Assembly: GCA_016930155.1 (NCBI GenBank)
Contig: JAFGHL010000074.1
Coordinates: forward strand, 1 to 62,293
Length of the DNA stretch: 62,293 nt
Reading direction: 5' to 3'
From: Dehalococcoidia bacterium
GTDB taxonomy: Bacteria > Chloroflexota > Dehalococcoidia > GIF9 > UBA5629
In this document: piece after piece, positions 1-62,293 of the stretch
Layout of the letters: every line of letters begins with the position of its first letter
Numbering within the stretch: the first letter of the stretch is position 1
Program-made: the position numbers and the translations under genes
The notes under the pieces: model-generated
Told to the model about the DNA's origin: nothing
The model's input: only the letters and a program-made list of their open reading frames with translations
The model's database searches: none

Positions 1-146
1 CTTATAAGTTATTTGTGTTTATTACTTATATTTTGAGGTCTCTCTTACTTTTTTCAACTCCAACCGACAAAACTGTTACTGTATCTGCGCGTTCAATAGA
101 GATTGATGCATAGTGTAATTTATGCAGGGGGCACAATCACAGAACG

Positions 147-179
147 TCTATTGCGCAATAGATAGAGCTATGGTAGATT
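147..179 (+). promoter_or_regulatory. Putative sigma70 promoter (TTGCGC-17-TAGATT) overlapped by a perfect 16-bp palindrome
   Basis: TCTATTGCGCAATAGA at 147-162; -35-like hexamer 151-156, -10-like hexamer 174-179; AAGGAGG RBS before ATG 210. Confidence 0.4.
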
Positions 180-209
180 TAGCCTGTAACATGTTAAGGA
201 GGTAGTGTC

Positions 210-767
210 ATGGAAATGATGGCTAAATTCTGGTGGCTCAACCTCATACGGGGACTGCTGGCTCTGGCGCTGGGCATTATTCTGCTGGTAATGCCCGCTA
301 TCTTCTCAATCTTGCTGCTGGTGGCTTTCGTAGGCGCCTATTTTCTGGTCGACGGCATTTTCGCCCTCGTCTTCTTTTTCACCCATCCCAGGAGCAATCA
401 CAGGTGGTGGATCTTTGCAGAGGGGATAGCCGGTATATTGGCGGGAATTATAGTGTTTGTCTGGCCGGGTATGACGGCGGTGTTCCTGCTCTATTTCATT
501 GCATTCTGGGCGTTGATAACCGGCATATTTCAGATCATTTACGCTATCGCTCAATGGAAGACCCTGCCCGGCAAGGGATGGATTTTAACCGGGGGCATAC
601 TTTCCATCATCATAGGCTGCATCCTGCTGTCCAATCCCGTGGCCGGCGCGCTGGCGCTGATGTGGGTAATAGCCTTCTACCTGGTGCTGTTCGGCATGAT
701 GCTGATAATCTTCAGCTTCGTACAACTGGGAAAGGGCAAGTCGGCTGCTCCCGCAGCAACCGCCTGA
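210..767 (+). CDS. HdeD/DUF308 family membrane protein
   Basis: 185 aa, about six hydrophobic helices, WW..L.RG start and repeated G...I..G units; strong RBS. Confidence 0.85.
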   Translation: MEMMAKFWWLNLIRGLLALALGIILLVMPAIFSILLLVAFVGAYFLVDGIFALVFFFTHPRSNHRWWIFAEGIAGILAGIIVFVWPGMTAVFLLYFIAFWALITGIFQIIYAIAQWKTLPGKGWILTGGILSIIIGCILLSNPVAGALALMWVIAFYLVLFGMMLIIFSFVQLGKGKSAAPAATA

Positions 768-796
768 AGTTTTATTTCTACAGGAATTCATCTGCG

Positions 797-821
797 TGGT
801 GGGCCGGTCACCGGCCCACCA
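797..821. terminator. GC-rich hairpin (terminator or REP-like)
   Basis: TGGTGGGCCGGT-C-ACCGGCCCACCA downstream of the stop at 767. Confidence 0.55.
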
Positions 822-882
822 TTATATTAATGTCACCCGCTGCGGCCTTACTCAAGTGCTATAATTAGCCTGAGGATGCGAC

Positions 883-1914
883 ATGGGGGAGGCCCTGCTC
901 TACGACAAGCTGGATGAACAGCGGGTGCGTTGCAACGTCTGCCTGTGGCGTTGCCTGATCAATCCCGGCAAGTCGGGCGTATGCGGAGTCAGGCGGAACG
1001 AAAATGGATCTCTGCAACTGCTGAATTACGGCCTGGTATCCTCGCTGGCCGCCGATCCCATTGAGAAAAAGCCCCTTTTCCATTTTTTTCCCGGCAGCTC
1101 CGTGCTCTCGTTCGGCACGATCGGCTGCAATTTCCACTGCATCCATTGCCAGAACTGGGAGATCGCCTGCATCGAAGATCCCGGCACAGCCATGAAGGGC
1201 CTGCGGGAGATATCTCCCCAGGATGCCGTCAAGATAGCCGTTAAAAACGGCTGCGCAGGCCTTGCCTGGACCTATAACGAGCCAACCGTCTGGTTTGAAT
1301 ACACGCTGGATTCGGCCAGGATGGCCCACGAAAATGGCCTGTATTCGGTGTATGTAACCAACGGCTATATGACTCCGGAGGCCCTGGATATGCTCGGTCC
1401 CTATCTGGATGCCTGGCGCGTCGATATCAAGGGCTTCTCCGACAAACTCTATCGCGACCTGGCGAAGGTCGGGCACTGGCGAAAAATACTGGAAGTCGCC
1501 GAGAGGGCCAGGCATAAATGGAATATGCACGTGGAGGTCGTGACCAACGTCATACCGTCCATGAACGACGATGATAAGCAGCTCAAGGCGATAGCGGGCT
1601 GGATCCGGGAGGCGCTGGGTGAGCTTACGCCCTGGCATGTCACGCGCTTCCATCCCCATCGCCGGCTGTCTCATCTTCAGCCGACCGGGCTGGCGGTGCT
1701 GGAAAGAGCGCATGATATCGGGCGGGCGGCGGGCCTGCGCTTCGTCTATCTGGGTAATGTGCCGGGGCACGCATACGAGAACACGGTCTGCTATCAGTGC
1801 GGTGCGCTGGCAATTGAGCGCAGGGGATACTCAATCAGACTGAAAGCGGTCAAGGATTCCTGCTGCGCCGTCTGCGGGGCTGACCTGAATATCAGGACCA
1901 GTATAAGGGGGTGA
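883..1914 (+). CDS. amrS: AmmeMemoRadiSam system radical SAM enzyme
   Basis: CNFHCIHCQN radical SAM motif, DPIEKKPLFHF, YNEP; adjacent to MEMO1 and AMMECR1 genes. Confidence 0.93.
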   Translation: MGEALLYDKLDEQRVRCNVCLWRCLINPGKSGVCGVRRNENGSLQLLNYGLVSSLAADPIEKKPLFHFFPGSSVLSFGTIGCNFHCIHCQNWEIACIEDPGTAMKGLREISPQDAVKIAVKNGCAGLAWTYNEPTVWFEYTLDSARMAHENGLYSVYVTNGYMTPEALDMLGPYLDAWRVDIKGFSDKLYRDLAKVGHWRKILEVAERARHKWNMHVEVVTNVIPSMNDDDKQLKAIAGWIREALGELTPWHVTRFHPHRRLSHLQPTGLAVLERAHDIGRAAGLRFVYLGNVPGHAYENTVCYQCGALAIERRGYSIRLKAVKDSCCAVCGADLNIRTSIRG

Positions 1915-1918
1915 GAGA

Positions 1919-2725
1919 ATGACCAGGCAAGCTGCCGTGGCCGGCCAGTTCTACCCGGGCCGGCCGGGGGAACTGAGGGACATGATCGGTGAAATGACCG
2001 ATCCCAGTGCGGCGAGGAAAGAGGTCGTCGGTGTCGTATCGCCTCACGCAGGTTTTATATACTCCGGCCCCGTGGCGGGCGCGGTATTTTCGCGAATAAA
2101 ATTCACGAACACTTTTATTATCATCGGTCCGAACCATCGGGGACTGGGCAAACCGCTGAGCATAACTACGGGTGGCAGCTGGAGCACGCCGCTGGGTGAG
2201 GTCCCGATAGACTCCGGGCTGGCAAAGGGCATACTGGCCGCCTCGGAAGGGCTTGAAGAGGATACCCTGGCTCATCGCTATGAGCATTCTCTGGAGGTGC
2301 AGGTGCCGTTCCTGCAATATTTCAAGCCGGATGTGAAGTTAGTGCCCATCGTGCTGGCTCAGGCTGCGCCGCAGGTTTACCGGGGGATAGGACGCTCTAT
2401 AGCCGATACGCTTAAATCCAGGAAGGAGGCAGCGGTGATAGTGGCCAGCAGCGATATGACGCACTACGAGCCGCATGAGAGCGCGAAGGCCAAGGATAAG
2501 AAGGCTATTGAAGCTATTCTGAGTCTGGATGCGGACGAGCTTGTCAGGCGCATCGGCAAATATGATATCAGCATGTGCGGCTATGCCCCCGTCATCAGCC
2601 TGATTGCAGCGGCGCTCGAGATGGGCGCACACAAAGCGGAGCTGGTCAAATACCAGACCAGCGGCGATACTTCGGGGGACTATAGCAGTGTGGTGGGGTA
2701 CGCGGGAATAATAATCGGCAGATAA
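1919..2725 (+). CDS. amrB: AmmeMemoRadiSam system protein B (MEMO1 family)
   Basis: [44 protein letters not shown] motifs. Confidence 0.93.
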
Positions 2726-2735
2726 GAGGTATAAA

Positions 2736-3251
2736 ATGAAGCAAGAGATGCATCCGTTGGCAAAGCTGGCCAGAAAGGCAGTGGAGGATTACGTCAACGG
2801 CCGCCGCATGGTGGAGCCGGATGAGCTTGCTCCCGAAATGAAGGAGCGGGCCGGTGTGTTCGTCTCGCTCAAGAAGCGAGGCCAGTTGCGCGGCTGCATC
2901 GGCACTTTCGAGCCGACTCAGCCCAGCGTGGCGCAGGAGATAATTCAGAATGCCATCTCTTCGGCGACCGGGGACCCTCGCTTCAGTCCGGTCAGGCCTG
3001 ACGAATTAAAGGATATTGAATACAGTGTCGATGTGCTGACTTCTCCCCAGCCGGTGGAAGATAAGGCGCAGCTGGATGCGAAGAAGTACGGCGTAATAGT
3101 CGAGGCCGGGCGCCGCCGCGGCCTGCTGCTGCCCGACCTCGAAGGTGTGGACAGCGTGGATATGCAGATAGACATCTGCCGACAGAAGGCCGGCATATCC
3201 CCGGCGGAGCCGGTCAAACTCTATCGTTTCCAGGTCAGACGATACAGGTAA
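2736..3251 (+). CDS. amrA: AmmeMemoRadiSam system protein A (AMMECR1 family)
   Basis: GVFVSL, LRGCIGT, DPRF, GLLLP motifs. Confidence 0.93.
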
Positions 3252-3301
3252 CAAAGCGGTTGCCATACCCGCAGCTATCTGTTAAGGTATATATCAGAAA
3301 T

Positions 3302-4411
3302 ATGAAGCTGGTTGTAATAGGTATCGGAGATTGCGGCTGCAATATAGCCGCGGAGTTCGTCAGGCTGGGCCAGCGTGCCAGGGCGGAGACCGGCGTGGAT
3401 GTGATAGTGAGGTCATACGCCATTAATGACGATGTGGCCGGATTGTCGGCACTGCGCAAGGTGGGGGATAAGCTGCTTACCATTCAGGTGCCTGCCGCAG
3501 CCGCTGCGGGCAGGGAAACCGAGGTGGGGGCGGAGTTGATGCGCGCCAACGGCGACCGCATTATAGCCACCATGCGCGCGGGTGAATTTTTCGAAACCGA
3601 CGCATTCATGCTGGTGGCCTCCAGCGCGGGCTGTGTGGGCTCAGGCGGCATATCGATTCTGGCCAGGAAGCTGAAGGAACGCTATGTCAATAAACCCGTC
3701 TATGCATTGATCGTTTTGCCGTCGACCGCCGAGGGCAACGTGCCTTCCGGCGTATACAATACAGCGCTCTGCCTGAAGTCCATCGATAAAGCAGCCGACG
3801 CGGTTTTCCTTTTCGACAACGAGAAGGTCATGTCCGAGGCCAGCGTGAAGTCGGCCGCGGGCAACGACGCTCTCAACAGGGAGATCGTATCGCCCTTCTT
3901 CGACCTGCTGCGCGCCAGCGAGAAGGTGGACCCCAGATTCCTGGGCACCAGCAACATCGGCATCGGCGACATCATCCAATCGCTCAACGGCTGGAGCGCC
4001 ATCGGCTACGGCCGGGCGCAGATCTCGCCGGCGGGGTTGACTCTTTTCAGGCGGGGAGACCACTTCGAGAGCAAGGGCGAGGAGACAATCAAGGCCATGG
4101 AGGCCCTCAGCTCCGCCCTCAGCCACTTCTCGATACAGTGCAGGCTGGAGGATGCCCGCAAGGCATTGTATCTACTGTGTGTGCCCGGCAAGAACGCCAA
4201 CATTAATATGACGCGCTCGGTGGGCAATCGTATGCGCGAATTGACCAATAACGGAGAGGTACGGGGAGGCGACTTTTACGGCGTGAAGGACCATGCGGCG
4301 GTGACTTTAATAGCCTCGCGCATCACGTACCTTGATAAGGTCAAAGACTATTACGAGAGGGCCTCGGCGCAAGTCGAGGAACTCAAGAAGAAAGAGACGC
4401 AGGAGCCATGA
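3302..4411 (+). CDS. Tubulin/FtsZ superfamily protein, CetZ-like, with degenerate GTP-binding motifs
   Basis: MKLVVIGIGDCGCNIA N-terminus, DAFMLVASSAGCVGSGG in place of GGGTGSG, KPVYALIVLP, LFDN; ATG 3302 preferred over TTG 3260. Confidence 0.8.
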   Translation: MKLVVIGIGDCGCNIAAEFVRLGQRARAETGVDVIVRSYAINDDVAGLSALRKVGDKLLTIQVPAAAAAGRETEVGAELMRANGDRIIATMRAGEFFETDAFMLVASSAGCVGSGGISILARKLKERYVNKPVYALIVLPSTAEGNVPSGVYNTALCLKSIDKAADAVFLFDNEKVMSEASVKSAAGNDALNREIVSPFFDLLRASEKVDPRFLGTSNIGIGDIIQSLNGWSAIGYGRAQISPAGLTLFRRGDHFESKGEETIKAMEALSSALSHFSIQCRLEDARKALYLLCVPGKNANINMTRSVGNRMRELTNNGEVRGGDFYGVKDHAAVTLIASRITYLDKVKDYYERASAQVEELKKKETQEP

Positions 4412-5784
4412 CCCTCTTCGACCTCGGCTCGCCCGGCCTGAAGGGGGATAAAGGCGCCGGGCCGGAGCAGGGTTCACTTTCAAATGATTCCATGCCGCTG
4501 GCTGCGCGCATGCGACCTCGCAATTTCGCAGAGTACGTGGGTCAGCAGCACATCATCGGCGAGGGGAAGGTCTTGCGACGGGCCATAGAATCGGACCAGC
4601 TCCCATCCATCATATTATGGGGTCCGCCCGGCAGCGGCAAGACCACGCTGGCCCAGGTAATAGCCAATGTATCCAGCTCATTTTTCGTCCCTATGAGCGC
4701 CGTGACCGCGGGTGTGGCCGACCTCAGGCGGGTCATCGACGAGGCCAGACGCAGGCGCAGACAGACGGGACAGCGCACGATACTCTTTATTGACGAGATA
4801 CACCGCTTCAACAAAGGCCAGCAGGACGCCGTCCTGCCCTACGTTGAGAACGGCGAGGTCACCTTTATCGGCGCCACCACTGAAAACCCGTCGTTCGAAG
4901 TTATTTCGGCGCTGCTCTCGCGCTGCCGTGTTTACACGCTCAATGCGTTGTCCGATGAGGAGATCGACACCATCGTACAAAGGGCGCTTGCGGATGACGA
5001 GAACGGGCTGGCCGGGCTCGAGATAAAGCTTGCCGATGACGCCCGCCGGACGCTGGTCACCATGGCCAACGGCGATGCGCGTGTCGCCCTCAATGCCCTT
5101 GAGATGGCCGGGCAGGCGGTCAAGCCCGGCGCGGACGGGCAGCGTAATGTGGAGCTGAAGGATATCGAGGAGTCCCTGCAGAAGCGCGCCCTGCTGTATG
5201 ACAAGGCCGGGGAGCAGCACTATGACCTTATATCGGCGCTGCATAAGACATTGCGCGGATCGGATCCCGACGCGGCTTTATACTGGCTGGGACGCATGCT
5301 GGAGGCGGGGGAGGACCCGCTCTACATCGTGCGGCGGCTAATACGCTTCGCCTCGGAGGATGTGGGCATGGCCGATCCCCAGGCGCTGGTCGTCTGCGTG
5401 GCGGCCCAGCAGGCCGTGCACTTCATAGGATTGCCTGAAGGCAACCTGGCGCTGGCCCAGGCAGTGGTCTATCTGGCCACCGCGCCTAAAAGCAATTCCC
5501 TCTACACGGCATATGGACGGGTGCAGAAGGACGTGGAGACAACGCGTAACGATCCCGTGCCGCTGCACCTGCGCAACGCCCCCACCGGCCTGATGAAGAA
5601 CCTGGGCTACGGCAAGGGCTACAAGTACGCCCATGAGTATGAGGGGCATTTCGTGGAGCAGCAGAACCTGCCGGACTCCATGAAGGGCAAGCGGTTTTAT
5701 TTTCCCTCGGAGCAGGGGTTTGAGAAGACTATTCTGGCCAGGCTTAAAATATGGTGGGGGGCGAGGATGGAGAAGAAAGAGTGA
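4408..5784 (+). CDS. rarA: Replication-associated recombination protein A (MgsA/RarA AAA+ ATPase)
   Basis: PLAARMRP, GPPGSGKTT, DEIHRFNK.QQD, GATTENPSF, ISALHK..RGSD, PKSN. Confidence 0.95.
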   Translation: MTLFDLGSPGLKGDKGAGPEQGSLSNDSMPLAARMRPRNFAEYVGQQHIIGEGKVLRRAIESDQLPSIILWGPPGSGKTTLAQVIANVSSSFFVPMSAVTAGVADLRRVIDEARRRRRQTGQRTILFIDEIHRFNKGQQDAVLPYVENGEVTFIGATTENPSFEVISALLSRCRVYTLNALSDEEIDTIVQRALADDENGLAGLEIKLADDARRTLVTMANGDARVALNALEMAGQAVKPGADGQRNVELKDIEESLQKRALLYDKAGEQHYDLISALHKTLRGSDPDAALYWLGRMLEAGEDPLYIVRRLIRFASEDVGMADPQALVVCVAAQQAVHFIGLPEGNLALAQAVVYLATAPKSNSLYTAYGRVQKDVETTRNDPVPLHLRNAPTGLMKNLGYGKGYKYAHEYEGHFVEQQNLPDSMKGKRFYFPSEQGFEKTILARLKIWWGARMEKKE

Positions 5785-6416
5785 AGCCGCAACAGATCGT
5801 CTTCCCCTGCGGCGAGATCAAACTGGAGGGGCTTTTTTACAGCGTCGAGGCCAGTGGTTCGGCGCCGGCGGTCGTTGTCTGCCATCCTCATCCTCTTTAC
5901 GGCGGCACGATGCATAATAACGTTACCTACGCCATCGCCGATGCTCTTGTGAAATCTGGCATCACTGCGCTGCTGTTTAATTTCAGGGGTGTAGGCAGGA
6001 GCCAGGGCAGCTATGGCGGGGGAATCGAGGAGCAGCAGGATGTAAAGGCTGCGCTGGACTGGCTGGGATCGGCGAAGGGCGTGGATGGAGACAGGCTGGG
6101 CCTGGCCGGTTACTCATTCGGCGCCGGAGTGGCTTTCCCGGTCGGCTGTGGCGACGCCAGGGTGAAGGCTATAGCGCTGGTGTCCCCCTACTTCGAGAGC
6201 TCACCTGTTTCGTTATTCAAAGGCTGTCTGAAGCCCAAGCTTTTAATGGGCGGCAGCCAGGATGACATGGTGCCGCCCGGGGACGTCGAAGCGTATGGGA
6301 GAGAGGCAGCGGAGCCTGGAAAGTGCGAGATTATCAAAGGACCCGACCATTTCTGGGGAGGCTATGAAGGGGCCATGGCCGAGAAGGTCGCGGGCTTTTT
6401 CAAAGATAATCTGTAG
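5781..6416 (+). CDS. Alpha/beta hydrolase family protein
   Basis: HPHPLYGGTM, FNFRGVG, GYSFG nucleophile elbow, DHF; GTG start overlaps the rarA TGA. Confidence 0.85.
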   Translation: MKPQQIVFPCGEIKLEGLFYSVEASGSAPAVVVCHPHPLYGGTMHNNVTYAIADALVKSGITALLFNFRGVGRSQGSYGGGIEEQQDVKAALDWLGSAKGVDGDRLGLAGYSFGAGVAFPVGCGDARVKAIALVSPYFESSPVSLFKGCLKPKLLMGGSQDDMVPPGDVEAYGREAAEPGKCEIIKGPDHFWGGYEGAMAEKVAGFFKDNL

Positions 6417-6482
6417 GGGCGGGTTTTCAAACCCGCCCGAATAGGGCGCAGCTAAAGCAACGCCCCTACTGTGCGTCCCTAC
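6413..6482. repeat. GTAG-type REP-like palindromic element plus adjacent half-element
   Basis: GTAGGGGCGGGTTTTCAAACCCGCCC...GGGCGCAGCTAAAGCAACGCCCCTAC (6413-6469), then GCGTCCCTAC (6473-6482); near-identical copy at 59230-59287. Confidence 0.85.
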
Positions 6483-7798
6483 TGTATATATCCTTTGCTC
6501 TGCATATATCTTATACTGGCCCGGGCATCTTCGACCTGCTGGGCATCTTGGGACAGCTCGATTACCTTCTCCAGGTCGGCTGCCAGCAGGGTATAGTAAC
6601 CCGGATTCTTGGTCTGCTGGGCCAGTATGTCATAAGCTGCGGCGCGATTGATATAGTTTTCGGGGATGGTAGGATCGATTTCAATCGCTTTGTTTATTGA
6701 TGCAAGCCCGTTTTCGATATCGGCATTTGTTACAAGTATTTCGCCCAGTGTCCCATGTTTAAGGGCTGATTGAGGGTCGAGTTCAACCGCTTTTTGAGCG
6801 TCCTCCACCGCATCGTTGAGCAATTGCTTGCCACGTTTGGAGATCGCTCTTTCCAGATACATGCTGGACAGGTCGACATGGAACGGGTCCCCCGTTATTA
6901 CGGGAGCATTCGAACTTGATGCCAGCGCCAGGGCGCGGTTCAGGTCATCTATGGCTTTGTCATAATCCTGGTTGGCGTTATTCAGATTGCCTCTGTATAA
7001 ATAGGCCATCGGGTCACTGTCATCCAGCTCAACGGCCTTATTCAAATCCGATATGGCATTCTGCGGATCCTTAAGGACTATATAGACAAGCCCGCGCATC
7101 TTGTAAGCCTCGGCCATATCGGGATCGAGTTCCATAGCCATGTTGAAATCGGTTATGGCCTGTGAGAAACTGGCGTCGTTTACATTCACCTTGCCTCGGT
7201 AATTGTAAGCCGGGGCCAGGTTGGGGTTGATGGCCAGCGCAGCATCCATGTCGGCCAGCGCGTTCTTCATATCGCCTCTGGCATAGTAGGCTACGCCGCG
7301 ATTGTAATAGGCGTCGTACAATTTGGGGTTAAGATCAATAGCCTTGCCGGCAGATTCTATAGCCTTATCCCACTGGTGGTTTTGCACATACAGCCAGCTC
7401 AAATTGGTGAAGGCCATGACGGCCCTGGGATCGAGTAAAACGGTCTTATCCAGGTCGGCGATGGCCTGCTCGTATTTCTCTTTGGCCAGGTAGGCGAAAG
7501 CGCGATTCTGGTAGTTATCCGCCCGGCTGGGATCGAGTTGTATAGCCTTGCTCAGGTCGGCGATAGCCAGGTCCCATTCCGCCCTGGCGTTGTAGACGGC
7601 GCCGCGGTGCGTATAGGCGGCTACAAGGTTGGGATTGCTTTCTATGGCTTTAGTATATTCAGCGATGGCCTCCACGAACTGGCCCCGGTCGTAGTATGTA
7701 TCCCCCTGATTGAGGTATTCAGCGCTTTGATCGCCGCAGGACATAAGCACCAGGGAGGCTGCAATAATCAGAGCTATCAGGCTTCCAATTCTACTCAT
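6479..7798 (-). CDS. Tetratricopeptide repeat lipoprotein
   Basis: Signal peptide with lipobox LMSC; many TPR units (AY..RG..Y...A..D...A..L.P). Confidence 0.88.
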   Translation of the reverse strand: MSRIGSLIALIIAASLVLMSCGDQSAEYLNQGDTYYDRGQFVEAIAEYTKAIESNPNLVAAYTHRGAVYNARAEWDLAIADLSKAIQLDPSRADNYQNRAFAYLAKEKYEQAIADLDKTVLLDPRAVMAFTNLSWLYVQNHQWDKAIESAGKAIDLNPKLYDAYYNRGVAYYARGDMKNALADMDAALAINPNLAPAYNYRGKVNVNDASFSQAITDFNMAMELDPDMAEAYKMRGLVYIVLKDPQNAISDLNKAVELDDSDPMAYLYRGNLNNANQDYDKAIDDLNRALALASSSNAPVITGDPFHVDLSSMYLERAISKRGKQLLNDAVEDAQKAVELDPQSALKHGTLGEILVTNADIENGLASINKAIEIDPTIPENYINRAAAYDILAQQTKNPGYYTLLAADLEKVIELSQDAQQVEDARASIRYMQSKGYIQ

Positions 7799-7928
7799 AG
7801 GGTAGACACCTTCCTGTTAATAAACTTCGCAGTGTTGCGCCGGGGATACGCCGGCCTCCAGGGCAGGCGCGCATAATTTATATAGCATAGCAAATTATTG
7901 CTTTCATTGGGAAAAACGATCGGAGCAA

Positions 7929-8492
7929 CTATACGATGGGCAGCTTTTTGGAGGCGACAAGATCATCGATCCGCCGCCGGAGCTCTTCCAGCGTACCTGA
8001 ATTGTCTATTTTATAGTCCGCCATGGCCTCCGCTTTGTTGATCTGGAATTCCTGCTCCTCGTTCCTGTCCTGCTCCTGGAAAGCCGCGAGGGTCGGGGGG
8101 TCGCGCCGCTCGCCGCGCAGCCTTACACGCTCAAAGCGTATAGCGGGATCCTTGATATCCACCCTGACCAGTATAAAACCGTCGCCGAACATCTCCTTCA
8201 TGACGGCCACATCGTCCGGCGATCTCACGCCGCTGATACCTGCTACCTTCCAGCCCCGTTTCTGTATCTCCTGGCCTGCCATGCGAACAAAACAGCCCCT
8301 GCCCATCTCGGTAAAGCAGCGCTTTGAAATGGCGGAGAGGTTCTCGCGGGTACCCTCCAGGCCTTCTTCTCTGGCTATTTGCCGCACCATATCGCCTGTG
8401 GAGATATAGGGCACACCGTACCTGTTGCGCAGGTACTTGAGCACCTCGTCCTTACCCGAGCCGATATCGCCCACAACACCTATGACTTTCAT
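7929..8492 (-). CDS. Dephospho-CoA kinase-like / nucleoside monophosphate kinase family P-loop protein
   Basis: VIGVVGDIGSGKD P-loop, STGDMVR, ADYKIDNSGT. Confidence 0.7.
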   Translation of the reverse strand: MKVIGVVGDIGSGKDEVLKYLRNRYGVPYISTGDMVRQIAREEGLEGTRENLSAISKRCFTEMGRGCFVRMAGQEIQKRGWKVAGISGVRSPDDVAVMKEMFGDGFILVRVDIKDPAIRFERVRLRGERRDPPTLAAFQEQDRNEEQEFQINKAEAMADYKIDNSGTLEELRRRIDDLVASKKLPIV

Positions 8493-8669
8493 CTGAAGCT
8501 TATATTAACATGCGGTAGGGGTTTAGTGGTAGCGGAAAGCTTTCTGATTTTTCACGACGTTATTAATTTGTGTATGTGCCATGGGCGGGGGCTTTGCGAA
8601 CGTCCTTCCAATATAAATTTTTACAACACACATAAATTGCATAACCTAGTATATACTTACATATATAAC

Positions 8670-8698
8670 TTGACATTAGCATATTTAGGGTGTATAGT
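8670..8698 (+). promoter_or_regulatory. Sigma70 promoter of island HTH gene
   Basis: TTGACA 8670-8675, 17-bp spacer, TATAGT 8693-8698. Confidence 0.65.
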
Positions 8699-8728
8699 GG
8701 AGATATAATATTTCAAAGAGGTATTAAA

Positions 8729-9406
8729 ATGGACGAATTTAATCTTCCTAATGTATTAACGCCAGATGAAATAGCAAGTTATCTTAAAGTGGATGTTAAG
8801 ATGGTATTGAAGGAGATGGAGATTGGAAATTTGCGTGGATTTAAAATAGGTCTTGAATGGCGTTCCACTGACACTGACATACTGCAATATATTAATAGCA
8901 TGCAAGACTCGATCATGAGATCCAAATCTCCCTCGGGGCGCCAGATTAATAGGGAAGATAGAACTGATTTTGTCGAAATTGGTGCTTTTGATTATCAATG
9001 GCCAAAGTCAAAAGAGCATTTTGAGAAAGGATACGAAGCCACAAAATTGATCGGAAGTCGCAGTTACACTTTCAAAATCGGCTTTACTGATCGTGAAGCG
9101 GCTGGGAGGATGCGGAGGCGAATTGTAGTATGGAGAGACAATTGGCCTTTGGTTGAATTCGCCGGCGGCGATACCTATGAATCGGATGGCTTACTTGCCA
9201 GCATAGTAAAACTCAAAAACGGAAAACAGCTCCGTCCATCTGAAAAAATACCAGAAGAATATAATGGCTTTCGCACTGCAAGATATAATTCCATAATACA
9301 AGGTCCATATGCCAGTCGTAATATGGCAATTGTCGTAGCTTCAGATGATTTGGAATCTATGCTACGTCATGCGATTATACGCGGGAGGCAAAAAAATCTC
9401 ATTTAA
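8729..9406 (+). CDS. Excisionase-type helix-turn-helix protein with unknown C-terminal domain
   Basis: LTPDEIASYLKV...GNLRGFKIGLEWR matches the HTH_17/Xis pattern; GAGGT RBS before ATG 8729. Confidence 0.7.
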   Translation: MDEFNLPNVLTPDEIASYLKVDVKMVLKEMEIGNLRGFKIGLEWRSTDTDILQYINSMQDSIMRSKSPSGRQINREDRTDFVEIGAFDYQWPKSKEHFEKGYEATKLIGSRSYTFKIGFTDREAAGRMRRRIVVWRDNWPLVEFAGGDTYESDGLLASIVKLKNGKQLRPSEKIPEEYNGFRTARYNSIIQGPYASRNMAIVVASDDLESMLRHAIIRGRQKNLI

Positions 9407-9444
9407 TTGCTATTCGAGATAATAGCGGATATGATAAAAATTAG

Positions 9445-9463
9445 TTTATGCGATACGCATAAA
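9445..9463. promoter_or_regulatory. Inverted repeat, candidate operator upstream of GHKL ATPase
   Basis: TTTATGCG-ATA-CGCATAAA. Confidence 0.4.
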
Positions 9464-9564
9464 TGAACAGATAGATATTTATATGATTATTTATAATGTG
9501 CATTAGTGTCGAAGAAAAGGAATTACAAGTTCATCTTATAAAGCTGCGATAAGGGGAGGTTAAA

Positions 9565-11898
9565 ATGACCGTCCTTAATGATGAGAATGCTAGAGAATTG
9601 TGTTTTAAGTTGCTCAATTCCGAATCCGAAGAAGATGTTGTGGGAGTCCTACAAAAGTGGAAATTTTGGGAGGATATTTCAAGCTGGAAGCCATATGGCA
9701 ATGTACCCAATAATCGTGGAATAGTTCATAATCAACAAAGTTCGCCCGTTGCTGCGCTAGTCGAAAAAATAGTCAATTCAATAGATGCCGTTCTCACTGG
9801 CAAATGTTATGCACAAGGATTAGAACCAACAGACGATAAAGCTCCCATAACAATGCAGGCTGCAGTTCAGCAGTTATTTCAGGTTAAAGATGGAAGCATA
9901 GAAAAACTGAGCGCTATACAACGAACGGAACTCGCAGAATTAATTATTTTAATAGCCACTGGAACTAAAGATGCTCCTAATTATGTTCTCATTGACCAAG
10001 GTGAGGGACAAAGTCCAGACAAATTTGAAACCACGTTTGTTTCCCTATTACGAGATAATAAGACGCGTATTCCTTTTGTGCAGGGAAAATATAACATGGG
10101 AGGAACTGGCGTCCTTCAGTTTTCCGGAAAATACAGTTTCCAGCTTATTATTTCGAAACGCCAATTTGGGATAAGCAAACCTGAATCACAATGGGATAAT
10201 AAGTGGGGATTTACTCTAACTAGGCGTCTTGAACCTGATACAAATCAGCCACAATCTAGCTACGTATTTCTGGCGCCTAATAATACTATTCCTTTCTTTA
10301 GCAACGATTCCTTGGAATTATTGCCAGGTAAATATCCATATGCGCACGTGTTACCAATTCAATTTGGTACATGCATAAAGATGTGGAATTATAAGTTACC
10401 GGGACGTCTTAAAACTCTTGCTACGCTTGATCTTCGTTGGGCACTTGAACGGTATTTACAGAATCCTGCTCTACCGATCCGTGTATCAGAACGCAGGCAA
10501 GGATACAAGGCACATTACTATGACACGACCATCTCTGGAATGTTGACTGTTATTGCAGACAATCCACACGATATAGAACCTGGATTTGATACCGGAAGCC
10601 CTCTAAACGTGCCAGGCATCGGCCATCTTGAATTAAGACTATTGGTTCTTAAAGATGAAGTAGGAGATAAGAAATATGCCACAGGTGTATTTTTTAATGT
10701 GAATGGTCAGCTGCACGGTGAATTAGGGAAAGATTTTATTTCGAGAAAGGCTAATTTGGACTATATAGCCGATAGTATGATGGTAATAATAGATTGTACG
10801 CAATTACCAACGACAGCACGCGAAAACTTATTCATGGGTTCAAGGGACCGCATGAGCCAGTGCGAAGAAAGGCAGGCCATAGAATCGACTATTGGCGAAT
10901 ATTTGAAAGATCATCCAGGTTTGAGGCAATTGAATGCATTACGAAGGCAGAATAGAACAGCTGCCGCCATAAATGACGAACATACATCCGAAATATTTAA
11001 GGAACTTGTGAAAGTTGATCCCACACTCGGAGCGCTGTTTGGAAAAGGAAAAATATTAAAGCTGCCTACAGGTTCAATTCCAGAGACTATTCCGTTTGGA
11101 GGAAAGAAATTTCCGACTTTTTTCAGAATATTTCATGAACCGAAGGGCGGTCTAATAAAGATGTGTCCTAAAAATCGTACATGTCGTGTTGAGTTCGAGA
11201 CTGATGCTTCAAATGATTATTTCTCTCGAATAGGAGAACGAGGATATTTTAATGTGAAAGGTGTTATCGTCCCAGTATCGAGCGTCCATCTTTGGAATGG
11301 AAAAGCAACTGTTCGTTTTGCACCTCCAACTGGGGCTATGGAAGGTGATCGATATTCCATACAAGTGGAGGTTTCCGACTTGTCACGGGTAGATCCATTT
11401 TGTTCACAATTTATACTGGAGGTAGAACAAGATGCCATGCCTTTGCCAAGCGGCGGTTCTTCAACTCCTCCCGGATCAAGACTTTCTGGTATCCCCAATG
11501 TCGTTGAAATAAGAATGGACCAATGGGCTATTAATAAATTCGACGAGAATACCGCTCTGGAGATTAAGCGGGCAGCCGACGATCAATTGGATTTCTTAGT
11601 CAATATGGATAATATATATTTAAAGAATGAAATAGCTCGGCGGAAAACCACAGAAAAAAGGCTCATTGAATACTATTTCAAATATGGATTAAGCCTTTTA
11701 TCTTTAGGGATGTTGCATATGAAACAATATTCATCAGACAATATTGAATTATCGGGCGAGAACGTGGATGAAGGGGAAACAGAATGGCCCCCAGAGGTTG
11801 TGAGAAATGAGATTGGGGCCGCGTGCCGGGGCGCTGCTGTAACAATCATTCCAATTATAATACAGCTTGGGAAAATACCGTCGAAGACGTTACCATGA
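9565..11898 (+). CDS. GHKL (Hsp90/MutL/MORC-like) ATPase domain protein
   Basis: Bergerat-fold boxes ALVEKIVNSIDA, IDQGEG, QGKYNMGGTG, GTCI; GGGGAGG RBS; long uncharacterised C-terminus. Confidence 0.7.
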   Translation: MTVLNDENARELCFKLLNSESEEDVVGVLQKWKFWEDISSWKPYGNVPNNRGIVHNQQSSPVAALVEKIVNSIDAVLTGKCYAQGLEPTDDKAPITMQAAVQQLFQVKDGSIEKLSAIQRTELAELIILIATGTKDAPNYVLIDQGEGQSPDKFETTFVSLLRDNKTRIPFVQGKYNMGGTGVLQFSGKYSFQLIISKRQFGISKPESQWDNKWGFTLTRRLEPDTNQPQSSYVFLAPNNTIPFFSNDSLELLPGKYPYAHVLPIQFGTCIKMWNYKLPGRLKTLATLDLRWALERYLQNPALPIRVSERRQGYKAHYYDTTISGMLTVIADNPHDIEPGFDTGSPLNVPGIGHLELRLLVLKDEVGDKKYATGVFFNVNGQLHGELGKDFISRKANLDYIADSMMVIIDCTQLPTTARENLFMGSRDRMSQCEERQAIESTIGEYLKDHPGLRQLNALRRQNRTAAAINDEHTSEIFKELVKVDPTLGALFGKGKILKLPTGSIPETIPFGGKKFPTFFRIFHEPKGGLIKMCPKNRTCRVEFETDASNDYFSRIGERGYFNVKGVIVPVSSVHLWNGKATVRFAPPTGAMEGDRYSIQVEVSDLSRVDPFCSQFILEVEQDAMPLPSGGSSTPPGSRLSGIPNVVEIRMDQWAINKFDENTALEIKRAADDQLDFLVNMDNIYLKNEIARRKTTEKRLIEYYFKYGLSLLSLGMLHMKQYSSDNIELSGENVDEGETEWPPEVVRNEIGAACRGAAVTIIPIIIQLGKIPSKTLP

Positions 11899-13161
11899 AT
11901 TACGAACCATGTTTGGTGATCCATCGAATTTGACTCGGTGAATCATTAACAGTTCGCGACTAGACAACTGTTTCTCGTGATAATAGGTGTACCATCGCCG
12001 ATTCGGTACTGTTCTACTAACTGTTTCAGATACATTGGCATTAGGAAAATTTAATAATTCATAGCCTGCCATGTCCATCATAGAAAGATATTGGGCCTTC
12101 ACTGAATCTTCATCTGGGAAAGCGACGAGTTGGACTACGATGGCGTTGGATGTAATAAGTTTTCGCAAGTTCAAAAACACTTGAAATATATTTTGAAAAT
12201 AGTATTCCAATCCTCTTTGCGAGCGACTTCCCATTGTGTAATATGACGGCCCATGACCATCTTTTATTGAAGCTAGAGAATAATGTGCGGTAGTCTCACG
12301 TCTGCCAAGGATCTGCCACTTATTGTATAAAACATGGATGTTAGGATATGGTGGCGAAGTCAGCACAAGTGACGGTTTGATAGGTGCTAAGTCTTGGATC
12401 TTATCTACAATGGAGCTATCAGAGGAACCCAGAAATAATTGACGCATGGAACTAATCTTGTATTTCGGGATATTGTTCGACTGCACTAATTCTACAAAAT
12501 CATTAATTCCTTCAACCATATTGTCGAGCAACTGAATAAAAGTGGCTTTAACTTTTGTAAGGCTAGGTATGCTCGATTGGCAATCTAACATCAACTGGCC
12601 TGTTCTGATGATTGCACATTTCGCAAATCTTCGCTGTCGTGCAAATCTCAAATTAGAGGCCATATCAGTTGCCATCAAAAGAAACCACGCTATGTTAGGC
12701 GGTATGTTTTTAAATACATCCTCCTGGTAACGAATATTAGCCGTGGTATCACGAGGGTCCAACTCCATCACTTTCTCGGCCCATTCAGCAATGGAACATA
12801 TATCTTGTTTGCTAAGTGGTGTAGTCTTCACGAGAGATGTAAAATAGGCTAACGAGTTTATGTCTATACCGATTGCACGACGACCCAGCGCAAGGGATTC
12901 GACAATTGTAGTACCACCTCCGACAAATGGATCGATTACGCAATCCTTGGATTTTGTGAAGGCCAGTATAGCCTCGCGTGCGAACTCTGGACTGAATCTA
13001 GCCGGGTATCGATAAAAATTATGGGTTAAACCCTTGACTGGCTTGTCTGATACTACAGCTTGTTTTAAGGCATTTGGAATTTCTATTTGGTAACTTTCAT
13101 GACAACATGACCGATTGCTAGTGGACAAAGATGTACGATGCATGTTGACAATATAATACAA
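11890..13161 (-). CDS. Site-specific DNA methyltransferase, probably N4-cytosine (motif I before motif IV)
   Basis: THNFYRYPARF, DPFVGGGTT (motif I), GIDIN, LTSPPY (motif IV); true start uncertain. Confidence 0.85.
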   Translation of the reverse strand: MYYIVNMHRTSLSTSNRSCCHESYQIEIPNALKQAVVSDKPVKGLTHNFYRYPARFSPEFAREAILAFTKSKDCVIDPFVGGGTTIVESLALGRRAIGIDINSLAYFTSLVKTTPLSKQDICSIAEWAEKVMELDPRDTTANIRYQEDVFKNIPPNIAWFLLMATDMASNLRFARQRRFAKCAIIRTGQLMLDCQSSIPSLTKVKATFIQLLDNMVEGINDFVELVQSNNIPKYKISSMRQLFLGSSDSSIVDKIQDLAPIKPSLVLTSPPYPNIHVLYNKWQILGRRETTAHYSLASIKDGHGPSYYTMGSRSQRGLEYYFQNIFQVFLNLRKLITSNAIVVQLVAFPDEDSVKAQYLSMMDMAGYELLNFPNANVSETVSRTVPNRRWYTYYHEKQLSSRELLMIHRVKFDGSPNMVRNSW

Positions 13162-13187
13162 TGGGGCACCTAAAATTGCTAAACTGA

Positions 13188-13778
13188 TTATTTCTTGGCC
13201 TTGCTTGTCTGCTCATTAGCCATTCGCTTCATTTCATCAAATTCAGCATCGCCAGGTGTAATGACTTTCACACATACACTAGGAATCATTTGATGGAGGA
13301 TATTATCGGATATTGCGGCAGATAGATTATTAATTATCTCAAGTTTTAGAGGAGCCTTCGAAAGTTGAAGGACATAAAATGCCTCGTCAAAAGCCCTGTA
13401 TTGTTCTTTTGTTTTGTCTTTAACCGCAGTCGTTCCACCGGTCTTCTTGTCATAAGCAAGCCGTTGCAGGACTGATTGAAATCGTTGAGCACTTTCACTT
13501 AAGGTTAATTCGGCACTTTGTACTGGCGTTAAAGCATCCTTTATCAAAGCCCGTATATAAGTCGAAGGCCCCATACCCTTAGAAGAGGCAAGATCGCGCA
13601 GGTGTGTTAATTCCTCTCCAGTCAAGCGAATTGTTAGAAATGATGAGCGTTTCTGCTTCTCCTTCTGGATTTCAGCGGTATAGCCTTCAGCAAGGGGGCT
13701 ATGGGTTTTCCAATATTTATCCTCATCGACAACGTTGTCGAATTTGGGATTTGGATAAATCTTTTTTTTCTCTTTCAT
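13188..13778 (-). CDS. CopG/ribbon-helix-helix antitoxin-like protein with C-terminal extension
   Basis: EDKYWKTH followed by LTIRLTGEEL..LRDLASSKGMGPSTYIRALI; ATG at 13778. Confidence 0.6.
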   Translation of the reverse strand: MKEKKKIYPNPKFDNVVDEDKYWKTHSPLAEGYTAEIQKEKQKRSSFLTIRLTGEELTHLRDLASSKGMGPSTYIRALIKDALTPVQSAELTLSESAQRFQSVLQRLAYDKKTGGTTAVKDKTKEQYRAFDEAFYVLQLSKAPLKLEIINNLSAAISDNILHQMIPSVCVKVITPGDAEFDEMKRMANEQTSKAKK

Positions 13779-13786
13779 ATCAATCA

Positions 13787-13849
13787 CTAACTTTTCTTCA
13801 ATTTGTAATTGTGTTTTTCGCTTCCTGTCACGCAGTATGCCGTTACTGG
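13787..13849 (-). pseudogene. Possible 3' remnant of a BrnT-like toxin gene
   Basis: Frame reads PVTAYCVTGSEKHNYKLKKS*, preceded by TAA, ending 8 nt before the antitoxin-like ATG. Confidence 0.25.
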
Positions 13850-13854
13850 TTAAA

Positions 13855-13874
13855 AATGTAACACAATGTAACAC
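13855..13874. repeat. Tandem 10-bp direct repeat, candidate RHH operator
   Basis: AATGTAACAC AATGTAACAC. Confidence 0.5.
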
Positions 13875-13958
13875 ATCATGCAATTATTTAGCATGTTTGG
13901 AATTTTTCTCTGCAAACATAGTAGAATAACCGGACTGTCAAACGGAAGGAGGCATTCT

Positions 13959-14624
13959 TTGGACGTCATCGATGCCATCAACAGTCGCAGGAGCATACGC
14001 GGATTCAGGAAGGGCCCGGTGCCCAAAGAGATCATACACAAGGTGCTGGAGGCTGCGGTGCGCGCACCGTCCGGCATGAACACACAACCATGGGAGTTCG
14101 TGGTGGCCACCGGCAAGGTGCTGGACGATATACGCGAGGAGTGCGGCAGGCTGTTTAACGAGCATACCATTCCCACCAACGACATGCTGCGCAATCCATA
14201 CGAGGGCATCTACCGGCAGCGCCAGGTTGACCTGGCTATCGAGATATTCAAGATCGTGGGCATAAAACGCGAGGATAAGGAGGCGCGGCATAAATGGATG
14301 CTGCGCGGTATTCGCTTCTTCGAATCCCCCTGCCAGATCGTGATCTGCGCCGATAAGGAGATGCATTATCATCTGGATATGCTTGGAATCGGCGGGGTCT
14401 GCCAGACTATTGCCCTGGCCGCCATGGAGTACGGCCTGGCGACCTGCATCGCCGACCAGGGCATCCTGTACGACCAGGTGTGGCGGAAATACGCGAAAAT
14501 CCCCGACACGAAAAGGCTGGTGGCCGGTATCACCATCGGCTACGCCGATCCCGATTTTCCCGTCAATGACATGGTCACACCGCGCGAGCCGGTGGACAAG
14601 ATAACCACCTGGGTGGGGTTCTGA
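13959..14624 (+). CDS. Nitroreductase family protein
   Basis: RRSIRGF, RAPSGMNTQPWEF, GLATC, IGY; AGGAGG RBS before TTG 13959. Confidence 0.9.
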   Translation: MDVIDAINSRRSIRGFRKGPVPKEIIHKVLEAAVRAPSGMNTQPWEFVVATGKVLDDIREECGRLFNEHTIPTNDMLRNPYEGIYRQRQVDLAIEIFKIVGIKREDKEARHKWMLRGIRFFESPCQIVICADKEMHYHLDMLGIGGVCQTIALAAMEYGLATCIADQGILYDQVWRKYAKIPDTKRLVAGITIGYADPDFPVNDMVTPREPVDKITTWVGF

Positions 14625-14654
14625 CTCGCTTTTAATAAACAGGGAGGTTGAGAA

Positions 14655-15905
14655 ATGGGCGATACTAATATTCTGTCGGAGATAGGTCCGCAGCAGGTAA
14701 AGGAGGCCTTTGCCTTCACCGACGAGGTAGTGGAGGGATACCCGAACCGCCTGACCGGCACCGAGTCCTGCCATAAGGCCGGCCGCAGGATAGCCCGGGA
14801 ATTCGAGAAATTCTGCGATCCCGGCTCGGTCAAGATCGAGGAGATCACCACGCACCCCCTCAGCTTTCTCAAGTATATCCCCGGCATGGTTGTGCTCTAT
14901 TTCGCCTGCATGCTGCTGTGGTATTTCGTCCCCTCCCTGGTCTGGATTTCCTTCGCCGGCCTGGCGCTGGGCATTTTCGTCTTCTACGGGCAGTTTGTGA
15001 GGTACTGGCACCTGCTGGACCCTCTGTTCCCCAAAGCTAAAGGCTATAATGTCTACGGCTCAATCGAGCCGTCTGGCGAGGTCAGGCAGCAGGTCATCGT
15101 CTCGGCCCATCATGATGCCGCGTATGTCTTTCAGATACTGGATCGACTGCCCAAGCTTTATTCACCGCTGCTGGCCGGGGGCGTACTGCTGCTGGTCGTC
15201 GGCCTGCTGGTAACGCTGGCAGCCGGCGTGCTGCTTTGCTTCGGCATCACCCTTCCTCAGTGGGTGGCGTTGGTGTTGATCATACTGGGCGTCTTTGAGA
15301 TTCCTTTCCTGTTCTTCACCACCGGCCAGGTGGCGCCGGGAGCGGGCGACAACATGATAGCCGTGGCCATCGCAGCCGGCATCGGCCGGCTTTTCGGCGA
15401 TGCCAGGAAAGCGGGACACAATCCACTCAAGCACACCCGGCTGATCGTTCTTTCCTTCGATGCCGAGGAGTGCGGATTGCGCGGCGCCCGCGCCTGGATT
15501 AAACGCCATCTGGAGGAGCTGAAGAAAACAAAGACCTACGCGCTCAACATGGATACGATATACAAGCTCAAGAGCCTCAACTTCTTCGACGCCGACCTTA
15601 ACTCGATCGTACCACTCTCGAAGGAGATGGCGCAGCAATGTGTGGATATCGCCGGGGATCTGGGCTACAGCGCATTCGTCTCGCGCATGTCGCCCGGCGG
15701 CGGCAGCACCGACGCCGCAGCCTTCGGAGAGGTCGGCATCGAAGCTACTAATTTGTGCGCCATGAGCTTTATGGTCAAGGACTATGACCAGAACTGGGTG
15801 TATCACACACATAATGATTTCAGCAAATATATCGAGTCCGAAGCTGTGGAGGCCTCGCTCAAGGTCGTTCGAGAGTATATACTGAGGAAAGATTCAGGCT
15901 CGTAA
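14655..15905 (+). CDS. M28 family metallopeptidase with membrane segments
   Basis: SAHHDA, GAGDN, DAEECGLRGA, NMD, STDA, YHT..D zinc-ligand motifs. Confidence 0.85.
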   Translation: MGDTNILSEIGPQQVKEAFAFTDEVVEGYPNRLTGTESCHKAGRRIAREFEKFCDPGSVKIEEITTHPLSFLKYIPGMVVLYFACMLLWYFVPSLVWISFAGLALGIFVFYGQFVRYWHLLDPLFPKAKGYNVYGSIEPSGEVRQQVIVSAHHDAAYVFQILDRLPKLYSPLLAGGVLLLVVGLLVTLAAGVLLCFGITLPQWVALVLIILGVFEIPFLFFTTGQVAPGAGDNMIAVAIAAGIGRLFGDARKAGHNPLKHTRLIVLSFDAEECGLRGARAWIKRHLEELKKTKTYALNMDTIYKLKSLNFFDADLNSIVPLSKEMAQQCVDIAGDLGYSAFVSRMSPGGGSTDAAAFGEVGIEATNLCAMSFMVKDYDQNWVYHTHNDFSKYIESEAVEASLKVVREYILRKDSGS

Positions 15906-15922
15906 ATTGTCCTTCTGTTTAC

Positions 15923-17413
15923 ATGAGTAATACTGAGTATTCCGGTAACATCAGAAATCTGCTTTATCCGCGCTCCGTCGCTGTAGCCGGCGCCTCGGCC
16001 AGCCCGGACAAGTTCGGTCATCGCGTGCTCTTCAACATAGTCCACAACGGTTTTAAAGGTCTTATTTATCCTGTCAATCCTCGCGAAAGCAGTGTGCTGG
16101 GATTGGAGGCCTTTTCATCAGTAGCGGATATACCGGGGGAGGTCGACCTGGCCGTCGTCACTGTGCCGCCGGTGGGCGTAAAGCAGATCATCCGGGACTG
16201 TATACAAAAAGGTGTGAAAGCGGTCATCGTGATCACCTCCGGTTTCTCCGAGATTGGAGGCCATGGAGCGGTTCTTGAAGCTGAAATAAGCGAGATGGCA
16301 CGTAGTGCGGGACTGGCGCTGGCCGGTCCCAACTGTGTGGGGCTTGTCAGCACGCATGCTGATCTCTATTGCCACATGATGCCTTTCTATCCCAACCGGG
16401 GTCCGGTGGCCATCGTGGCGCAGAGCGGCAGCGTGGCGGACATGATAGCCAGCCGGCTGGGCGACCATGGCCTGGGCACAAGCCATCTTATCAGCGCCGG
16501 CAACGAGGCTGTGCTAAACGTGGGGGACTACCTGGAATACCTGGCCGGGGACGATAGAGCTTCAGTCGTGCTGGCCTATATCGAGGGCATCCGGGACGGC
16601 AGGCGCTTTTTAGAGTCAGCCAAAAAGCTGACGGCACGCAAGCCACTGATCGTTTTGAAGGCGGGCAGCACTGCAGCCGGCGCGCGCGCCGCGCTGTCGC
16701 ACACGGCTGCGCTGGCGGGCGATGACCGGATTATTAATAGTCTCCTGCGCCAGGCCGGCGCTATCAGGGTGGAGGATATGGAAGAGATGGTGGATGCAGC
16801 CTGTGCATTCAACAATCAGCCGTTGCCGCGCGGCAACCGGGTTGGGATCATAGCCCCGGGAGGTGGTTGGGGCGTGATGGCCGCCGATGCCTGCACGCAG
16901 CGCGGACTTGATATAGCCCCGCTTGACCGGGCTACTCTGGATAAACTGGACTCCTTTCTCCCGCCGATATGGTCGCACGGCAACCCCGTGGATACGGTCG
17001 CCGGCGTAACGGGCCATGCCAACGAGATGGTACAGGCGCTGCTGGAGAGCCCGGCCATCGACGGCCTGATAGTGCTGGGAATGGTCGGCGGGCTGCAATC
17101 GATATGGAAATATATAGAGGTGGGAAGTGGCGGCAAGGTCACTACCGACGGTCTGGCCCGCGGGGCCATGCATCACTTCGATACTTATTACCGCGAGATG
17201 ATGACGCTTAAAGAGCGGTTCGGCAAGCCGGTGGCCGTAACAATCATCCTCCCCATCAAAGCAGAGATTATGACTGAGACGGCATCCCGTCTCACCCGGG
17301 AGACCGGCACGACATGTTATTCCTCGTTTACGCAGGCTGTCAGAGCCTATGCTGCTCTGAACGATTATGCGGCGTATTTAAGGCAGATCGATTCGGGCGG
17401 CCGGTCTATATAG
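15923..17413 (+). CDS. Acyl-CoA synthetase (ADP-forming) alpha subunit, AcdA-like
   Basis: PRSVAVAGAS, YPVNP, GPNCVG, AQSG, GNEA, SHTAALAG phospho-His motif, NPVD; no ATP-grasp domain. Confidence 0.87.
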   Translation: MSNTEYSGNIRNLLYPRSVAVAGASASPDKFGHRVLFNIVHNGFKGLIYPVNPRESSVLGLEAFSSVADIPGEVDLAVVTVPPVGVKQIIRDCIQKGVKAVIVITSGFSEIGGHGAVLEAEISEMARSAGLALAGPNCVGLVSTHADLYCHMMPFYPNRGPVAIVAQSGSVADMIASRLGDHGLGTSHLISAGNEAVLNVGDYLEYLAGDDRASVVLAYIEGIRDGRRFLESAKKLTARKPLIVLKAGSTAAGARAALSHTAALAGDDRIINSLLRQAGAIRVEDMEEMVDAACAFNNQPLPRGNRVGIIAPGGGWGVMAADACTQRGLDIAPLDRATLDKLDSFLPPIWSHGNPVDTVAGVTGHANEMVQALLESPAIDGLIVLGMVGGLQSIWKYIEVGSGGKVTTDGLARGAMHHFDTYYREMMTLKERFGKPVAVTIILPIKAEIMTETASRLTRETGTTCYSSFTQAVRAYAALNDYAAYLRQIDSGGRSI

Positions 17414-18173
17414 AAATGCCGCCATCGACGGCGAGCACCTGCCCTGTTATATAGCTGGCAGCGTCGGATACGAGGAAAACACACGCCCCCACCATTTCAT
17501 CAGGCTCAGCCGTTCGTCCGAGTGGAATCATACTGCAAGCAGTCTTGAGCAATTCGGGATCATTCCACCAGAATTCGGCGAAGCGTGTCCTGGTGATGCC
17601 CGGTGCGATGGCATTAACTCTTATTTTATATACGGCCCATTCCTTGGCCATTACTTTTGTGGTATGTATAACACCTGCTTTGCTAATACCATAGACCGAT
17701 AATATGCTCGGTCTCATACCTTCAACGGAGGCTATATTCAGAATCGAACCGCCTGATTGCCCTCTCATAATCCTGGCCACTCCCTGGCTGAGGAAGAAAA
17801 GGCCTTTAAGGTTCAGGTTCATGATGGCATCCCAGGCGCGTTCCGTGTAATCAATCGCAGGGTCCACGGTAGGATTGGTGGCAGCGTTGTTGATCAGGAT
17901 ATCTATTCGACCGAATTTCTGTATAATCGCATCGATCAGGCGGGTAATATCATCCATTTTGCCCAGGTGGGCGGCAACAGACATACATTCAGCGCCCTGC
18001 CCGGTGAGATCAGCCTGAACCTCATCCAGGTCTGCCTGCTTCCGGCTCGTTATGGCCACTCTGGCGCCGGCCGAAGCCAGTCCCAAGGCAATTGCGCGGC
18101 CAATACCGCGGCTGCCGCCTGTTACCAGTGCCACTTTGTCTTTTAGCATGAACTGCTGCGTACTGAAACTCAT
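17406..18173 (-). CDS. SDR family oxidoreductase
   Basis: TGGSRGIG, NNAATNP, YGISK, RVNAIAPG. Confidence 0.92.
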   Translation of the reverse strand: MSFSTQQFMLKDKVALVTGGSRGIGRAIALGLASAGARVAITSRKQADLDEVQADLTGQGAECMSVAAHLGKMDDITRLIDAIIQKFGRIDILINNAATNPTVDPAIDYTERAWDAIMNLNLKGLFFLSQGVARIMRGQSGGSILNIASVEGMRPSILSVYGISKAGVIHTTKVMAKEWAVYKIRVNAIAPGITRTRFAEFWWNDPELLKTACSMIPLGRTAEPDEMVGACVFLVSDAASYITGQVLAVDGGISI

Positions 18174-18204
18174 AGTTGGCCTCCAAATATAATCTGTGTG
18201 GTAA

Positions 18205-19431
18205 TTACAGCTTTTCCGCTACTTTCCATAACGCCTGCTTGATATTTGTCGGTTTGGGTATCCAGTAGCGCTTATTATCGTAATCCCAGTAATTCACATA
18301 GCGCTTGAAGAACAGATCGGGATCGACACAGCCTTCGGGCGCATACACGCCCTGTTCTTTTATCTCGTTGTTGATCAGCATATTTGCCGCCAGGGCAACG
18401 GAAATACCCGTCACGCCGATCATGTCTCCGCGCGGCGCACCTCGCGGGCCGAATGTGTACCTGACTTTCCTGCCGTTTTTCAATCCAGAGACGCTAACAA
18501 TGATTCCCCATTTAAGTGGACCCAGGTGTTCGGCATGGTCAGAGCGTTGCTGCAGCCTTTTCAATATCTCATCGGGGAACATCTCTATAGCCTGCTCCAG
18601 GCTGATCTCTTTATCTCTGACTTTTTTACCCAGGAATAAAGCAGTATCGAATTCCTCGGGCTCCATGCCGCAGAGATTGCATGCGCCCCTGATACCTTTG
18701 ATGAAACGCGGCAATGTGACAGGTTCAGGATGACCTATATATTTAAAGAAAGCCTTTCCATTGGGAAACACCACATCTTCACCATCCTGTAAAGGGATAA
18801 CCTCGGTGAATTTGCCATCTTTGAATATCGGTATTTTCCAGCTTGCGCAGTAGATCAGGTGACCTATCGCCGCATCGCCCGCCTCGGCTTTCACCAGGTC
18901 TATGAACTCCTTGGTAAATACGCTGCGTGGCCTTCGGATGCCGCCGGCTATGCCCCAGGCTGTTTGAATGTAATCTACTTCATCCAGCTGTTCTGCAGCA
19001 TAGCGCGCTATTATATTTGAGATGCCCGGGCTGGCGCCCATACCCTGAATTATCGTTACTCCTGCTTTTCGGGCTTCCCGGTCAAGCTCGAGCACCTGCT
19101 GTGTGGGTTTATAATCGTCGTCGATATCGACGTAGTTTACACCGGCTTGAATGGCCGCTTTTACGACAGGTACCGCGAATTTATAAAACGGGCCGACAGT
19201 ATTCATCACGACATCGGCTTTCATCATCAACTCAAGAAGAGAATCCGTGTTCAGCACATCGATGTGTGCAACCTGTATCCTGTCGTCTTTAAGTGAAGAG
19301 GCGAAAGCTGTGGCTTTTTCCAGATTGTTGTCGGCGATAATAAGCTGTTTCAGATTCCGATTCTCCAACACGGTCTGAACAGCTTTTTGTCCCATATGGC
19401 CGCTGCCGCCAAGCGCAAGTAGCTTCTTCAT
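18205..19431 (-). CDS. Saccharopine dehydrogenase / lysine 6-dehydrogenase family oxidoreductase
   Basis: LGGSGHMG, NTVGPFY, YVDIDDD, GMGASPGISN, GHPEP, GVYAPE; RBS before ATG 19431. Confidence 0.85.
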   Translation of the reverse strand: MKKLLALGGSGHMGQKAVQTVLENRNLKQLIIADNNLEKATAFASSLKDDRIQVAHIDVLNTDSLLELMMKADVVMNTVGPFYKFAVPVVKAAIQAGVNYVDIDDDYKPTQQVLELDREARKAGVTIIQGMGASPGISNIIARYAAEQLDEVDYIQTAWGIAGGIRRPRSVFTKEFIDLVKAEAGDAAIGHLIYCASWKIPIFKDGKFTEVIPLQDGEDVVFPNGKAFFKYIGHPEPVTLPRFIKGIRGACNLCGMEPEEFDTALFLGKKVRDKEISLEQAIEMFPDEILKRLQQRSDHAEHLGPLKWGIIVSVSGLKNGRKVRYTFGPRGAPRGDMIGVTGISVALAANMLINNEIKEQGVYAPEGCVDPDLFFKRYVNYWDYDNKRYWIPKPTNIKQALWKVAEKL

Positions 19432-19519
19432 GAAAAGTTTACCTCCCCTGAAATAATTCCTGCCTTCCTGATCTAAACCAGGCAATGCACAGATGCTGCG
19501 ATAAACTTAGATATGTCAA

Positions 19520-20155
19520 CTATGCGTGTACAATCTCCCTGAATTTATCCACACCTGCTCTGAATGAGTTTAAATTGGCCTCAGTCCATTTTTTAGGCGC
19601 AAAGGCTATTATGCAGCTTTCGACCGCCTCTTTTTTCAGCGGGATAAGGCCGGTGGCGAAGGCCGCGCCGAGCATGACTGTGCTCATCGTGATTAAGCCT
19701 CCACCCTTGTTGATGGCTACTCCCGTGGCATCAAAGGAATAGATATTACTGATGCCCATACGCCTGAAGTAATCAATGATATCTGAACCTGACGGATGCT
19801 TCCATTTGCCGGACGTTCGCACTTCAGGCGTTACGATCATACGGGGCACCTCGCGTTCATTCATTACTATGGTGCAGGTTTTGGCGGCATAGCGCATGCC
19901 TATTCTCAGACATTCCAGTGGTTCGAGACCGACAAGCAGATCGGCTTCGCCCTCTGGGACAACGTCGGCATGCAGTTTGTCGCCTCCCCATCTGATATGG
20001 CTATGTATGCCTGACAGGCGCTGGGTTGACGGCGGATAATCCGTGGTTAAGACGTTCTTGCCGTCCGCCAGCAGCGCTGTAGCCAGTACTCTTGTGATCA
20101 GTACATCGCCCTGGCCGGTTAATCCCGCAATCATCATATTGAATGTATCACTCAT
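19520..20155 (-). CDS. iorB: Indolepyruvate:ferredoxin oxidoreductase beta subunit
   Basis: IAGLTGQG, TQR...HSHIR, ADLLVGLEPLECLR, N...F..G; directly downstream of iorA. Confidence 0.82.
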   Translation of the reverse strand: MSDTFNMMIAGLTGQGDVLITRVLATALLADGKNVLTTDYPPSTQRLSGIHSHIRWGGDKLHADVVPEGEADLLVGLEPLECLRIGMRYAAKTCTIVMNEREVPRMIVTPEVRTSGKWKHPSGSDIIDYFRRMGISNIYSFDATGVAINKGGGLITMSTVMLGAAFATGLIPLKKEAVESCIIAFAPKKWTEANLNSFRAGVDKFREIVHA

Positions 20156-20159
20156 TGGA

Positions 20160-23100
20160 TCATTCCTCCTGCACGACGATGCTGTCATAGGGACAAACCT
20201 GATTGCACACACCGCAACCTGCGCAGGTATCTGCCTCTATCAGCGGGTATTCTTTGTTCAGGTCAATGTTCATCTGCGGAGCTATGCTTATGCAACCGAA
20301 TTTAGACAGACAGATTCCACAGGTTTTGCAATTCAGGCAGCGCCTGGCCTCACCGACGGCCATCTCCTCGGTCAGACCGGTTTCTGTCTCGTCGAAAGTG
20401 CTGACCCTCTGTGTAACCGGTAAAAACGGCATCGATACGCGGGGCCGGTGAATGATGTCTCTTGGTATCCGGTCGGCGCCGGTAACCGGAGCGCTGGTGG
20501 TATCCGATGGCCGCAGCAGCTTACCGGTACGTAGATAAGCGTCGATATTGTCTGCCGCTTTGTGACCCTGCCCGATCGCCTCCACCACAGTGGATGGGCC
20601 TGTTACAGCATCGCCTCCTGCGAAAACGCCGGGTATGCCGGTAGCCAGGGTGACTGCGTCGGCAATCACGGTGCCGCGCCGGCTCGCTTTGAGTTTACCG
20701 GATAATGCCTCGAAATCAGTGGACTGCCCGACAGCAATAATAACGGTATCTGCCGGCAGTGATGTCTTACCTCTGGATTCCTCAATTAGTTTCCAGCAGA
20801 CTCTGCCATCCTCATCAATGGTGGTGGATTCAACCCGGTTAAACAGGACGCTTTCAACATGGTTTTTATCGGAAGATATGAATTCCCGGGGAGCCAGCCC
20901 GGTATGGAAAATGACGCCTTCTTCCATGGCTTTTCTTTTCTCTCCATCAAAGGCCGGCATACTGTGAAGATCCTCAAGACATGCCAGGTGAACCTCATCA
21001 GCGCCGCAGCGAACTGCGGTACGCGCAGTATCCACGGCTACGTTTCCACCGCCTATCACGACCACTTTACCCTTCAGCTTTATTTTTTTACCTTGTTTCA
21101 TACTCTGAAGGAAAGGCAGAGCAGCCATAACTCCTTTGAGCTGGGCACCGGGAAGCTTCAGGCTGACGGATTTTTGCGCTCCACCGGCGAAATAAACAGC
21201 CTTGTATCCCTGCTTAAACATGTTCTCCAAGGAAATATCTTCACCTACAGTTACGTCAGCGCGTATTTCGACACCCGTCTGCCTGATGAATTCGATGTCA
21301 CGCTCTATTGTTTTGGGAGGTAACATGAAATCTGGTATTGCAGCGGTGAGCATGCCGCCCGGGTAAGATCTGGACTCAAATACAGTTACTGCGTAGCCTT
21401 TTCTGACCAGATCATAGGCGGCGGTAAGCCCTGATGGGCCGGAGCCAACAATGGCTATTTTTTCCTGTCGGGTCCTTTTTGCAGGCTGTATTTTTTTCTC
21501 GCCGTATTTGAGGTCGAAATCTGAGGCAAATCGTTTGAGCGCCATTATGGCAATAGCCTCATCGACCTTGCCCCTTTTGCAGGCCATCTCGCAAGGATGA
21601 TTACAGACACGTCCGCATACACTGGGGAACGGGTTCTTATCTCTGATTATCTCTATTGCCCGCTGGAAATCTCTGCCGGCGATAGCTCTGATATATGCCT
21701 CGACATCTATCCCGGCCGGGCATGCTGCTTCGCAGGGGGATTTTTCAACCGTTTTAGCCAGGCATCTCGATTCATCCACGCGAGACTGAGGACCCAGGAC
21801 ACGCACACCTCTGATGGTTTTGCCTATCTGGCGTATCACAATCTGTGTACAGGTGCGCCGCAGGATGACGACACGAACACCTTTCATTTTGAGTGCTCTG
21901 GAGAAAACTTCACGTGATTGAGCCTGGTTGAAAGGATCAGCCACTTCCAGGTAGTCAACCTGAAAGGCCTTTAAAATGTCGACGATGTCCATGATTTTGG
22001 TCGGTTCATATGCCGCAGTGAGGCCGAATGCGCCGGGATGAGGCTGATGGCCGGTCTGCCCCACAGATCGATTGTCAAGGATCACTATAAGAAGGTTGCT
22101 CTTGTTATAGACAGCGTTGACTACGTTGACCATACCGTGATGGAAAAAGCCCCCGTCTCCCATCAGCGCAACCACTACCTGGTCTATCCCGCTCATGGCC
22201 AGGCCGTGTGCGCCGCCCACGCTGCCACCCAGTGGCAACACGACGTTTTCGAGTTTGAGAGGAGGCTGCATGACCAGATCGAAACAGCCATCACCACCGA
22301 AACCCAGGATATTCACATTGGTCTCTTCCGCAGCCCTTTTTAAGGCGTATAATCCCGCATATTCCGGGCAGCCGGGGCACATCTTGGACAGCTCCGTAGG
22401 GTCTCCAAATTTGATCTCCTCACGCAGTATTTTCTTTCCTTCATCTATCCTGCTTCTGCTTCCCTTCGGCCGGAATTTTTTACCTGTGAGCTTTTCCAGC
22501 GCCTCTCCGACATGATTGCGCTCGATCTCACCCAGCGTGGGTAAATGCTGCGTCAGCTTGCCGAATATAGCGGCATGCTTCGGCATTGCTGCAGCAATTG
22601 AACGCACACCTTCTTCGATAATGGGCTCGATTTCTTCGACCACCAGCACCTGGCTGGTCTGTTCTAGCATCGTTTTAATCAGTTGATGGGGCAGAGGGTT
22701 GGTTATGGCCAGCTTGAGCACCGATACCTCGTCCGTTAAATGCATGACATCGAGCGCTTCGAGCACAAGGGTGTGGCATCCGGCGGTGATAATGCCGGTT
22801 TTTGCATTCTTTTTAAGCTTCAACAGATGAAGGGGCGAAGCTTCAGCCACCTCGTCCCTGAAACGCAGGTTGGGCAGTTGTCCTACCTCATTGATGACGT
22901 CTTGCGAGGCTTCGTTATGCAAGCGCAAACTGGTGGAAAACCAGACAGGATAAGGGGCAATTCTCAGGATATCCTCGCCCTTTTTACGCGGTATCTCATA
23001 ACCCTGATGAAATCTTGCCACATCGTACGTATCACAAACGGCCTTCCGTTCTCTGACATCATGTTGTATCGGGCCGAGGACGACAGGTCCACGACCCCAG

Positions 23101-23696
23101 CCGGTCCTGTCTCTGACCCTGACAAATATCGTCATGCGCAGAATTTCGGAGAGATCGTAGGCGGCCACGATCCAGTCCTTCAACTCCTGCATGGTGGCCG
23201 GCTCCAGCACAGGACACAGAGCATATTTGGGTATATATCTGCTGTCCTGTGTATTTCCTGTAGTTTCGGCGTTAGGATCGTCGTTGAATACGACTACGGC
23301 GCCGCTGATACCCATGTGAGTGGTGGTCAGCAGCGGGTCAGCGATGAAGTTCATACCGGTATTCTTGAAAACGGACATGGCCCGTACATTGCCCAGCGTA
23401 GCCCCGATCATAGTTTCAAATGCGCTTTTCTCATTGGACGACCATTCGATATGCATTGATGGGAAGATAGGTTTAGGCCAGGCCAGGCTGTCCAGAACAT
23501 AATTAACGGGTGAACCGGGATAGGAAGTGATCACACGCACCCCCGCCTCGATGGCACCCCGCGCGATCGCCTCGTTGCAATTCAGCAGTACAAGTTCTCC
23601 GCTTTTGTCCCTGCCCAGGTTTTCGCTCGAGTACTTCATGAAGGTTCTGGTCGCGTATTTTTCATCCTGTGCCTTCATGCCGGTTATCTCAGACAT
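20160..23696 (-). CDS. iorA: IorA-family 2-oxoacid oxidoreductase alpha subunit fused to a GltD-like FAD/NAD(P) Fe-S module
   Basis: NEAIARGA, YPGSP, CPGCP, GDGGFFH...ILDN (TPP); PCEAACP, GRVCNHPCE..C, GSGPSG, GGGNVAVD, FAGGD; C-terminal 2[4Fe-4S]. Confidence 0.85.
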   Translation of the reverse strand: MSEITGMKAQDEKYATRTFMKYSSENLGRDKSGELVLLNCNEAIARGAIEAGVRVITSYPGSPVNYVLDSLAWPKPIFPSMHIEWSSNEKSAFETMIGATLGNVRAMSVFKNTGMNFIADPLLTTTHMGISGAVVVFNDDPNAETTGNTQDSRYIPKYALCPVLEPATMQELKDWIVAAYDLSEILRMTIFVRVRDRTGWGRGPVVLGPIQHDVRERKAVCDTYDVARFHQGYEIPRKKGEDILRIAPYPVWFSTSLRLHNEASQDVINEVGQLPNLRFRDEVAEASPLHLLKLKKNAKTGIITAGCHTLVLEALDVMHLTDEVSVLKLAITNPLPHQLIKTMLEQTSQVLVVEEIEPIIEEGVRSIAAAMPKHAAIFGKLTQHLPTLGEIERNHVGEALEKLTGKKFRPKGSRSRIDEGKKILREEIKFGDPTELSKMCPGCPEYAGLYALKRAAEETNVNILGFGGDGCFDLVMQPPLKLENVVLPLGGSVGGAHGLAMSGIDQVVVALMGDGGFFHHGMVNVVNAVYNKSNLLIVILDNRSVGQTGHQPHPGAFGLTAAYEPTKIMDIVDILKAFQVDYLEVADPFNQAQSREVFSRALKMKGVRVVILRRTCTQIVIRQIGKTIRGVRVLGPQSRVDESRCLAKTVEKSPCEAACPAGIDVEAYIRAIAGRDFQRAIEIIRDKNPFPSVCGRVCNHPCEMACKRGKVDEAIAIMALKRFASDFDLKYGEKKIQPAKRTRQEKIAIVGSGPSGLTAAYDLVRKGYAVTVFESRSYPGGMLTAAIPDFMLPPKTIERDIEFIRQTGVEIRADVTVGEDISLENMFKQGYKAVYFAGGAQKSVSLKLPGAQLKGVMAALPFLQSMKQGKKIKLKGKVVVIGGGNVAVDTARTAVRCGADEVHLACLEDLHSMPAFDGEKRKAMEEGVIFHTGLAPREFISSDKNHVESVLFNRVESTTIDEDGRVCWKLIEESRGKTSLPADTVIIAVGQSTDFEALSGKLKASRRGTVIADAVTLATGIPGVFAGGDAVTGPSTVVEAIGQGHKAADNIDAYLRTGKLLRPSDTTSAPVTGADRIPRDIIHRPRVSMPFLPVTQRVSTFDETETGLTEEMAVGEARRCLNCKTCGICLSKFGCISIAPQMNIDLNKEYPLIEADTCAGCGVCNQVCPYDSIVVQEE

Positions 23697-23742
23697 CGTT
23701 CGCCTCCTTATTGCTATGTTCTGGAGTGGGGACAGACAGATT

Positions 23743-25329
23743 TCAGCGCTTCAGCTTGTATCCGGCTTTTTCCCTGTCCCAGGTGTTTTCACTGACCGTC
23801 TTCAGTTCGTTTTTCTTGACCCTGCCCAGTTCAGACCTGGGGAAATCCTCGACAAATTCGACAAACCTGGGCACCATGAAGTAAGCCATCTTCGGCTGGC
23901 AAAAGTCCAGCAACTCCTCCGGCTTCAATTTTTCACCCTCTTTCAGCCGGATGATCACTTTTACCTCATCCTCTCCCAATTCCGAGGGAACCGGAACCGC
24001 GACTATTTCGGCGATCTTGGCATGGCTGCCGATTATCTGTTCCAGCTCCTGTGATGATATATTCTCGCCTCGCCTTCGGATAGCGTCCTTCTTCCTGTCC
24101 ACAAAATGGATGTAGCCTTCAGAATCAATCAATCCGAAATCGCCGGTGTGAAACCACAGGTTTCTCCATGTATTCAATGTTGCTTCAGGTTGCTTGTAGT
24201 AGCCGGTCATCATGATAAACGGCAGTTTAGGCCTGCATACGATCTCCCCCACCGAGCCGCGTGGCAATTCGTTATCGTAATCATCGAATATTTTGATCTC
24301 GAGCTCCTCTATCCCTTTGCCCAGAGTACCCGGTTTCCTGTCGTCCCAGGCCTGGATGCTGACAGGCTCGATTTCGGTCAGGCCGTAATCGTCCTGTAAT
24401 ATGATATTGAATCTTTTCTCAAAGGCTTCCTGTATGTCTTTAGGTACCCATGCGCAGATCATATTTTTAACCTGGTGATTCCTGTCGTCGGGTGATTCCG
24501 GCATAATCATCAGCAGTTGCAGGATCTGGCCGAATCCGCCTGTGGCCGTGATTTTGAAACGCCTCAGGTCGTCCCACCATTTGCGCAGGCTGAAAGTCTC
24601 CACCATGTACATTGTGGAATCGCTCAGCAGCGTGCTCATGGTTGCGTTTCCCATCCCGGAGAAATGATACATGGGGAACCAGTTGTAAAAATTCCCGCCC
24701 TCGGCGCCGTGCGTTACCTCGATCATTTTTTCACCCGCGTAGACATATTGATTATGCGGCTGCATGATCGCCTTGGAAGCCCCGGTGGTGCCGGAAGTGA
24801 ATTGCATGCAAAAGATGTCACTGTAGTGTGTATCAACCCTGGGGGTCTCATCTGCGGCCTTCAGCATCTCCGGCCATGCAACGGTGTCGAACCTGAAGGA
24901 GGACGCGTTATCGGTATCGGGGCAGATAATCAGCTTATCGAGGTTCTTTAATTCGCCTTCTATAGCTTTCACGTTGTCGATATATTTTTTATGCACAACG
25001 AGGGCTTTGGCATCGGAGTTATTTATCATGTAGGCAAGGATATTACCCTTCTGATTGAAGTTGATGGAAACCATCGTGATACCTGATTTGGCGAGGCCGA
25101 ACATAACATAAAGGAATTCAAGACAGTTGGGTAACAGGACACAAACCTTGTCACCTTTCTTCAGCCCCAGTTTTAAAAAGCTGTTCCCCACCTTGTTGGC
25201 TGTTTTGTCCAGTCCCCTGTACGTAACCATAGTATCTTCGAAGTAACAGAAGGGCTTGTCACCGTTCTTTTCAGCCTTGAGCTCCAGTACACGCCCCACA
25301 GTCCTGTCCTTACTCTGATATTTATCCAT
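23743..25329 (-). CDS. Acyl-CoA ligase, crotonobetaine/carnitine-CoA ligase (CaiC)-like
   Basis: FTSGTTGASK, YGLTE, WFHTGD, DRKKDAIRRRGENISS. Confidence 0.88.
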   Translation of the reverse strand: MDKYQSKDRTVGRVLELKAEKNGDKPFCYFEDTMVTYRGLDKTANKVGNSFLKLGLKKGDKVCVLLPNCLEFLYVMFGLAKSGITMVSINFNQKGNILAYMINNSDAKALVVHKKYIDNVKAIEGELKNLDKLIICPDTDNASSFRFDTVAWPEMLKAADETPRVDTHYSDIFCMQFTSGTTGASKAIMQPHNQYVYAGEKMIEVTHGAEGGNFYNWFPMYHFSGMGNATMSTLLSDSTMYMVETFSLRKWWDDLRRFKITATGGFGQILQLLMIMPESPDDRNHQVKNMICAWVPKDIQEAFEKRFNIILQDDYGLTEIEPVSIQAWDDRKPGTLGKGIEELEIKIFDDYDNELPRGSVGEIVCRPKLPFIMMTGYYKQPEATLNTWRNLWFHTGDFGLIDSEGYIHFVDRKKDAIRRRGENISSQELEQIIGSHAKIAEIVAVPVPSELGEDEVKVIIRLKEGEKLKPEELLDFCQPKMAYFMVPRFVEFVEDFPRSELGRVKKNELKTVSENTWDREKAGYKLKR

Positions 25330-25368
25330 TTTCAACCTCCTTTATCTTTGCTCCTGTCTCATGGCCTG

Positions 25369-26553
25369 TCAGCCGAGCTTCGCAGTATTTACAACCTGTC
25401 TTTTTCTGGTCTCGACTTCATATATGGGAGCGTTCAATTCCTTGAGGAATGTATCCGGCGCGAAAGCGCCTTCCGGCGCCAGCACTCCGTGTTTGTTCAC
25501 TTCGCCGCGCGCCAGGAGCAGCGCTGCTACAGCTGCGGGAGTGGCGGTGCCCGTGCGAACCGAGTCAGTCATTAAATCGTAAGCATACATGGTTGGATCC
25601 CCATCTTTCTGCCCGCTCACCACGACCTTGGTAGCGCCAGCACAGCCTGCGTATTTAGCCATCTCCTCGTTGTATAGATCAAGAAAGAACTGGGGAGCAA
25701 AGCGGGGCATTGCGCGTAAAAGCCTGACCGACAGCTCTCTGACCGGAATCGAATATCCCTCGGGAAGATTGAAGGTTTCCGCACTGCCGAATCCCAACTC
25801 GGATAACGTCTTATATACATCAAGCATGCGTGAAGGGAAGATGGCCCCCTTGATGGTCACATCTTTAACACCTTTAATGAAACGGGGCAGGCTCACCGGC
25901 TCAGCGTGACCGGTATAGCAGACCTCCAGTTTTCCCAGGGGAGGCATAAACTCGACCACCTCCGGCTCGGATAGACCTTTAACGTTGACCCAGTCGCCGT
26001 TGATATACATTGGGACTTCCCCGGAAGTGATATGGAACCAGTGTATCATCGCAGCGGGGCCGGCTGGATCGGTGGCGCTCTCCGCCCAGTAAAGCCTTAT
26101 CTCCTCCACCTTATCCAGCTTGTCCGCCCCATATCGGGCCATGATATTGGTCACCCCCGGGCTTGCGCCGCATCCGACGATGACGGTCACCGCTGCCTTT
26201 TTAGCGGCGGAATCCATTTTCAGCGAGGCTAGGGTGGCGTCGAAGTCGTCATCGATGTCGACCATATTGACACGAGCGGCGATGCTGGCCTCGATTATTT
26301 TAGTTGCATATTTATAATATGGCCCAACCGCGCTGACCACCGCGTCTGCTTTTTTCATTTCGCTTATCAGGCTACCGGAGTCGTCAACGTTAACAACCGC
26401 TGTATCGATTTTTGATCCCAGGCGTTCGGACAATTTGGCCAGTTTGCCGGCCGCGGCATCGGCGACGGTTATGCTGACATCGCTACGAGAGATCAGTTGA
26501 TTCACAATCTCCTCGCCCATGTGTCCTGCCCCGCCCAACACCAGAATACGCAT
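25369..26553 (-). CDS. Saccharopine dehydrogenase family oxidoreductase (paralog of 18205..19431)
   Basis: LGGAGHMG, SAVGPYY, VDIDDD, GCGASPGVTN, GHAEP, GVLAPE. Confidence 0.85.
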   Translation of the reverse strand: MRILVLGGAGHMGEEIVNQLISRSDVSITVADAAAGKLAKLSERLGSKIDTAVVNVDDSGSLISEMKKADAVVSAVGPYYKYATKIIEASIAARVNMVDIDDDFDATLASLKMDSAAKKAAVTVIVGCGASPGVTNIMARYGADKLDKVEEIRLYWAESATDPAGPAAMIHWFHITSGEVPMYINGDWVNVKGLSEPEVVEFMPPLGKLEVCYTGHAEPVSLPRFIKGVKDVTIKGAIFPSRMLDVYKTLSELGFGSAETFNLPEGYSIPVRELSVRLLRAMPRFAPQFFLDLYNEEMAKYAGCAGATKVVVSGQKDGDPTMYAYDLMTDSVRTGTATPAAVAALLLARGEVNKHGVLAPEGAFAPDTFLKELNAPIYEVETRKRQVVNTAKLG

Positions 26554-26634
26554 TTGTCTACCCCCTTAATTATTTTGCTGAATCGGAAACCGGATGTGCT
26601 GTGAAGTTCGCCGGTTTTGACGGTATGATGAAAA

Positions 26635-27264
26635 CTATTTCTGAGCTGATACTCCTTTAAGTATGATATCCGTGATCAGTTCGGTGTACTCCTTCAACGA
26701 GTACTTGTGACGGAAATACCAGCGCCTCAGGCACCACGTATCACAGAGCACGATGATAGAGTGTGCCTGGACATCAAGGTCCTTGATTTTAAAATCTCCC
26801 GAGCGAATACCCCAGGTAAGGATCGACTTGAGCATATCCGCCAGCTGGATCTCCTGAGATATAAGCCTGCCGAGTTTTTCCGGTTTCAAATTTCTGGATT
26901 CCTGGTGCCAGAAGACGATGACATCCTGAAGCTCATCGCAATAATTGAGATACATTTGTATAGCCCTGCTGAGCGCCTCCCTCGGCGGAATATTTTGTAG
27001 CATCGGCAACGCTTCCCTGGTGAATTGAGACATTGATTCCGTAACAGAGTCAAGATACAGCGACAGGATATTCTCCTTGGAACCAACGTAGTGATATAGA
27101 GTAGCCAGATTCATGTCGCACTCTGCAGCGATATCTCTCACCGAGGTGCCAGGGTACCCCTTTTTAATAAACAGCACCGCCGTTTTATTTACAATTTCCA
27201 TTTTACGTTTATTGCTCTTGACCAATACGCTGCCAGGGCCGATTTTCTTTTCTGCTGATTTCAT
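26635..27264 (-). CDS. TetR/AcrR family transcriptional regulator (KstR2-like)
   Basis: LFIKKGYPGTSVRDIA...ATLYHYVGSKENIL HTH; GIRSGDF..D, RRWY. Confidence 0.9.
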   Translation of the reverse strand: MKSAEKKIGPGSVLVKSNKRKMEIVNKTAVLFIKKGYPGTSVRDIAAECDMNLATLYHYVGSKENILSLYLDSVTESMSQFTREALPMLQNIPPREALSRAIQMYLNYCDELQDVIVFWHQESRNLKPEKLGRLISQEIQLADMLKSILTWGIRSGDFKIKDLDVQAHSIIVLCDTWCLRRWYFRHKYSLKEYTELITDIILKGVSAQK

Positions 27265-27286
27265 TGCTACCTCATCACTAATTCTT

Positions 27287-27330
27287 TATCAATCGCTTGA
27301 TAGTTTATTATAGAGGCGGTTGTTTGTCAA
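27287..27330 (-). promoter_or_regulatory. tetR promoter with operator 1
   Basis: Minus-strand TTGACA (27330-27325), 17 bp, TAAACT; TATCAATCGCTTGATA at 27287-27302. Confidence 0.7.
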
Positions 27331-27376
27331 CACCAAATCATTGTAGATCAGGCCATATTGATATTAAATTACGCTG

Positions 27377-27430
27377 TTGACAGACCTTGATTGTGCTGGT
27401 AATATATGGATAAAAATCAATCGCTTGATA
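27377..27430 (+). promoter_or_regulatory. Permease promoter with operator 2
   Basis: TTGACA 27377-27382, 17 bp, TAATAT 27400-27405; ATCAATCGCTTGATA at 27416-27430. Confidence 0.72.
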
Positions 27431-27523
27431 AACAAAATATCATCATCATTGGCTTTTTATTTTGCTTTTCACGACGGTTGAGAAAGCGAAATTGGCAGAA
27501 TGCATCTGCCGGGGAGGTAACGC

Positions 27524-28921
27524 GTGGAACAGGTTTTGCAGAGAAAAATAGGGTTGTTGGGTGCTATAGCTTTAATCACAGGTACCGTTGTCGGATCTTC
27601 CGTATTCATATTGCTGCCTTCGCTGGCGGGATTAACAGGCCCCAGTGTGTGGATAGCGTATGCTCTGGGTGTGGTGCCTGCACTTTTTACCATTCTCTAT
27701 CAAATACAGCTGACGGGCACTCTTCCTGTAACGGGCGCCAATTATGTTTCCGTCACCAGGATGCTTTCACCGTTCTGGGGAGGCATCTGCTCTATTGCCG
27801 GCGCTATAGCAATAATAACGGCCAATGTATTTGTGGCGGTGGGTTTTGCTAAAATCATCTGTTTATCCGTGCCGGTAATCCCTGAATTGGTCTGGTCGAT
27901 CGGTCTGATTGCGATTTTCGCTGGGATCAATTATTTTGGTATTTCGCTATCAACCCGGATTCAAGCCCTGATGTTCGCACTGTTTATACTGGGCATATTG
28001 ATCTTCGGTATTGGCGGAGCGATAAATGCCAATCCTGCCAATCTCACACCCCTTTTTCCCAATGGGGTATTGCCGTTCATCCTGGTGATAGTCGTGGCCT
28101 CTGTAGGATGGATAGGTTTTATTGCTCTGGCTGAGATAGGGGGCGAGATAAAGAATCCGCGGCACACAATACCTCGCGCATTAATTATTTCCCTGGTTAT
28201 CATTCTGATACTCTACGTTCTGCAGTCTTTCGCCCTGGTGGCTACCATGCCATGGGAGCAAGCAGGCAAGGCGGGGAGCGATGCGATATGGATTGCTGCG
28301 GCAACGTTTCTTTCACCGCCGCTGGTGATACTGCTTTATGTCGCTTTTACCTGTGCCGTGTTGACGACCATCAACGGCTTGACCATGTCCGGAGCTCGCA
28401 CATTTGTGGCCTGGGCCAGGGACGGTCTGATCCCGCAGGCTGTAGCTAAAATCGATAAGAAGTACTTTACACCCGGTACTGCCATAGCGCTTGTATTCGT
28501 TCTGGAATTAATCGGTATACTGGTTGCCGCCAGCATCGAGCAATATGCGCTGGTCCAGGTGCTGGCGATAATGATCGTACAAATACTGGGCGCCACCGCC
28601 GTGCTGATGATGCCCAAAAAAATACCGGAACTATACAAAAAAGGTATTTTTCAGTTTAACAAATTCTGGAGATGGCTTACCTGGATAGGTTGCATAGTGC
28701 TTTTCTCGCTAATATTTCTTTTCGGCATTGTGCTTGATATGCTGGACGACAAAGGCGATATCACCAAAACTCCTTATACGATAATAGTCCTGGTCGGAAT
28801 GCTTCTGCTGGGAACCGTATGGTGGTTCATCAGGAAGGCATATTTAAGGAAAAAAGGCATAGATCTTAGCGAGCGGATGAGAAGCACATCCGGATCCTCG
28901 GTGTTGGAGGCGCAGGATTAA
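27524..28921 (+). CDS. APC family amino acid/polyamine permease
   Basis: LQRKIGL...GTVVGSSVF, GGEIKNP..TIPRA, ARDGLIP; about 12 TM helices. Confidence 0.9.
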   Translation: MEQVLQRKIGLLGAIALITGTVVGSSVFILLPSLAGLTGPSVWIAYALGVVPALFTILYQIQLTGTLPVTGANYVSVTRMLSPFWGGICSIAGAIAIITANVFVAVGFAKIICLSVPVIPELVWSIGLIAIFAGINYFGISLSTRIQALMFALFILGILIFGIGGAINANPANLTPLFPNGVLPFILVIVVASVGWIGFIALAEIGGEIKNPRHTIPRALIISLVIILILYVLQSFALVATMPWEQAGKAGSDAIWIAAATFLSPPLVILLYVAFTCAVLTTINGLTMSGARTFVAWARDGLIPQAVAKIDKKYFTPGTAIALVFVLELIGILVAASIEQYALVQVLAIMIVQILGATAVLMMPKKIPELYKKGIFQFNKFWRWLTWIGCIVLFSLIFLFGIVLDMLDDKGDITKTPYTIIVLVGMLLLGTVWWFIRKAYLRKKGIDLSERMRSTSGSSVLEAQD

Positions 28922-28988
28922 ATTCCAGTTGGTATTCTATTAGTATCGTATGAAGATAGCGGGCGGGTTTAAAAACCCCAAATCAAAT

Positions 28989-29054
28989 TGTCATCGCGAG
29001 GCACGAAGTGCCGTGGCGATCTTAGCAGATTGCTTCGCTACGCTCGCAATGACA
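28989..29054. repeat. GTCAT-GCGAG...CTCGCAATGAC-type palindromic repeat element
   Basis: TGTCATCGCGAG...GATTGCTTCGCTACGCTCGCAATGACA with terminal inverted repeats, between convergent genes. Confidence 0.7.
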
Positions 29055-29063
29055 AGTTTAAAT

Positions 29064-29474
29064 TTATACCAATCTGAAAACCGGACGCGCGATCTCGCCT
29101 GCGGAGTATTTATCCCCGGCGAAGACGGCTGATCCCTCCAGGCGCACCTTGCGGCCCATGATGTCCATGCCGGCCTCATCCGGCTTAAGTCCGGCGAGAT
29201 TGCCCATGACCCAGGGCCCATCGTCCAGCTCCACGATCACCACGATATAGGGCGCCTCTGACTCCCGGCCCTCGGCGGGAACATAATTGACCGTGAATGT
29301 CTGGATGGCGCCGCCACCCTTGAATTCAATGGCCTCAAAATCCTGGCCCCCGCATTTGGCGCAGATCAGCCTCGGCTGTGCAGATAACTCCCCGCAGCCG
29401 CCGCATTTAAGTCCGCTCAGCCTGCCCTGTTTGAGGTTCTCGTTATATTCTTTGAAAGTGAGTTTAGCTTCCAC
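29064..29474 (-). CDS. Zn-ribbon/OB-fold (DUF35) thiolase partner protein
   Basis: CGGCG...CAKCG, PYIVVIVELDDG. Confidence 0.88.
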   Translation of the reverse strand: MEAKLTFKEYNENLKQGRLSGLKCGGCGELSAQPRLICAKCGGQDFEAIEFKGGGAIQTFTVNYVPAEGRESEAPYIVVIVELDDGPWVMGNLAGLKPDEAGMDIMGRKVRLEGSAVFAGDKYSAGEIARPVFRLV

Positions 29475-29497
29475 TTCATTGCTCCCTTACGTTTAAA

Positions 29498-30673
29498 TTA
29501 CCAGCTGCGCCTGAGTATCATATTGCAGATCGTGCCGCCGTCCCCTCCCAGCGTGTCGGTCATTCCAACCTTAACTCCCTCCACCTGGCGTTCTCCGCAC
29601 TCGCCGCGAAGCTGCCTGACAACCTCGAAGGCCTGAGCAGCGCCCGTAGCGCCCACAGGATGTCCCTTGGCCTTGAGCCCGCCTGAGGGGTTGAGCGCTA
29701 TCTTGCCCCCGATTTTGGTTTCGCCCTTTTCCACCGCCTGCCCGGCCGTGCCGTAAGGGAAGAAGCCCAATCCCTCCAGGGCGATCAGCGCGGCGATGCT
29801 GAAGCAGTCGTGCAGTTCGACCACTCCGATATCCTTCGGTCCCAGGCCGGACATTTTATACGATTGCTCCGCCGCAAGCTCACGCGACCTTATGCGCGGC
29901 AGAAACTCTTTCTGGCTGAGCAGGCTGCCAGCGGACGCCTGCCCCACCCCGGCTATCAGCACCGGCTTTTTAGTAAGCTTCCTGGCCGCCTCCTCCGAGG
30001 CTATTATTACGGCGGCCGCCCCGTCCGTGAAGGGGCAGCAGTCGGACAGCTGCAGGGGCGAGGCTATCACGGGACTTTTCCTGGCATCCTCCAGCGTCAG
30101 CTCTTTCTGAAACTGGGCCCTGGGATTGCGCGCCCCGTAGTAGTGGGCGTTAATGGATACCTGGTAGAGCTGGCTTTTAAGGGTCTCCAGCGGTATGTTG
30201 TATCTCCTGGAGTAGAGGTGTGCGAGCATGGCGAAGACGCCGGGGAAGGTCACCCCGGCGGCGTATTCATAGCGGCTGTCGCTGGACATGGCGAAGGTGC
30301 GCGTGGCCAGCGGCGTGCCCATCTTGGTGGCGCATTCCGCTCCACCGGCCAGGACGATATCGTACTGCCCCGAGGCCACCCAGATGAAGGCGTCGCGGAT
30401 GGCGGCCGAGGCCGAGGCGCAGGCGTTCTCGTACCTGTTGGCCGGTATGCCGGCCAGGCCCAGGTAATCGGCCGTGAAGGCCTGAAGTTGGGCCTGTCCC
30501 TCCTCGAAGTCACCGAGGTAATTGCCCATGAAAAGGGCCTGCACCTGTTTGGATTTAATGCCGCATTCGTTGATGGCATCCGAGGCGGCGTCACCGAAAA
30601 GCTCTATGGCCGTCCTCGGCTGCTTGCCCGTGAATCTGGTCATGCCGGCGCCGGCGATCACCACTTTGCGCAT
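29498..30673 (-). CDS. Thiolase domain protein (SCP-x type)
   Basis: ENACAS, DCCPFTDGAAA, ELHDCF, GHPVGATG. Confidence 0.9.
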   Translation of the reverse strand: MRKVVIAGAGMTRFTGKQPRTAIELFGDAASDAINECGIKSKQVQALFMGNYLGDFEEGQAQLQAFTADYLGLAGIPANRYENACASASAAIRDAFIWVASGQYDIVLAGGAECATKMGTPLATRTFAMSSDSRYEYAAGVTFPGVFAMLAHLYSRRYNIPLETLKSQLYQVSINAHYYGARNPRAQFQKELTLEDARKSPVIASPLQLSDCCPFTDGAAAVIIASEEAARKLTKKPVLIAGVGQASAGSLLSQKEFLPRIRSRELAAEQSYKMSGLGPKDIGVVELHDCFSIAALIALEGLGFFPYGTAGQAVEKGETKIGGKIALNPSGGLKAKGHPVGATGAAQAFEVVRQLRGECGERQVEGVKVGMTDTLGGDGGTICNMILRRSW

Positions 30674-30719
30674 GTGAAACCTCCTGGTTATTGATGCCCG
30701 GCCCGGCCGGGAAAACAGT

Positions 30720-31664
30720 CTATTGTAACGCTTCAGATAGGGCGGCCGCCATCTCGCCGATGGCCTGCCCCGCCTGCGGCAGCAGTCCGGTAAAGGACAG
30801 GAATCCGTGTATCATACCATTGTACCTGTGCAAACGACAGGGTATGCCCGCATCAAACAGTCTGGCCGCATAGGCTTCGCCCTCGCTCATCAGCGGGTCG
30901 AACTGGGCGGTTATCACCAGTGCAGGCGGCAATCCGGTGACATCGCCGGCCAGCAGCGGGGAGACGTAAGGGTCAAATACATCGCCGGATTTATTAATAT
31001 AGAGGGGGATGACCTGTTCGATGATTTTCGTGGTCAGGTAGTAGCCTTTTTCGTTCAGCCGGTAGGATTTCCTGTCCTGGTTCGATGCGTCCAGCGCCGG
31101 GTAGGCCAGCGCCTGGAAGCGTATCGGCGGTCCGCCGCGGTCTCGGGTCACCAGGCATACTGCGGCGGCCAGGTTTCCCCCGGCGCTGTCACCTGCCACG
31201 GCCAGGCGGCAGGGATCCCCGCCGAAGGAGGCTGCCTCTGTGTGAGCCCACTGCAGGGCGGCATATACGTCCTCCAGCCCTGCCGGGAATTTGTTCTCGG
31301 GCGCCAGCCTGTAACCCACCGAGACCACGATAGCCCCGGAGCGGTTGGCCAGCTTGCGGCAGACATTGTCGTGTGTTGCGATGCTGCCCACTACCCAGCC
31401 ACCGCCGTGGATATAGAGTATCAGCGGGAGACCGGCACGGTCCGACGGCCGGTAAATTCTGACAGGCAGTCCATCATGCACGCCTGTATCGATTACCCTG
31501 TATATTTTTTCACTGCGCCCCGCGACCAGGCGGCTGTCCCGCTCCACTATGCGGCGGTTGGCATCAGGAGAGATATTCAGATTGTAGAATTCCTTGTGGA
31601 TCAGCCGCATCCCGGCCAGCATCACGGCGATGCGGGTATTCAGCCTTCTACTTTTTTCACTCAT
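30720..31664 (-). CDS. Esterase/lipase, hormone-sensitive lipase family
   Basis: HGGGW, YRLAPE, GDSAGG, DPL, HGF; RBS before ATG 31664. Confidence 0.9.
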   Translation of the reverse strand: MSEKSRRLNTRIAVMLAGMRLIHKEFYNLNISPDANRRIVERDSRLVAGRSEKIYRVIDTGVHDGLPVRIYRPSDRAGLPLILYIHGGGWVVGSIATHDNVCRKLANRSGAIVVSVGYRLAPENKFPAGLEDVYAALQWAHTEAASFGGDPCRLAVAGDSAGGNLAAAVCLVTRDRGGPPIRFQALAYPALDASNQDRKSYRLNEKGYYLTTKIIEQVIPLYINKSGDVFDPYVSPLLAGDVTGLPPALVITAQFDPLMSEGEAYAARLFDAGIPCRLHRYNGMIHGFLSFTGLLPQAGQAIGEMAAALSEALQ

Positions 31665-31792
31665 GTCAGGACCTCCGGAGGACACAGAAGTGTATACGTT
31701 AGCCTGCAATGTGCTACTATTATAGTATATGGTTACAATCACCCGCACTCTACTGACCCGGCGCCGCAAATAAATTTCCGCAGGAGCTTCTT

Positions 31793-33631
31793 TTGTCCCC
31801 GAAATTCCGTGAAGATATCAGAAATATAGCTATTATTGCGCATGTCGACCACGGCAAGACCAGCCTGGTGGACGCCCTGCTCAAACAGAGCAAGGTATTC
31901 CGCGAGAACCAGCAGGTGGGCGAGCTGATTATGGACCGCAATGCCCTCGAGCGCGAGAAGGGCATCACCATACTGGCTAAAAATACGGCGGTGATGTACC
32001 GGGGCGTCAAGATCAATATCATCGACACTCCCGGCCATGCCGATTTCAGCGGCGAGGTGGAGCGAGTGGTTAACATGGCGGACGGCTGCCTTCTTCTGGT
32101 TGATTCCGTAGAGGGACCTATGCCGCAGACCCGTTTCGTATTGAAACAGGCGTTTGAGAAAGGTCTCAAACCCATCGTGGTTATCAACAAGATAGACCGC
32201 GAGAACGCGCGCATAGCCGAGGTGGTCAGCCTGACACAGGACCTGTTCCTGGAAATAGCCACCGACGCCGGCCAGCTCGATTTCCCGGTTTTATACGCAA
32301 GCGCTCGCAACGGGACGTGCACGGCTGATCCGGCAGTGGATGGCACCGATATGGCGCCGCTTTTCGAGGCCATACTCAAGCAGGTACCCCCGCCGGCCAT
32401 CGACGACGGCCCCTTCCGGATGCTCGTGTCCAACCTGGACTATGACAGCTACAAGGGTCGCTACGCCATCGGTCGCGTGCTGAGGGGCAGCGTCCGGCCG
32501 AAGGATGGGCTGGCGGTCATCGGCGCCGACGGCGATCCGCGCAAATACGAAATAGATGATGTTTTCACCTTCATGGGGCTTACTCGCCTGCCGGTCGAGG
32601 AGGCCTCCGCCGGGGAGATAATCTCCATTACCGGCCTCGGTGAGGTCAGCATCGGCGATACCGTGGCCGACCCGGAGCACCCCGAAGCGCTGCCACGCAT
32701 CGAGATCGGCGAGCCGACGGTAAAGATGACCTTCGGCGTCAACGGCTCCCCCTTCGCCGGTCGCGAGGGCAAGTACTGCACCTCCAGGCAGTTGCGCGAA
32801 CGTCTCTACCGCGAGCTGGAAGTCAATATCAGCCTGCGCGTGGAGGATACCGACAGCCCCGACCTCTTCCTGGTATCGGGCAGGGGCGAGCTCCATCTGG
32901 CCATACTGGTGGAGACCATGCGCCGCCAGGATTACGAGTTTGAGATATCGCGTCCCGAGGCCATCACACGTGAGATCGGAGGCAAGCTGCACGAGCCGAT
33001 TGAACAGCTTACACTGGATACACGCGAGGATTATATCGGCGTGCTCACCGAGATGCTCAGCAAACGGTTGGGCAGGATGACCAATATGCACAACGACGGG
33101 CGCGGCAACCTGCGCATGGAGTACCGCATTCCTACTCGCGGCCTGATCGGCTTCCGCAGCGCCTACCTTACGGCCACCCGAGGCGAAGGGGTGATGAACA
33201 CGCTTTTCCTGGGCTACGAGCCATATGCAGGGGAGATATCCTCCACACGTAGCGGCGCGCTGGTGGCGGCCGAGGAAGGGGTGTCGGTGACCTACGGCCT
33301 GAACAACGCCCAGGAGCGCGGTATCACATTTATCGATCCCGGCACACCGGTTTACGAAGGTATGATTGTGGGCATGAACTCCCGCCCCACCGACCTGGCC
33401 GTCAACGTATGCAAGGAGAAGAAGCAGACCAATATTCGCGCCTCCACGGCCGATATTGCCGTAAGGCTGACGCCTCCGCTTAAAATGAGCCTGGAGGAGT
33501 CGATGGACTTCATCAACGCCGACGAGCTGGTGGAGGTCACTCCCAAGAATATACGCCTGCGCAAGCGGCTGCTGACCATGAACGAACGTTTCAGGGCCAG
33601 GAAGGCCTCCGAAAGAGCTGCGCAGGAATAG
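31793..33631 (+). CDS. typA: Translational GTPase TypA/BipA
   Basis: RNIAIIAHVDHGKT, DTPGHADF, NKID, GRGELHL, EVTPKNIRLRK. Confidence 0.97.
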   Translation: MSPKFREDIRNIAIIAHVDHGKTSLVDALLKQSKVFRENQQVGELIMDRNALEREKGITILAKNTAVMYRGVKINIIDTPGHADFSGEVERVVNMADGCLLLVDSVEGPMPQTRFVLKQAFEKGLKPIVVINKIDRENARIAEVVSLTQDLFLEIATDAGQLDFPVLYASARNGTCTADPAVDGTDMAPLFEAILKQVPPPAIDDGPFRMLVSNLDYDSYKGRYAIGRVLRGSVRPKDGLAVIGADGDPRKYEIDDVFTFMGLTRLPVEEASAGEIISITGLGEVSIGDTVADPEHPEALPRIEIGEPTVKMTFGVNGSPFAGREGKYCTSRQLRERLYRELEVNISLRVEDTDSPDLFLVSGRGELHLAILVETMRRQDYEFEISRPEAITREIGGKLHEPIEQLTLDTREDYIGVLTEMLSKRLGRMTNMHNDGRGNLRMEYRIPTRGLIGFRSAYLTATRGEGVMNTLFLGYEPYAGEISSTRSGALVAAEEGVSVTYGLNNAQERGITFIDPGTPVYEGMIVGMNSRPTDLAVNVCKEKKQTNIRASTADIAVRLTPPLKMSLEESMDFINADELVEVTPKNIRLRKRLLTMNERFRARKASERAAQE

Positions 33632-33633
33632 TT

Positions 33634-33669
33634 GTAGATAACGGGCGCACCTGAAGGTACGCCCCAACA
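33634..33669. repeat. Degenerate REP-like half element
   Basis: GTAG...CGGGCGCACCTGAAGGTACGCCCCAACA; 18 bp (33642-33659) identical to 34707-34724. Confidence 0.65.
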
Positions 33670-33684
33670 GGGAGGTATGTTTAG

Positions 33685-34656
33685 ATGAGGACAATGTATG
33701 TAGTACTCTGCGCAATCCTTTTGGCATGTGCTTTCCCGGCATGCGGCGCTCAACAGGAGCAGGCCGCGCCCGCAATGAGGACACGTGCCGAGGCCCTACC
33801 CGCCGGTGCGGTAAAAGTATCACAGTCCACCGATGCCCATCCGCCTATCCTGCACTCCGATGAGTTCGATCAGCCGGCGCCGCTGGCCGGCGCCGTCAAT
33901 ACGGCCGGCGCCGAAGACTCTGCTTTCATCCTGCCTGACGGGAGAACGATTTATTTCTTTTTCACACCGGACGTGGGAATACCGCCGGAGAAGCAGCTGC
34001 TGGACGGCGTGACGGGCATCTGGGTTTCGCGAAAGGGTGCCGGCGCCTGGCAGCAGGCCGAGCGTGTCGTGCTGCAGGATAGTAACCAGCTTGCCCTTGA
34101 TGGGGCGGCATTTGTGCAGGGCGATAAAATGTGGTTTGCTTCCGCGCGCCAGGGGAATTTGCGAGGGGTGGATATGTGGACGGCGACGCTCAAAGATGGT
34201 AGATGGAGCGGCTTTACCAATGCGGGCGAGAAATTAAACCTGGAATATGAGATCGGTGAGATGCATATTACGGCTGACGGCAAAACCATGTATTTCCATT
34301 CACCCCGTGCAGGAGGCCAGGGCGGCTATGATATCTGGCTCACCTCACTAAAAGACGGCCGGTGGCAGCAGCCGGTCAACGTGACGGAGGTGAATTCGGG
34401 TGAAACCGACGGATGGCCTTTTCTGACACAGGATGGGAACGAGCTGTGGTTTACGCGCACGTACATGGGCACACCCGCCGTCTACCGGGCGAAAAAAACC
34501 GATGGGCAGTGGGGCCAGCCGGAACTGATCGTCTCACAGTTCGCGGGTGAACCGTCGCTTGATAATGACGGCAACCTCTATATCACCCACCACTTTTTCA
34601 AGGACAATAAAATGATCGAGGCTGATATCTATATGGCGCCGCGTAAAACTCGGTAG
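33685..34656 (+). CDS. Exported PD40/TolB-like beta-propeller protein, probable lipoprotein
   Basis: Signal peptide with Cys; repeats such as PDGRTIYF, ADGKTMYFHSPRAGGQGGYDIW, VNS..TDGWP. Confidence 0.72.
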   Translation: MRTMYVVLCAILLACAFPACGAQQEQAAPAMRTRAEALPAGAVKVSQSTDAHPPILHSDEFDQPAPLAGAVNTAGAEDSAFILPDGRTIYFFFTPDVGIPPEKQLLDGVTGIWVSRKGAGAWQQAERVVLQDSNQLALDGAAFVQGDKMWFASARQGNLRGVDMWTATLKDGRWSGFTNAGEKLNLEYEIGEMHITADGKTMYFHSPRAGGQGGYDIWLTSLKDGRWQQPVNVTEVNSGETDGWPFLTQDGNELWFTRTYMGTPAVYRAKKTDGQWGQPELIVSQFAGEPSLDNDGNLYITHHFFKDNKMIEADIYMAPRKTR

Positions 34657-34675
34657 CTCAGCTGTATTTTGACCT

Positions 34676-34733
34676 GTAGGGGCGGGTTTTCAAACCCTCC
34701 CGATTGCGGGCGCACCTGAAGGTAAGTTCCTAC
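34676..34733. repeat. GTAG-type REP-like element
   Basis: GTAGGGGCGGGTTTTCAAACCCTCCC...GGGCGCACCTGAAGGTAAGTTCCTAC. Confidence 0.8.
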
Positions 34734-34756
34734 ACGTACCTATTCGTTGTATTGGA

Positions 34757-35542
34757 TCAGTCCCACCATTCGGGGAACATGGCCAGTTTCTGGGCCGAAT
34801 CGTGGCCGAAGATGACCTTTGCCTCGTACAGGCCGGCTATGCGCCTGATTTTCTCGACGCTTTTTACGTAATCATCCAGGTTGATGGCGGCGCCGGGCAG
34901 CTTGGCCGGCGGGCCGAAGCTCTCGGCGGTGTAAACCGCATCGCTGGCTATGATCAGGTCGCCGTTCTTTTTCGTCTCGATCCGGGCGCCCATCTCACCC
35001 GGGGCATGACCGGGCAGGAAGAGCAGGTGCACGCCGGGCAGCAGGTCATAGTCACCGTCGATGACCATCCAGTTCAGATCCGAGAACTGAAAATCGGTGC
35101 CGATGTAGCCCGCATAGGCCACGTCGGAGCGGTTGGTGTAAATCGTCGACATGGCGACCTGAGCCTCAGCTTTCTGCACCACAATTTTGGCTTTGGCGCC
35201 CCTGAAGGAGGACAGTCCCCCCGCATGATCGTAGTGAAGATGCGACATGATGACGTAATCGATATCCTGCGGCGTAACCCCCATCTTTTTCAGTTGATCA
35301 AGCATGAAGCTCGGCCTTACATACGGCATGAATTCGTTCAGAAGTCCCCAGGTCTGCTTGAAGTCGGGGCTGCAGCCGGTGTCGAACAGTATTTTGCTTC
35401 CCGTGTCGGTTTCGAGATAAAAACCGGGTATGGGGAAAACGAACTGCTCCGAGGGTTTGTCCGCGTAAAACAGGTTCGTGAATCCCTGCTCCTCGCCGTA
35501 ATCCAGACACGTGACCCTGCAGTATGGTGATGCTTTGCCCAT
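34757..35542 (-). CDS. N-acyl homoserine lactonase family metallo-beta-lactamase fold hydrolase
   Basis: FDTG, SHLHYDHAGG, PGHAPG, SDA, FGHD. Confidence 0.87.
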   Translation of the reverse strand: MGKASPYCRVTCLDYGEEQGFTNLFYADKPSEQFVFPIPGFYLETDTGSKILFDTGCSPDFKQTWGLLNEFMPYVRPSFMLDQLKKMGVTPQDIDYVIMSHLHYDHAGGLSSFRGAKAKIVVQKAEAQVAMSTIYTNRSDVAYAGYIGTDFQFSDLNWMVIDGDYDLLPGVHLLFLPGHAPGEMGARIETKKNGDLIIASDAVYTAESFGPPAKLPGAAINLDDYVKSVEKIRRIAGLYEAKVIFGHDSAQKLAMFPEWWD

Positions 35543-35553
35543 CCTGTACCTCC

Positions 35554-35955
35554 TCAGTTCCTGAAACGTTCTTCAATATAATTGATGATGTCTCTGGTCG
35601 ATGTGCCGGGGCCGAAGACCGCCTGCACCCCGATTCTCTTGAGCTTCGGTATGTCCTCATCCGGTATGATGCCCCCGCAGATAAAGAGGCTATTTTTTTT
35701 ACCTTTTTCAGCCAGTCCTTTGATAATCTCCGGAAACAGCTCCATATGCGCTCCGGAGAGGGAGCTCAGCCCCACGACGTCGACGTCCTCCTGAATGGCG
35801 GTGGTGACGATCATCCCCGGTGTCTGGCGTATGCCGGTATAGATCACCTCCATGCCGGCGTCCCTCAGCGCCCTTGCCACCACTTTGGCGCCGCGGTCAT
35901 GGCCGTCCAGACCCAGCTTGGCCACCAGTACACGTATCTTCTTGTCCTTCTCCAT
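35554..35955 (-). CDS. Acyl-CoA mutase small subunit (cobalamin-binding domain)
   Basis: [10 protein letters not shown] (DxHxxG), [14 protein letters not shown]. Confidence 0.93.
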
Positions 35956-35963
35956 GATTCATC

Positions 35964-37322
35964 CTATTTCTTTATACAAAGTTTTACCAGGCCGGCGATA
36001 TTATCGAGCTTATCCAGGCTGGATATGGCGTTTTTAAGATCCGCGGCCTGTTTTTTCGACAGTGTGCGGGTGGCCTGCATCTCGAAATTGGCGATCACAC
36101 GCTCGTCGTTCATTACCTCCAGGTCTTCCATTTTCTCGTTAATAATTTTGCCGCCCTTGAGCGTTACGGTGATCTCGCATCCCTGTTTCTTGGGATAGGC
36201 GCCTGTGATGGCGTCGTCGACATCCACTGTGGCAAGGGCGGTCAGCTTATTGACGCGGGGATCCGAGTATTTCTCATAGTTAGATTGTACCAGCTCCTTG
36301 AAGATAAAGACTGCGGCTACCGAGTACTGCTGGCTCATCTTGGACTGAGCGATGTCTGTGAAGGGGCCCTGGTAATCGAGCCCGGGGAACATCTTGCCCA
36401 TGGGGAATGTTTTGATATTTATTTTCTCGATTGCCTGTGGATCGATATCATATTTGTTTACCATCCTGAGGGCCAGGGCGGCGGAGGGCTGGGTGTAGGC
36501 GCAGGCAGGGGCGGGTTTGCAGAACACCTTCATTATTTCAAACGATTTTCCCAGGCCTTCGGTGATTTTCTCACCCAGGGGCTGTTTACCGTAAGTGTTC
36601 CAGGCGCCTAAAAAGCCTTCCAGCACTTGCCGTGACGCTTTCGCCCCCTCTTTGCCCAGCAAAGCGGCCGAGATACCGTTGCGGCAGGCGAATCCGTTTT
36701 GATAGACGATCTCGTGAGTGCCCTCCATCGCCCATTGCATATTGCCGCAGGACAGCGTGCCCGCCAGTCCCAGGCCGTTGACCATCTGTTCCTCGTTCAG
36801 CTTATATAATTTAGCCGCTGTGATGCAGGCGCCGTAGGGACCGAACATACCGCTGGGGCGGAATTTCTTGGAGAAATCGGGCGAAAGCATACTCATGCCG
36901 ATGCGCCCGATGACGTCGTAGCCCAGCACGATGGCGGTAATAACGTCCTTTCCGTTGCTACCCAGCTCCTCGCCCACAGCGAACGCCGTCGGTATGATCA
37001 TCGAGCCGCAATGGCAGGACGAGTCCGCGTGCATGTCTTCCTGGCCCGTGCTCTGTCCGATCACCGAGTTCACCAGGGCCACCTCCCAGGGCGGCCCTTT
37101 GATGCCATCCACGAAAGTTGAAGCTTTGCCGCCCAGCTTCAGCTTCCTGAGGTAATTGGGGGCGGGTGCGATTAAATCCTGGTTGCGGCCGGCGAAAGTA
37201 CAGGCCAGCGCATGAAAAACAAGTATTTTCACCCTGTCAACCAGGTCTTTGGGAAGATCTTCGTACTTCAGCGAGGCAGCCAATTTCGCCAGGGACTCCG
37301 TTACCGTAACTGCATCACTCAT
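35964..37322 (-). CDS. MmgE/PrpD family protein
   Basis: A.VNS.....EDMH....H, AIVLGYDV..R, K..PAC.Y. Confidence 0.85.
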   Translation of the reverse strand: MSDAVTVTESLAKLAASLKYEDLPKDLVDRVKILVFHALACTFAGRNQDLIAPAPNYLRKLKLGGKASTFVDGIKGPPWEVALVNSVIGQSTGQEDMHADSSCHCGSMIIPTAFAVGEELGSNGKDVITAIVLGYDVIGRIGMSMLSPDFSKKFRPSGMFGPYGACITAAKLYKLNEEQMVNGLGLAGTLSCGNMQWAMEGTHEIVYQNGFACRNGISAALLGKEGAKASRQVLEGFLGAWNTYGKQPLGEKITEGLGKSFEIMKVFCKPAPACAYTQPSAALALRMVNKYDIDPQAIEKINIKTFPMGKMFPGLDYQGPFTDIAQSKMSQQYSVAAVFIFKELVQSNYEKYSDPRVNKLTALATVDVDDAITGAYPKKQGCEITVTLKGGKIINEKMEDLEVMNDERVIANFEMQATRTLSKKQAADLKNAISSLDKLDNIAGLVKLCIKK

Positions 37323-37370
37323 TACCCTGCTCCTTTAACAACGCAAGTTGCAAAATTCTTTATATTATTA

Positions 37371-37427
37371 TAATGTTATAATAATAATTTGTAAATAGCC
37401 CGCGCCCATATGATTGTTATAACAATT
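37371..37427. promoter_or_regulatory. Putative GntR operator sites in the divergent prpD-like/gntR intergenic region
   Basis: TAATGTTATA (37371-37380) and palindrome ATTGTTATAACAAT (37413-37426). Confidence 0.55.
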
Positions 37428-37489
37428 GTTCCGGCAATTCCTGTATAATGTTGTAGTAATGATATGATAATAGCAATTGAGGAAGCGGT

Positions 37490-38353
37490 ATGTTAACGAG
37501 AGAGAAAGGTGTACCACTGTATTATCAGCTTGATACCATACTGCGTAAAAAAATACTGTCGGGTGAGATAGCGGCCGGTGCTCCTTTCCCCACCGAGGAT
37601 CTTCTGGTTCAGCAATACAATATCAGCCGCATTACCGTGCGCCAGGCGCTGGCGTCGCTGGAAAAGGACCGGCTGATCATCAGGAAGCAGGGCAAGGGCA
37701 CCTTCGTGGCGGAAAAAATCGAGAGAGCCGAGTTGCCCAAGCTGTCGGGAACCGGGAACGACCTGGTCGACATCAGCTCCCATGACTCCAAGCGCATCAA
37801 GATCATAACCCGGGTCGTCGGGTTTTCCAGGCTGCTGGCCAACAAGACCATCACTGATTACCTGGGCATTCCCGAGGGTGAAGAGATCATCCGCATAGAG
37901 AGGGTCAGGCTGGCCAACGAGAAGCCGCTGTATCATCTGCTCAATTACCTTCCCCTGGATATAGGCGAAAAGCTGAATCACAAAGCGTTAAAGAACAAGA
38001 CGCTCACCCACCTGATGGAGACCGACCTGAAAATAGTTATCAAGAAGGCTGTTCAGACCATTGAAGCCGATATAGTCGACAGCCACATAGGCCCTATCCT
38101 GGATGCCCGGGAGGGGGATCCCTGCCTGATATTGAGAAGGGTGGTATATGAAAAGAGCGGCAGGGCCATCGAATATTTAGTTGCCACCTTCAGAGCCGAC
38201 CGGTACATGTACACCAATATGCTGCTGAGACATAAGAAGGGCAAGGGATACGAGTGGTTGAACACCGATTTCTCCCGGCACAAGCAGTACAGCCAATCGA
38301 GGCCCAGCGATCCCCTGATGAACGAGCACCTGCCATCCTTCATCCGCACCTGA
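37490..38353 (+). CDS. GntR family regulator, HutC/UTRA subfamily
   Basis: PLYYQL, PTE..L...YNISRITVRQAL, QGKGTFV; UTRA-type C-terminus (IERVRL, FRADRY). Confidence 0.92.
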   Translation: MLTREKGVPLYYQLDTILRKKILSGEIAAGAPFPTEDLLVQQYNISRITVRQALASLEKDRLIIRKQGKGTFVAEKIERAELPKLSGTGNDLVDISSHDSKRIKIITRVVGFSRLLANKTITDYLGIPEGEEIIRIERVRLANEKPLYHLLNYLPLDIGEKLNHKALKNKTLTHLMETDLKIVIKKAVQTIEADIVDSHIGPILDAREGDPCLILRRVVYEKSGRAIEYLVATFRADRYMYTNMLLRHKKGKGYEWLNTDFSRHKQYSQSRPSDPLMNEHLPSFIRT

Positions 38354-38428
38354 CGGACGTTTGAAGCGCCTCAACCTTCAATAGTGCCGCGCCCGCCCGG
38401 CCCTTCCATCTCCATACACACGAGATCA

Positions 38429-38485
38429 TTGACAAGTCCGCGCTGTTATTATATGATGATCTAAAGTAAATATGATATAACAATA
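38429..38485 (+). promoter_or_regulatory. Sigma70 promoter plus TATAACAATA site for SDR-TRAP operon
   Basis: TTGACA 38429-38434, 17 bp, TATGAT 38452-38457; motif at 38476-38485. Confidence 0.65.
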
Positions 38486-38596
38486 ATACAATAGAATATT
38501 ACTATCGTTTTGTTCGTGTGTTTGGGATTTCCTGATGCCTGATACCGATGAATTCTTATCGATTCAATTAATAGCATAAGGGAGGTAAAAAGGACT

Positions 38597-39400
38597 ATGG
38601 CGAGGTCAAACAAGGTGGCTGTTATCACCGGAGGAGGACGGGGCATAGGCAAGGGCATTGCCAGGATATTCACTCAAAACGGCATCGATGTGGTGATTGC
38701 CGGCAGGAACTTCGAGAAACTGGAAAAAACGGCGGCGGAGCTGAAATCACCCAAAGCGGAAATATTATGTGTTCAAACGGACGTATCGGTCCAAACGCAG
38801 GTGGAGCGCCTGTTTGATAAAACGATGGAGAAGTTCGGCAAGGTCGACATTCTGGTCAACAACGCGGGCATCGCCGAGCCGATGGCGCCCATCACGGATA
38901 TAGACATGAAGCTGGTGGACGACATCGTCGGCATCAATTTTAAAGGTGTTTACTACTGCGCCCGCAGGGCGGTCAAGGAGATGCTGGCCCGCAAAAGCGG
39001 CAACATTATCAATATCGGTTCAGTCGAGGGGCTGATCTCTCTGCCGGGTATAGCATACGGCCCCATGAAGGCCGCCGTGCACAGGTTCACCAAACTGCTG
39101 GCCAGCGAGCTGGCCGCCATTCCCATCAGGGTTAACTGCATCTGTCCGGGGCTGGTCCTTACGGAAATGATGGAAGAGCTTTCCGACCGCGACGTCGAGG
39201 TGTTTCTGGTGCATATCCCCATGCACAAGGCGCTGGTCCCCGATGATGTGGGTAAACTGGCCTATTTCCTGACATCCGATGATGCAAGATATATTACCGG
39301 CTCCATCATTGCGGCCGACTCGGGCATCACCGCTGCCACTACAGGATTTAATACCTCATTACAGGATGTCGAAAAATGGATGAAGGCTGCTGTCAGTTAA
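38597..39400 (+). CDS. SDR family oxidoreductase
   Basis: TGGGRGIG, NNAG, NIGS, YGPMK. Confidence 0.92.
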   Translation: MARSNKVAVITGGGRGIGKGIARIFTQNGIDVVIAGRNFEKLEKTAAELKSPKAEILCVQTDVSVQTQVERLFDKTMEKFGKVDILVNNAGIAEPMAPITDIDMKLVDDIVGINFKGVYYCARRAVKEMLARKSGNIINIGSVEGLISLPGIAYGPMKAAVHRFTKLLASELAAIPIRVNCICPGLVLTEMMEELSDRDVEVFLVHIPMHKALVPDDVGKLAYFLTSDDARYITGSIIAADSGITAATTGFNTSLQDVEKWMKAAVS

Positions 39401-39447
39401 TCATGCAAATGATATGAGGTTTTAAATTAAATGGGAGGTGCAAGTTA

Positions 39448-40215
39448 ATGGCAAGGTCAAATAAGGTAGCTGTGATCACCGGTGGAGGAAGCGGTATCGG
39501 CAAGGGTATTGCTAAAGTATTTACGCAGAACGGCATCGATGTAGCAATAGCCGGCAGGAATTTGAAAAAGCTGGAAAAAGCGGCGGCGGAGCTCAAATCC
39601 TCCAAAGCAGAGATATTATGTGTTCAGACGGATATAGCGGTGCAGGCACAGGTGGAACGCCTGTTCGACAAGGCGCTGGAGAAGTTCGGCAAGGTGGACA
39701 TACTGGTCAACAATGCGGGCATCACCGAGCCGATGGGTTCGATAACCGATATCGATATGAAGCTGGCCGAGGATATAATAAACATCGATTTCATGGGCGC
39801 TTTTTACTGCGCCCGCAGGGCTGCTAAAGAGATGAAGGCGCAGAAAAGCGGCAATATCCTCAATATCGGCGCGACCGAAGGGCTGGTCTCCCTGCCCGGC
39901 ACACTGTATGGCGCCATGAAGGCCGCCATATCGCAATTCACCATAGTCCTGTCGCGCGAGCTGGCCGCCGTCCCCATCCGGGTCAATTGCATCCGGCCGG
40001 GAGTGGTCATTACGGAGAAGACGCAGGGGCTGTCCGCCGGCGACCTTGAGGCGTTTCTTAAAAACGTCCCCATGCATAAGGCGCTGTATCCCGAGGATAT
40101 CGGTAAACTCGCGTACTACCTGGTCTCGGATGACGCCAGATATATCACAGGCGCCATCGTTTCGGCCGATGCGGGCGTCTCCGCGGACGGCGGATGGTTT
40201 GCTTTCGGTCTGTAA
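39448..40215 (+). CDS. SDR family oxidoreductase, tandem paralog
   Basis: TGGGSGIG, NNAG, NIGA (catalytic Ser position is Ala), YGAMK. Confidence 0.9.
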   Translation: MARSNKVAVITGGGSGIGKGIAKVFTQNGIDVAIAGRNLKKLEKAAAELKSSKAEILCVQTDIAVQAQVERLFDKALEKFGKVDILVNNAGITEPMGSITDIDMKLAEDIINIDFMGAFYCARRAAKEMKAQKSGNILNIGATEGLVSLPGTLYGAMKAAISQFTIVLSRELAAVPIRVNCIRPGVVITEKTQGLSAGDLEAFLKNVPMHKALYPEDIGKLAYYLVSDDARYITGAIVSADAGVSADGGWFAFGL

Positions 40216-40244
40216 ATCCGAAGTAACAGCACAGGAGGAATCTT

Positions 40245-41096
40245 ATGGATCTGGGTCTCAAAGGCAAGGTGGCGATCGTGACCGGCGCCGGCCAGGGCGT
40301 CGGCGAAGGGATTGCTGCAATTCTGTCAAAGGAAGGGGCCAAAGTCGTGGTGAACGACTTTTTTCAAGAGCGCGCCGACAGGGTTGCCAAAGACATAGTT
40401 GCCGCAGGCGGAGAAGCCGTTGCGCTGCAGGCGGATGTTGCTGATTTCGACTCGGTCACGCAAATGGTCAAAAAGGCGCTGGATAAATTCGGACGCATAG
40501 ACATCCTGGTGAACAACGCCGGTGTCCCGGCGCCTTTGCCCGAGGGAGATACCCCCGCCTCGATGGATAATACCTTCGATAAGGTGGACCGTGCTCTCTG
40601 GAAGCGCTATATCGACGTCAATATATATGGTGTGATGAATTGCACACGGGCCGTGCTGGATGGAATGATCAATCAGAAGTACGGCAAGATCATCAATATC
40701 ATCTCCGACGCCGGCAGGATCGGCGAGCCCAGGCAGGCGGCCTATTCCGCTGGCAAGGCCGGCGTGATGGGTTTCAGCAAGGCGCTGTCCAAAGAGGTGG
40801 GCAAGCATTGTATCAACGTCAACTGCCTGGCCCTGGGCGCCGTGCCGCATCCAGGCCTGGATAACCGCAGAATTGGCATGATGGTGAAGATGGGCATGAC
40901 AGAGGAGCAGGCCAGGGACATGATCAAAGGTATCAGGGAGAAGGCTATAAAGCTGTACCCCATGGGCAAAGGGTTGGGGCGGTTCGGGACACCTGCAGAC
41001 GTAGGAAATGCAGTCGCTTTCTTTGCATCCGACGCCTCTGTTTTTATCAGTGGGCAGACGCTGAGCATCAGCGGAGGATATACCACGGTGGGTTAA
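40245..41096 (+). CDS. SDR family oxidoreductase (3-hydroxyacyl-CoA dehydrogenase/BadH-like)
   Basis: TGAGQGVG, NNAG, SDAGRIGE, YSAGK. Confidence 0.88.
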   Translation: MDLGLKGKVAIVTGAGQGVGEGIAAILSKEGAKVVVNDFFQERADRVAKDIVAAGGEAVALQADVADFDSVTQMVKKALDKFGRIDILVNNAGVPAPLPEGDTPASMDNTFDKVDRALWKRYIDVNIYGVMNCTRAVLDGMINQKYGKIINIISDAGRIGEPRQAAYSAGKAGVMGFSKALSKEVGKHCINVNCLALGAVPHPGLDNRRIGMMVKMGMTEEQARDMIKGIREKAIKLYPMGKGLGRFGTPADVGNAVAFFASDASVFISGQTLSISGGYTTVG

Positions 41097-41246
41097 CCCG
41101 TATTATCAGGGGATTTTTAGATTTCTTGAGCTTTTGCTTATACACTGCAAGGAGGTGAGTTAATCGGAAAAGTCAGTAATTTATTTTTTCAGGTACGGAA
41201 AATCAAACACTGCAGCGGTTGAATTAACGAGATTTAAGGAGGGACC

Positions 41247-42332
41247 ATGATAAAAAAAGGCACTTTGTTATTGACCATAATTATTGTTCTGTCTGTACTG
41301 ATCGTCTCCTGCACTCAACCTGCTCAGCCGGGGCAATCGCAGGCATCTCAGACTCCCGAGAAGACATATCACTGGAAATATGTACAGGCCGTGCCGGCCG
41401 CGGCAATACATATTAACAACACGGTATTTCTTCCGCACCTTGAAAATATAGAGAAACGCAGCAACGGCCGTCTAAAGATAGACTGGGTCAACTGGGTTGA
41501 GACCCCCTACAAAGGGAGCGATGCTCTGCGCGTGGCGCGCGATGGACTGGCTCAGGGATGCGAGGTGCTATTCGGATATTGTACCGGCGATGCGCCTATG
41601 CTGGGCGCCCCCGAGCTTCAATATATGGCTCCGCATAAAGTTGATCTGCCTGAATTATACTCGCTGTATGGAAAGGTATGGAGCAACCCAAAGGTAAAGG
41701 CCGCGGTTCTGGACAAGACCATGCAGGACTTTAATGCGGTGTCGCTCGGCGTTTATCACTGGGGACCGCAGCCCTTCTGGCTGACCAGGGAAGTCAAAAA
41801 GCCGGCTGATTTCAAGGGTATGCAAATACGCGAGTTTTCCGCCGAAGGAGCTGACATGGTCAGGGCCCTCGGTGCTTCCGTCACCCTGGTAACCGCCGCT
41901 GAGGTATTTACGGCATTGGAAAGAGGTATGTGCGACGGATTGATATCTGCGCCGCAGGCTATGCTGGCCGGGGGATGGTACGAAGCTATAAAATACGTGT
42001 ACCTGTCAAATACGAGAATAACAGCCAATTCGTTCACCATAAATAAGAAGGCCTGGGATTCTCTGCCGCCTGATCTGCAGCAGATCATGGCTGAGGAAAT
42101 AGCCGCCGCTTGCGCGGAATTGAACGTAGCCAACGTAGAAGATTCTTATAAACTGTACGAACTGTTTGGTAACCAGATGACATTCAACGAAGACAATGAA
42201 GAAGATTACCAGTACATCCGCAACCTGTGTAAGGAAAATGTATGGCCCAACTGGCTCAAGCGGGTAGGCCCGCAGGGCAACGACGTACTCAACATGTGCC
42301 TCGAAGCTATGGGGGCTTCGGAAAGATACTAA
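41247..42332 (+). CDS. dctP: TRAP transporter substrate-binding lipoprotein
   Basis: Lipobox IVSC, SNGRLKI, DFKGMQIR, EVFTALERG. Confidence 0.88.
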   Translation: MIKKGTLLLTIIIVLSVLIVSCTQPAQPGQSQASQTPEKTYHWKYVQAVPAAAIHINNTVFLPHLENIEKRSNGRLKIDWVNWVETPYKGSDALRVARDGLAQGCEVLFGYCTGDAPMLGAPELQYMAPHKVDLPELYSLYGKVWSNPKVKAAVLDKTMQDFNAVSLGVYHWGPQPFWLTREVKKPADFKGMQIREFSAEGADMVRALGASVTLVTAAEVFTALERGMCDGLISAPQAMLAGGWYEAIKYVYLSNTRITANSFTINKKAWDSLPPDLQQIMAEEIAAACAELNVANVEDSYKLYELFGNQMTFNEDNEEDYQYIRNLCKENVWPNWLKRVGPQGNDVLNMCLEAMGASERY

Positions 42333-42385
42333 TTAACGGCAGTTATGTCGGACTAACCGGCATATCCAGTGGGAGTGTATGAGCC

Positions 42386-42934
42386 ATGACGAAAATAGCA
42401 GCTACGATCGACACGATCATTGAGCGGCTGTCCGTTGCGGGTCTCTGGATAGGCTCAATAGGTGTGTTGATCATGTTTGTCATCGTTTTCATTGAAATCG
42501 TGGTGAGAAAGGCATTCGAAACCAGTATATACATAAGCCAGGATTATTCAGGATATATGATGGCTATTTGTCTGGCGCTTCCACTGGGTATGCTGGTCAG
42601 GAGGCGGGGGCATATCAAAGTCGATGTTATATTTGCACGCCTCCCTCCCAAAGTAAAGTACTGCTTTGATCTGGCTTTTTTAGTCATAATGCTTTGCTAT
42701 GGAATAGCATTGACGTACATATGTTACGGGCTGTCCAAGGATTCATATGATCTGAAGGCTGTCAGCATTGATTTAAGTCATACGCCACTCTGGATCCCGC
42801 AGTCTACGCTGGTCATCGGAGTAGGTTTCTTTGTTATTACATTGATATTCGAGATCTATAAAATGCTGTTCATGAGAAGCGGTGGCGCGGCAATCCCGGC
42901 TCCCATTAAATCACCCGGAGCGGAGAACAAATGA
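42386..42934 (+). CDS. dctQ: TRAP transporter small permease
   Basis: Four TM helices, GHIKVD, PLWIP. Confidence 0.88.
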   Translation: MTKIAATIDTIIERLSVAGLWIGSIGVLIMFVIVFIEIVVRKAFETSIYISQDYSGYMMAICLALPLGMLVRRRGHIKVDVIFARLPPKVKYCFDLAFLVIMLCYGIALTYICYGLSKDSYDLKAVSIDLSHTPLWIPQSTLVIGVGFFVITLIFEIYKMLFMRSGGAAIPAPIKSPGAENK

Positions 42935-44241
42935 TTATCAGCCTGATAATGTTCGCAACCATACTCATGCTCGTAATGATAGGTGTCCCCATAGCTGCAG
43001 CGCTGGGAATGACGGGTATCGTAGCCATCCTCCTGTTTGATCCCAATTTGCTCAAAGGAGCAGCGTTTACCGTGTGGGCTAATGCTACGAGCTTCATACT
43101 GGTCTCGGCGCCGCTGTACATCCTTATGGGGGACATGATAATCAGATCGGGTGCAAGCACTCGATTTTACAGCGGCATGGGACTCTGGATGCGTAAAATC
43201 CCGGGAGGATTGCTGCATACCAATATACTGGCATGCACTATTCTGGCTGCCATCAGCGGCTCCAGCGTTGCGACGGCGGCTACGGCGGCATCAGTGGCGA
43301 TACCCGAGCTGGATAAGCTGGGCTACGAGAAAAAGATGACATACGGTTCTATCGCCGCCGGCGGCACACTGGGAATACTCATACCCCCCAGCATCTCCAT
43401 GATCATATACTGCGGTCTGACATCGACATCCGTGGCGGAGTGCTTCATTGCCGGGGTGATTCCCGGCCTGATCATGAGTTTCCTCTTCATGACATATATC
43501 GGTGTTAACGCCCTGATCAATCCGGCTATTGCACCGCGCAGAAGCAGCATCGTCAAGATCACGCTCAAAGTGGCATCCCAATCGTTGCTTGATGTGATAC
43601 CCATCCTGCTGCTGGCAGTAGTTGTATTTGCCGGCCTGTATTTAGGCTGGGCCACCCCCACTGAACTGGCCGCCATCGGGGTATTCTTTGCGCTGATACT
43701 TCTCGCCATCAATCATAATTTCAACTGGAAGACCATATTCGGCAGCGCATCTTATGTAGCGCGCGTTGGCAGTCCTCTGCTCTTCATCATCATAGGTGCG
43801 CAAATATTCTCATTTGCACTGTACACCTGGGGCGCCACCCAGGAGCTTACCGTGGCGGTTACAAATGCACCTCTGCCGCCGCTTGGTATCTGGGCGATAC
43901 TCGCTGTTCTATTGCTTGTACTGGGCATGTTCATCGACGCGATATCGATGATGGTGCTCACCGTGCCTGTGATCTTCCCCATCATGACGGGGCTGGGGTT
44001 CGATCCCGTCTGGTTGTGCGTCGCGGTTACGCTGCTTCTGGAGACCGGCCTGATAACACCGCCGGTAGGGATGAACCTTTTCACAATTCAAATGCTTGCT
44101 CCGGGATCGACCCTGGGTCAGATTGCCCGAGGTTCCTTACCTTTCGTGATAATACTTTTTATCGGAGTTATTGTGGTCACAGCTTTCCCTGAAATCGCGT
44201 TGTGGCTGCCTGCCCACATGAAAACACCGGTTGGACCGTGA
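42931..44241 (+). CDS. dctM: TRAP transporter large permease
   Basis: AISGSSVATA, GTLGILIPPS, TPTE, ITPPVGMNLF. Confidence 0.93.
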   Translation: MIISLIMFATILMLVMIGVPIAAALGMTGIVAILLFDPNLLKGAAFTVWANATSFILVSAPLYILMGDMIIRSGASTRFYSGMGLWMRKIPGGLLHTNILACTILAAISGSSVATAATAASVAIPELDKLGYEKKMTYGSIAAGGTLGILIPPSISMIIYCGLTSTSVAECFIAGVIPGLIMSFLFMTYIGVNALINPAIAPRRSSIVKITLKVASQSLLDVIPILLLAVVVFAGLYLGWATPTELAAIGVFFALILLAINHNFNWKTIFGSASYVARVGSPLLFIIIGAQIFSFALYTWGATQELTVAVTNAPLPPLGIWAILAVLLLVLGMFIDAISMMVLTVPVIFPIMTGLGFDPVWLCVAVTLLLETGLITPPVGMNLFTIQMLAPGSTLGQIARGSLPFVIILFIGVIVVTAFPEIALWLPAHMKTPVGP

Positions 44242-44279
44242 ACCCGAAGTAAACAAGCAGTTCGCTTAATAAAGAGAAG

Positions 44280-44303
44280 GGCGGGGTTTTATAAAACCCC
44301 GCC
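44280..44303. terminator. Perfect 24-bp palindrome between convergent genes (bidirectional terminator, REP-core related)
   Basis: GGCGGGGTTTTATAAAACCCCGCC. Confidence 0.7.
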
Positions 44304-44333
44304 GCCTTATTTGTCAGGCCGCATGTCCCTTTA

Positions 44334-45986
44334 TCAAAACAGATTGGATTCCTTCTGCGTACCGAATACCTTGCGCAGAACATCGCACATCTCGCCCAGC
44401 GTAACATAGACAGCCGCACAATTGATGAGCGCAGGCATTATGTTGTCCTTGCCTTCGGCCGACTTTTGCAGCCGGTCCAGGCAATGCGTGACTTCTTCGT
44501 TGTCCCGTTTGTTCTTGAGCTGGGCCAGGCTTTTCTTCTGGGTCAACTCAACCCCGGCGCCGACCCTGTGCAGAGATATCTGAGGTGCTTGCGAAAGATA
44601 TTTATTTACTCCCACTACAATCCGCTCGCCCTGGTCGACCTCCTTCTGATAATTGTAGGCGGCCTCCTGAATAAGAGCTGTCTGGTAACCGGCTTTGATA
44701 GCGCTGGCCGCACCGCCCAGTTTCTCTATCTGCTCAATAATTCGGTTGGCTTCGTTCTCAAGCCTGCCGGTCAGGCACTCCAGGTAGTAGCTGCCGCCCA
44801 TCGGGTCTACAACATCGGCAATGCCGCTCTCACTGGCAATGATCTGCTGTATGCGCAAAGATTGGGTTGACGCTTCCTCGGTCGGGATGCAAATAGCCTC
44901 GTCATAGCTGGCGACTGCCATCGATTGGACGCCGCCCAGCGCTGCCGCCAGCGCCTGTATGGTTGCCCTTGAGATATTATTGAGGGGTTGCTGCGCTGTA
45001 AGAGTTACTCCCCCTGTCTGAACATGGGTGCGGAACATCAAAGAGCGTGGATCTTTGGCGCCGAACCTCTCCTTCATGATACGGGCCCACATACGCCGCA
45101 GCGCACGCAGCTTGGCGACTTCCTCAAAAAAATCATTGTGTATCTGAAAATGCCAGGAAAGGCGTGGAGCAAACGAATCGACATCCAAACCCCGGTTAAC
45201 CAGTGCATTAACATACTCGATAGCATTGGCCATGGTCAGGCCGATTTCCTGGGCGGCTGTCGAGCCCGCTTCGCGTATGTGGTAGCCGGAGATGCTGATA
45301 AAGTTCCAGCGAGGGAGGTTTTTACTGCAATACTCGGCAATGTCGGCCACCAGTCTCAGTGACGGCTCCGGCGGGAAAATATAGGTATTACGCGCGATAT
45401 ACTCCTTAAGGATATCATTCTGTACCGTCCCGTCCAGTTTGTCCAGGTCGATACCCCCCCTCTCAGCCAGACATATATACATGGCCAGCAGCGGCGCGCA
45501 GGTGGCATTGACCGTCATGGAGGTGCTTATTTGATCCAGTTCGATACCCTCAAACAGCACCTCCATATCGCGCAGTGAGTCCACTGCGACCCCCACCCTG
45601 CCCACCTCACCGCGCGCATACAGGCTGTCCGAGTCGTAACCGAGCTGGGTTGGCAGGTCGAAAGCGATGCTGAGGCCGGACTGTCCCTGTTTGAAAAGAT
45701 GGTGGAAGCGCTGGTTAGTGTCCCGGGCACTGCCGAATCCCGAATACTGGCGCATCGTCCATAACCTGCCGCAGTACATAGCAGGATGTATACCCCTGGT
45801 ATACGGATATTGCCCCGGATAACCCAGATCACGCTCATAATCGAAACCGCCCAGATCCTCGGGCGTGTACAGCGCCTCCAGCTCGCTGCCCGAGCTGGAT
45901 TTATATGAGGCCCGGCGGGATTTACCTGATTTTAAAGCCGGGTTGAGCGTATCCTCGACCCATTTTCTTTTATTGCTCATATTCAC
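44334..45986 (-). CDS. Acyl-CoA mutase large subunit (methylmalonyl-CoA mutase family, no B12 domain)
   Basis: PYTRG, WTMRQYSGF, AFDLPTQ.GYDSD, QNDILKEYIAR, SISGYHIREAG, YDEA; start may be ATG 45980. Confidence 0.93.
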   Translation of the reverse strand: MNMSNKRKWVEDTLNPALKSGKSRRASYKSSSGSELEALYTPEDLGGFDYERDLGYPGQYPYTRGIHPAMYCGRLWTMRQYSGFGSARDTNQRFHHLFKQGQSGLSIAFDLPTQLGYDSDSLYARGEVGRVGVAVDSLRDMEVLFEGIELDQISTSMTVNATCAPLLAMYICLAERGGIDLDKLDGTVQNDILKEYIARNTYIFPPEPSLRLVADIAEYCSKNLPRWNFISISGYHIREAGSTAAQEIGLTMANAIEYVNALVNRGLDVDSFAPRLSWHFQIHNDFFEEVAKLRALRRMWARIMKERFGAKDPRSLMFRTHVQTGGVTLTAQQPLNNISRATIQALAAALGGVQSMAVASYDEAICIPTEEASTQSLRIQQIIASESGIADVVDPMGGSYYLECLTGRLENEANRIIEQIEKLGGAASAIKAGYQTALIQEAAYNYQKEVDQGERIVVGVNKYLSQAPQISLHRVGAGVELTQKKSLAQLKNKRDNEEVTHCLDRLQKSAEGKDNIMPALINCAAVYVTLGEMCDVLRKVFGTQKESNLF

Positions 45987-46004
45987 ACAGCTCCGTTTTC
46001 CATA

Positions 46005-46073
46005 TTGACAAATCCAGGAATGTAGTATAGAATTTTGCCATCAATGTATTAATAATATTACAATATAACATTA
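46005..46073 (+). promoter_or_regulatory. Sigma70 promoter plus TATAACATTA site for the 46193-57763 gene run
   Basis: TTGACA 46005-46010, 17 bp, TAGAAT 46028-46033; motif at 46064-46073. Confidence 0.65.
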
Positions 46074-46192
46074 TTATATTAAATTAATACAAGCCGGGTC
46101 AATAATACTTGCAGGGGTCACTGAATAGAAGCCGCTTTTCGGTAGTCGTGTGAAGTAAACTGTGAAACAGGTCAAATAAAGGAGAGACGACA

Positions 46193-46873
46193 ATGGCCGA
46201 GAGATTATTCACCGAAGCTGAGCTCGAGGAGCTGGGTACTGAAACAGTCGATCTGGTTGAGAAGGCGATAGATGCGGGTGATCTGCAGAAGGCCAGGAAA
46301 CTGAACCGTCGCCAGTACAAGGAATTCTACTCCATGCACGAAGGGTTCCGGGATTGGATCGCCACCCTGATGAGCTATGTCTATAACCGTATGGGTGACG
46401 AGGCCCTCTATGAAGTGCTGCATGAGGTTTTCAAGGATTTTGCGATCCTGGCTCAGATATACCGCGCGGAAAACGTTAAACGCCAGGTGCAGATGCTGTG
46501 TGCCGGTTTCCGCGGGCACCTGACCAAGCTGAAGATAGAGGAAGACGATGAGAAGGTTACGGTTATGATGATGCCCTGCGGTAGCGGTGGCAGGGCTATC
46601 TTAAATAATAGCTATAACCCTCCCAAGAATTTGGCCAAAGTGAAGAAAGCCCAAAAAATGACGTTCGGTATGACCGATGTCCCGGTGTACTGTGTTCACT
46701 GCGCGCTGCAGGATATAGTGCCCATAGAGGAGACAGGATACCCCATCTGGATCATTGAGCCGCCCAGGGAGTTTGGCAAGGACCCCTGCCGCTACATGAT
46801 ATACAAGGACCCGGACAAGATCCCCGCCAAATATTACGAAAGGTACGGGTTGAAGAAACCGGCAAAGGATTAA
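46193..46873 (+). CDS. Hypothetical protein with Cys motifs
   Basis: 226 aa, AAGGAG RBS, first gene of the operon; PCGSGGR, YCVHC, PC. Confidence 0.75.
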   Translation: MAERLFTEAELEELGTETVDLVEKAIDAGDLQKARKLNRRQYKEFYSMHEGFRDWIATLMSYVYNRMGDEALYEVLHEVFKDFAILAQIYRAENVKRQVQMLCAGFRGHLTKLKIEEDDEKVTVMMMPCGSGGRAILNNSYNPPKNLAKVKKAQKMTFGMTDVPVYCVHCALQDIVPIEETGYPIWIIEPPREFGKDPCRYMIYKDPDKIPAKYYERYGLKKPAKD

Positions 46874-46895
46874 TTTTAGTGAAAGGAGAATTGCT

Positions 46896-48074
46896 GTGAT
46901 TCAAGCACTGGATGGTATAAAGGTACTGGACCTGTGCCGTGGCTATCCCCCTGCTTTTGCGGCCATGCATATGGGTGATTTCGGCGCAGACGTGATCAAG
47001 GTCGATCCCGTCGGGTACGTTCTGGCGCTTCCTATGGAAGCGGCTGCGCAAACGATGTCTGCGTATACCTTTATAGACCGAAACAAGCGCAGCATCAAGC
47101 TGAACCTGAAATCGGAGCAGGGGAAAGAGGTCATTTATAAGTTGATCAAAAAGATGGATGTCCTGGTGGAGAATTCGAGGCCGGGCACAATGGAGAAGCT
47201 GGGCATCGGGTATGACACCTTGAAGGAGATTAATCCACGGCTGGTATTCTGCGCGGTCAGCGGATACGGACAAACGGGCCCATACAGGGATATCGTAGGG
47301 CATGATGCCAATTTCATGGCCATCTCCGGCGCGCTCAGCCTGATCGGTCCCAAGGATGGGCCGCCCTGTTGGCCCAGCAACATGGTCGCCGATTTTGCCG
47401 GCGCGGGATTGCATCCACTGATAGGAATACTGATTGCCCTGCAGGCCAGGGAGAGGACGGGTAAAGGGCAGCTGGTGGATATCGCCTACCTCGACAGCGT
47501 TTTCTCATTGATCTCGTTTGATGCTACGATGTATATGGTTTCAGGAGAAAAAAGGAGGCGGGGCCTCACACCTCAGACCGGCGGCGAACCGCACTGTTCC
47601 ACCTATCTTACGAAAGACAACGAGTATATCACCATCCAGTTTATCGAAACGCCTTTCTGGAAAAACTTCTGCGAGGCCATCGGGCGGCCGGACCTGATAG
47701 CCAGGCAATGGCCGAAAGACGATGCCGACCGTCAGGAGATGTTCAAGATAATGAGGGAGCTCTTTCTGACCAAAACGCGGGATGAGTGGTGGGAATGGGC
47801 CAAACAGAGGCAGGTGTTCTTCGGCCCGGTGCTTTACATAGAAGAGGCGATGGACGATCCTCAACTGAGGAGCAGGCAGATGATAATGGAGAAAGAGCAT
47901 CCCGTGCTGGGGAAGATAAAGCAGCTGGGAAACCCGCTCAAATTATCCGATACCCCCGCCCAGTTCAAAACATACTGTCCCATGCCTGGTGAACATACCG
48001 ATGAGATATTAGGAGAGATGGGCTACTCCGTGGCCCAGATCCAAAAGCTGAGAGAAACCAAGGCCGTCGAGTGA
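46896..48074 (+). CDS. CaiB/BaiF family protein, alpha-methylacyl-CoA racemase-like
   Basis: GADVIKV, RNKRSI, SGYGQTGPY, GHDANF, NMVADFAGAG. Confidence 0.85.
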   Translation: MIQALDGIKVLDLCRGYPPAFAAMHMGDFGADVIKVDPVGYVLALPMEAAAQTMSAYTFIDRNKRSIKLNLKSEQGKEVIYKLIKKMDVLVENSRPGTMEKLGIGYDTLKEINPRLVFCAVSGYGQTGPYRDIVGHDANFMAISGALSLIGPKDGPPCWPSNMVADFAGAGLHPLIGILIALQARERTGKGQLVDIAYLDSVFSLISFDATMYMVSGEKRRRGLTPQTGGEPHCSTYLTKDNEYITIQFIETPFWKNFCEAIGRPDLIARQWPKDDADRQEMFKIMRELFLTKTRDEWWEWAKQRQVFFGPVLYIEEAMDDPQLRSRQMIMEKEHPVLGKIKQLGNPLKLSDTPAQFKTYCPMPGEHTDEILGEMGYSVAQIQKLRETKAVE

Positions 48075-48104
48075 TAAGCAGCGTCATTTCTGGAGGTAGC
48101 AACC

Positions 48105-49274
48105 ATGTTAAAAGGAATCAGAGTACTGGACGTCGGTGGTTGGGGAGTGGGGCCGATAGCTTGCTGTCTGTTAGGCAGCCTCGGTGCAGATGTCATCCGC
48201 TTCGAACCGCCCAAGTATGACGGGCTTTACCATGTCGGTACCATGTTGAGCGGCGCCGGCACCACCTATATCTCCGCTCATTTCAACGAGCGCAACATCA
48301 TCATCGACCTTAAGAAAGAGGAAGACCGGGAGCTCGGCCTTAAAATTGCCGCAACCGCGGATGTATTAATCGAAAACCATCCGCCCGGCGCTATGGCAAA
48401 GCTGCAATTCGATTACGAAAGCGTTCGCAAAGTGAATCCGAACATTATTTACTGCGCGAGCTCCAGCTATGGTACAAAAGGACCCTATGCCAATATGCCC
48501 AGCAACGATCCCATGATGCAGCTCGCTTCAGGTTTCGCCAGCCTGAATGGATCGCCGGGCAGCCAGGGCGAGATGTTTCGATATGTTGCTTCTGTGGACT
48601 ATACCACCAGCCTTAACATCGTACAAGCGGTGCTGCTGGCATTAATGGCGCGCCAGGTTACCGGTCGCGGCCAGAAAATCGAGATGTCGCAGTTTGAAGC
48701 AGTGCTGGCCCTGCAGACGACCCGCATCGCGGAGTTTTTCGCAACCGGGAAAAGTCCCGCTCCCATGGGCACGGCCAATCCCAATATCGTGCCGTCACAG
48801 TCTTTCCGGACATACGACAATAAATACGTCAATGTCAGTGTCCATCGTGAAGAATACTGGCCGAGACTGTGCAAGGCGCTGGGACTGGCCGACCTTGAAA
48901 ACGATCCTAAATATGCTACCAATGAGGGCCGTGTTAAAAACAGGGAGGAGCTTATACCCATACTGGAGGAAAAATTTGCCCGGGAGCCTGCCAGGTGGTG
49001 GCTGATGCTGATGCGGCGCAGCGGCGTTCCCATCGGCCCGATTCACTCGGTGGACGAGATATACAACGATCCTCATCTTAGAGAAAACAAGATGATTTTG
49101 AAGTTGAAAACCCCCTGGGGTCCGACCCTGTTCACCAATTTTCCTCTCAAATTCAGCAATCCACCCAGACCTATCAAAATCACAGCGCCGGTTAAGCCCG
49201 ATAAGAACAGGGGGGAGATTCTGGCGGAGGTTTCCGGGTCGAATAAAGAAACCAAAGGCAAACGAGTTAAGTAG
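48105..49274 (+). CDS. CoA-transferase family III subunit
   Basis: LGADVIRFE, ADVLIEN, SYGTKGPY, SVDYTTS (catalytic Asp retained). Confidence 0.85.
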   Translation: MLKGIRVLDVGGWGVGPIACCLLGSLGADVIRFEPPKYDGLYHVGTMLSGAGTTYISAHFNERNIIIDLKKEEDRELGLKIAATADVLIENHPPGAMAKLQFDYESVRKVNPNIIYCASSSYGTKGPYANMPSNDPMMQLASGFASLNGSPGSQGEMFRYVASVDYTTSLNIVQAVLLALMARQVTGRGQKIEMSQFEAVLALQTTRIAEFFATGKSPAPMGTANPNIVPSQSFRTYDNKYVNVSVHREEYWPRLCKALGLADLENDPKYATNEGRVKNREELIPILEEKFAREPARWWLMLMRRSGVPIGPIHSVDEIYNDPHLRENKMILKLKTPWGPTLFTNFPLKFSNPPRPIKITAPVKPDKNRGEILAEVSGSNKETKGKRVK

Positions 49275-49290
49275 AGGGAGGATCTGAGCG

Positions 49291-50496
49291 ATGATACCTC
49301 TGAAGGGAATTAAAGTACTGGATTTAAGCGAGGAAATCGCGGGCCCGTTCTGTGCCATGCAACTGAGCGATGGAGGGGCCGAGGTTATCAAGGTGGAGCC
49401 TATCGAGGGAGATTGGTCGCGCCACCTGGGAGAGAAGAAAAACGGTGAAAGCGTTCTCTTCCTATCATTGAACCGCGGCAAGAAAAGCATTGCGCTGAAT
49501 CTGCAGGAAGCCGGAGGGCGGGAGATAGTGCGCAAGCTGGCCAAAGATGCAGACGTCCTTATCGAAAGTTTCGGCCCTGGCAAAGCTGAAGAACTGGGAA
49601 TCGGATATGCTCAGCTGTCCGCGGAGAACCCCGGACTAGTCTATTGTGCGATTTCCCCCTTCGGCCCCGCCGGCCCCTATGCGGGGATGCCGGCCTCTGA
49701 GCTTGAGATACAGGGCATGGCGGGTTACCAGTGGTTTCTGGGTGAGATGGGGGAGGCGCCGGTGCGCCTGGGAGCGGACATGGCGACCAGCACAACGGGA
49801 ATGTGGTCATTTATAGGCATACTCTCCGCCCTGTTCAGCAGGAAGAAAACAGGCGTCGGCCAGAAGATAGACAGTTCCATGTTCTTAAATATGATCATGA
49901 TGTATGGATATGTCATAACGGCTCATTACAATCTGGATTTCCCCGGCGGGTGGCATTTCACCGGTCCGTTTGATCACGCGGAAACGGGATACAGGACCAG
50001 GGACCGTGCACTTATGTTCGGTATGCCGATCGCGGCCGACAAGATTCAGTCCGCCTGGGAATCTTTCTGCAGGCAGGTTGGGCTGGAAGCGCTGCTGGAA
50101 GACCCCTATTTCAAGGAAAAAGGCATGCGTATGGTGGGTATCGGTCGCGATGCCCAGGAATTCAAGCCCGTGATTGAATCAGCCCTTGAAAATATGACAT
50201 CCGCAGAGATAAAAAAAATCGTCGAAGGCCTGTCCGGCTACTGTGCGGTATTCAAGAATCTGGAGGACGTGTTCAGCGAACCACAGGTTGAAGCCGTTAA
50301 TATGGTCGAAGAGATTGAACATCCGACCGCCGGCAAGATAAAGGTCACGGGGATACCCTGGAAGCTGCTGGATACTCCTTTAAAGGTGCAGGGCCCTCCT
50401 CCCACGCTGGGTCAGCATACGGAAAAAATCCTGCAGGCGCTGGGCTATTCAGCCCGGGAGATCGCTGCCTTTAGGGAAGCGCAAATCGTAGCTTAA
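49291..50496 (+). CDS. CoA-transferase family III subunit lacking the catalytic Asp
   Basis: GAEVIKVEP, NRGKKSI, PVRLGADMATSTTG, PPTLGQHT. Confidence 0.83.
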   Translation: MIPLKGIKVLDLSEEIAGPFCAMQLSDGGAEVIKVEPIEGDWSRHLGEKKNGESVLFLSLNRGKKSIALNLQEAGGREIVRKLAKDADVLIESFGPGKAEELGIGYAQLSAENPGLVYCAISPFGPAGPYAGMPASELEIQGMAGYQWFLGEMGEAPVRLGADMATSTTGMWSFIGILSALFSRKKTGVGQKIDSSMFLNMIMMYGYVITAHYNLDFPGGWHFTGPFDHAETGYRTRDRALMFGMPIAADKIQSAWESFCRQVGLEALLEDPYFKEKGMRMVGIGRDAQEFKPVIESALENMTSAEIKKIVEGLSGYCAVFKNLEDVFSEPQVEAVNMVEEIEHPTAGKIKVTGIPWKLLDTPLKVQGPPPTLGQHTEKILQALGYSAREIAAFREAQIVA

Positions 50497-50518
50497 TAAT
50501 GATGGAGGACAGCATAAG

Positions 50519-51475
50519 ATGATTGTTGATGCTCACACCCATTTCTGGTTCAAAGGATTCATGCCGACGGCGTTCCACAGGAATACGGCCGAGGAATGGG
50601 CCAAGAAGGAGGCGGGGCGCAAGCCCGAGATGATCCTTCCCAAGATCGAGGAGGGGGTCACCGATCCGGACGGCACGGACTATATAGCAAATATGGATAA
50701 GGCCGGTGTGGATGCCAGCATCATCATGATGACCGACTTCGGCACATACTGGACCGGTGAGGAACCCGCTGTTCCATACGAAGAACAGGTCGTGCTTTTT
50801 GGCGAATTTCAGAAGAAATACAAGGGCAGGCTTTACGTCTGCGCTTATGTTGATCCGCGCAGGCCGGACTGCGCAAAGATCATGACCAGGGCCATCAAGG
50901 AATGCGGCTTGAAGGGATGCGGCGAGTTCACGACTAAAAGCCTGCTGGTGAACAGCGACGAGGCGAAACCGCTGGTGAAGGTATGCGCCGATCTGGACAT
51001 ACCGGTGGTGATCCATACACGTGCAGGCGAAGGCATCAATATGGCCGGCGCAGATTTCACCATACCCAACCACAACCATCCCGGCCATATCGCAGGGCTG
51101 CTCAAAGCTTATAAGGGATTGAAAGTCGTGATTGCCCATGCCGGTTATCCCAAGTGGTGGGAGGCTGCCATACAGGTAGCCAAAGGATACCCCAATTGTT
51201 ACCTTGAGCTGTCAAACTGGAATTTTGGAGCCATCAACCTGGATGACTTCGTGCCGATCCTGGCCTGCATGCGGGACAACCTGGGCGCAGACCATATCCT
51301 GTTTGCCAGCGACCATCCCTCGGGCAAACGCTACCGCTCGCTGGGTTTCCTGCCGGGCTGGGTCAACTTCTTCAAGGAGCTGCCGGAGAAAGCGAAGAGC
51401 CTGGGATATGAATTCACCAAAGCCGAAGTAGATATGATACTGGGCGAAAACGCCAGAAAACTTTTCAAGCTATAG
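50519..51475 (+). CDS. Amidohydrolase family protein (Amidohydro_2)
   Basis: IVDAHTH, PVVIHT, IAHAG, LFASDHP, ILGENARKL. Confidence 0.88.
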   Translation: MIVDAHTHFWFKGFMPTAFHRNTAEEWAKKEAGRKPEMILPKIEEGVTDPDGTDYIANMDKAGVDASIIMMTDFGTYWTGEEPAVPYEEQVVLFGEFQKKYKGRLYVCAYVDPRRPDCAKIMTRAIKECGLKGCGEFTTKSLLVNSDEAKPLVKVCADLDIPVVIHTRAGEGINMAGADFTIPNHNHPGHIAGLLKAYKGLKVVIAHAGYPKWWEAAIQVAKGYPNCYLELSNWNFGAINLDDFVPILACMRDNLGADHILFASDHPSGKRYRSLGFLPGWVNFFKELPEKAKSLGYEFTKAEVDMILGENARKLFKL

Positions 51476-51496
51476 AAATTCAAAGGAGAACGAGAG

Positions 51497-52459
51497 ATGA
51501 CCATATTAGTGACAGGTGGAAAGGGCTTTATAGGCGCCCGCGTTATCAAAAACCTGGTGGAGCGTGGTGAAGAGGTGGTCTGCATGGAGCCCAAGCTCAC
51601 GCCGGGAAGGCTGGGTGAGCTGGCCGGCAAGATCACCATGGTCGAAGGCGATATAGTAAACTTCGCTAATATCTCCGACGTCATGAGCAAGTACAAGGTC
51701 GACAGAGTGGCGCACATGGTGTTCTTCTCGGCGGAGGAGCGTGGCGTCAGCGAGCGCCCCGAGAAGGCCGGTGACCTGTATAAGCAGATGATGATCATGA
51801 ACACCGGCACTTTCCATATTTTTGAGGCCGCCCGCCTGGCCGGTGTAAAGAAATTTGTTTACCCCAGCTCCATACAGTATCACGGAATACCCTGGGACGG
51901 CCCGGAGCCAGTGAATGAGGACTCCCCGGCCAGGCCCAACAGGGGTTACGGAATCGGCAAGTTTTTGTGCGAGCACCTGGCACATGAATACAACAGGCTG
52001 CTCAAGACAGATATAGTCACTATAAGGATACCCGGCGTATACGGACCGGGCGTGCGAATCGGCGCCCGGGGAGTAAACCTGATAGGTACGGCTGGAGCGC
52101 TGGGCAACGAGATACCTTTCCCGTATCCGGCCAAGCAGTACATCGTGCTGGCTCACGTCGATGATATAGCTGAAATGGTGGCCAGGATACTGTTTGCGCC
52201 GAAACTGCCGCATGAGGTCTATCATGTCGGCGGTCACTATGTCTCGTACGGCGAAATGGCGGAGATAGGCCGAAAGATCATCCCCGACATGAAGGTCACC
52301 TTTGATGACAGCGGTCCCTTCGGTCACATGTATAAGATAGATTGCAGCAGGATGATCAAAGAGATAGGAGTGCAGCACCGCAGCCTGTATGACGGGTACT
52401 TCGAACTGGTTAACCTGACTCGCAAAGAGAACAACCTGCCGCCGATAGAAAAGAAATAA
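51497..52459 (+). CDS. NAD-dependent epimerase/dehydratase family protein
   Basis: TGGKGFIG, YPSS, YGIGK, VYGPG, HVDDIA. Confidence 0.88.
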   Translation: MTILVTGGKGFIGARVIKNLVERGEEVVCMEPKLTPGRLGELAGKITMVEGDIVNFANISDVMSKYKVDRVAHMVFFSAEERGVSERPEKAGDLYKQMMIMNTGTFHIFEAARLAGVKKFVYPSSIQYHGIPWDGPEPVNEDSPARPNRGYGIGKFLCEHLAHEYNRLLKTDIVTIRIPGVYGPGVRIGARGVNLIGTAGALGNEIPFPYPAKQYIVLAHVDDIAEMVARILFAPKLPHEVYHVGGHYVSYGEMAEIGRKIIPDMKVTFDDSGPFGHMYKIDCSRMIKEIGVQHRSLYDGYFELVNLTRKENNLPPIEKK

Positions 52460-52485
52460 CTTACACGTATGAGCGGGAGTATAAA

Positions 52486-52917
52486 ATGAGTGAAAATGTA
52501 GCTGGTGCAGAGAAAAAGACTATTCCTTTGCAGGAAGGCCTGTTCGAAATGGGCAGCGACGACAAATATCATCTGGTGGCCAGCCGATGTAAAAGCTGCA
52601 GACTAACATTTTTCCCCAAGAGGAAATACTGCGGGAAATGCGGCTCTGCCGACGTCGAGGTGTTTAATCTGAGCGACCGCGGCAAGGTCTTTACCTTCAG
52701 TCAGGTAGACAGGAAGAGCATATATACAATTATAGATCCGCCCTATATGGAGGCGGAAGTCGAGATGCCGGAAGGCGTCCATATATTCACAATACTGGAT
52801 AAATGCGATTTTAAGGCGGTGGACTTCGGGATGGAGGTGGAAGTCTATATGGACAAGGTCAAGCAGGATGAAGCGGGCAACGACGTCATAGCCTTCAAAT
52901 TCAAGCCCGCTGCTTAA
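52486..52917 (+). CDS. Zn-ribbon/OB-fold (DUF35) protein
   Basis: CKSC...FPKRKYCGKC, PY...VEMPEG. Confidence 0.87.
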   Translation: MSENVAGAEKKTIPLQEGLFEMGSDDKYHLVASRCKSCRLTFFPKRKYCGKCGSADVEVFNLSDRGKVFTFSQVDRKSIYTIIDPPYMEAEVEMPEGVHIFTILDKCDFKAVDFGMEVEVYMDKVKQDEAGNDVIAFKFKPAA

Positions 52918-52962
52918 CTATTGAGGCTTAAATCGGCTCAGTTTGACGGAGGAAACGGCATT

Positions 52963-54120
52963 ATGAATGAAGTAGTAGTAATGGGAGTGGGCACTCTTCG
53001 TTTCGGCAGGTGGCCGAATAAGTCTGTTATGGAGATGGCCGAGGTGCCCATTGAGGCTGCGCTTAAGGACTCGGGCATCCCGTTCAAGGACATTCAGGCT
53101 GCATACATAGGCAGTGAACTGGGGCATTTCCCGGATGCCAGGATGATCGTACAGAATTTCGGTTGGACCGGCATTCCCATCAGCCAGATGCAACAGGCCT
53201 GCGCCAGCGGATCGGCCGCATTCAGGGAGGCCTTTTACTCCGTAGCCTCGGGCAGGTATGACGTAGTCCTGGTGGCAGGCTACGAAAAAATGGGGAAGGG
53301 GCTGATCCCGGGCGGCGTACCCGAGCAGGACAAGGAGTACCATCTCCATTATATGGGGCTCGATGTAACGCCGGCCCGTATCGCCATGGCCATTAAAAGA
53401 AGAATGCTTACCTACGGCGATACTCTTGAGATGCTGGCGGCCGAGGCAGCCCAGTGCTTTGAGTACGGGCCGCTTAACCAGTATGCGCACAACCAGAAAA
53501 GATACACCATGGCCGATGTGCTGGAGTCGCCCATGATCTGCTCTCCGCTTACTCTCCTGATGAGTTGCCCTATCAGCGATGGGGCGGCGGCGGCCATCAT
53601 CTGCAGCAAGAAAAAAGCCAGGCAGTTCGGAGCGGGCAGGGCTATCACCGTTGCTGTGAGTGTTGCCGGTACGCCGGATTATAACGATCTGGTGGGCGGG
53701 CCCGGACCGCACATCGGCGGCGACTTCAAGGGAGGCAAACTGACCAGCAGGGTGAGCAAGGAAGCATACGAGAAGAGCGGTATAGGGCCACGAGATATCA
53801 AGGTCGTCCAGTGCCATGCGCCTTTCGCCGGCGGTGGCGCAATCTGCATTGAGGCGCTTGGCTACTGCGAAGAAGGTGAAGGAGGGAAATGGTTCCTGGA
53901 AGGTAAAACCAGGATTGACGGTCAGGTAGCCGTCAATACCGACGGCGGCCTGATAGCCAGGGGACATCCCCTGGGAGCCACCGGAGTCGCCGAGATTGGC
54001 GAGCTCGTCCGCCAGTTGAGAGGCGAAGGCGGCGCCCTGCAGATACCAAACAATCCCAAAGTAGCCATGGCACACAATACGGGACTGGGCTGCATAAACC
54101 TTCACATCCTCAAGAAGTAG
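52963..54120 (+). CDS. Thiolase family protein (SCP-x/BbsB type)
   Basis: QACASGS, SCPISDGAAA, QCHAPF, GHPLGATG; GGAGG RBS before ATG 52963. Confidence 0.87.
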   Translation: MNEVVVMGVGTLRFGRWPNKSVMEMAEVPIEAALKDSGIPFKDIQAAYIGSELGHFPDARMIVQNFGWTGIPISQMQQACASGSAAFREAFYSVASGRYDVVLVAGYEKMGKGLIPGGVPEQDKEYHLHYMGLDVTPARIAMAIKRRMLTYGDTLEMLAAEAAQCFEYGPLNQYAHNQKRYTMADVLESPMICSPLTLLMSCPISDGAAAAIICSKKKARQFGAGRAITVAVSVAGTPDYNDLVGGPGPHIGGDFKGGKLTSRVSKEAYEKSGIGPRDIKVVQCHAPFAGGGAICIEALGYCEEGEGGKWFLEGKTRIDGQVAVNTDGGLIARGHPLGATGVAEIGELVRQLRGEGGALQIPNNPKVAMAHNTGLGCINLHILKK

Positions 54121-54171
54121 TAGCTGTATTTCGGGGATTGTGCCGGCAGCAGTGTACCAGCATAGGGCTGG

Positions 54172-54187
54172 ATATCTTATAAGATAT
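54172..54187. promoter_or_regulatory. Perfect 16-bp palindrome in intra-operon spacer
   Basis: ATATCTTATAAGATAT, overlapping TATAACGTTT (variant of the regulon motif). Confidence 0.35.
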
Positions 54188-54212
54188 AACGTTTAAGTAA
54201 ATTAATAAAGGG

Positions 54213-55961
54213 ATGAAAAACGAGGAATATTTCAGCAAGCTGTTCGCCTCCGAGCCGTCAAGCAGGCCGGACAAGGTCACCAATCTGGGCGAGGCGATAG
54301 GGAAAAACCTGAATCCGGGCATGTCCGTTTTCCTGGGCTGGAACGCCAATGCGGCGGTCTGCGAGATAATGAGGCGGTATCAAGGCGGCAAACCGGGCTT
54401 CACTCTGGTCATGTCTCTTACCTGGGACCTTTCCCTGAACCTGGTGCACGGTGGTCTGATCAAGAGAATCATATCTGGGGGATGCTCATATCCCGCCCCC
54501 GGCCCGGCGCCCAGCCACGTAATACAGAGGGCCTATCGCGAAGGCAAGGTGGAGATCGAAAACTGGACTCTCTATTCCATGCAGCAGAGGCTGATGGCGG
54601 GTGCGCTGGGAGTTGGTTTCATGCCCACCAGGTCCATCGCCGGAAGCGATATGGCGATGGAAAACAGGGCATGCTTTAAGGAGATTGCAGATCCCTTTGA
54701 CAGCAGCAGGAAAATTGGAGCGGTAAAAGCCTTGAATACCGACATCGCCATCGTCCACGCACTGGCTGCTGACAGATACGGCAATACCATCATGTCTCCC
54801 GTTTCGCAGGACACTTTGTGGGGTCCCAGGTCGGCAAGGGGTGGAGTGATTGTGACGGCCGAAAAAATAGTCGGCCCGGAATTCATACGACGTCATGCCC
54901 ATCTGGTCAGCATTCCGGGATACCTGGTCAGGGCGGTTTCGCTGTGTCCGCTGGGAGCTCATCCGGAAGGTCATTTCTCCTGCATCGAGGGAGTTGACAG
55001 CTACGGCGAAGACTACGACTTCATGCTCGAGCAGAAGAAAGTCAGCAGAGAACCTGATCTGCTGAATGACTGGTTGAAACAGTGGATATACGATGTACGG
55101 GATCATGAGGAATACACTGGCCGAATCGGCTTTGAACGCATCTTCAGCCTTAAACATAAGATCAATACGACGCAATGGGAAAATGATTTAAATTCATGCG
55201 CTTGTGACAGGCAAGCGGGCCGTACGGAGAAGATGATTATCGCCGCGTCGCGGGTGATCGCTGAAAGGGTAAAAGAGGCCGGATACAAGGTACTGCTGGC
55301 AGGAATCGGGATACCGGGACTCGCCTCTTGGATAGCCTACTATCGGCTCAAGCAGGAGGGTGTTGAAATAAAGCTAATCCTGGGTTCGGGCGTGTTTGGA
55401 TATCAGCCCGGGCCGGGGGACCCGAATTCAGTGAGCGTCCGCCATGTGCCTTCCGCGGAGATGCTGATTGACACGGGCGAGATGTACGGGTTCATTATTT
55501 CAGGTGAGGGCGCCAGTTGTCTCAGCATCGTTGGAACTGCTCAAATCGATGAAAAAGGGAATATCAACACCACCCGGGTGGGCGCGGACACATATATCAG
55601 CGGTTCGGGTGGAAACAACGACAATACCAGCGGCGCCTCGGAGGTGATGGTAGTCATGGCACAATCAAAGAAACGCTGCGTCGAGCGGTTGGACTACCTG
55701 ACCTCAGCCGGCGACAAAGTCAGCACTCTAATTACAGATATGGGAGTTTTTCGCAAAGGCTCCGACGGCCGTTTTATTCTGACCGACTGCATACCTGCAG
55801 CGGATAGTAAAGATCCGGCAGGTATACTGGCAGAGATTCAGGATAAATGCGGCTGGAAAATCAAAGCAGATCCAGCGTTGACCGCCATAGGCTCTTTTGA
55901 TGAGCGTGACCTTGCTTTATTGAGGATGTTCGATCCGCACGGACACGTATCGGGAGGATAG
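54213..55961 (+). CDS. Fused alpha+beta class I CoA-transferase fold protein (GctAB/IpdAB-like)
   Basis: RLMAGALGVGFMPTRSIAGSD, HALAADRYGN, PLGAHP; AGIG, AQIDEKGNIN, GSGGNND, ITDMGV. Confidence 0.82.
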   Translation: MKNEEYFSKLFASEPSSRPDKVTNLGEAIGKNLNPGMSVFLGWNANAAVCEIMRRYQGGKPGFTLVMSLTWDLSLNLVHGGLIKRIISGGCSYPAPGPAPSHVIQRAYREGKVEIENWTLYSMQQRLMAGALGVGFMPTRSIAGSDMAMENRACFKEIADPFDSSRKIGAVKALNTDIAIVHALAADRYGNTIMSPVSQDTLWGPRSARGGVIVTAEKIVGPEFIRRHAHLVSIPGYLVRAVSLCPLGAHPEGHFSCIEGVDSYGEDYDFMLEQKKVSREPDLLNDWLKQWIYDVRDHEEYTGRIGFERIFSLKHKINTTQWENDLNSCACDRQAGRTEKMIIAASRVIAERVKEAGYKVLLAGIGIPGLASWIAYYRLKQEGVEIKLILGSGVFGYQPGPGDPNSVSVRHVPSAEMLIDTGEMYGFIISGEGASCLSIVGTAQIDEKGNINTTRVGADTYISGSGGNNDNTSGASEVMVVMAQSKKRCVERLDYLTSAGDKVSTLITDMGVFRKGSDGRFILTDCIPAADSKDPAGILAEIQDKCGWKIKADPALTAIGSFDERDLALLRMFDPHGHVSGG

Positions 55962-55997
55962 GCGCCTGCAGCAGAGGACACCGGAGGTTATGCGCAC

Positions 55998-56993
55998 TTG
56001 AGAAACGAGAGTATCCGTGGTATCCAATCCGGTGACGATCTTGCGCTGGCCAGGCTTATCAGCTTGGTCGAAAGAGGCGGCGCGCATGTTCCCGAGATCA
56101 TGAGAACGCTGGCCGCGCAGGCCGGCAGGGCATATCGAATAGGAGTCACCGGCCCTCCCGGGGCCGGGAAAAGCACGCTGATCAGCGGCCTTACAACGCT
56201 TTTGAGGGAGAAGGGTTTCAGTGTGGCGGTACTGGCCGTAGACCCGACCAGCCCTTTCAGGGGAGGAGCCATACTGGGTGACCGTGTGCGGATGCAGAAG
56301 CATTATACCGATGAGGGTGTATTCATTCGCAGCCTGGCTACCAGGGGCGTAAAGGGAGGATTAACCGGCACGATCGGTGAGATTATCGACCTGGTCGACG
56401 CTGCCGGCAAGGACTATATACTGCTTGAGACGGTCGGTGTGGGTCAGGGCGAGTTGGATATAGTGAGCCACGTGGATACGGTTGCTGTTGTTCTGGTGCC
56501 GGGCGCCGGGGACAGTATTCAAATCATGAAGGCCGGAATAATGGAGATCGCCGATATATTCGTAGTCAACAAATCCGACCTGGCCGGCGCCGATGAGCTG
56601 GTCAACAATCTAAATGCAACCATAGATTTAGGCAGGAAACAGGAGCGATGGCGGATTCCGGTTTTAAAGTGCCGCTCGGACCGGAATGATGGCATAAGGG
56701 AGCTGCTGGATCAAGTATTGAAGCACAGGTATTTGCTGGAGAGCCTGGGGTTGCTTGACGAGAGGCGCGGACGGCAGCGTCTGCAGCAGTTCCGGTCCAT
56801 GCTGGAGCAGAAAATACTGGAGGAAATCAGATCGAAGCTACTGGCCGATGATAGGATTAAGGACATTGGTGAAAAAATCGAGAAGGGTGAGATTAGCCCA
56901 TACGTAGCCCTCGGCCGTGTTCTGGAAGCAGGCCTGCCGTTATCTTCCCTTGAAAAAACATGTAATAGAACTGAAAAAAGGAGCAAGAAATGA
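55998..56993 (+). CDS. meaB: Acyl-CoA mutase-associated GTPase MeaB/ArgK
   Basis: GPPGAGKST, AVDPTSPF.GGAILGDRVRM, ETVGVGQ, NKSD. Confidence 0.94.
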   Translation: MRNESIRGIQSGDDLALARLISLVERGGAHVPEIMRTLAAQAGRAYRIGVTGPPGAGKSTLISGLTTLLREKGFSVAVLAVDPTSPFRGGAILGDRVRMQKHYTDEGVFIRSLATRGVKGGLTGTIGEIIDLVDAAGKDYILLETVGVGQGELDIVSHVDTVAVVLVPGAGDSIQIMKAGIMEIADIFVVNKSDLAGADELVNNLNATIDLGRKQERWRIPVLKCRSDRNDGIRELLDQVLKHRYLLESLGLLDERRGRQRLQQFRSMLEQKILEEIRSKLLADDRIKDIGEKIEKGEISPYVALGRVLEAGLPLSSLEKTCNRTEKRSKK

Positions 56994-57763
56994 GCGCTGA
57001 GCTAATAATCGAGCGTAAGGACTTTATCAGCACAGTCACCATCAACAGGCCCGACAAGAGAAACGCGCTCAATTACGAGGTTCTGAGCGGTATTACCAGC
57101 GGTCTGAGCGAAGTGGTAAAAGAGGGCAAGACCAGGGCTATCATCCTGACGGGTGCGGGTGAGATGGCCTTCAGTGCAGGTATGGACCTCATCTTCGTCA
57201 ACACCGAGAGAGAGTTGGCCGACAGGACGCTGGCGGATGCATTAAACAGCCTGGTCAACTGTCCTATCCCCATCATAGCCAGGATACATGCGGACGCACT
57301 GGGCGCGGGCTGCGATCTTACTACAACCTGCGATTTCAGAATAGCCTCCGACAATGCCAGAATGGGAATCCCGCCGGTGAAGTTCGGCTGGGTTTACTAT
57401 CCTCAGTCCATCCAGCGCCTGATAAATTTAATCGGTCTGGCATATACCAAGGAGCTGTTTTTAACCGCGCGGTTCATGCCGGCTGCAAAGGCCAGGGAGA
57501 TCGGCCTGCTCCATTCAGTGGTGTCCCTCGCCGAGCTGGATGCGACGGTGAACGGTCTGGCGCAGGATCTGGCTGAGATGGCGCCACTGGCCGTACAGGG
57601 TACAAAGTACGTAATCAATCAGATTCTCCATTACCAGAAGCTTGACAGCGCCGTAGAGCAGGAGATCGACCGGCTGATCTGGAGATGCTACCAGTCGGAA
57701 GATGCTGTGGAGGGCAACCGGGCGTTCAAAGAGAAGAGGAAGCCCGATTTCAAGGGTAGATAG
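56990..57763 (+). CDS. Crotonase superfamily protein with non-canonical catalytic residues
   Basis: NRPDKRNAL, FSAGMDL, GAGCDL, IPPVKFG, AFKEKRKP; ATGA overlap with meaB. Confidence 0.87.
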   Translation: MSAELIIERKDFISTVTINRPDKRNALNYEVLSGITSGLSEVVKEGKTRAIILTGAGEMAFSAGMDLIFVNTERELADRTLADALNSLVNCPIPIIARIHADALGAGCDLTTTCDFRIASDNARMGIPPVKFGWVYYPQSIQRLINLIGLAYTKELFLTARFMPAAKAREIGLLHSVVSLAELDATVNGLAQDLAEMAPLAVQGTKYVINQILHYQKLDSAVEQEIDRLIWRCYQSEDAVEGNRAFKEKRKPDFKGR

Positions 57764-57785
57764 CTGTAGAAGCCGGCTATCTGCC
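57755..57785. terminator. Hairpin spanning two convergent stop codons
   Basis: GGTAGATAGCTG...CGGCTATCTGCC with G-U pairs. Confidence 0.45.
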
Positions 57786-58544
57786 GTATCCGTGCCACCC
57801 ACCGTCGCTGGTCACGCCGGCATCAGCGGCTATGACAGCGCCTGTGATGTAGCGAGACTTGTCGGAGACCAGGAAATAAGCAAGCTCAGCTATATCCTCA
57901 ACCATCATAGGCACGTGCATGGGGATGTTTTTGAGGAACAGCTCGATATTTCGGTCGCCCTGGTCGGAAGCCATCTGTGTCTGAACATAGCCCGGCGCGA
58001 TGCAGTTCACCCTAATCATATAGCCGGCCAGCTCGCGGGCAAGAATGTGCGTGAACATGTTAACAGCCGCTTTCATCGGTCCATATACTATGCAGGGCAA
58101 CGATATAAGTCCGTGTACGGAAGAGATATTGATAATACAGCCGCTCTTGCGCGGCTTCATTTCCATGGCAGCCCTGCGGCTGCAGTAGTAAACCCCTTTG
58201 AAATCCGTGTTGATTATGTTGTCAAGGTAGGCCAGGTCCAGCTCGGTGATGGGGTTGGTCGGCTGCGCAACGCCCGCGTTATTGACCAGTATATCGATCT
58301 TCCTGAACCTCTCGATCACTTTATCGAAGGCCGATTCTACATCTTGCAGTAATCCGACGTCCGTTTTGATGGCAAGCCCGTTGCCGCCGAGCGCTTCTAT
58401 CTCACCCACAGTCTGTTCAAGCTTGTCATATCCACGCCCCAGCACCGCGACATCTATGCCGTTTTTAGCGAAATGCAGGGCGATGCCTTTCCCGATGCCC
58501 CTCCCTCCACCTGTAATGATCGCGACCCTGTTTGAATTTTCCAT
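57777..58544 (-). CDS. SDR family oxidoreductase (third paralog of 38597/39448)
   Basis: TGGGRGIGKGIA, NNAG, YGPMKAA, IPMH. Confidence 0.92.
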   Translation of the reverse strand: MENSNRVAIITGGGRGIGKGIALHFAKNGIDVAVLGRGYDKLEQTVGEIEALGGNGLAIKTDVGLLQDVESAFDKVIERFRKIDILVNNAGVAQPTNPITELDLAYLDNIINTDFKGVYYCSRRAAMEMKPRKSGCIINISSVHGLISLPCIVYGPMKAAVNMFTHILARELAGYMIRVNCIAPGYVQTQMASDQGDRNIELFLKNIPMHVPMMVEDIAELAYFLVSDKSRYITGAVIAADAGVTSDGGWHGYGR

Positions 58545-58577
58545 TGCTCTCGCCTCCTGTGATTAAGGTAATAATAA

Positions 58578-58613
58578 TATAACAATATTATAAATATTGA
58601 GGCTGGATGTCAA
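58578..58613 (-). promoter_or_regulatory. Sigma70 promoter plus TATAACAATA site
   Basis: Minus-strand TTGACA 58613-58608, 17 bp, TAATAT; motif at 58578-58587. Confidence 0.6.
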
Positions 58614-58620
58614 CTGTAAC

Positions 58621-58691
58621 GTGCGCGGCTTAAACTGAAGGCGCGTCCCTACGGGGTATGATGCAGGGGCGGGTTTTCAAACCCGCCCGCT
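58621..58691. repeat. REP-like elements overlapping the flavodoxin 3' end
   Basis: GTGCGCGG...GGCGCGTCCCTAC and GCAGGGGCGGGTTTTCAAACCCGCCC. Confidence 0.75.
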
Positions 58692-59218
58692 TTTAAAGCC
58701 AGATACAGTTTCTGCAACTGCTCGACAATGCCCTCGATTTTGCTGACTTCGCGCGGCTTTTTAGCCAGGGCCGTAACGCTGCCCGCCCAGTTCATGCCGC
58801 AGACGGCTGCGTAGGTTTTAAGGTTATCGATGGCCGTGCCGATGCCCTCTTCGGCCACAGCTATGCCGGCGAAGCGTTTATCTTCAAGCCCGGGCCAGAT
58901 GGGGCAGGTCCTGTCCATAAAGTTCTTCAACAGCCCTGAGACCATCTCGAAATAGACGGGCGTGCCGAATACGACGGCATCTGCCTGTAAAAGCTTGGGA
59001 TATATGCCCTGCATGTCGTCCTTGATAGCGCAGAGGCCTTTCCTATTTTTGCCGCCGGCTTCGCAGGTCAGGCAGCCGTTGCACATCCTCACGTCGAGCT
59101 TGCGCAGCAGCAGGAGCTCCGCTTCCGCGCCTTCCGCCACCGCCAGGCCGTGCAGATGTTTGAGCATCCACTCGGTATTGCCGCTCCTGGGCGAGCCGCA
59201 CACGATTATTAATTTCAT
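58649..59218 (-). CDS. Flavodoxin family / iron-sulfur flavoprotein
   Basis: GSPRSGNT, CNGCLTC...C..KDDM, GTPVYF, KNFMDR. Confidence 0.88.
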   Translation of the reverse strand: MKLIIVCGSPRSGNTEWMLKHLHGLAVAEGAEAELLLLRKLDVRMCNGCLTCEAGGKNRKGLCAIKDDMQGIYPKLLQADAVVFGTPVYFEMVSGLLKNFMDRTCPIWPGLEDKRFAGIAVAEEGIGTAIDNLKTYAAVCGMNWAGSVTALAKKPREVSKIEGIVEQLQKLYLALKAGGFENPPLHHTP

Positions 59219-59229
59219 ATTCCCAAACC

Positions 59230-59287
59230 GTAGGGGCGGGTTTTCAAGCCCGCCCGGTATCGGGCGCAGTTAAAGCAACGCCCCTAC
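59230..59287. repeat. GTAG-type REP-like element
   Basis: GTAGGGGCGGGTTTTCAAGCCCGCCC...GGGCGCAGTTAAAGCAACGCCCCTAC. Confidence 0.85.
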
Positions 59288-59604
59288 TCTAAATCCTCTG
59301 CGCTGAATCCCGTGAAAAAGCAGCTACGTTTGCCCGTGTGGCAGGTGGGCCCGGCCGGCTCGGCCTTTACCAGCAATGTGTCCGAGTCGCAGTCTTTGGA
59401 TATGGATATCACTTTCAGCACGTTGCCCGATGTGCCGCCCTTGTGCCAGAGCTCCTGTCGGCTGCGGCTGAAGAAGACCATCTCGCCCTTCTGCAGCGTC
59501 AGCTTGAGCGATTCTTTGCTGGCGTAGCCCAGCATGAGCACCGTGCCGTCCTTAACGTCCTGCACGATAACCGGTATAAGTCCCTTTTCGTCGAATTTCA
59601 ACAT
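59284..59604 (-). CDS. hisI: Phosphoribosyl-AMP cyclohydrolase
   Basis: [38 protein letters not shown]. Confidence 0.96.
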
Positions 59605-59645
59605 AGAAAATGCTCCTGTTTTATAGGCTGCTGTGTGATGCCGGA

Positions 59646-60356
59646 TCAGGATATGGCCAGGGCTTCCTTGAGGTCGATATCGCCCGTATAGAGCGCCTTG
59701 CCGATGATGACGCCCTCCACGCCCAGCGCCGCCAGCTTCCTGATGTGTTCGATGGAGGAGATGCCGCCCGAGGCCACCACCGGTATCTTCAGCTTGCTCA
59801 CCAGCTCGGCCGTTGTCTCATAGTTCGGCTCGGTGAGCGTGCCGTCACGTTTGACGTCCGTGTAGATGATACGCCTGGCGCCGATGGCGGCCATGGCCTG
59901 ACTGAGATCCAGCACGGTCATGGTGGAGATCTTCATCCAGCCGTGTGTGGTCACATATGAATCGCGGGCGTCGATACCGACCACGATTGCCTCTCCGAAC
60001 CGCTTGATAATGCGTTTGGTGAGTTCGATCTGTTCGACGGCCACCGTGCCCAGAATAACCCGTTTTACGCCCAGCTTGATGAGTTGTTCCACCACGTCCA
60101 CCCGTCTGATTCCGCCGCCCAACTCCACCTCGAGGCTGGTGTTTTTCACAATGTCTTCAATGGCCTTAGTATTGCGGACCTCCCCGGCGGCAGCGCCGTC
60201 CAGGTCAACCAGGTGCAGCCTGCCGGCGCCCTGCTCCTGCCACCTGAGTGCCGTGGCTACGGGGTCGACTGAGAACACCGTCTCTTTGCTGTAATCGCCC
60301 TGGTAGAGACGCACGCATTTTCCACCTTTGAGGTCGATAGCCGGTATGATATCCAT
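59646..60356 (-). CDS. hisA: ProFAR isomerase
   Basis: [43 protein letters not shown]. Confidence 0.96.
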
Positions 60357-60360
60357 GGTA

Positions 60361-61533
60361 TTAGTTCTTTAAGATTACCCCCTTCTGCGCAAGTGCGTCA
60401 ATCCCGGCCCTGTCATATCCGAGCTCCTCGAGTATCTCAACGGTGTGTTCACCCAGCAGCGGAGCTCTGACGGCCTCTATTCGCTCGATGTCTGAGGGCC
60501 AGGCCGGCAGATTGGCAAGCTTTACTTTGCCGACACCCGGGTAATCCATGTCGAAAAAAATGTGCCTGGCAGTCACCTGTGGATCGTCAAGCACTTCCGG
60601 TATCTCGCGCACGGTCGCGCAGGGGACGCCGGCCTTCTCCATCTTCCGGATTATTTCGCCGGAGGGCAATTTACGTAAGGACAAAGCAATTTGGTTCGCC
60701 AGTTCATTGCGGTGCGCCAGCCTGCTCTGCGCGCTTGAATATTCCGGACGCCGTGCCAGGTCATCCATGTCCAGTGCGTGGCAGAAGGCCTGCCAGAACT
60801 TATCGTTGGTGACACCTACGAAAACATATTTGTCCGCCGACTGAAAACACTGGTAGGGAGCGAAGGCGGGATTGGCTGAACCCATCCTGGGCGTAACAAA
60901 TCCCGTCAATGCGTAACCGGAGATGAAAGAAGACATGAAATAGACGGCGGTGTCGAAAAAGGATGCGTCTATCAATTGTCCCCTGCCCGTTTTCTCCCTT
61001 GCTATTACTGCCAGCAATACACCGTAGGCGGCCAGGAATGCTGTAGGGAGACCGATAATATTGGAGGGTATACGCACCGGAGGGCCGTCCGCTTCGCCTG
61101 TAATCGACATCAAGCCGGACATGGCGTGGATGACAGGGTCATAGGCCGGCTTCTGCCGGTAGGGTCCGGTCTGTCCGAAGCCGGAGACCGAGCAGTAGAT
61201 GATGCGCGGATTGATCTTATTGATCTCGCTGTAGCCGATGCCCAGCTTCTCAGCTGTGCCCGGGGTGAAGCTCTCGAGCATTATATCTGCTTTGGAAGCA
61301 AGCCGGAGGGCGATCTCCCTGCCCTCGGGGGTTTGCAGATTGAGCGCAAGGCTGCGTTTGTTGCGGTTAATATTATAAAAAGCCAGGACGGTAAGTCCCT
61401 GTCGGAAAGGATCACCCTGATGAGATTCTATTTTTATCACGTCCGCGCCAGCCTGCGCCAGCATCAGGCCGCAGGTCGGGCCGTCCCCCGCGTGTGAGAA
61501 ATCAAGCACCTTCAGTCCCTTAAGAGGATACAT
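60361..61533 (-). CDS. CoA-transferase family III protein, catalytic Asp apparently replaced
   Basis: GADVIKIE, NRNKRSL, SGFGQTGPY, PVRIPSNIIGLPTA, APLLGEHT; AGGAGG RBS before ATG 61533. Confidence 0.87.
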   Translation of the reverse strand: MYPLKGLKVLDFSHAGDGPTCGLMLAQAGADVIKIESHQGDPFRQGLTVLAFYNINRNKRSLALNLQTPEGREIALRLASKADIMLESFTPGTAEKLGIGYSEINKINPRIIYCSVSGFGQTGPYRQKPAYDPVIHAMSGLMSITGEADGPPVRIPSNIIGLPTAFLAAYGVLLAVIAREKTGRGQLIDASFFDTAVYFMSSFISGYALTGFVTPRMGSANPAFAPYQCFQSADKYVFVGVTNDKFWQAFCHALDMDDLARRPEYSSAQSRLAHRNELANQIALSLRKLPSGEIIRKMEKAGVPCATVREIPEVLDDPQVTARHIFFDMDYPGVGKVKLANLPAWPSDIERIEAVRAPLLGEHTVEILEELGYDRAGIDALAQKGVILKN

Positions 61534-61628
61534 ATTGACCTCCTTGGCAGACAAGAAATCGAAAATATTTATACCACTATATATCGTTGTTTACAATGCC
61601 TGGAACACAGTATATGTTATTTTTACCA

Positions 61629-61657
61629 TTGACTTAGAAAAAAGGGAAATGTATACT
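61629..61657 (+). promoter_or_regulatory. dnaN promoter
   Basis: TTGACT, 17 bp, TATACT. Confidence 0.65.
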
Positions 61658-61686
61658 GAGGTCAAATTAGTAACGGGGGGAATTCT

Positions 61687-62293
61687 ATGAAGCTGTCGTG
61701 TCTGCAGGAAAATCTGAATAAAGGCCTCGGCATCATAGGCAGGGCGGTAGCATCCAGGACGACTCTGCCCATTACCCAGAATGTGCTTATAGCCACCGAT
61801 GAAAAGCAGCTCAAGCTGGCGGCCACCAATCTGGAGATAGCCATCAGTTGCTGGATCGGGGCAAAGATAGAGAGCGAGGGTTCCATCACCATTCCTGCAC
61901 GCGTATTGACCGAGTTCGTAGCTTCGCTGCCCAGCGATGTCATCAGCGTTAACCTCAAGCACCATACGCTTGAGCTTAAGAGCGGCCGTTACGAGGCCAG
62001 GATCAACGGGCTGGACGCCGCCGATTTCCCGCCCATCCCCCAGGTGGGTGACGGCTTCAGCACCAGGGTCAAGGCCGAGGATCTCAAGCAGGCTATCAGC
62101 CAGGTGGCATTCGCCGCCGCCACCGAGGAGTCGCGTCCTGTTTTAACAGGTGTGCAGACGGAGTTCGAGGGCAGCAAGCTGACTATGGCCGCCGCCGACG
62201 GGTTCAGGCTGGCCGTGCACCGCACCGACCTGTCCGAGCCGGTCAAAGAGAAGGTATCTATGATCATACCGGCCAAGGCCTATCACGAGCTCA
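61687..62293 (+). CDS. dnaN: DNA polymerase III beta clamp (partial, runs off the window)
   Basis: Manual translation MKLSCLQENL...RTTLPITQNVL...ATNLE...IPAR...DFP...SRPVLTGV...AADGFRLA; not in the ORF track because there is no stop in the window. Confidence 0.95.
   Translation, partial: MKLSCLQENLNKGLGIIGRAVASRTTLPITQNVLIATDEKQLKLAATNLEIAISCWIGAKIESEGSITIPARVLTEFVASLPSDVISVNLKHHTLELKSGRYEARINGLDAADFPPIPQVGDGFSTRVKAEDLKQAISQVAFAAATEESRPVLTGVQTEFEGSKLTMAAADGFRLAVHRTDLSEPVKEKVSMIIPAKAYHEL

Follow-up and report, generated by a model that had tools for sequence, protein, structure and literature searches.

The aerobic itaconate/methylsuccinate cluster of pseudomonads combines, in the portions of its two published accounts used here, a family III CoA-transferase, an MmgE/PrpD isomerase, a 2-hydroxyparaconate lactonase and a transporter (PMC12290011, PMC9875883). 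The known substrates of MmgE/PrpD proteins are, in the portion of the first account used here, all C2/C3-substituted succinates (PMC12290011). In this work we analyzed a window (the whole stretch of DNA under study, 62,293 nt of contig JAFGHL010000074.1, assembly GCA_016930155.1, from an uncultured Dehalococcoidia bacterium) and, within it, the gene cluster located at 34757-58544, which probably degrades a lactone-forming, substituted succinate-type acid via CoA esters, with a little-known B12-mutase branch. Gene families were assigned with Pfam, NCBIfam equivalog cut-offs were used for pathway-specific identity, and the cluster was compared with a same-genus genome (G078), with metagenome loci (L-numbers) and with a paralogous cluster (C129) of the same genome.

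No protein of the cluster reaches a pathway-specific NCBIfam equivalog cut-off, which counts against the reading that we favor below; the only NCBIfam models passed are those of the mutase N- and C-terminal domains, a generic SDR subfamily and a TRAP subfamily. Full-text literature searches found no description of the cluster, and on both grounds the claim of an earlier sequence-only reading that this is not a described pathway holds. The likeness to the Bbs enzymes noted in that reading exists at the family level, since the same set is present (a two-gene family III transferase, an SDR pair, a crotonase, thiolase plus DUF35, mutase plus MeaB), as would be expected if the cluster belonged to Bbs-type arylsuccinate beta-oxidation or to the route by which anaerobic alkane degraders process alkylsuccinates. 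At the equivalog level the likeness is lost: the DUF35 protein (zf-ChsH2 + OB; 52486-52917, + strand) scores 58.9 bits where BbsA demands 250, and the SCP-x-type thiolase, encoded 3 bp away (52921-54120, +), scores 182.9 where BbsB demands 750. Neither an acyl-CoA dehydrogenase nor a glycyl-radical enzyme was found by Pfam among the 23 products, as had been claimed. The tandem classical SDRs (38597-39400 and 39448-40215, both +) are a recent duplicate, 73% identical by BLASTP with YxxxK in both, and their paralogues are also paired in the C129 and G078 clusters; BbsCD is unlike this pair, in which both members keep the catalytic motifs. In addition, the lactonase, the MmgE/PrpD protein, the Amidohydro_2 protein and a CoA_trans protein devoid of its catalytic Glu have no place in the Bbs or alkylsuccinate routes, so that membership in either of them is highly improbable.

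The cluster comprises 23 genes located where they had been predicted, every family named beforehand being matched by Pfam; the gene of a 226-aa protein (46193-46873, +), the first of the long + strand unit, was missing from that earlier list. Strand and spacing define six transcription units instead of the four proposed, and it is a shared motif that is found in four promoter regions. The gene of the GntR/HutC-type regulator (GntR HTH, PF00392, and UTRA, PF07702; 37490-38353, +) is the sole ORF in the genome matched by its own protein at E<1e-10 (phmmer). Between it and the MmgE/PrpD gene lies a divergent promoter region (37323-37489) with the 12-mer palindrome TTGTTATAACAA at 37414-37425 and a copy of the motif ATAACAWTA at 37371. 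The window contains four copies of this motif, all in promoter regions of the cluster; the other three are at 38477, in the promoter region (38354-38596) upstream of the SDR-transporter unit, at 46065, between the divergent mutase and 226-aa genes (45987-46192), and at 58579, in the region up to 58648 that precedes a fourth classical SDR gene (57777-58544, -). The spacers at the motif sites are AT-rich, and the palindrome alone is barely above chance, with 4 matches for 1.45 expected, a number reached in 5 of 100 shuffles. The positions of the motif are retained in the orthologous loci, all of them from close relatives, and in L107-L121 it lies about 130 bp upstream of the 226-aa gene; it was not found in most paralogous clusters, which show no GntR match. 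The GntR regulon proposed earlier is supported by this operator-like motif, common to four promoter regions beside a single GntR/HutC gene, and the cluster is probably one substrate-inducible unit under the control of this presumed repressor.

In G078, 19 of the 23 genes appear in the same order, the nine close metagenome loci of at least 8 kb keep this order as far as they reach, and a freshwater DNA run from another study covers the whole 20 kb; the block is thus co-conserved in the same-genus genome and in close metagenome contigs, which supports the sequence-only reading. The fourth classical SDR gene was not found in the G078 block. Import by a TRAP transporter, as previously assumed, is not a conserved trait: the genes of DctP (41247-42332), DctQ (42386-42934) and DctM (42931-44241), all on the + strand downstream of a third classical SDR gene (40245-41096, +; adh_short, 188.5 bits), are present at this position in the window, L107 and L115, whereas most orthologous blocks (G078, L108-L111 and L121) carry MFS genes.

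Parts of the cluster are also found without the mutase. The C129 cluster and the G078 clusters C10/C11 include the 226-aa gene, three family III CoA-transferase genes (CT3a, CT3b and CT3c), the SDR pair, MmgE/PrpD and Amidohydro_2, whereas in the loci L140/L146 the 226-aa gene is accompanied by an SDR, Amidohydro_2, an extended SDR, DUF35, thiolase, a family III transferase and a CoA_trans pair. A CoA ligase and an acyl-CoA dehydrogenase are encoded there too, and L146 has a TRAP transporter as well. Given that these sub-modules occur on their own, the mutase may serve a side branch or an end product only. The genome contains about 21 family III, 25 SDR and 23 crotonase ORFs, and adjacency of such families is for this reason weak evidence by itself; it is the conservation of the whole block that counts. 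This family-rich genome and the modular block were weighed against our preferred reading, and along with the exchangeable transporter they would agree with a mosaic in which two or three catabolic modules, independent of each other, became neighbors by chance within 24 kb. Nevertheless, the shared motif is present in promoter regions on either side of the presumed boundaries between modules, and the mutase genes are dispersed over three units: that of the small subunit shares a unit with MmgE/PrpD and the lactonase, that of the large subunit stands alone, and meaB lies at the end of the long operon. Such an arrangement would be difficult to maintain unless the units worked together, yet G078 retains it, and so do the close metagenome loci over the length that they cover; we consider a mosaic quite unlikely. 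A fourth family III gene is located at 60361-61554, outside the cluster.

The large subunit of the acyl-CoA mutase (44334-45986, -; PF01642, 702.7 bits), whose homologues suggest a true start two codons in, retains in the alignment the RQY and ARN motifs, equivalent to the carboxylate-binding Tyr89 and Arg207 of methylmalonyl-CoA mutase, and has Ala at the position of the HcmA Asp. The canonical segments SFFF and QSLHTNS are replaced by SWHFQIH and QSMAVAS. Of 82 ORFs from other phyla, 81 show these HTN and SFFF segments with no or almost no change, as do E. coli Sbm, the human enzyme and that of P. shermanii; both segments are replaced in the clade that contains the large subunit (82 tips, support 0.987), referred to here as 'non-HTN'. 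As judged from these residues, the cluster mutase has a changed pocket in which the carboxylate-binding Tyr/Arg are retained. A Tritonibacter protein also lacks HTN; it is only a presumed ethylmalonyl-CoA mutase, and this limit of the comparison counts against the reading that we favor. The B12-binding small subunit (35554-35955, -; PF02310, 94 bits) scores 176 bits with TIGR00640 (cut-off 57.45) and carries DxHxxG as DGHDRG at residues 17-22. The MeaB-type G-protein chaperone (55998-56993, +; PF03308, 295.1 bits; P-loop GPPGAGKS) is the only stand-alone MeaB that genome searches found, as is the one in G078, and consequently it need not be dedicated to the cluster.

The start of the gene encoding a crotonase-fold protein (56990-57763, +; PF00378, 152.6 bits) overlaps the meaB stop by 4 bp, and the two genes are adjacent like argK and scpB in E. 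coli. The protein aligns with E. coli ScpB along its whole length at 29% identity; it retains Tyr140 and has Met instead of His66, a loss counted against the reading we favor, and Asp and Pro-Pro occupy what we take to be the positions of the two Glu of hydratases. It is a candidate (alkyl)malonyl-CoA decarboxylase. Such an arrangement could also be expected if the mutase were an ordinary methylmalonyl-CoA mutase paralogue that funnels an end product from succinyl-CoA through methylmalonyl-CoA to propionyl-CoA, as scpA-argK-scpB would, the cluster substrate yielding succinyl-CoA in a Bbs-like manner. The equivalents of Tyr89, Arg207 and the Tyr-His pair are all retained, a scheme that releases succinyl-CoA would suit the thiolase, DUF35 and the family III transferases at the family level, and MeaB has no second stand-alone copy. 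However, a canonical paralogue with HTN and SFFF, 59% identical to the cluster protein, is already encoded on contig C63 of the same genome, the cluster enzyme falls in a well-supported clade with both near-invariant segments replaced, and elsewhere a single operon encodes both kinds of mutase next to each other, a sign that their functions differ. An ordinary mutase is therefore unlikely.

The 'non-HTN' gene adjoins a canonical large-subunit gene in five of seven further Dehalococcoidia loci, in operons that have one small-subunit gene and a methylmalonyl-CoA-epimerase-like gene (the latter checked in L194); L193 and L196 have an acyl-CoA dehydrogenase gene as well. This is the enzyme set (epimerase, acyl-CoA dehydrogenase) that surrounds ethylmalonyl-CoA mutase in the ethylmalonyl-CoA pathway. 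In other genomes the 'non-HTN' mutase is accompanied by thiolase, DUF35, crotonase and a family III transferase (G506), or forms a three-gene operon with a CoA-transferase and MmgE/PrpD (a Fusicatenibacter MAG). The paired genes with their single small-subunit gene could mean that the 'non-HTN' protein is a partner subunit of the canonical one, like the inactive beta chain of the P. shermanii enzyme, the more so as the lost His-Thr-Asn segment would include human Thr387, if our numbering offset is right, and p.Thr387Pro is among the MMUT patient variants. True mutase beta chains have lost their substrate ligands, whereas here all the alignable ones are retained (RQY, QND, ARx, GYH and the Glu of DEA/DEG); the two genes are on separate contigs in this genome and in G078, where the canonical large subunit adjoins its own small-subunit gene, and L074 and L195 show no canonical neighbor. 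A partner-subunit role is improbable.

Regarding the remaining enzymes, CT3a (46896-48074), CT3b (48105-49274) and CT3c (49291-50496), all on the + strand, match PF02515 with 323-351 bits and stay under every NCBIfam equivalog cut-off. CT3a and CT3b retain the Asp aligned with Asp169 of E. coli Frc; CT3c-type proteins have T/A/G/E at this position and a conserved Asp three residues earlier. None of the three bears a mark of AMACR, contrary to what was claimed for one of them. The fused class I CoA-transferase-fold protein CT1 (54213-55961, +; PF01144), whose solved relatives are GctA, AibA/B (5mzw) and IpdA (6co6), has the fold previously assigned to it; nonetheless, ordinary transferase activity is excluded, since a Gly ('LGSG') is aligned with the catalytic Glu of GctB ('VESG'), CtfB ('SENG') and E. 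coli AtoA ('SENG'). The same change is found in the G078 orthologue, whereas the paralogues on C19 and C101 retain 'AENG'.

The MBL-fold protein (34757-35542, -; Lactamase_B, 70.3 bits), encoded by the last gene of its unit, 11 bp after the small-subunit gene, has the GcL and AiiA lactonases as its closest solved relatives (E 7e-40 to 5e-31), and its matches to NCBIfam AHL-lactonase equivalogs are all under the cut-offs. In C129 its place is taken by a protein of the PTE family, which has the fold of phosphotriesterase-like lactonases, and this exchange suggests a lactone as the form of the substrate. The divergent MmgE/PrpD protein (35964-37322, -; PF03972 + PF19305) reaches 25 of the 458 bits of the PrpD equivalog and has IDS epimerase as its closest solved relative (E 1e-21). 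In an 80-bit alignment His99 and Lys266 are retained and H85>Q, D88>G, Y145>F, H150>R and K198>I are changed; since the second catalytic base (Tyr145) and several carboxylate ligands are gone, an epimerase function is unsupported, and the probable site of action of the protein is the C2 position of a substituted succinate. The Amidohydro_2 family, which includes decarboxylases, hydratases and lactonases, is represented by one protein (50519-51475, +; PF04909, 114.7 bits) for which neither an NCBIfam match nor, by sequence, a solved relative was found, and the extended SDR of epimerase/dehydratase fold (51497-52459, +; PF01370, 104.5 bits) has NCBIfam matches far under the cut-offs. The Cys/His-rich 226-aa protein has no match in Pfam or NCBIfam; H49, H109, E117, C129-G-S-G, C167, H169 and C199 are invariant in 30 homologues, and its AF2 model (pLDDT 94.3) shows weak likeness to Bet3/V4R-type folds only (Foldseek E 0.02; VIA Z 6.6).

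The reading that we favor, tentatively and at somewhat short of an even chance, leads from import through lactone opening and CoA transfer to a mutase step in which a substituted succinyl-CoA is rearranged (methylsuccinyl-/ethylmalonyl-CoA type), and ends with decarboxylation; its substrate class, reactions and order of steps are all predictions, built on the observed gene content, conservation, common motif, active-site signatures and lost catalytic residues. An organic acid with a substituted succinate (C4 1,4-dicarboxylate) skeleton, able to close to a lactone, would enter via TRAP, or via MFS in the sister strains, and the AiiA-type lactonase would open the lactone. MmgE/PrpD (by isomerisation, dehydration or decarboxylation at C2) and SDRs may then act on the free acid, which the family III CoA-transferases would activate with CoA presumably drawn from succinyl-CoA. 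Hydroxy- or oxo-substituted forms could undergo oxidation and C-C cleavage by SDRs, thiolase-DUF35 and CT1, the last in a decarboxylase or hydrolase role like that of AibAB or IpdAB. The dedicated AdoCbl mutase, served by its own small subunit and by MeaB, would rearrange the remaining substituted succinyl-CoA into a substituted malonyl-CoA, in a reaction like that between methylsuccinyl-CoA and ethylmalonyl-CoA or on a larger 2-alkyl homologue, and the ScpB-like crotonase would decarboxylate the product to a plain acyl-CoA. The retained Tyr140 and the meaB overlap of the crotonase, and the missing Glu of CT1, make both proteins candidates for decarboxylation steps.

The interpretation given in the sequence-only reading is thus partly supported: the mutase Tyr/Arg, the substrates of MmgE/PrpD proteins and the Fusicatenibacter operon agree with the logic of activation, epimerisation, rearrangement and decarboxylation, except for the epimerase itself. 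In the parts of the published accounts considered here, the nearest characterised system is the pseudomonad itaconate/methylsuccinate cluster, which that reading did not name; a family III CoA-transferase, MmgE/PrpD, a lactonase and a transporter, known in our case from the genes, are common to both clusters (PMC12290011, PMC9875883).

The cluster at 34757-58544 comprises 23 genes, which were called by Pfam scans of ORFs picked from the six-frame list. An MBL-fold protein, the B12-binding small subunit of the mutase and an MmgE/PrpD protein are encoded on the minus strand at 34757-37322, separated by gaps of 11 and 8 bp; then come the gene of a regulator (37490-38353), three classical SDR genes together with dctPQM (38597-44241), and the gene of the mutase large subunit (44334-45986, minus strand). 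A row of eleven genes with gaps of -4 to 92 bp reads on the plus strand from 46193 to 57763, and encodes in this order a 226-aa protein (46193-46873), three family III CoA-transferases referred to here as CT3a, CT3b and CT3c (46896-48074, 48105-49274 and 49291-50496), an Amidohydro_2 protein, an extended SDR, a DUF35 protein, a thiolase, a fused CoA_trans protein of 582 aa (54213-55961), a MeaB-type GTPase and a crotonase. A fourth SDR gene is found at 57777-58544 on the minus strand. The regulator includes both the winged helix (PF00392, 65.1 bits) and the UTRA effector domain (PF07702, 112.9 bits), and belongs by Pfam to the HutC subfamily of the GntR family. All the families named in the sequence-only reading were recovered by these scans, but the gene of the 226-aa protein, which matches no Pfam or NCBIfam model, had been overlooked. 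The same reading stated that no glycyl-radical synthase or acyl-CoA dehydrogenase is present, and neither family was matched by any of the 23 products in Pfam. Apart from the models for the N- and C-terminal domains of the mutase, a generic SDR subfamily and a TRAP subfamily, the cluster proteins stayed below the NCBIfam cut-offs.

Other features were observed in and around the cluster. A G+C-rich inverted repeat, GGGCGGGGTTTTATAAAACCCCGCC, is located at 44242-44333 between the convergent dctM and mutase genes, and looks like a two-way terminator. Just beyond the cluster, and also next to it in the same-genus genome G078, there is a fourth gene with the family III CoA-transferase fold (60361-61554, minus strand), which has Gly at the place of the catalytic Asp169 of Frc and is flanked by hisA/F-like and dnaN genes. 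A second catabolic stretch (15923-31769) carries a CoA-ligase-like Succ_CoA_lig protein, an SDR, two saccharopine-dehydrogenase-like proteins, a 1178-aa fusion of TPP, Fer4 and pyridine-nucleotide-disulphide oxidoreductase domains, an AMP-binding ligase, an amino-acid permease, a further DUF35 and thiolase pair, and an alpha/beta-hydrolase. The G+C content of positions 8001-14000 is 0.41-0.43, against 0.50-0.60 elsewhere in the window, and this stretch is possibly foreign DNA.

The sequence ATAACAWTA is common to four AT-rich spacers of the cluster: those between the MmgE/PrpD and regulator genes, between the regulator and the first SDR genes, between the mutase and the 226-aa genes, and upstream of the fourth SDR gene. 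The four copies of this 9-mer in the 62-kb window all lie in these spacers, as do six of the 11 copies of its 7-mer core, whose density in the genome is 0.11 per kb. The spacer between the MmgE/PrpD and regulator genes contains in addition the perfect palindrome TTGTTATAACAA; taken alone, the 12-mer palindrome is not significant (4 matches with up to 2 mismatches, 1.45 expected). The motif occurs at the same relative positions in G078 and in loci L107-L121, and it is absent or scattered in paralogous clusters, which show no match to the regulator. As judged from its distribution, the motif fits a common operator for a single HutC-type regulator.

The source genome (2.6 Mb in 131 contigs, 98% complete, 7.95% contamination; the window is contig C117) is rich in the enzyme families of the cluster. 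In a phmmer search at E<1e-10, its ORFs matching cluster proteins included 21 of family III, about 25 SDRs, 23 crotonases and 15 thiolase-like proteins, and therefore the mere adjacency of such genes means little; a general expansion of these families in Chloroflexota has been described in the SAR202 papers (PMC5395668). Evidence beyond adjacency comes from the conservation of the arrangement. On contig C5 of G078, 19 of the 23 genes are found in the same order, DctPQM and the fourth SDR not being found in that block; gene order is also identical, as far as each one reaches, in nine metagenome loci selected for a length of at least 8 kb and a 226-aa protein at least 88% identical, and a freshwater DNA run from a separate study spans all 20 kb compared. 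The co-conservation expected of a single cluster is thus observed, among relatives that are all close (mutase 86-99% identical) and so are not independent witnesses. Metatranscriptome matches, from two runs of the probable source study, extend over only 35-47 nt with 90-95% likeness and fall in conserved SDR and mutase motifs, and for this reason say nothing on expression.

The import of the substrate by the TRAP transporter had also been proposed. The genes are present in the cluster, but among the orthologous loci compared they are found only in the window, L107 and L115; in G078 and five other loci an MFS gene occupies their place, and a second MFS gene is located behind the 226-aa gene. 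The uptake function is therefore kept and the TRAP system is not. The nearest solved relatives of the binding protein DctP are distant (E 3e-19), so that no ligand could be guessed. Part of the gene set is repeated in paralogous clusters, one on contig C129 of the source genome and two more in G078. On C129 the 226-aa gene is accompanied by CT3a, an MFS gene, CT3b, CT3c, a pair of SDRs, a member of the PTE family, thiolases, DUF35, MmgE/PrpD and Amidohydro_2; a mutase was not seen there, on a contig that ends 230 bp past the MmgE/PrpD gene. This cluster further holds a CMD-family protein, a 3HCDH and an HpaB-family protein (L085 6329-19801; L086 1224-5478). In two distant metagenome loci, L140 and L146, an operon encodes first a CoA ligase and the CoA_trans alpha and beta chains, next the 226-aa protein, an SDR, Amidohydro_2 and an extended SDR, and then DUF35, a thiolase, DUF169, an acyl-CoA dehydrogenase and a family III transferase; in L146 TRAP genes follow. 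These partial repeats and the exchange of transporters would accord with a mosaic of independent modules; the order shared with G078 and the nine metagenome loci, and the motif recurring in four spacers, speak for a unit, and we consider a mosaic quite unlikely.

The split acyl-CoA mutase and its MeaB were identified correctly from the start. The large subunit scores 702.7 bits with PF01642 (cut-off 22.1) and 729.1 with TIGR00641 (303.8), the small subunit scores 176 with TIGR00640 (57.45) and carries DGHDRG as its DxHxxG motif, and the GTPase (PF03308, 295.1 bits) has the P-loop GPPGAGKS; it is the sole stand-alone MeaB in the source genome, as is its counterpart in G078. The best solved match of the large subunit is HcmA (E 9e-156). 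Nevertheless, in an alignment to 4r3u_A the specificity residues of HcmA, Ile, Asp and Gln, are Tyr, Ala and Arg in the cluster enzyme, so that the HcmAB signature is absent; the isobutyryl-CoA mutase/IcmF signature is also absent, given that the cluster enzyme has RQY and ARN versus RQF and GQN in the two IcmF-like proteins of the genome. The pattern is that of methylmalonyl-CoA mutase: in a HMMER alignment to 1req_A, RQY and ARN align with Tyr89 and Arg207 of the Propionibacterium shermanii enzyme, which bind the substrate carboxylate. Two other segments are changed. QSLHTNS and (R)xSFFF/W are seen in the enzymes of human, P. shermanii and E. coli and in a paralogue on contig C63 of the source genome, and at these places the cluster enzyme has QSMAVAS and RLSWHFQIH, which leaves it outside methylmalonyl-CoA mutases strictly defined by both segments. 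The equivalog model NF006944 gives 615.4 against a cut-off of 876, a value to be read knowing that the model describes the fused 721-aa form and that the canonical split paralogue on C63 also falls below it (668.4). For the structural role of the HTN residues, the literature search gave tables of patient variants only.

A set of 207 sequences was aligned, made up of the query, its database homologues (116 of the best 120), ORFs from 80 genome-contig loci, the genome paralogues and four divergent metagenome proteins. The His of the HTN segment is kept in 119 sequences and missing in 88; in the ORFs from other phyla, taken from the 80 loci, it is kept in 81 of 82. In a FastTree tree with its root on the two IcmF-like proteins, the query falls within a clade of 82 tips, all of them without this His (support 0.987), and this non-HTN clade is sister to 35 canonical Chloroflexota sequences. 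The nearest homologues come from MAGs named Dehalococcoidia or Chloroflexota. Four mutase genes are present in the source genome: the cluster gene, the canonical split one on C63, whose product is 59% identical to it and keeps HTN and SFFF, and the two IcmF-like fusions. In G078 the canonical large subunit adjoins its own small-subunit gene. That the cluster encodes a plain methylmalonyl-CoA mutase funnelling succinyl-CoA would agree with the conserved carboxylate ligands; set beside the two replaced segments, the separate clade and the canonical paralogue in the same genome, it seems unlikely to us.

The distribution of the clade was analyzed in phylum and class samples of 401 genomes each, the phylum tally including six genomes marked unpublished, none of which carries any claim by itself. 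An orthologue above 62% identity was found only in G078, and the 61% identical mutase of G388 is canonical. Thirteen genomes of the class sample outside the genus match at E<=1e-222; nine of these loci were examined, leaving out the canonical G388 and three of its congeners, and a non-HTN gene is present in seven of the nine. It adjoins a canonical large-subunit gene in five (L193, L194, L196, L197 and L199), and in a sixth (L200) the second mutase gene is truncated at the contig edge; these tandem operons have a single B12 small-subunit gene each. An acyl-CoA dehydrogenase is encoded in the operons of L193 and L196 (E 1.7e-76 against one verified by Pfam), and in that of L194 a protein resembling methylmalonyl-CoA epimerase, which matches solved epimerases at E 8e-21. 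The ethylmalonyl-CoA pathway has a set of this kind around its ethylmalonyl-CoA mutase, with two mutases, one epimerase and one acyl-CoA dehydrogenase. In the seventh locus, L195, the neighbours of the non-HTN gene encode a thiolase, a DUF35 protein, a crotonase, acyl-CoA dehydrogenases and a family III transferase. The tandem operons extend over 8157-13699 in L193 and 7658-12463 in L194, and the six loci from L193 to L200 belong, in the order named, to G632, G588, G558, G644, G453 and G604. Sharing one small subunit with a canonical neighbour is what would be expected if the non-HTN protein were a non-catalytic partner subunit; the retained substrate ligands, its location on another contig than the canonical gene in the source genome and in G078, and its occurrence in L074 and L195 away from a canonical neighbour speak against this, and such a partner role appears very unlikely.

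Outside the phylum, a scan of the genome-contig collection with the mutase gave matches of 51-58% identity only, all canonical except for that in a Fusicatenibacter MAG (L074 6947-11494), where one operon combines the genes of a CoA-transferase of the AcetylCoA_hydro type, a mutase that lacks HTN and has QSMACCA, and an MmgE/PrpD protein; its 13-kb contig showed no small-subunit gene. A fused mutase of 661 aa from Tritonibacter mobilis has QLP at the HTN place and is presumed, from its size and taxon, to be an ethylmalonyl-CoA mutase. A model of that family was absent from the NCBIfam results, and so this identity stays a lead; no annotated ethylmalonyl-CoA mutase was found in the plasmid collection. 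Very divergent MM_CoA_mutase proteins were observed at L133 7865-10669 (PF01642, 494 bits), L143 5741-10666, L145 6856-10690 and L182 250-2259. RQY, HTN and an equivalent of Arg207 are all missing at the motif positions compared, and each protein has its own small subunit and adjoins or lies near a homologue of the 226-aa protein.

Among the remaining enzymes, the MBL protein is by sequence a lactonase of the AiiA/GcL type, as had been proposed. At the corresponding place the C129 cluster has its PTE-family protein, and the PTE family has the fold seen in phosphotriesterase-like lactonases. That sister clusters carry lactonase-type folds unrelated to each other points to a substrate that is a lactone. 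The nearest solved relative of the MmgE/PrpD protein is IDS epimerase (E 1e-21), in an 80-bit alignment of which individual columns may be misplaced: His99 and Lys266 are retained, the second base Tyr145 is Phe, and the ligand positions H85, D88, H150 and K198 are replaced by Q, G, R and I, respectively. The residues given for methylsuccinate isomerase in section 14 of PMC12290011 (a His, a Tyr as second base, two Lys and carboxylate ligands) are, with the same reservation on single columns, not reproduced as a set in the cluster protein.

The 582-aa protein has the fold of class I CoA-transferases, as first described, but its catalytic Glu is replaced by Gly in alignments to GctB and CtfB (HMMER; 1poi_B, 8k9h_A) and to E. 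coli AtoA (MAFFT), where the Glu motif elsewhere reads SENG or VESG. This Glu is likewise missing in the G078 orthologue and in the beta chain of L140, and is kept in the genome paralogues on C19 and C101. The solved relatives of the 582-aa protein include GctA, the best one, AibA/B and IpdA (E 1e-8 to 1e-11). The crotonase shares 29% identity with E. coli ScpB, in which His66 and Tyr140 have roles in decarboxylase function; Tyr140 is kept and His66 is Met. It scores 145.4 with the methylmalonyl-CoA decarboxylase equivalog NF008506 (cut-off 257), and has Asp and Pro-Pro at the places where crotonase-fold hydratases carry two Glu. Regarding the family III proteins, one of which had been called AMACR-like, no racemase model appeared among the NCBIfam matches; CT3a and CT3b keep the transferase Asp aligned with Asp169 of Frc, which is present in 11 of 11 CT3b-type sequences, and CT3c-type proteins lack this equivalent but carry a conserved Asp at the third residue ahead of it. 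The tandem SDRs share 73% identity, and YxxxK is present in each; from these motifs both look active, and a single dead SDR as in BbsCD was ruled out. For the Amidohydro_2 protein, sequence comparison recovered no solved relative, and its atlas matches were confined to unnamed Amidohydro_2 clusters.

The 226-aa protein belongs to a family in which 22 positions, including three Cys and three His, are invariant in 30 homologues of 38-85% identity. It was found in six of 401 Chloroflexota genomes; further homologues come from Rhodococcus plasmids and from MAGs that bear the names Binataceae and Pseudomonadota. Its predicted model has a pLDDT of 94.3. The best Foldseek matches are the phenol-sensor domains of MopR/PoxR at E 0.02, and VIA-align gave Bet3 (Z 6.6, the best), BcsD (Z 5.5) and DmpR/PoxR (Z 4.8), all below the level at which the tool is telling. 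Two leads were obtained, a weak match of eight of the 30 members to B12-binding_2 (best E 1.3e-5) and an atlas match to ATC_hydrolase/DUF6125 at 0.84. A complex prediction with CT3a, run without controls, scored 0.00 and gave no verdict. Within 6 kb of the gene, 30 divergent loci showed family III transferases in 12 cases, crotonases in 12, SDRs in 11, Amidohydro_2 in six, thiolases in five and mutases in three. A B12-specific role was set aside because mutases are rare near the homologues and paralogous clusters lack them. We regard the family as a conserved, well-folding component of CoA-dependent catabolic clusters in several phyla.

Distant relatives of its C-terminal 130-180 residues (28-34% identity) were observed in other Chloroflexota, at G040:C1 211672-214227 and G261:C27 3317-17908, as open frames of 380-508 aa, several per locus, which may be fused or longer forms of the family. 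On plasmid pRHL3 of Rhodococcus jostii RHA1 (L187 17917-18684), a homologue of 33% identity annotated as hypothetical lies in an operon with an acyl-CoA dehydrogenase, the E1 alpha/beta, E2 and E3 components of a 2-oxoacid/acetoin-type dehydrogenase, an alcohol dehydrogenase, an SDR and an AMP-binding ligase.

Gene content, conservation, motif and residue patterns are matters of observation; from them we infer a substrate class and each of the reactions. With a confidence that comes close to even, we read the cluster as a CoA-dependent route for a lactone-forming substituted succinate. After uptake, the lactone would be opened, and the free acid would be worked on by the MmgE/PrpD protein and the SDRs before CoA transfer. 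Hydroxy- or oxo-substituted forms would undergo oxidation and cleavage by the thiolase-DUF35 pair and the Glu-less CoA_trans-fold enzyme, and finally the mutase would rearrange the remaining substituted succinyl-CoA, for decarboxylation by the crotonase. The logic of the original interpretation was partly right, but several of its labels proved wrong or unproven.

The most interesting pieces are the non-HTN clade, with its gene links to MmgE/PrpD and CoA-transferase, and the 226-aa family. Taking them together, we tentatively put forward that the clade may be an unrecognised class of split AdoCbl mutases for substituted succinyl-CoA (methylsuccinyl-/ethylmalonyl-CoA or larger 2-substituted homologues), that anaerobic Chloroflexota and, by the three-gene operon, gut Lachnospiraceae may degrade methylsuccinate, lactones derived from itaconate and related branched dicarboxylates by a redox-neutral, B12-dependent route, in which CoA transfer, mutase and decarboxylation would lead to a plain acyl-CoA, and that the Cys/His-rich 226-aa protein may be a new metal-binding component of such pathways. 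If so, it would answer how these acids are used without oxygen. The branched C5-dicarboxylates itaconate, methylsuccinate and 2-hydroxyparaconate are immune, fungal and gut metabolites; section 14 of Gonner et al. 2025 (PMC12290011) states that anoxic itaconate reduction yields methylsuccinate and that no itaconate-fermenting bacteria are known. A redox-neutral mutase route would fill this gap in their anoxic fate with concrete genes, i.e. those of the large and small subunits, MeaB, the crotonase, MmgE/PrpD and the CoA-transferase. For B12 enzymology, the clade is a natural variant with two conserved active-site segments replaced and the carboxylate ligands retained, useful for understanding and engineering substrate range. 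If the mutase is instead a plain methylmalonyl-CoA mutase, the cluster is one more catabolic island, still unassigned, in a genome full of them.

The cluster is real and matches no described pathway, as had been claimed: no pathway-specific NCBIfam cut-off was reached, and a search of full-text literature, covering few subscription journals, gave no paper on this combination or on a catabolic methylsuccinyl-CoA mutase route. The resemblance first seen to the Bbs enzymes and to the alkylsuccinate route of anaerobic alkane degraders holds for the family-level parts list and for the logic of CoA transfer to a substituted succinate followed by thiolytic cleavage or by mutase and decarboxylation, but the equivalog cut-offs are missed by far (BbsA 58.9 against 250, BbsB 182.9 against 750). 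Unlike those routes, the cluster has no acyl-CoA dehydrogenase (benzylsuccinyl-CoA dehydrogenase family) and no glycyl-radical enzyme, and it has a lactonase, MmgE/PrpD and Amidohydro_2 in addition; that it belongs to them is highly improbable. AibA/AibB, the 3-methylglutaconyl-CoA decarboxylase, and IpdAB, a steroid ring-opening hydrolase, have class I CoA-transferase folds without the Glu and are not transferases. The 582-aa protein matches their solved chains at low similarity and shares the missing Glu, but has the two halves fused in one chain. With scpA-argK-scpB-scpC of E. coli, which converts succinate to propionate, the cluster shares a mutase, a MeaB-type GTPase and a crotonase-fold decarboxylase candidate. 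In contrast to scp, its mutase is split and altered in the HTN and SFFF segments, the ScpB His66 is changed, and there is no ScpC-type (AcetylCoA_hydro) transferase, which the Fusicatenibacter operon does have.

Ethylmalonyl-CoA mutase is an AdoCbl acyl-CoA mutase acting on alkyl-bearing malonyl/succinyl-CoA, and its setting resembles that of the clade relatives, which are found near genes of a canonical mutase, an acyl-CoA dehydrogenase and an epimerase. ActD and MatB, proposed as split mutases for the interconversion of hexylmalonyl-CoA and pentylsuccinyl-CoA in actinonin and matlystatin biosynthesis (PMC5719088), resemble the cluster enzyme in having a large subunit and a small B12 subunit. 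Unlike these three enzymes, with their assimilatory or biosynthetic roles, the one described here would be catabolic. Among characterised systems, the closest one that we found is the gene cluster for itaconate and methylsuccinate in Pseudomonas aeruginosa and Cupriavidus necator, with Ict, Ich, Ccl, Mcd, methylsuccinate isomerase, 2-hydroxyparaconate lactonase and the transporter PA0884-0886. Its enzymes comprise a CoA-transferase of family III, a hydratase, a lyase and an acyl-CoA dehydrogenase, and its (S)-(R)-methylsuccinate isomerase is an MmgE/PrpD protein (PMC12290011, PMC9875883); a C4 1,4-dicarboxylate core is described as common to all MmgE/PrpD substrates (PMC12290011). Both clusters combine, at the family level, a family III CoA-transferase with MmgE/PrpD, and would have in common a lactonase for a succinate-derived lactone, a dedicated carboxylate transporter and a substituted succinate as substrate. 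They differ in that the lactonase is of the MBL fold here and glyoxalase-like there, that the MmgE/PrpD protein lacks in the 80-bit alignment the catalytic Tyr of the isomerase, and that no acyl-CoA dehydrogenase, MaoC-type hydratase or citramalyl-CoA lyase was matched by Pfam among the 23 products. Here a B12 mutase, MeaB and a ScpB-like crotonase are found, jointly a putative redox-neutral route, along with five SDR-type proteins, the thiolase and DUF35 pair, Amidohydro_2 and the 226-aa protein.
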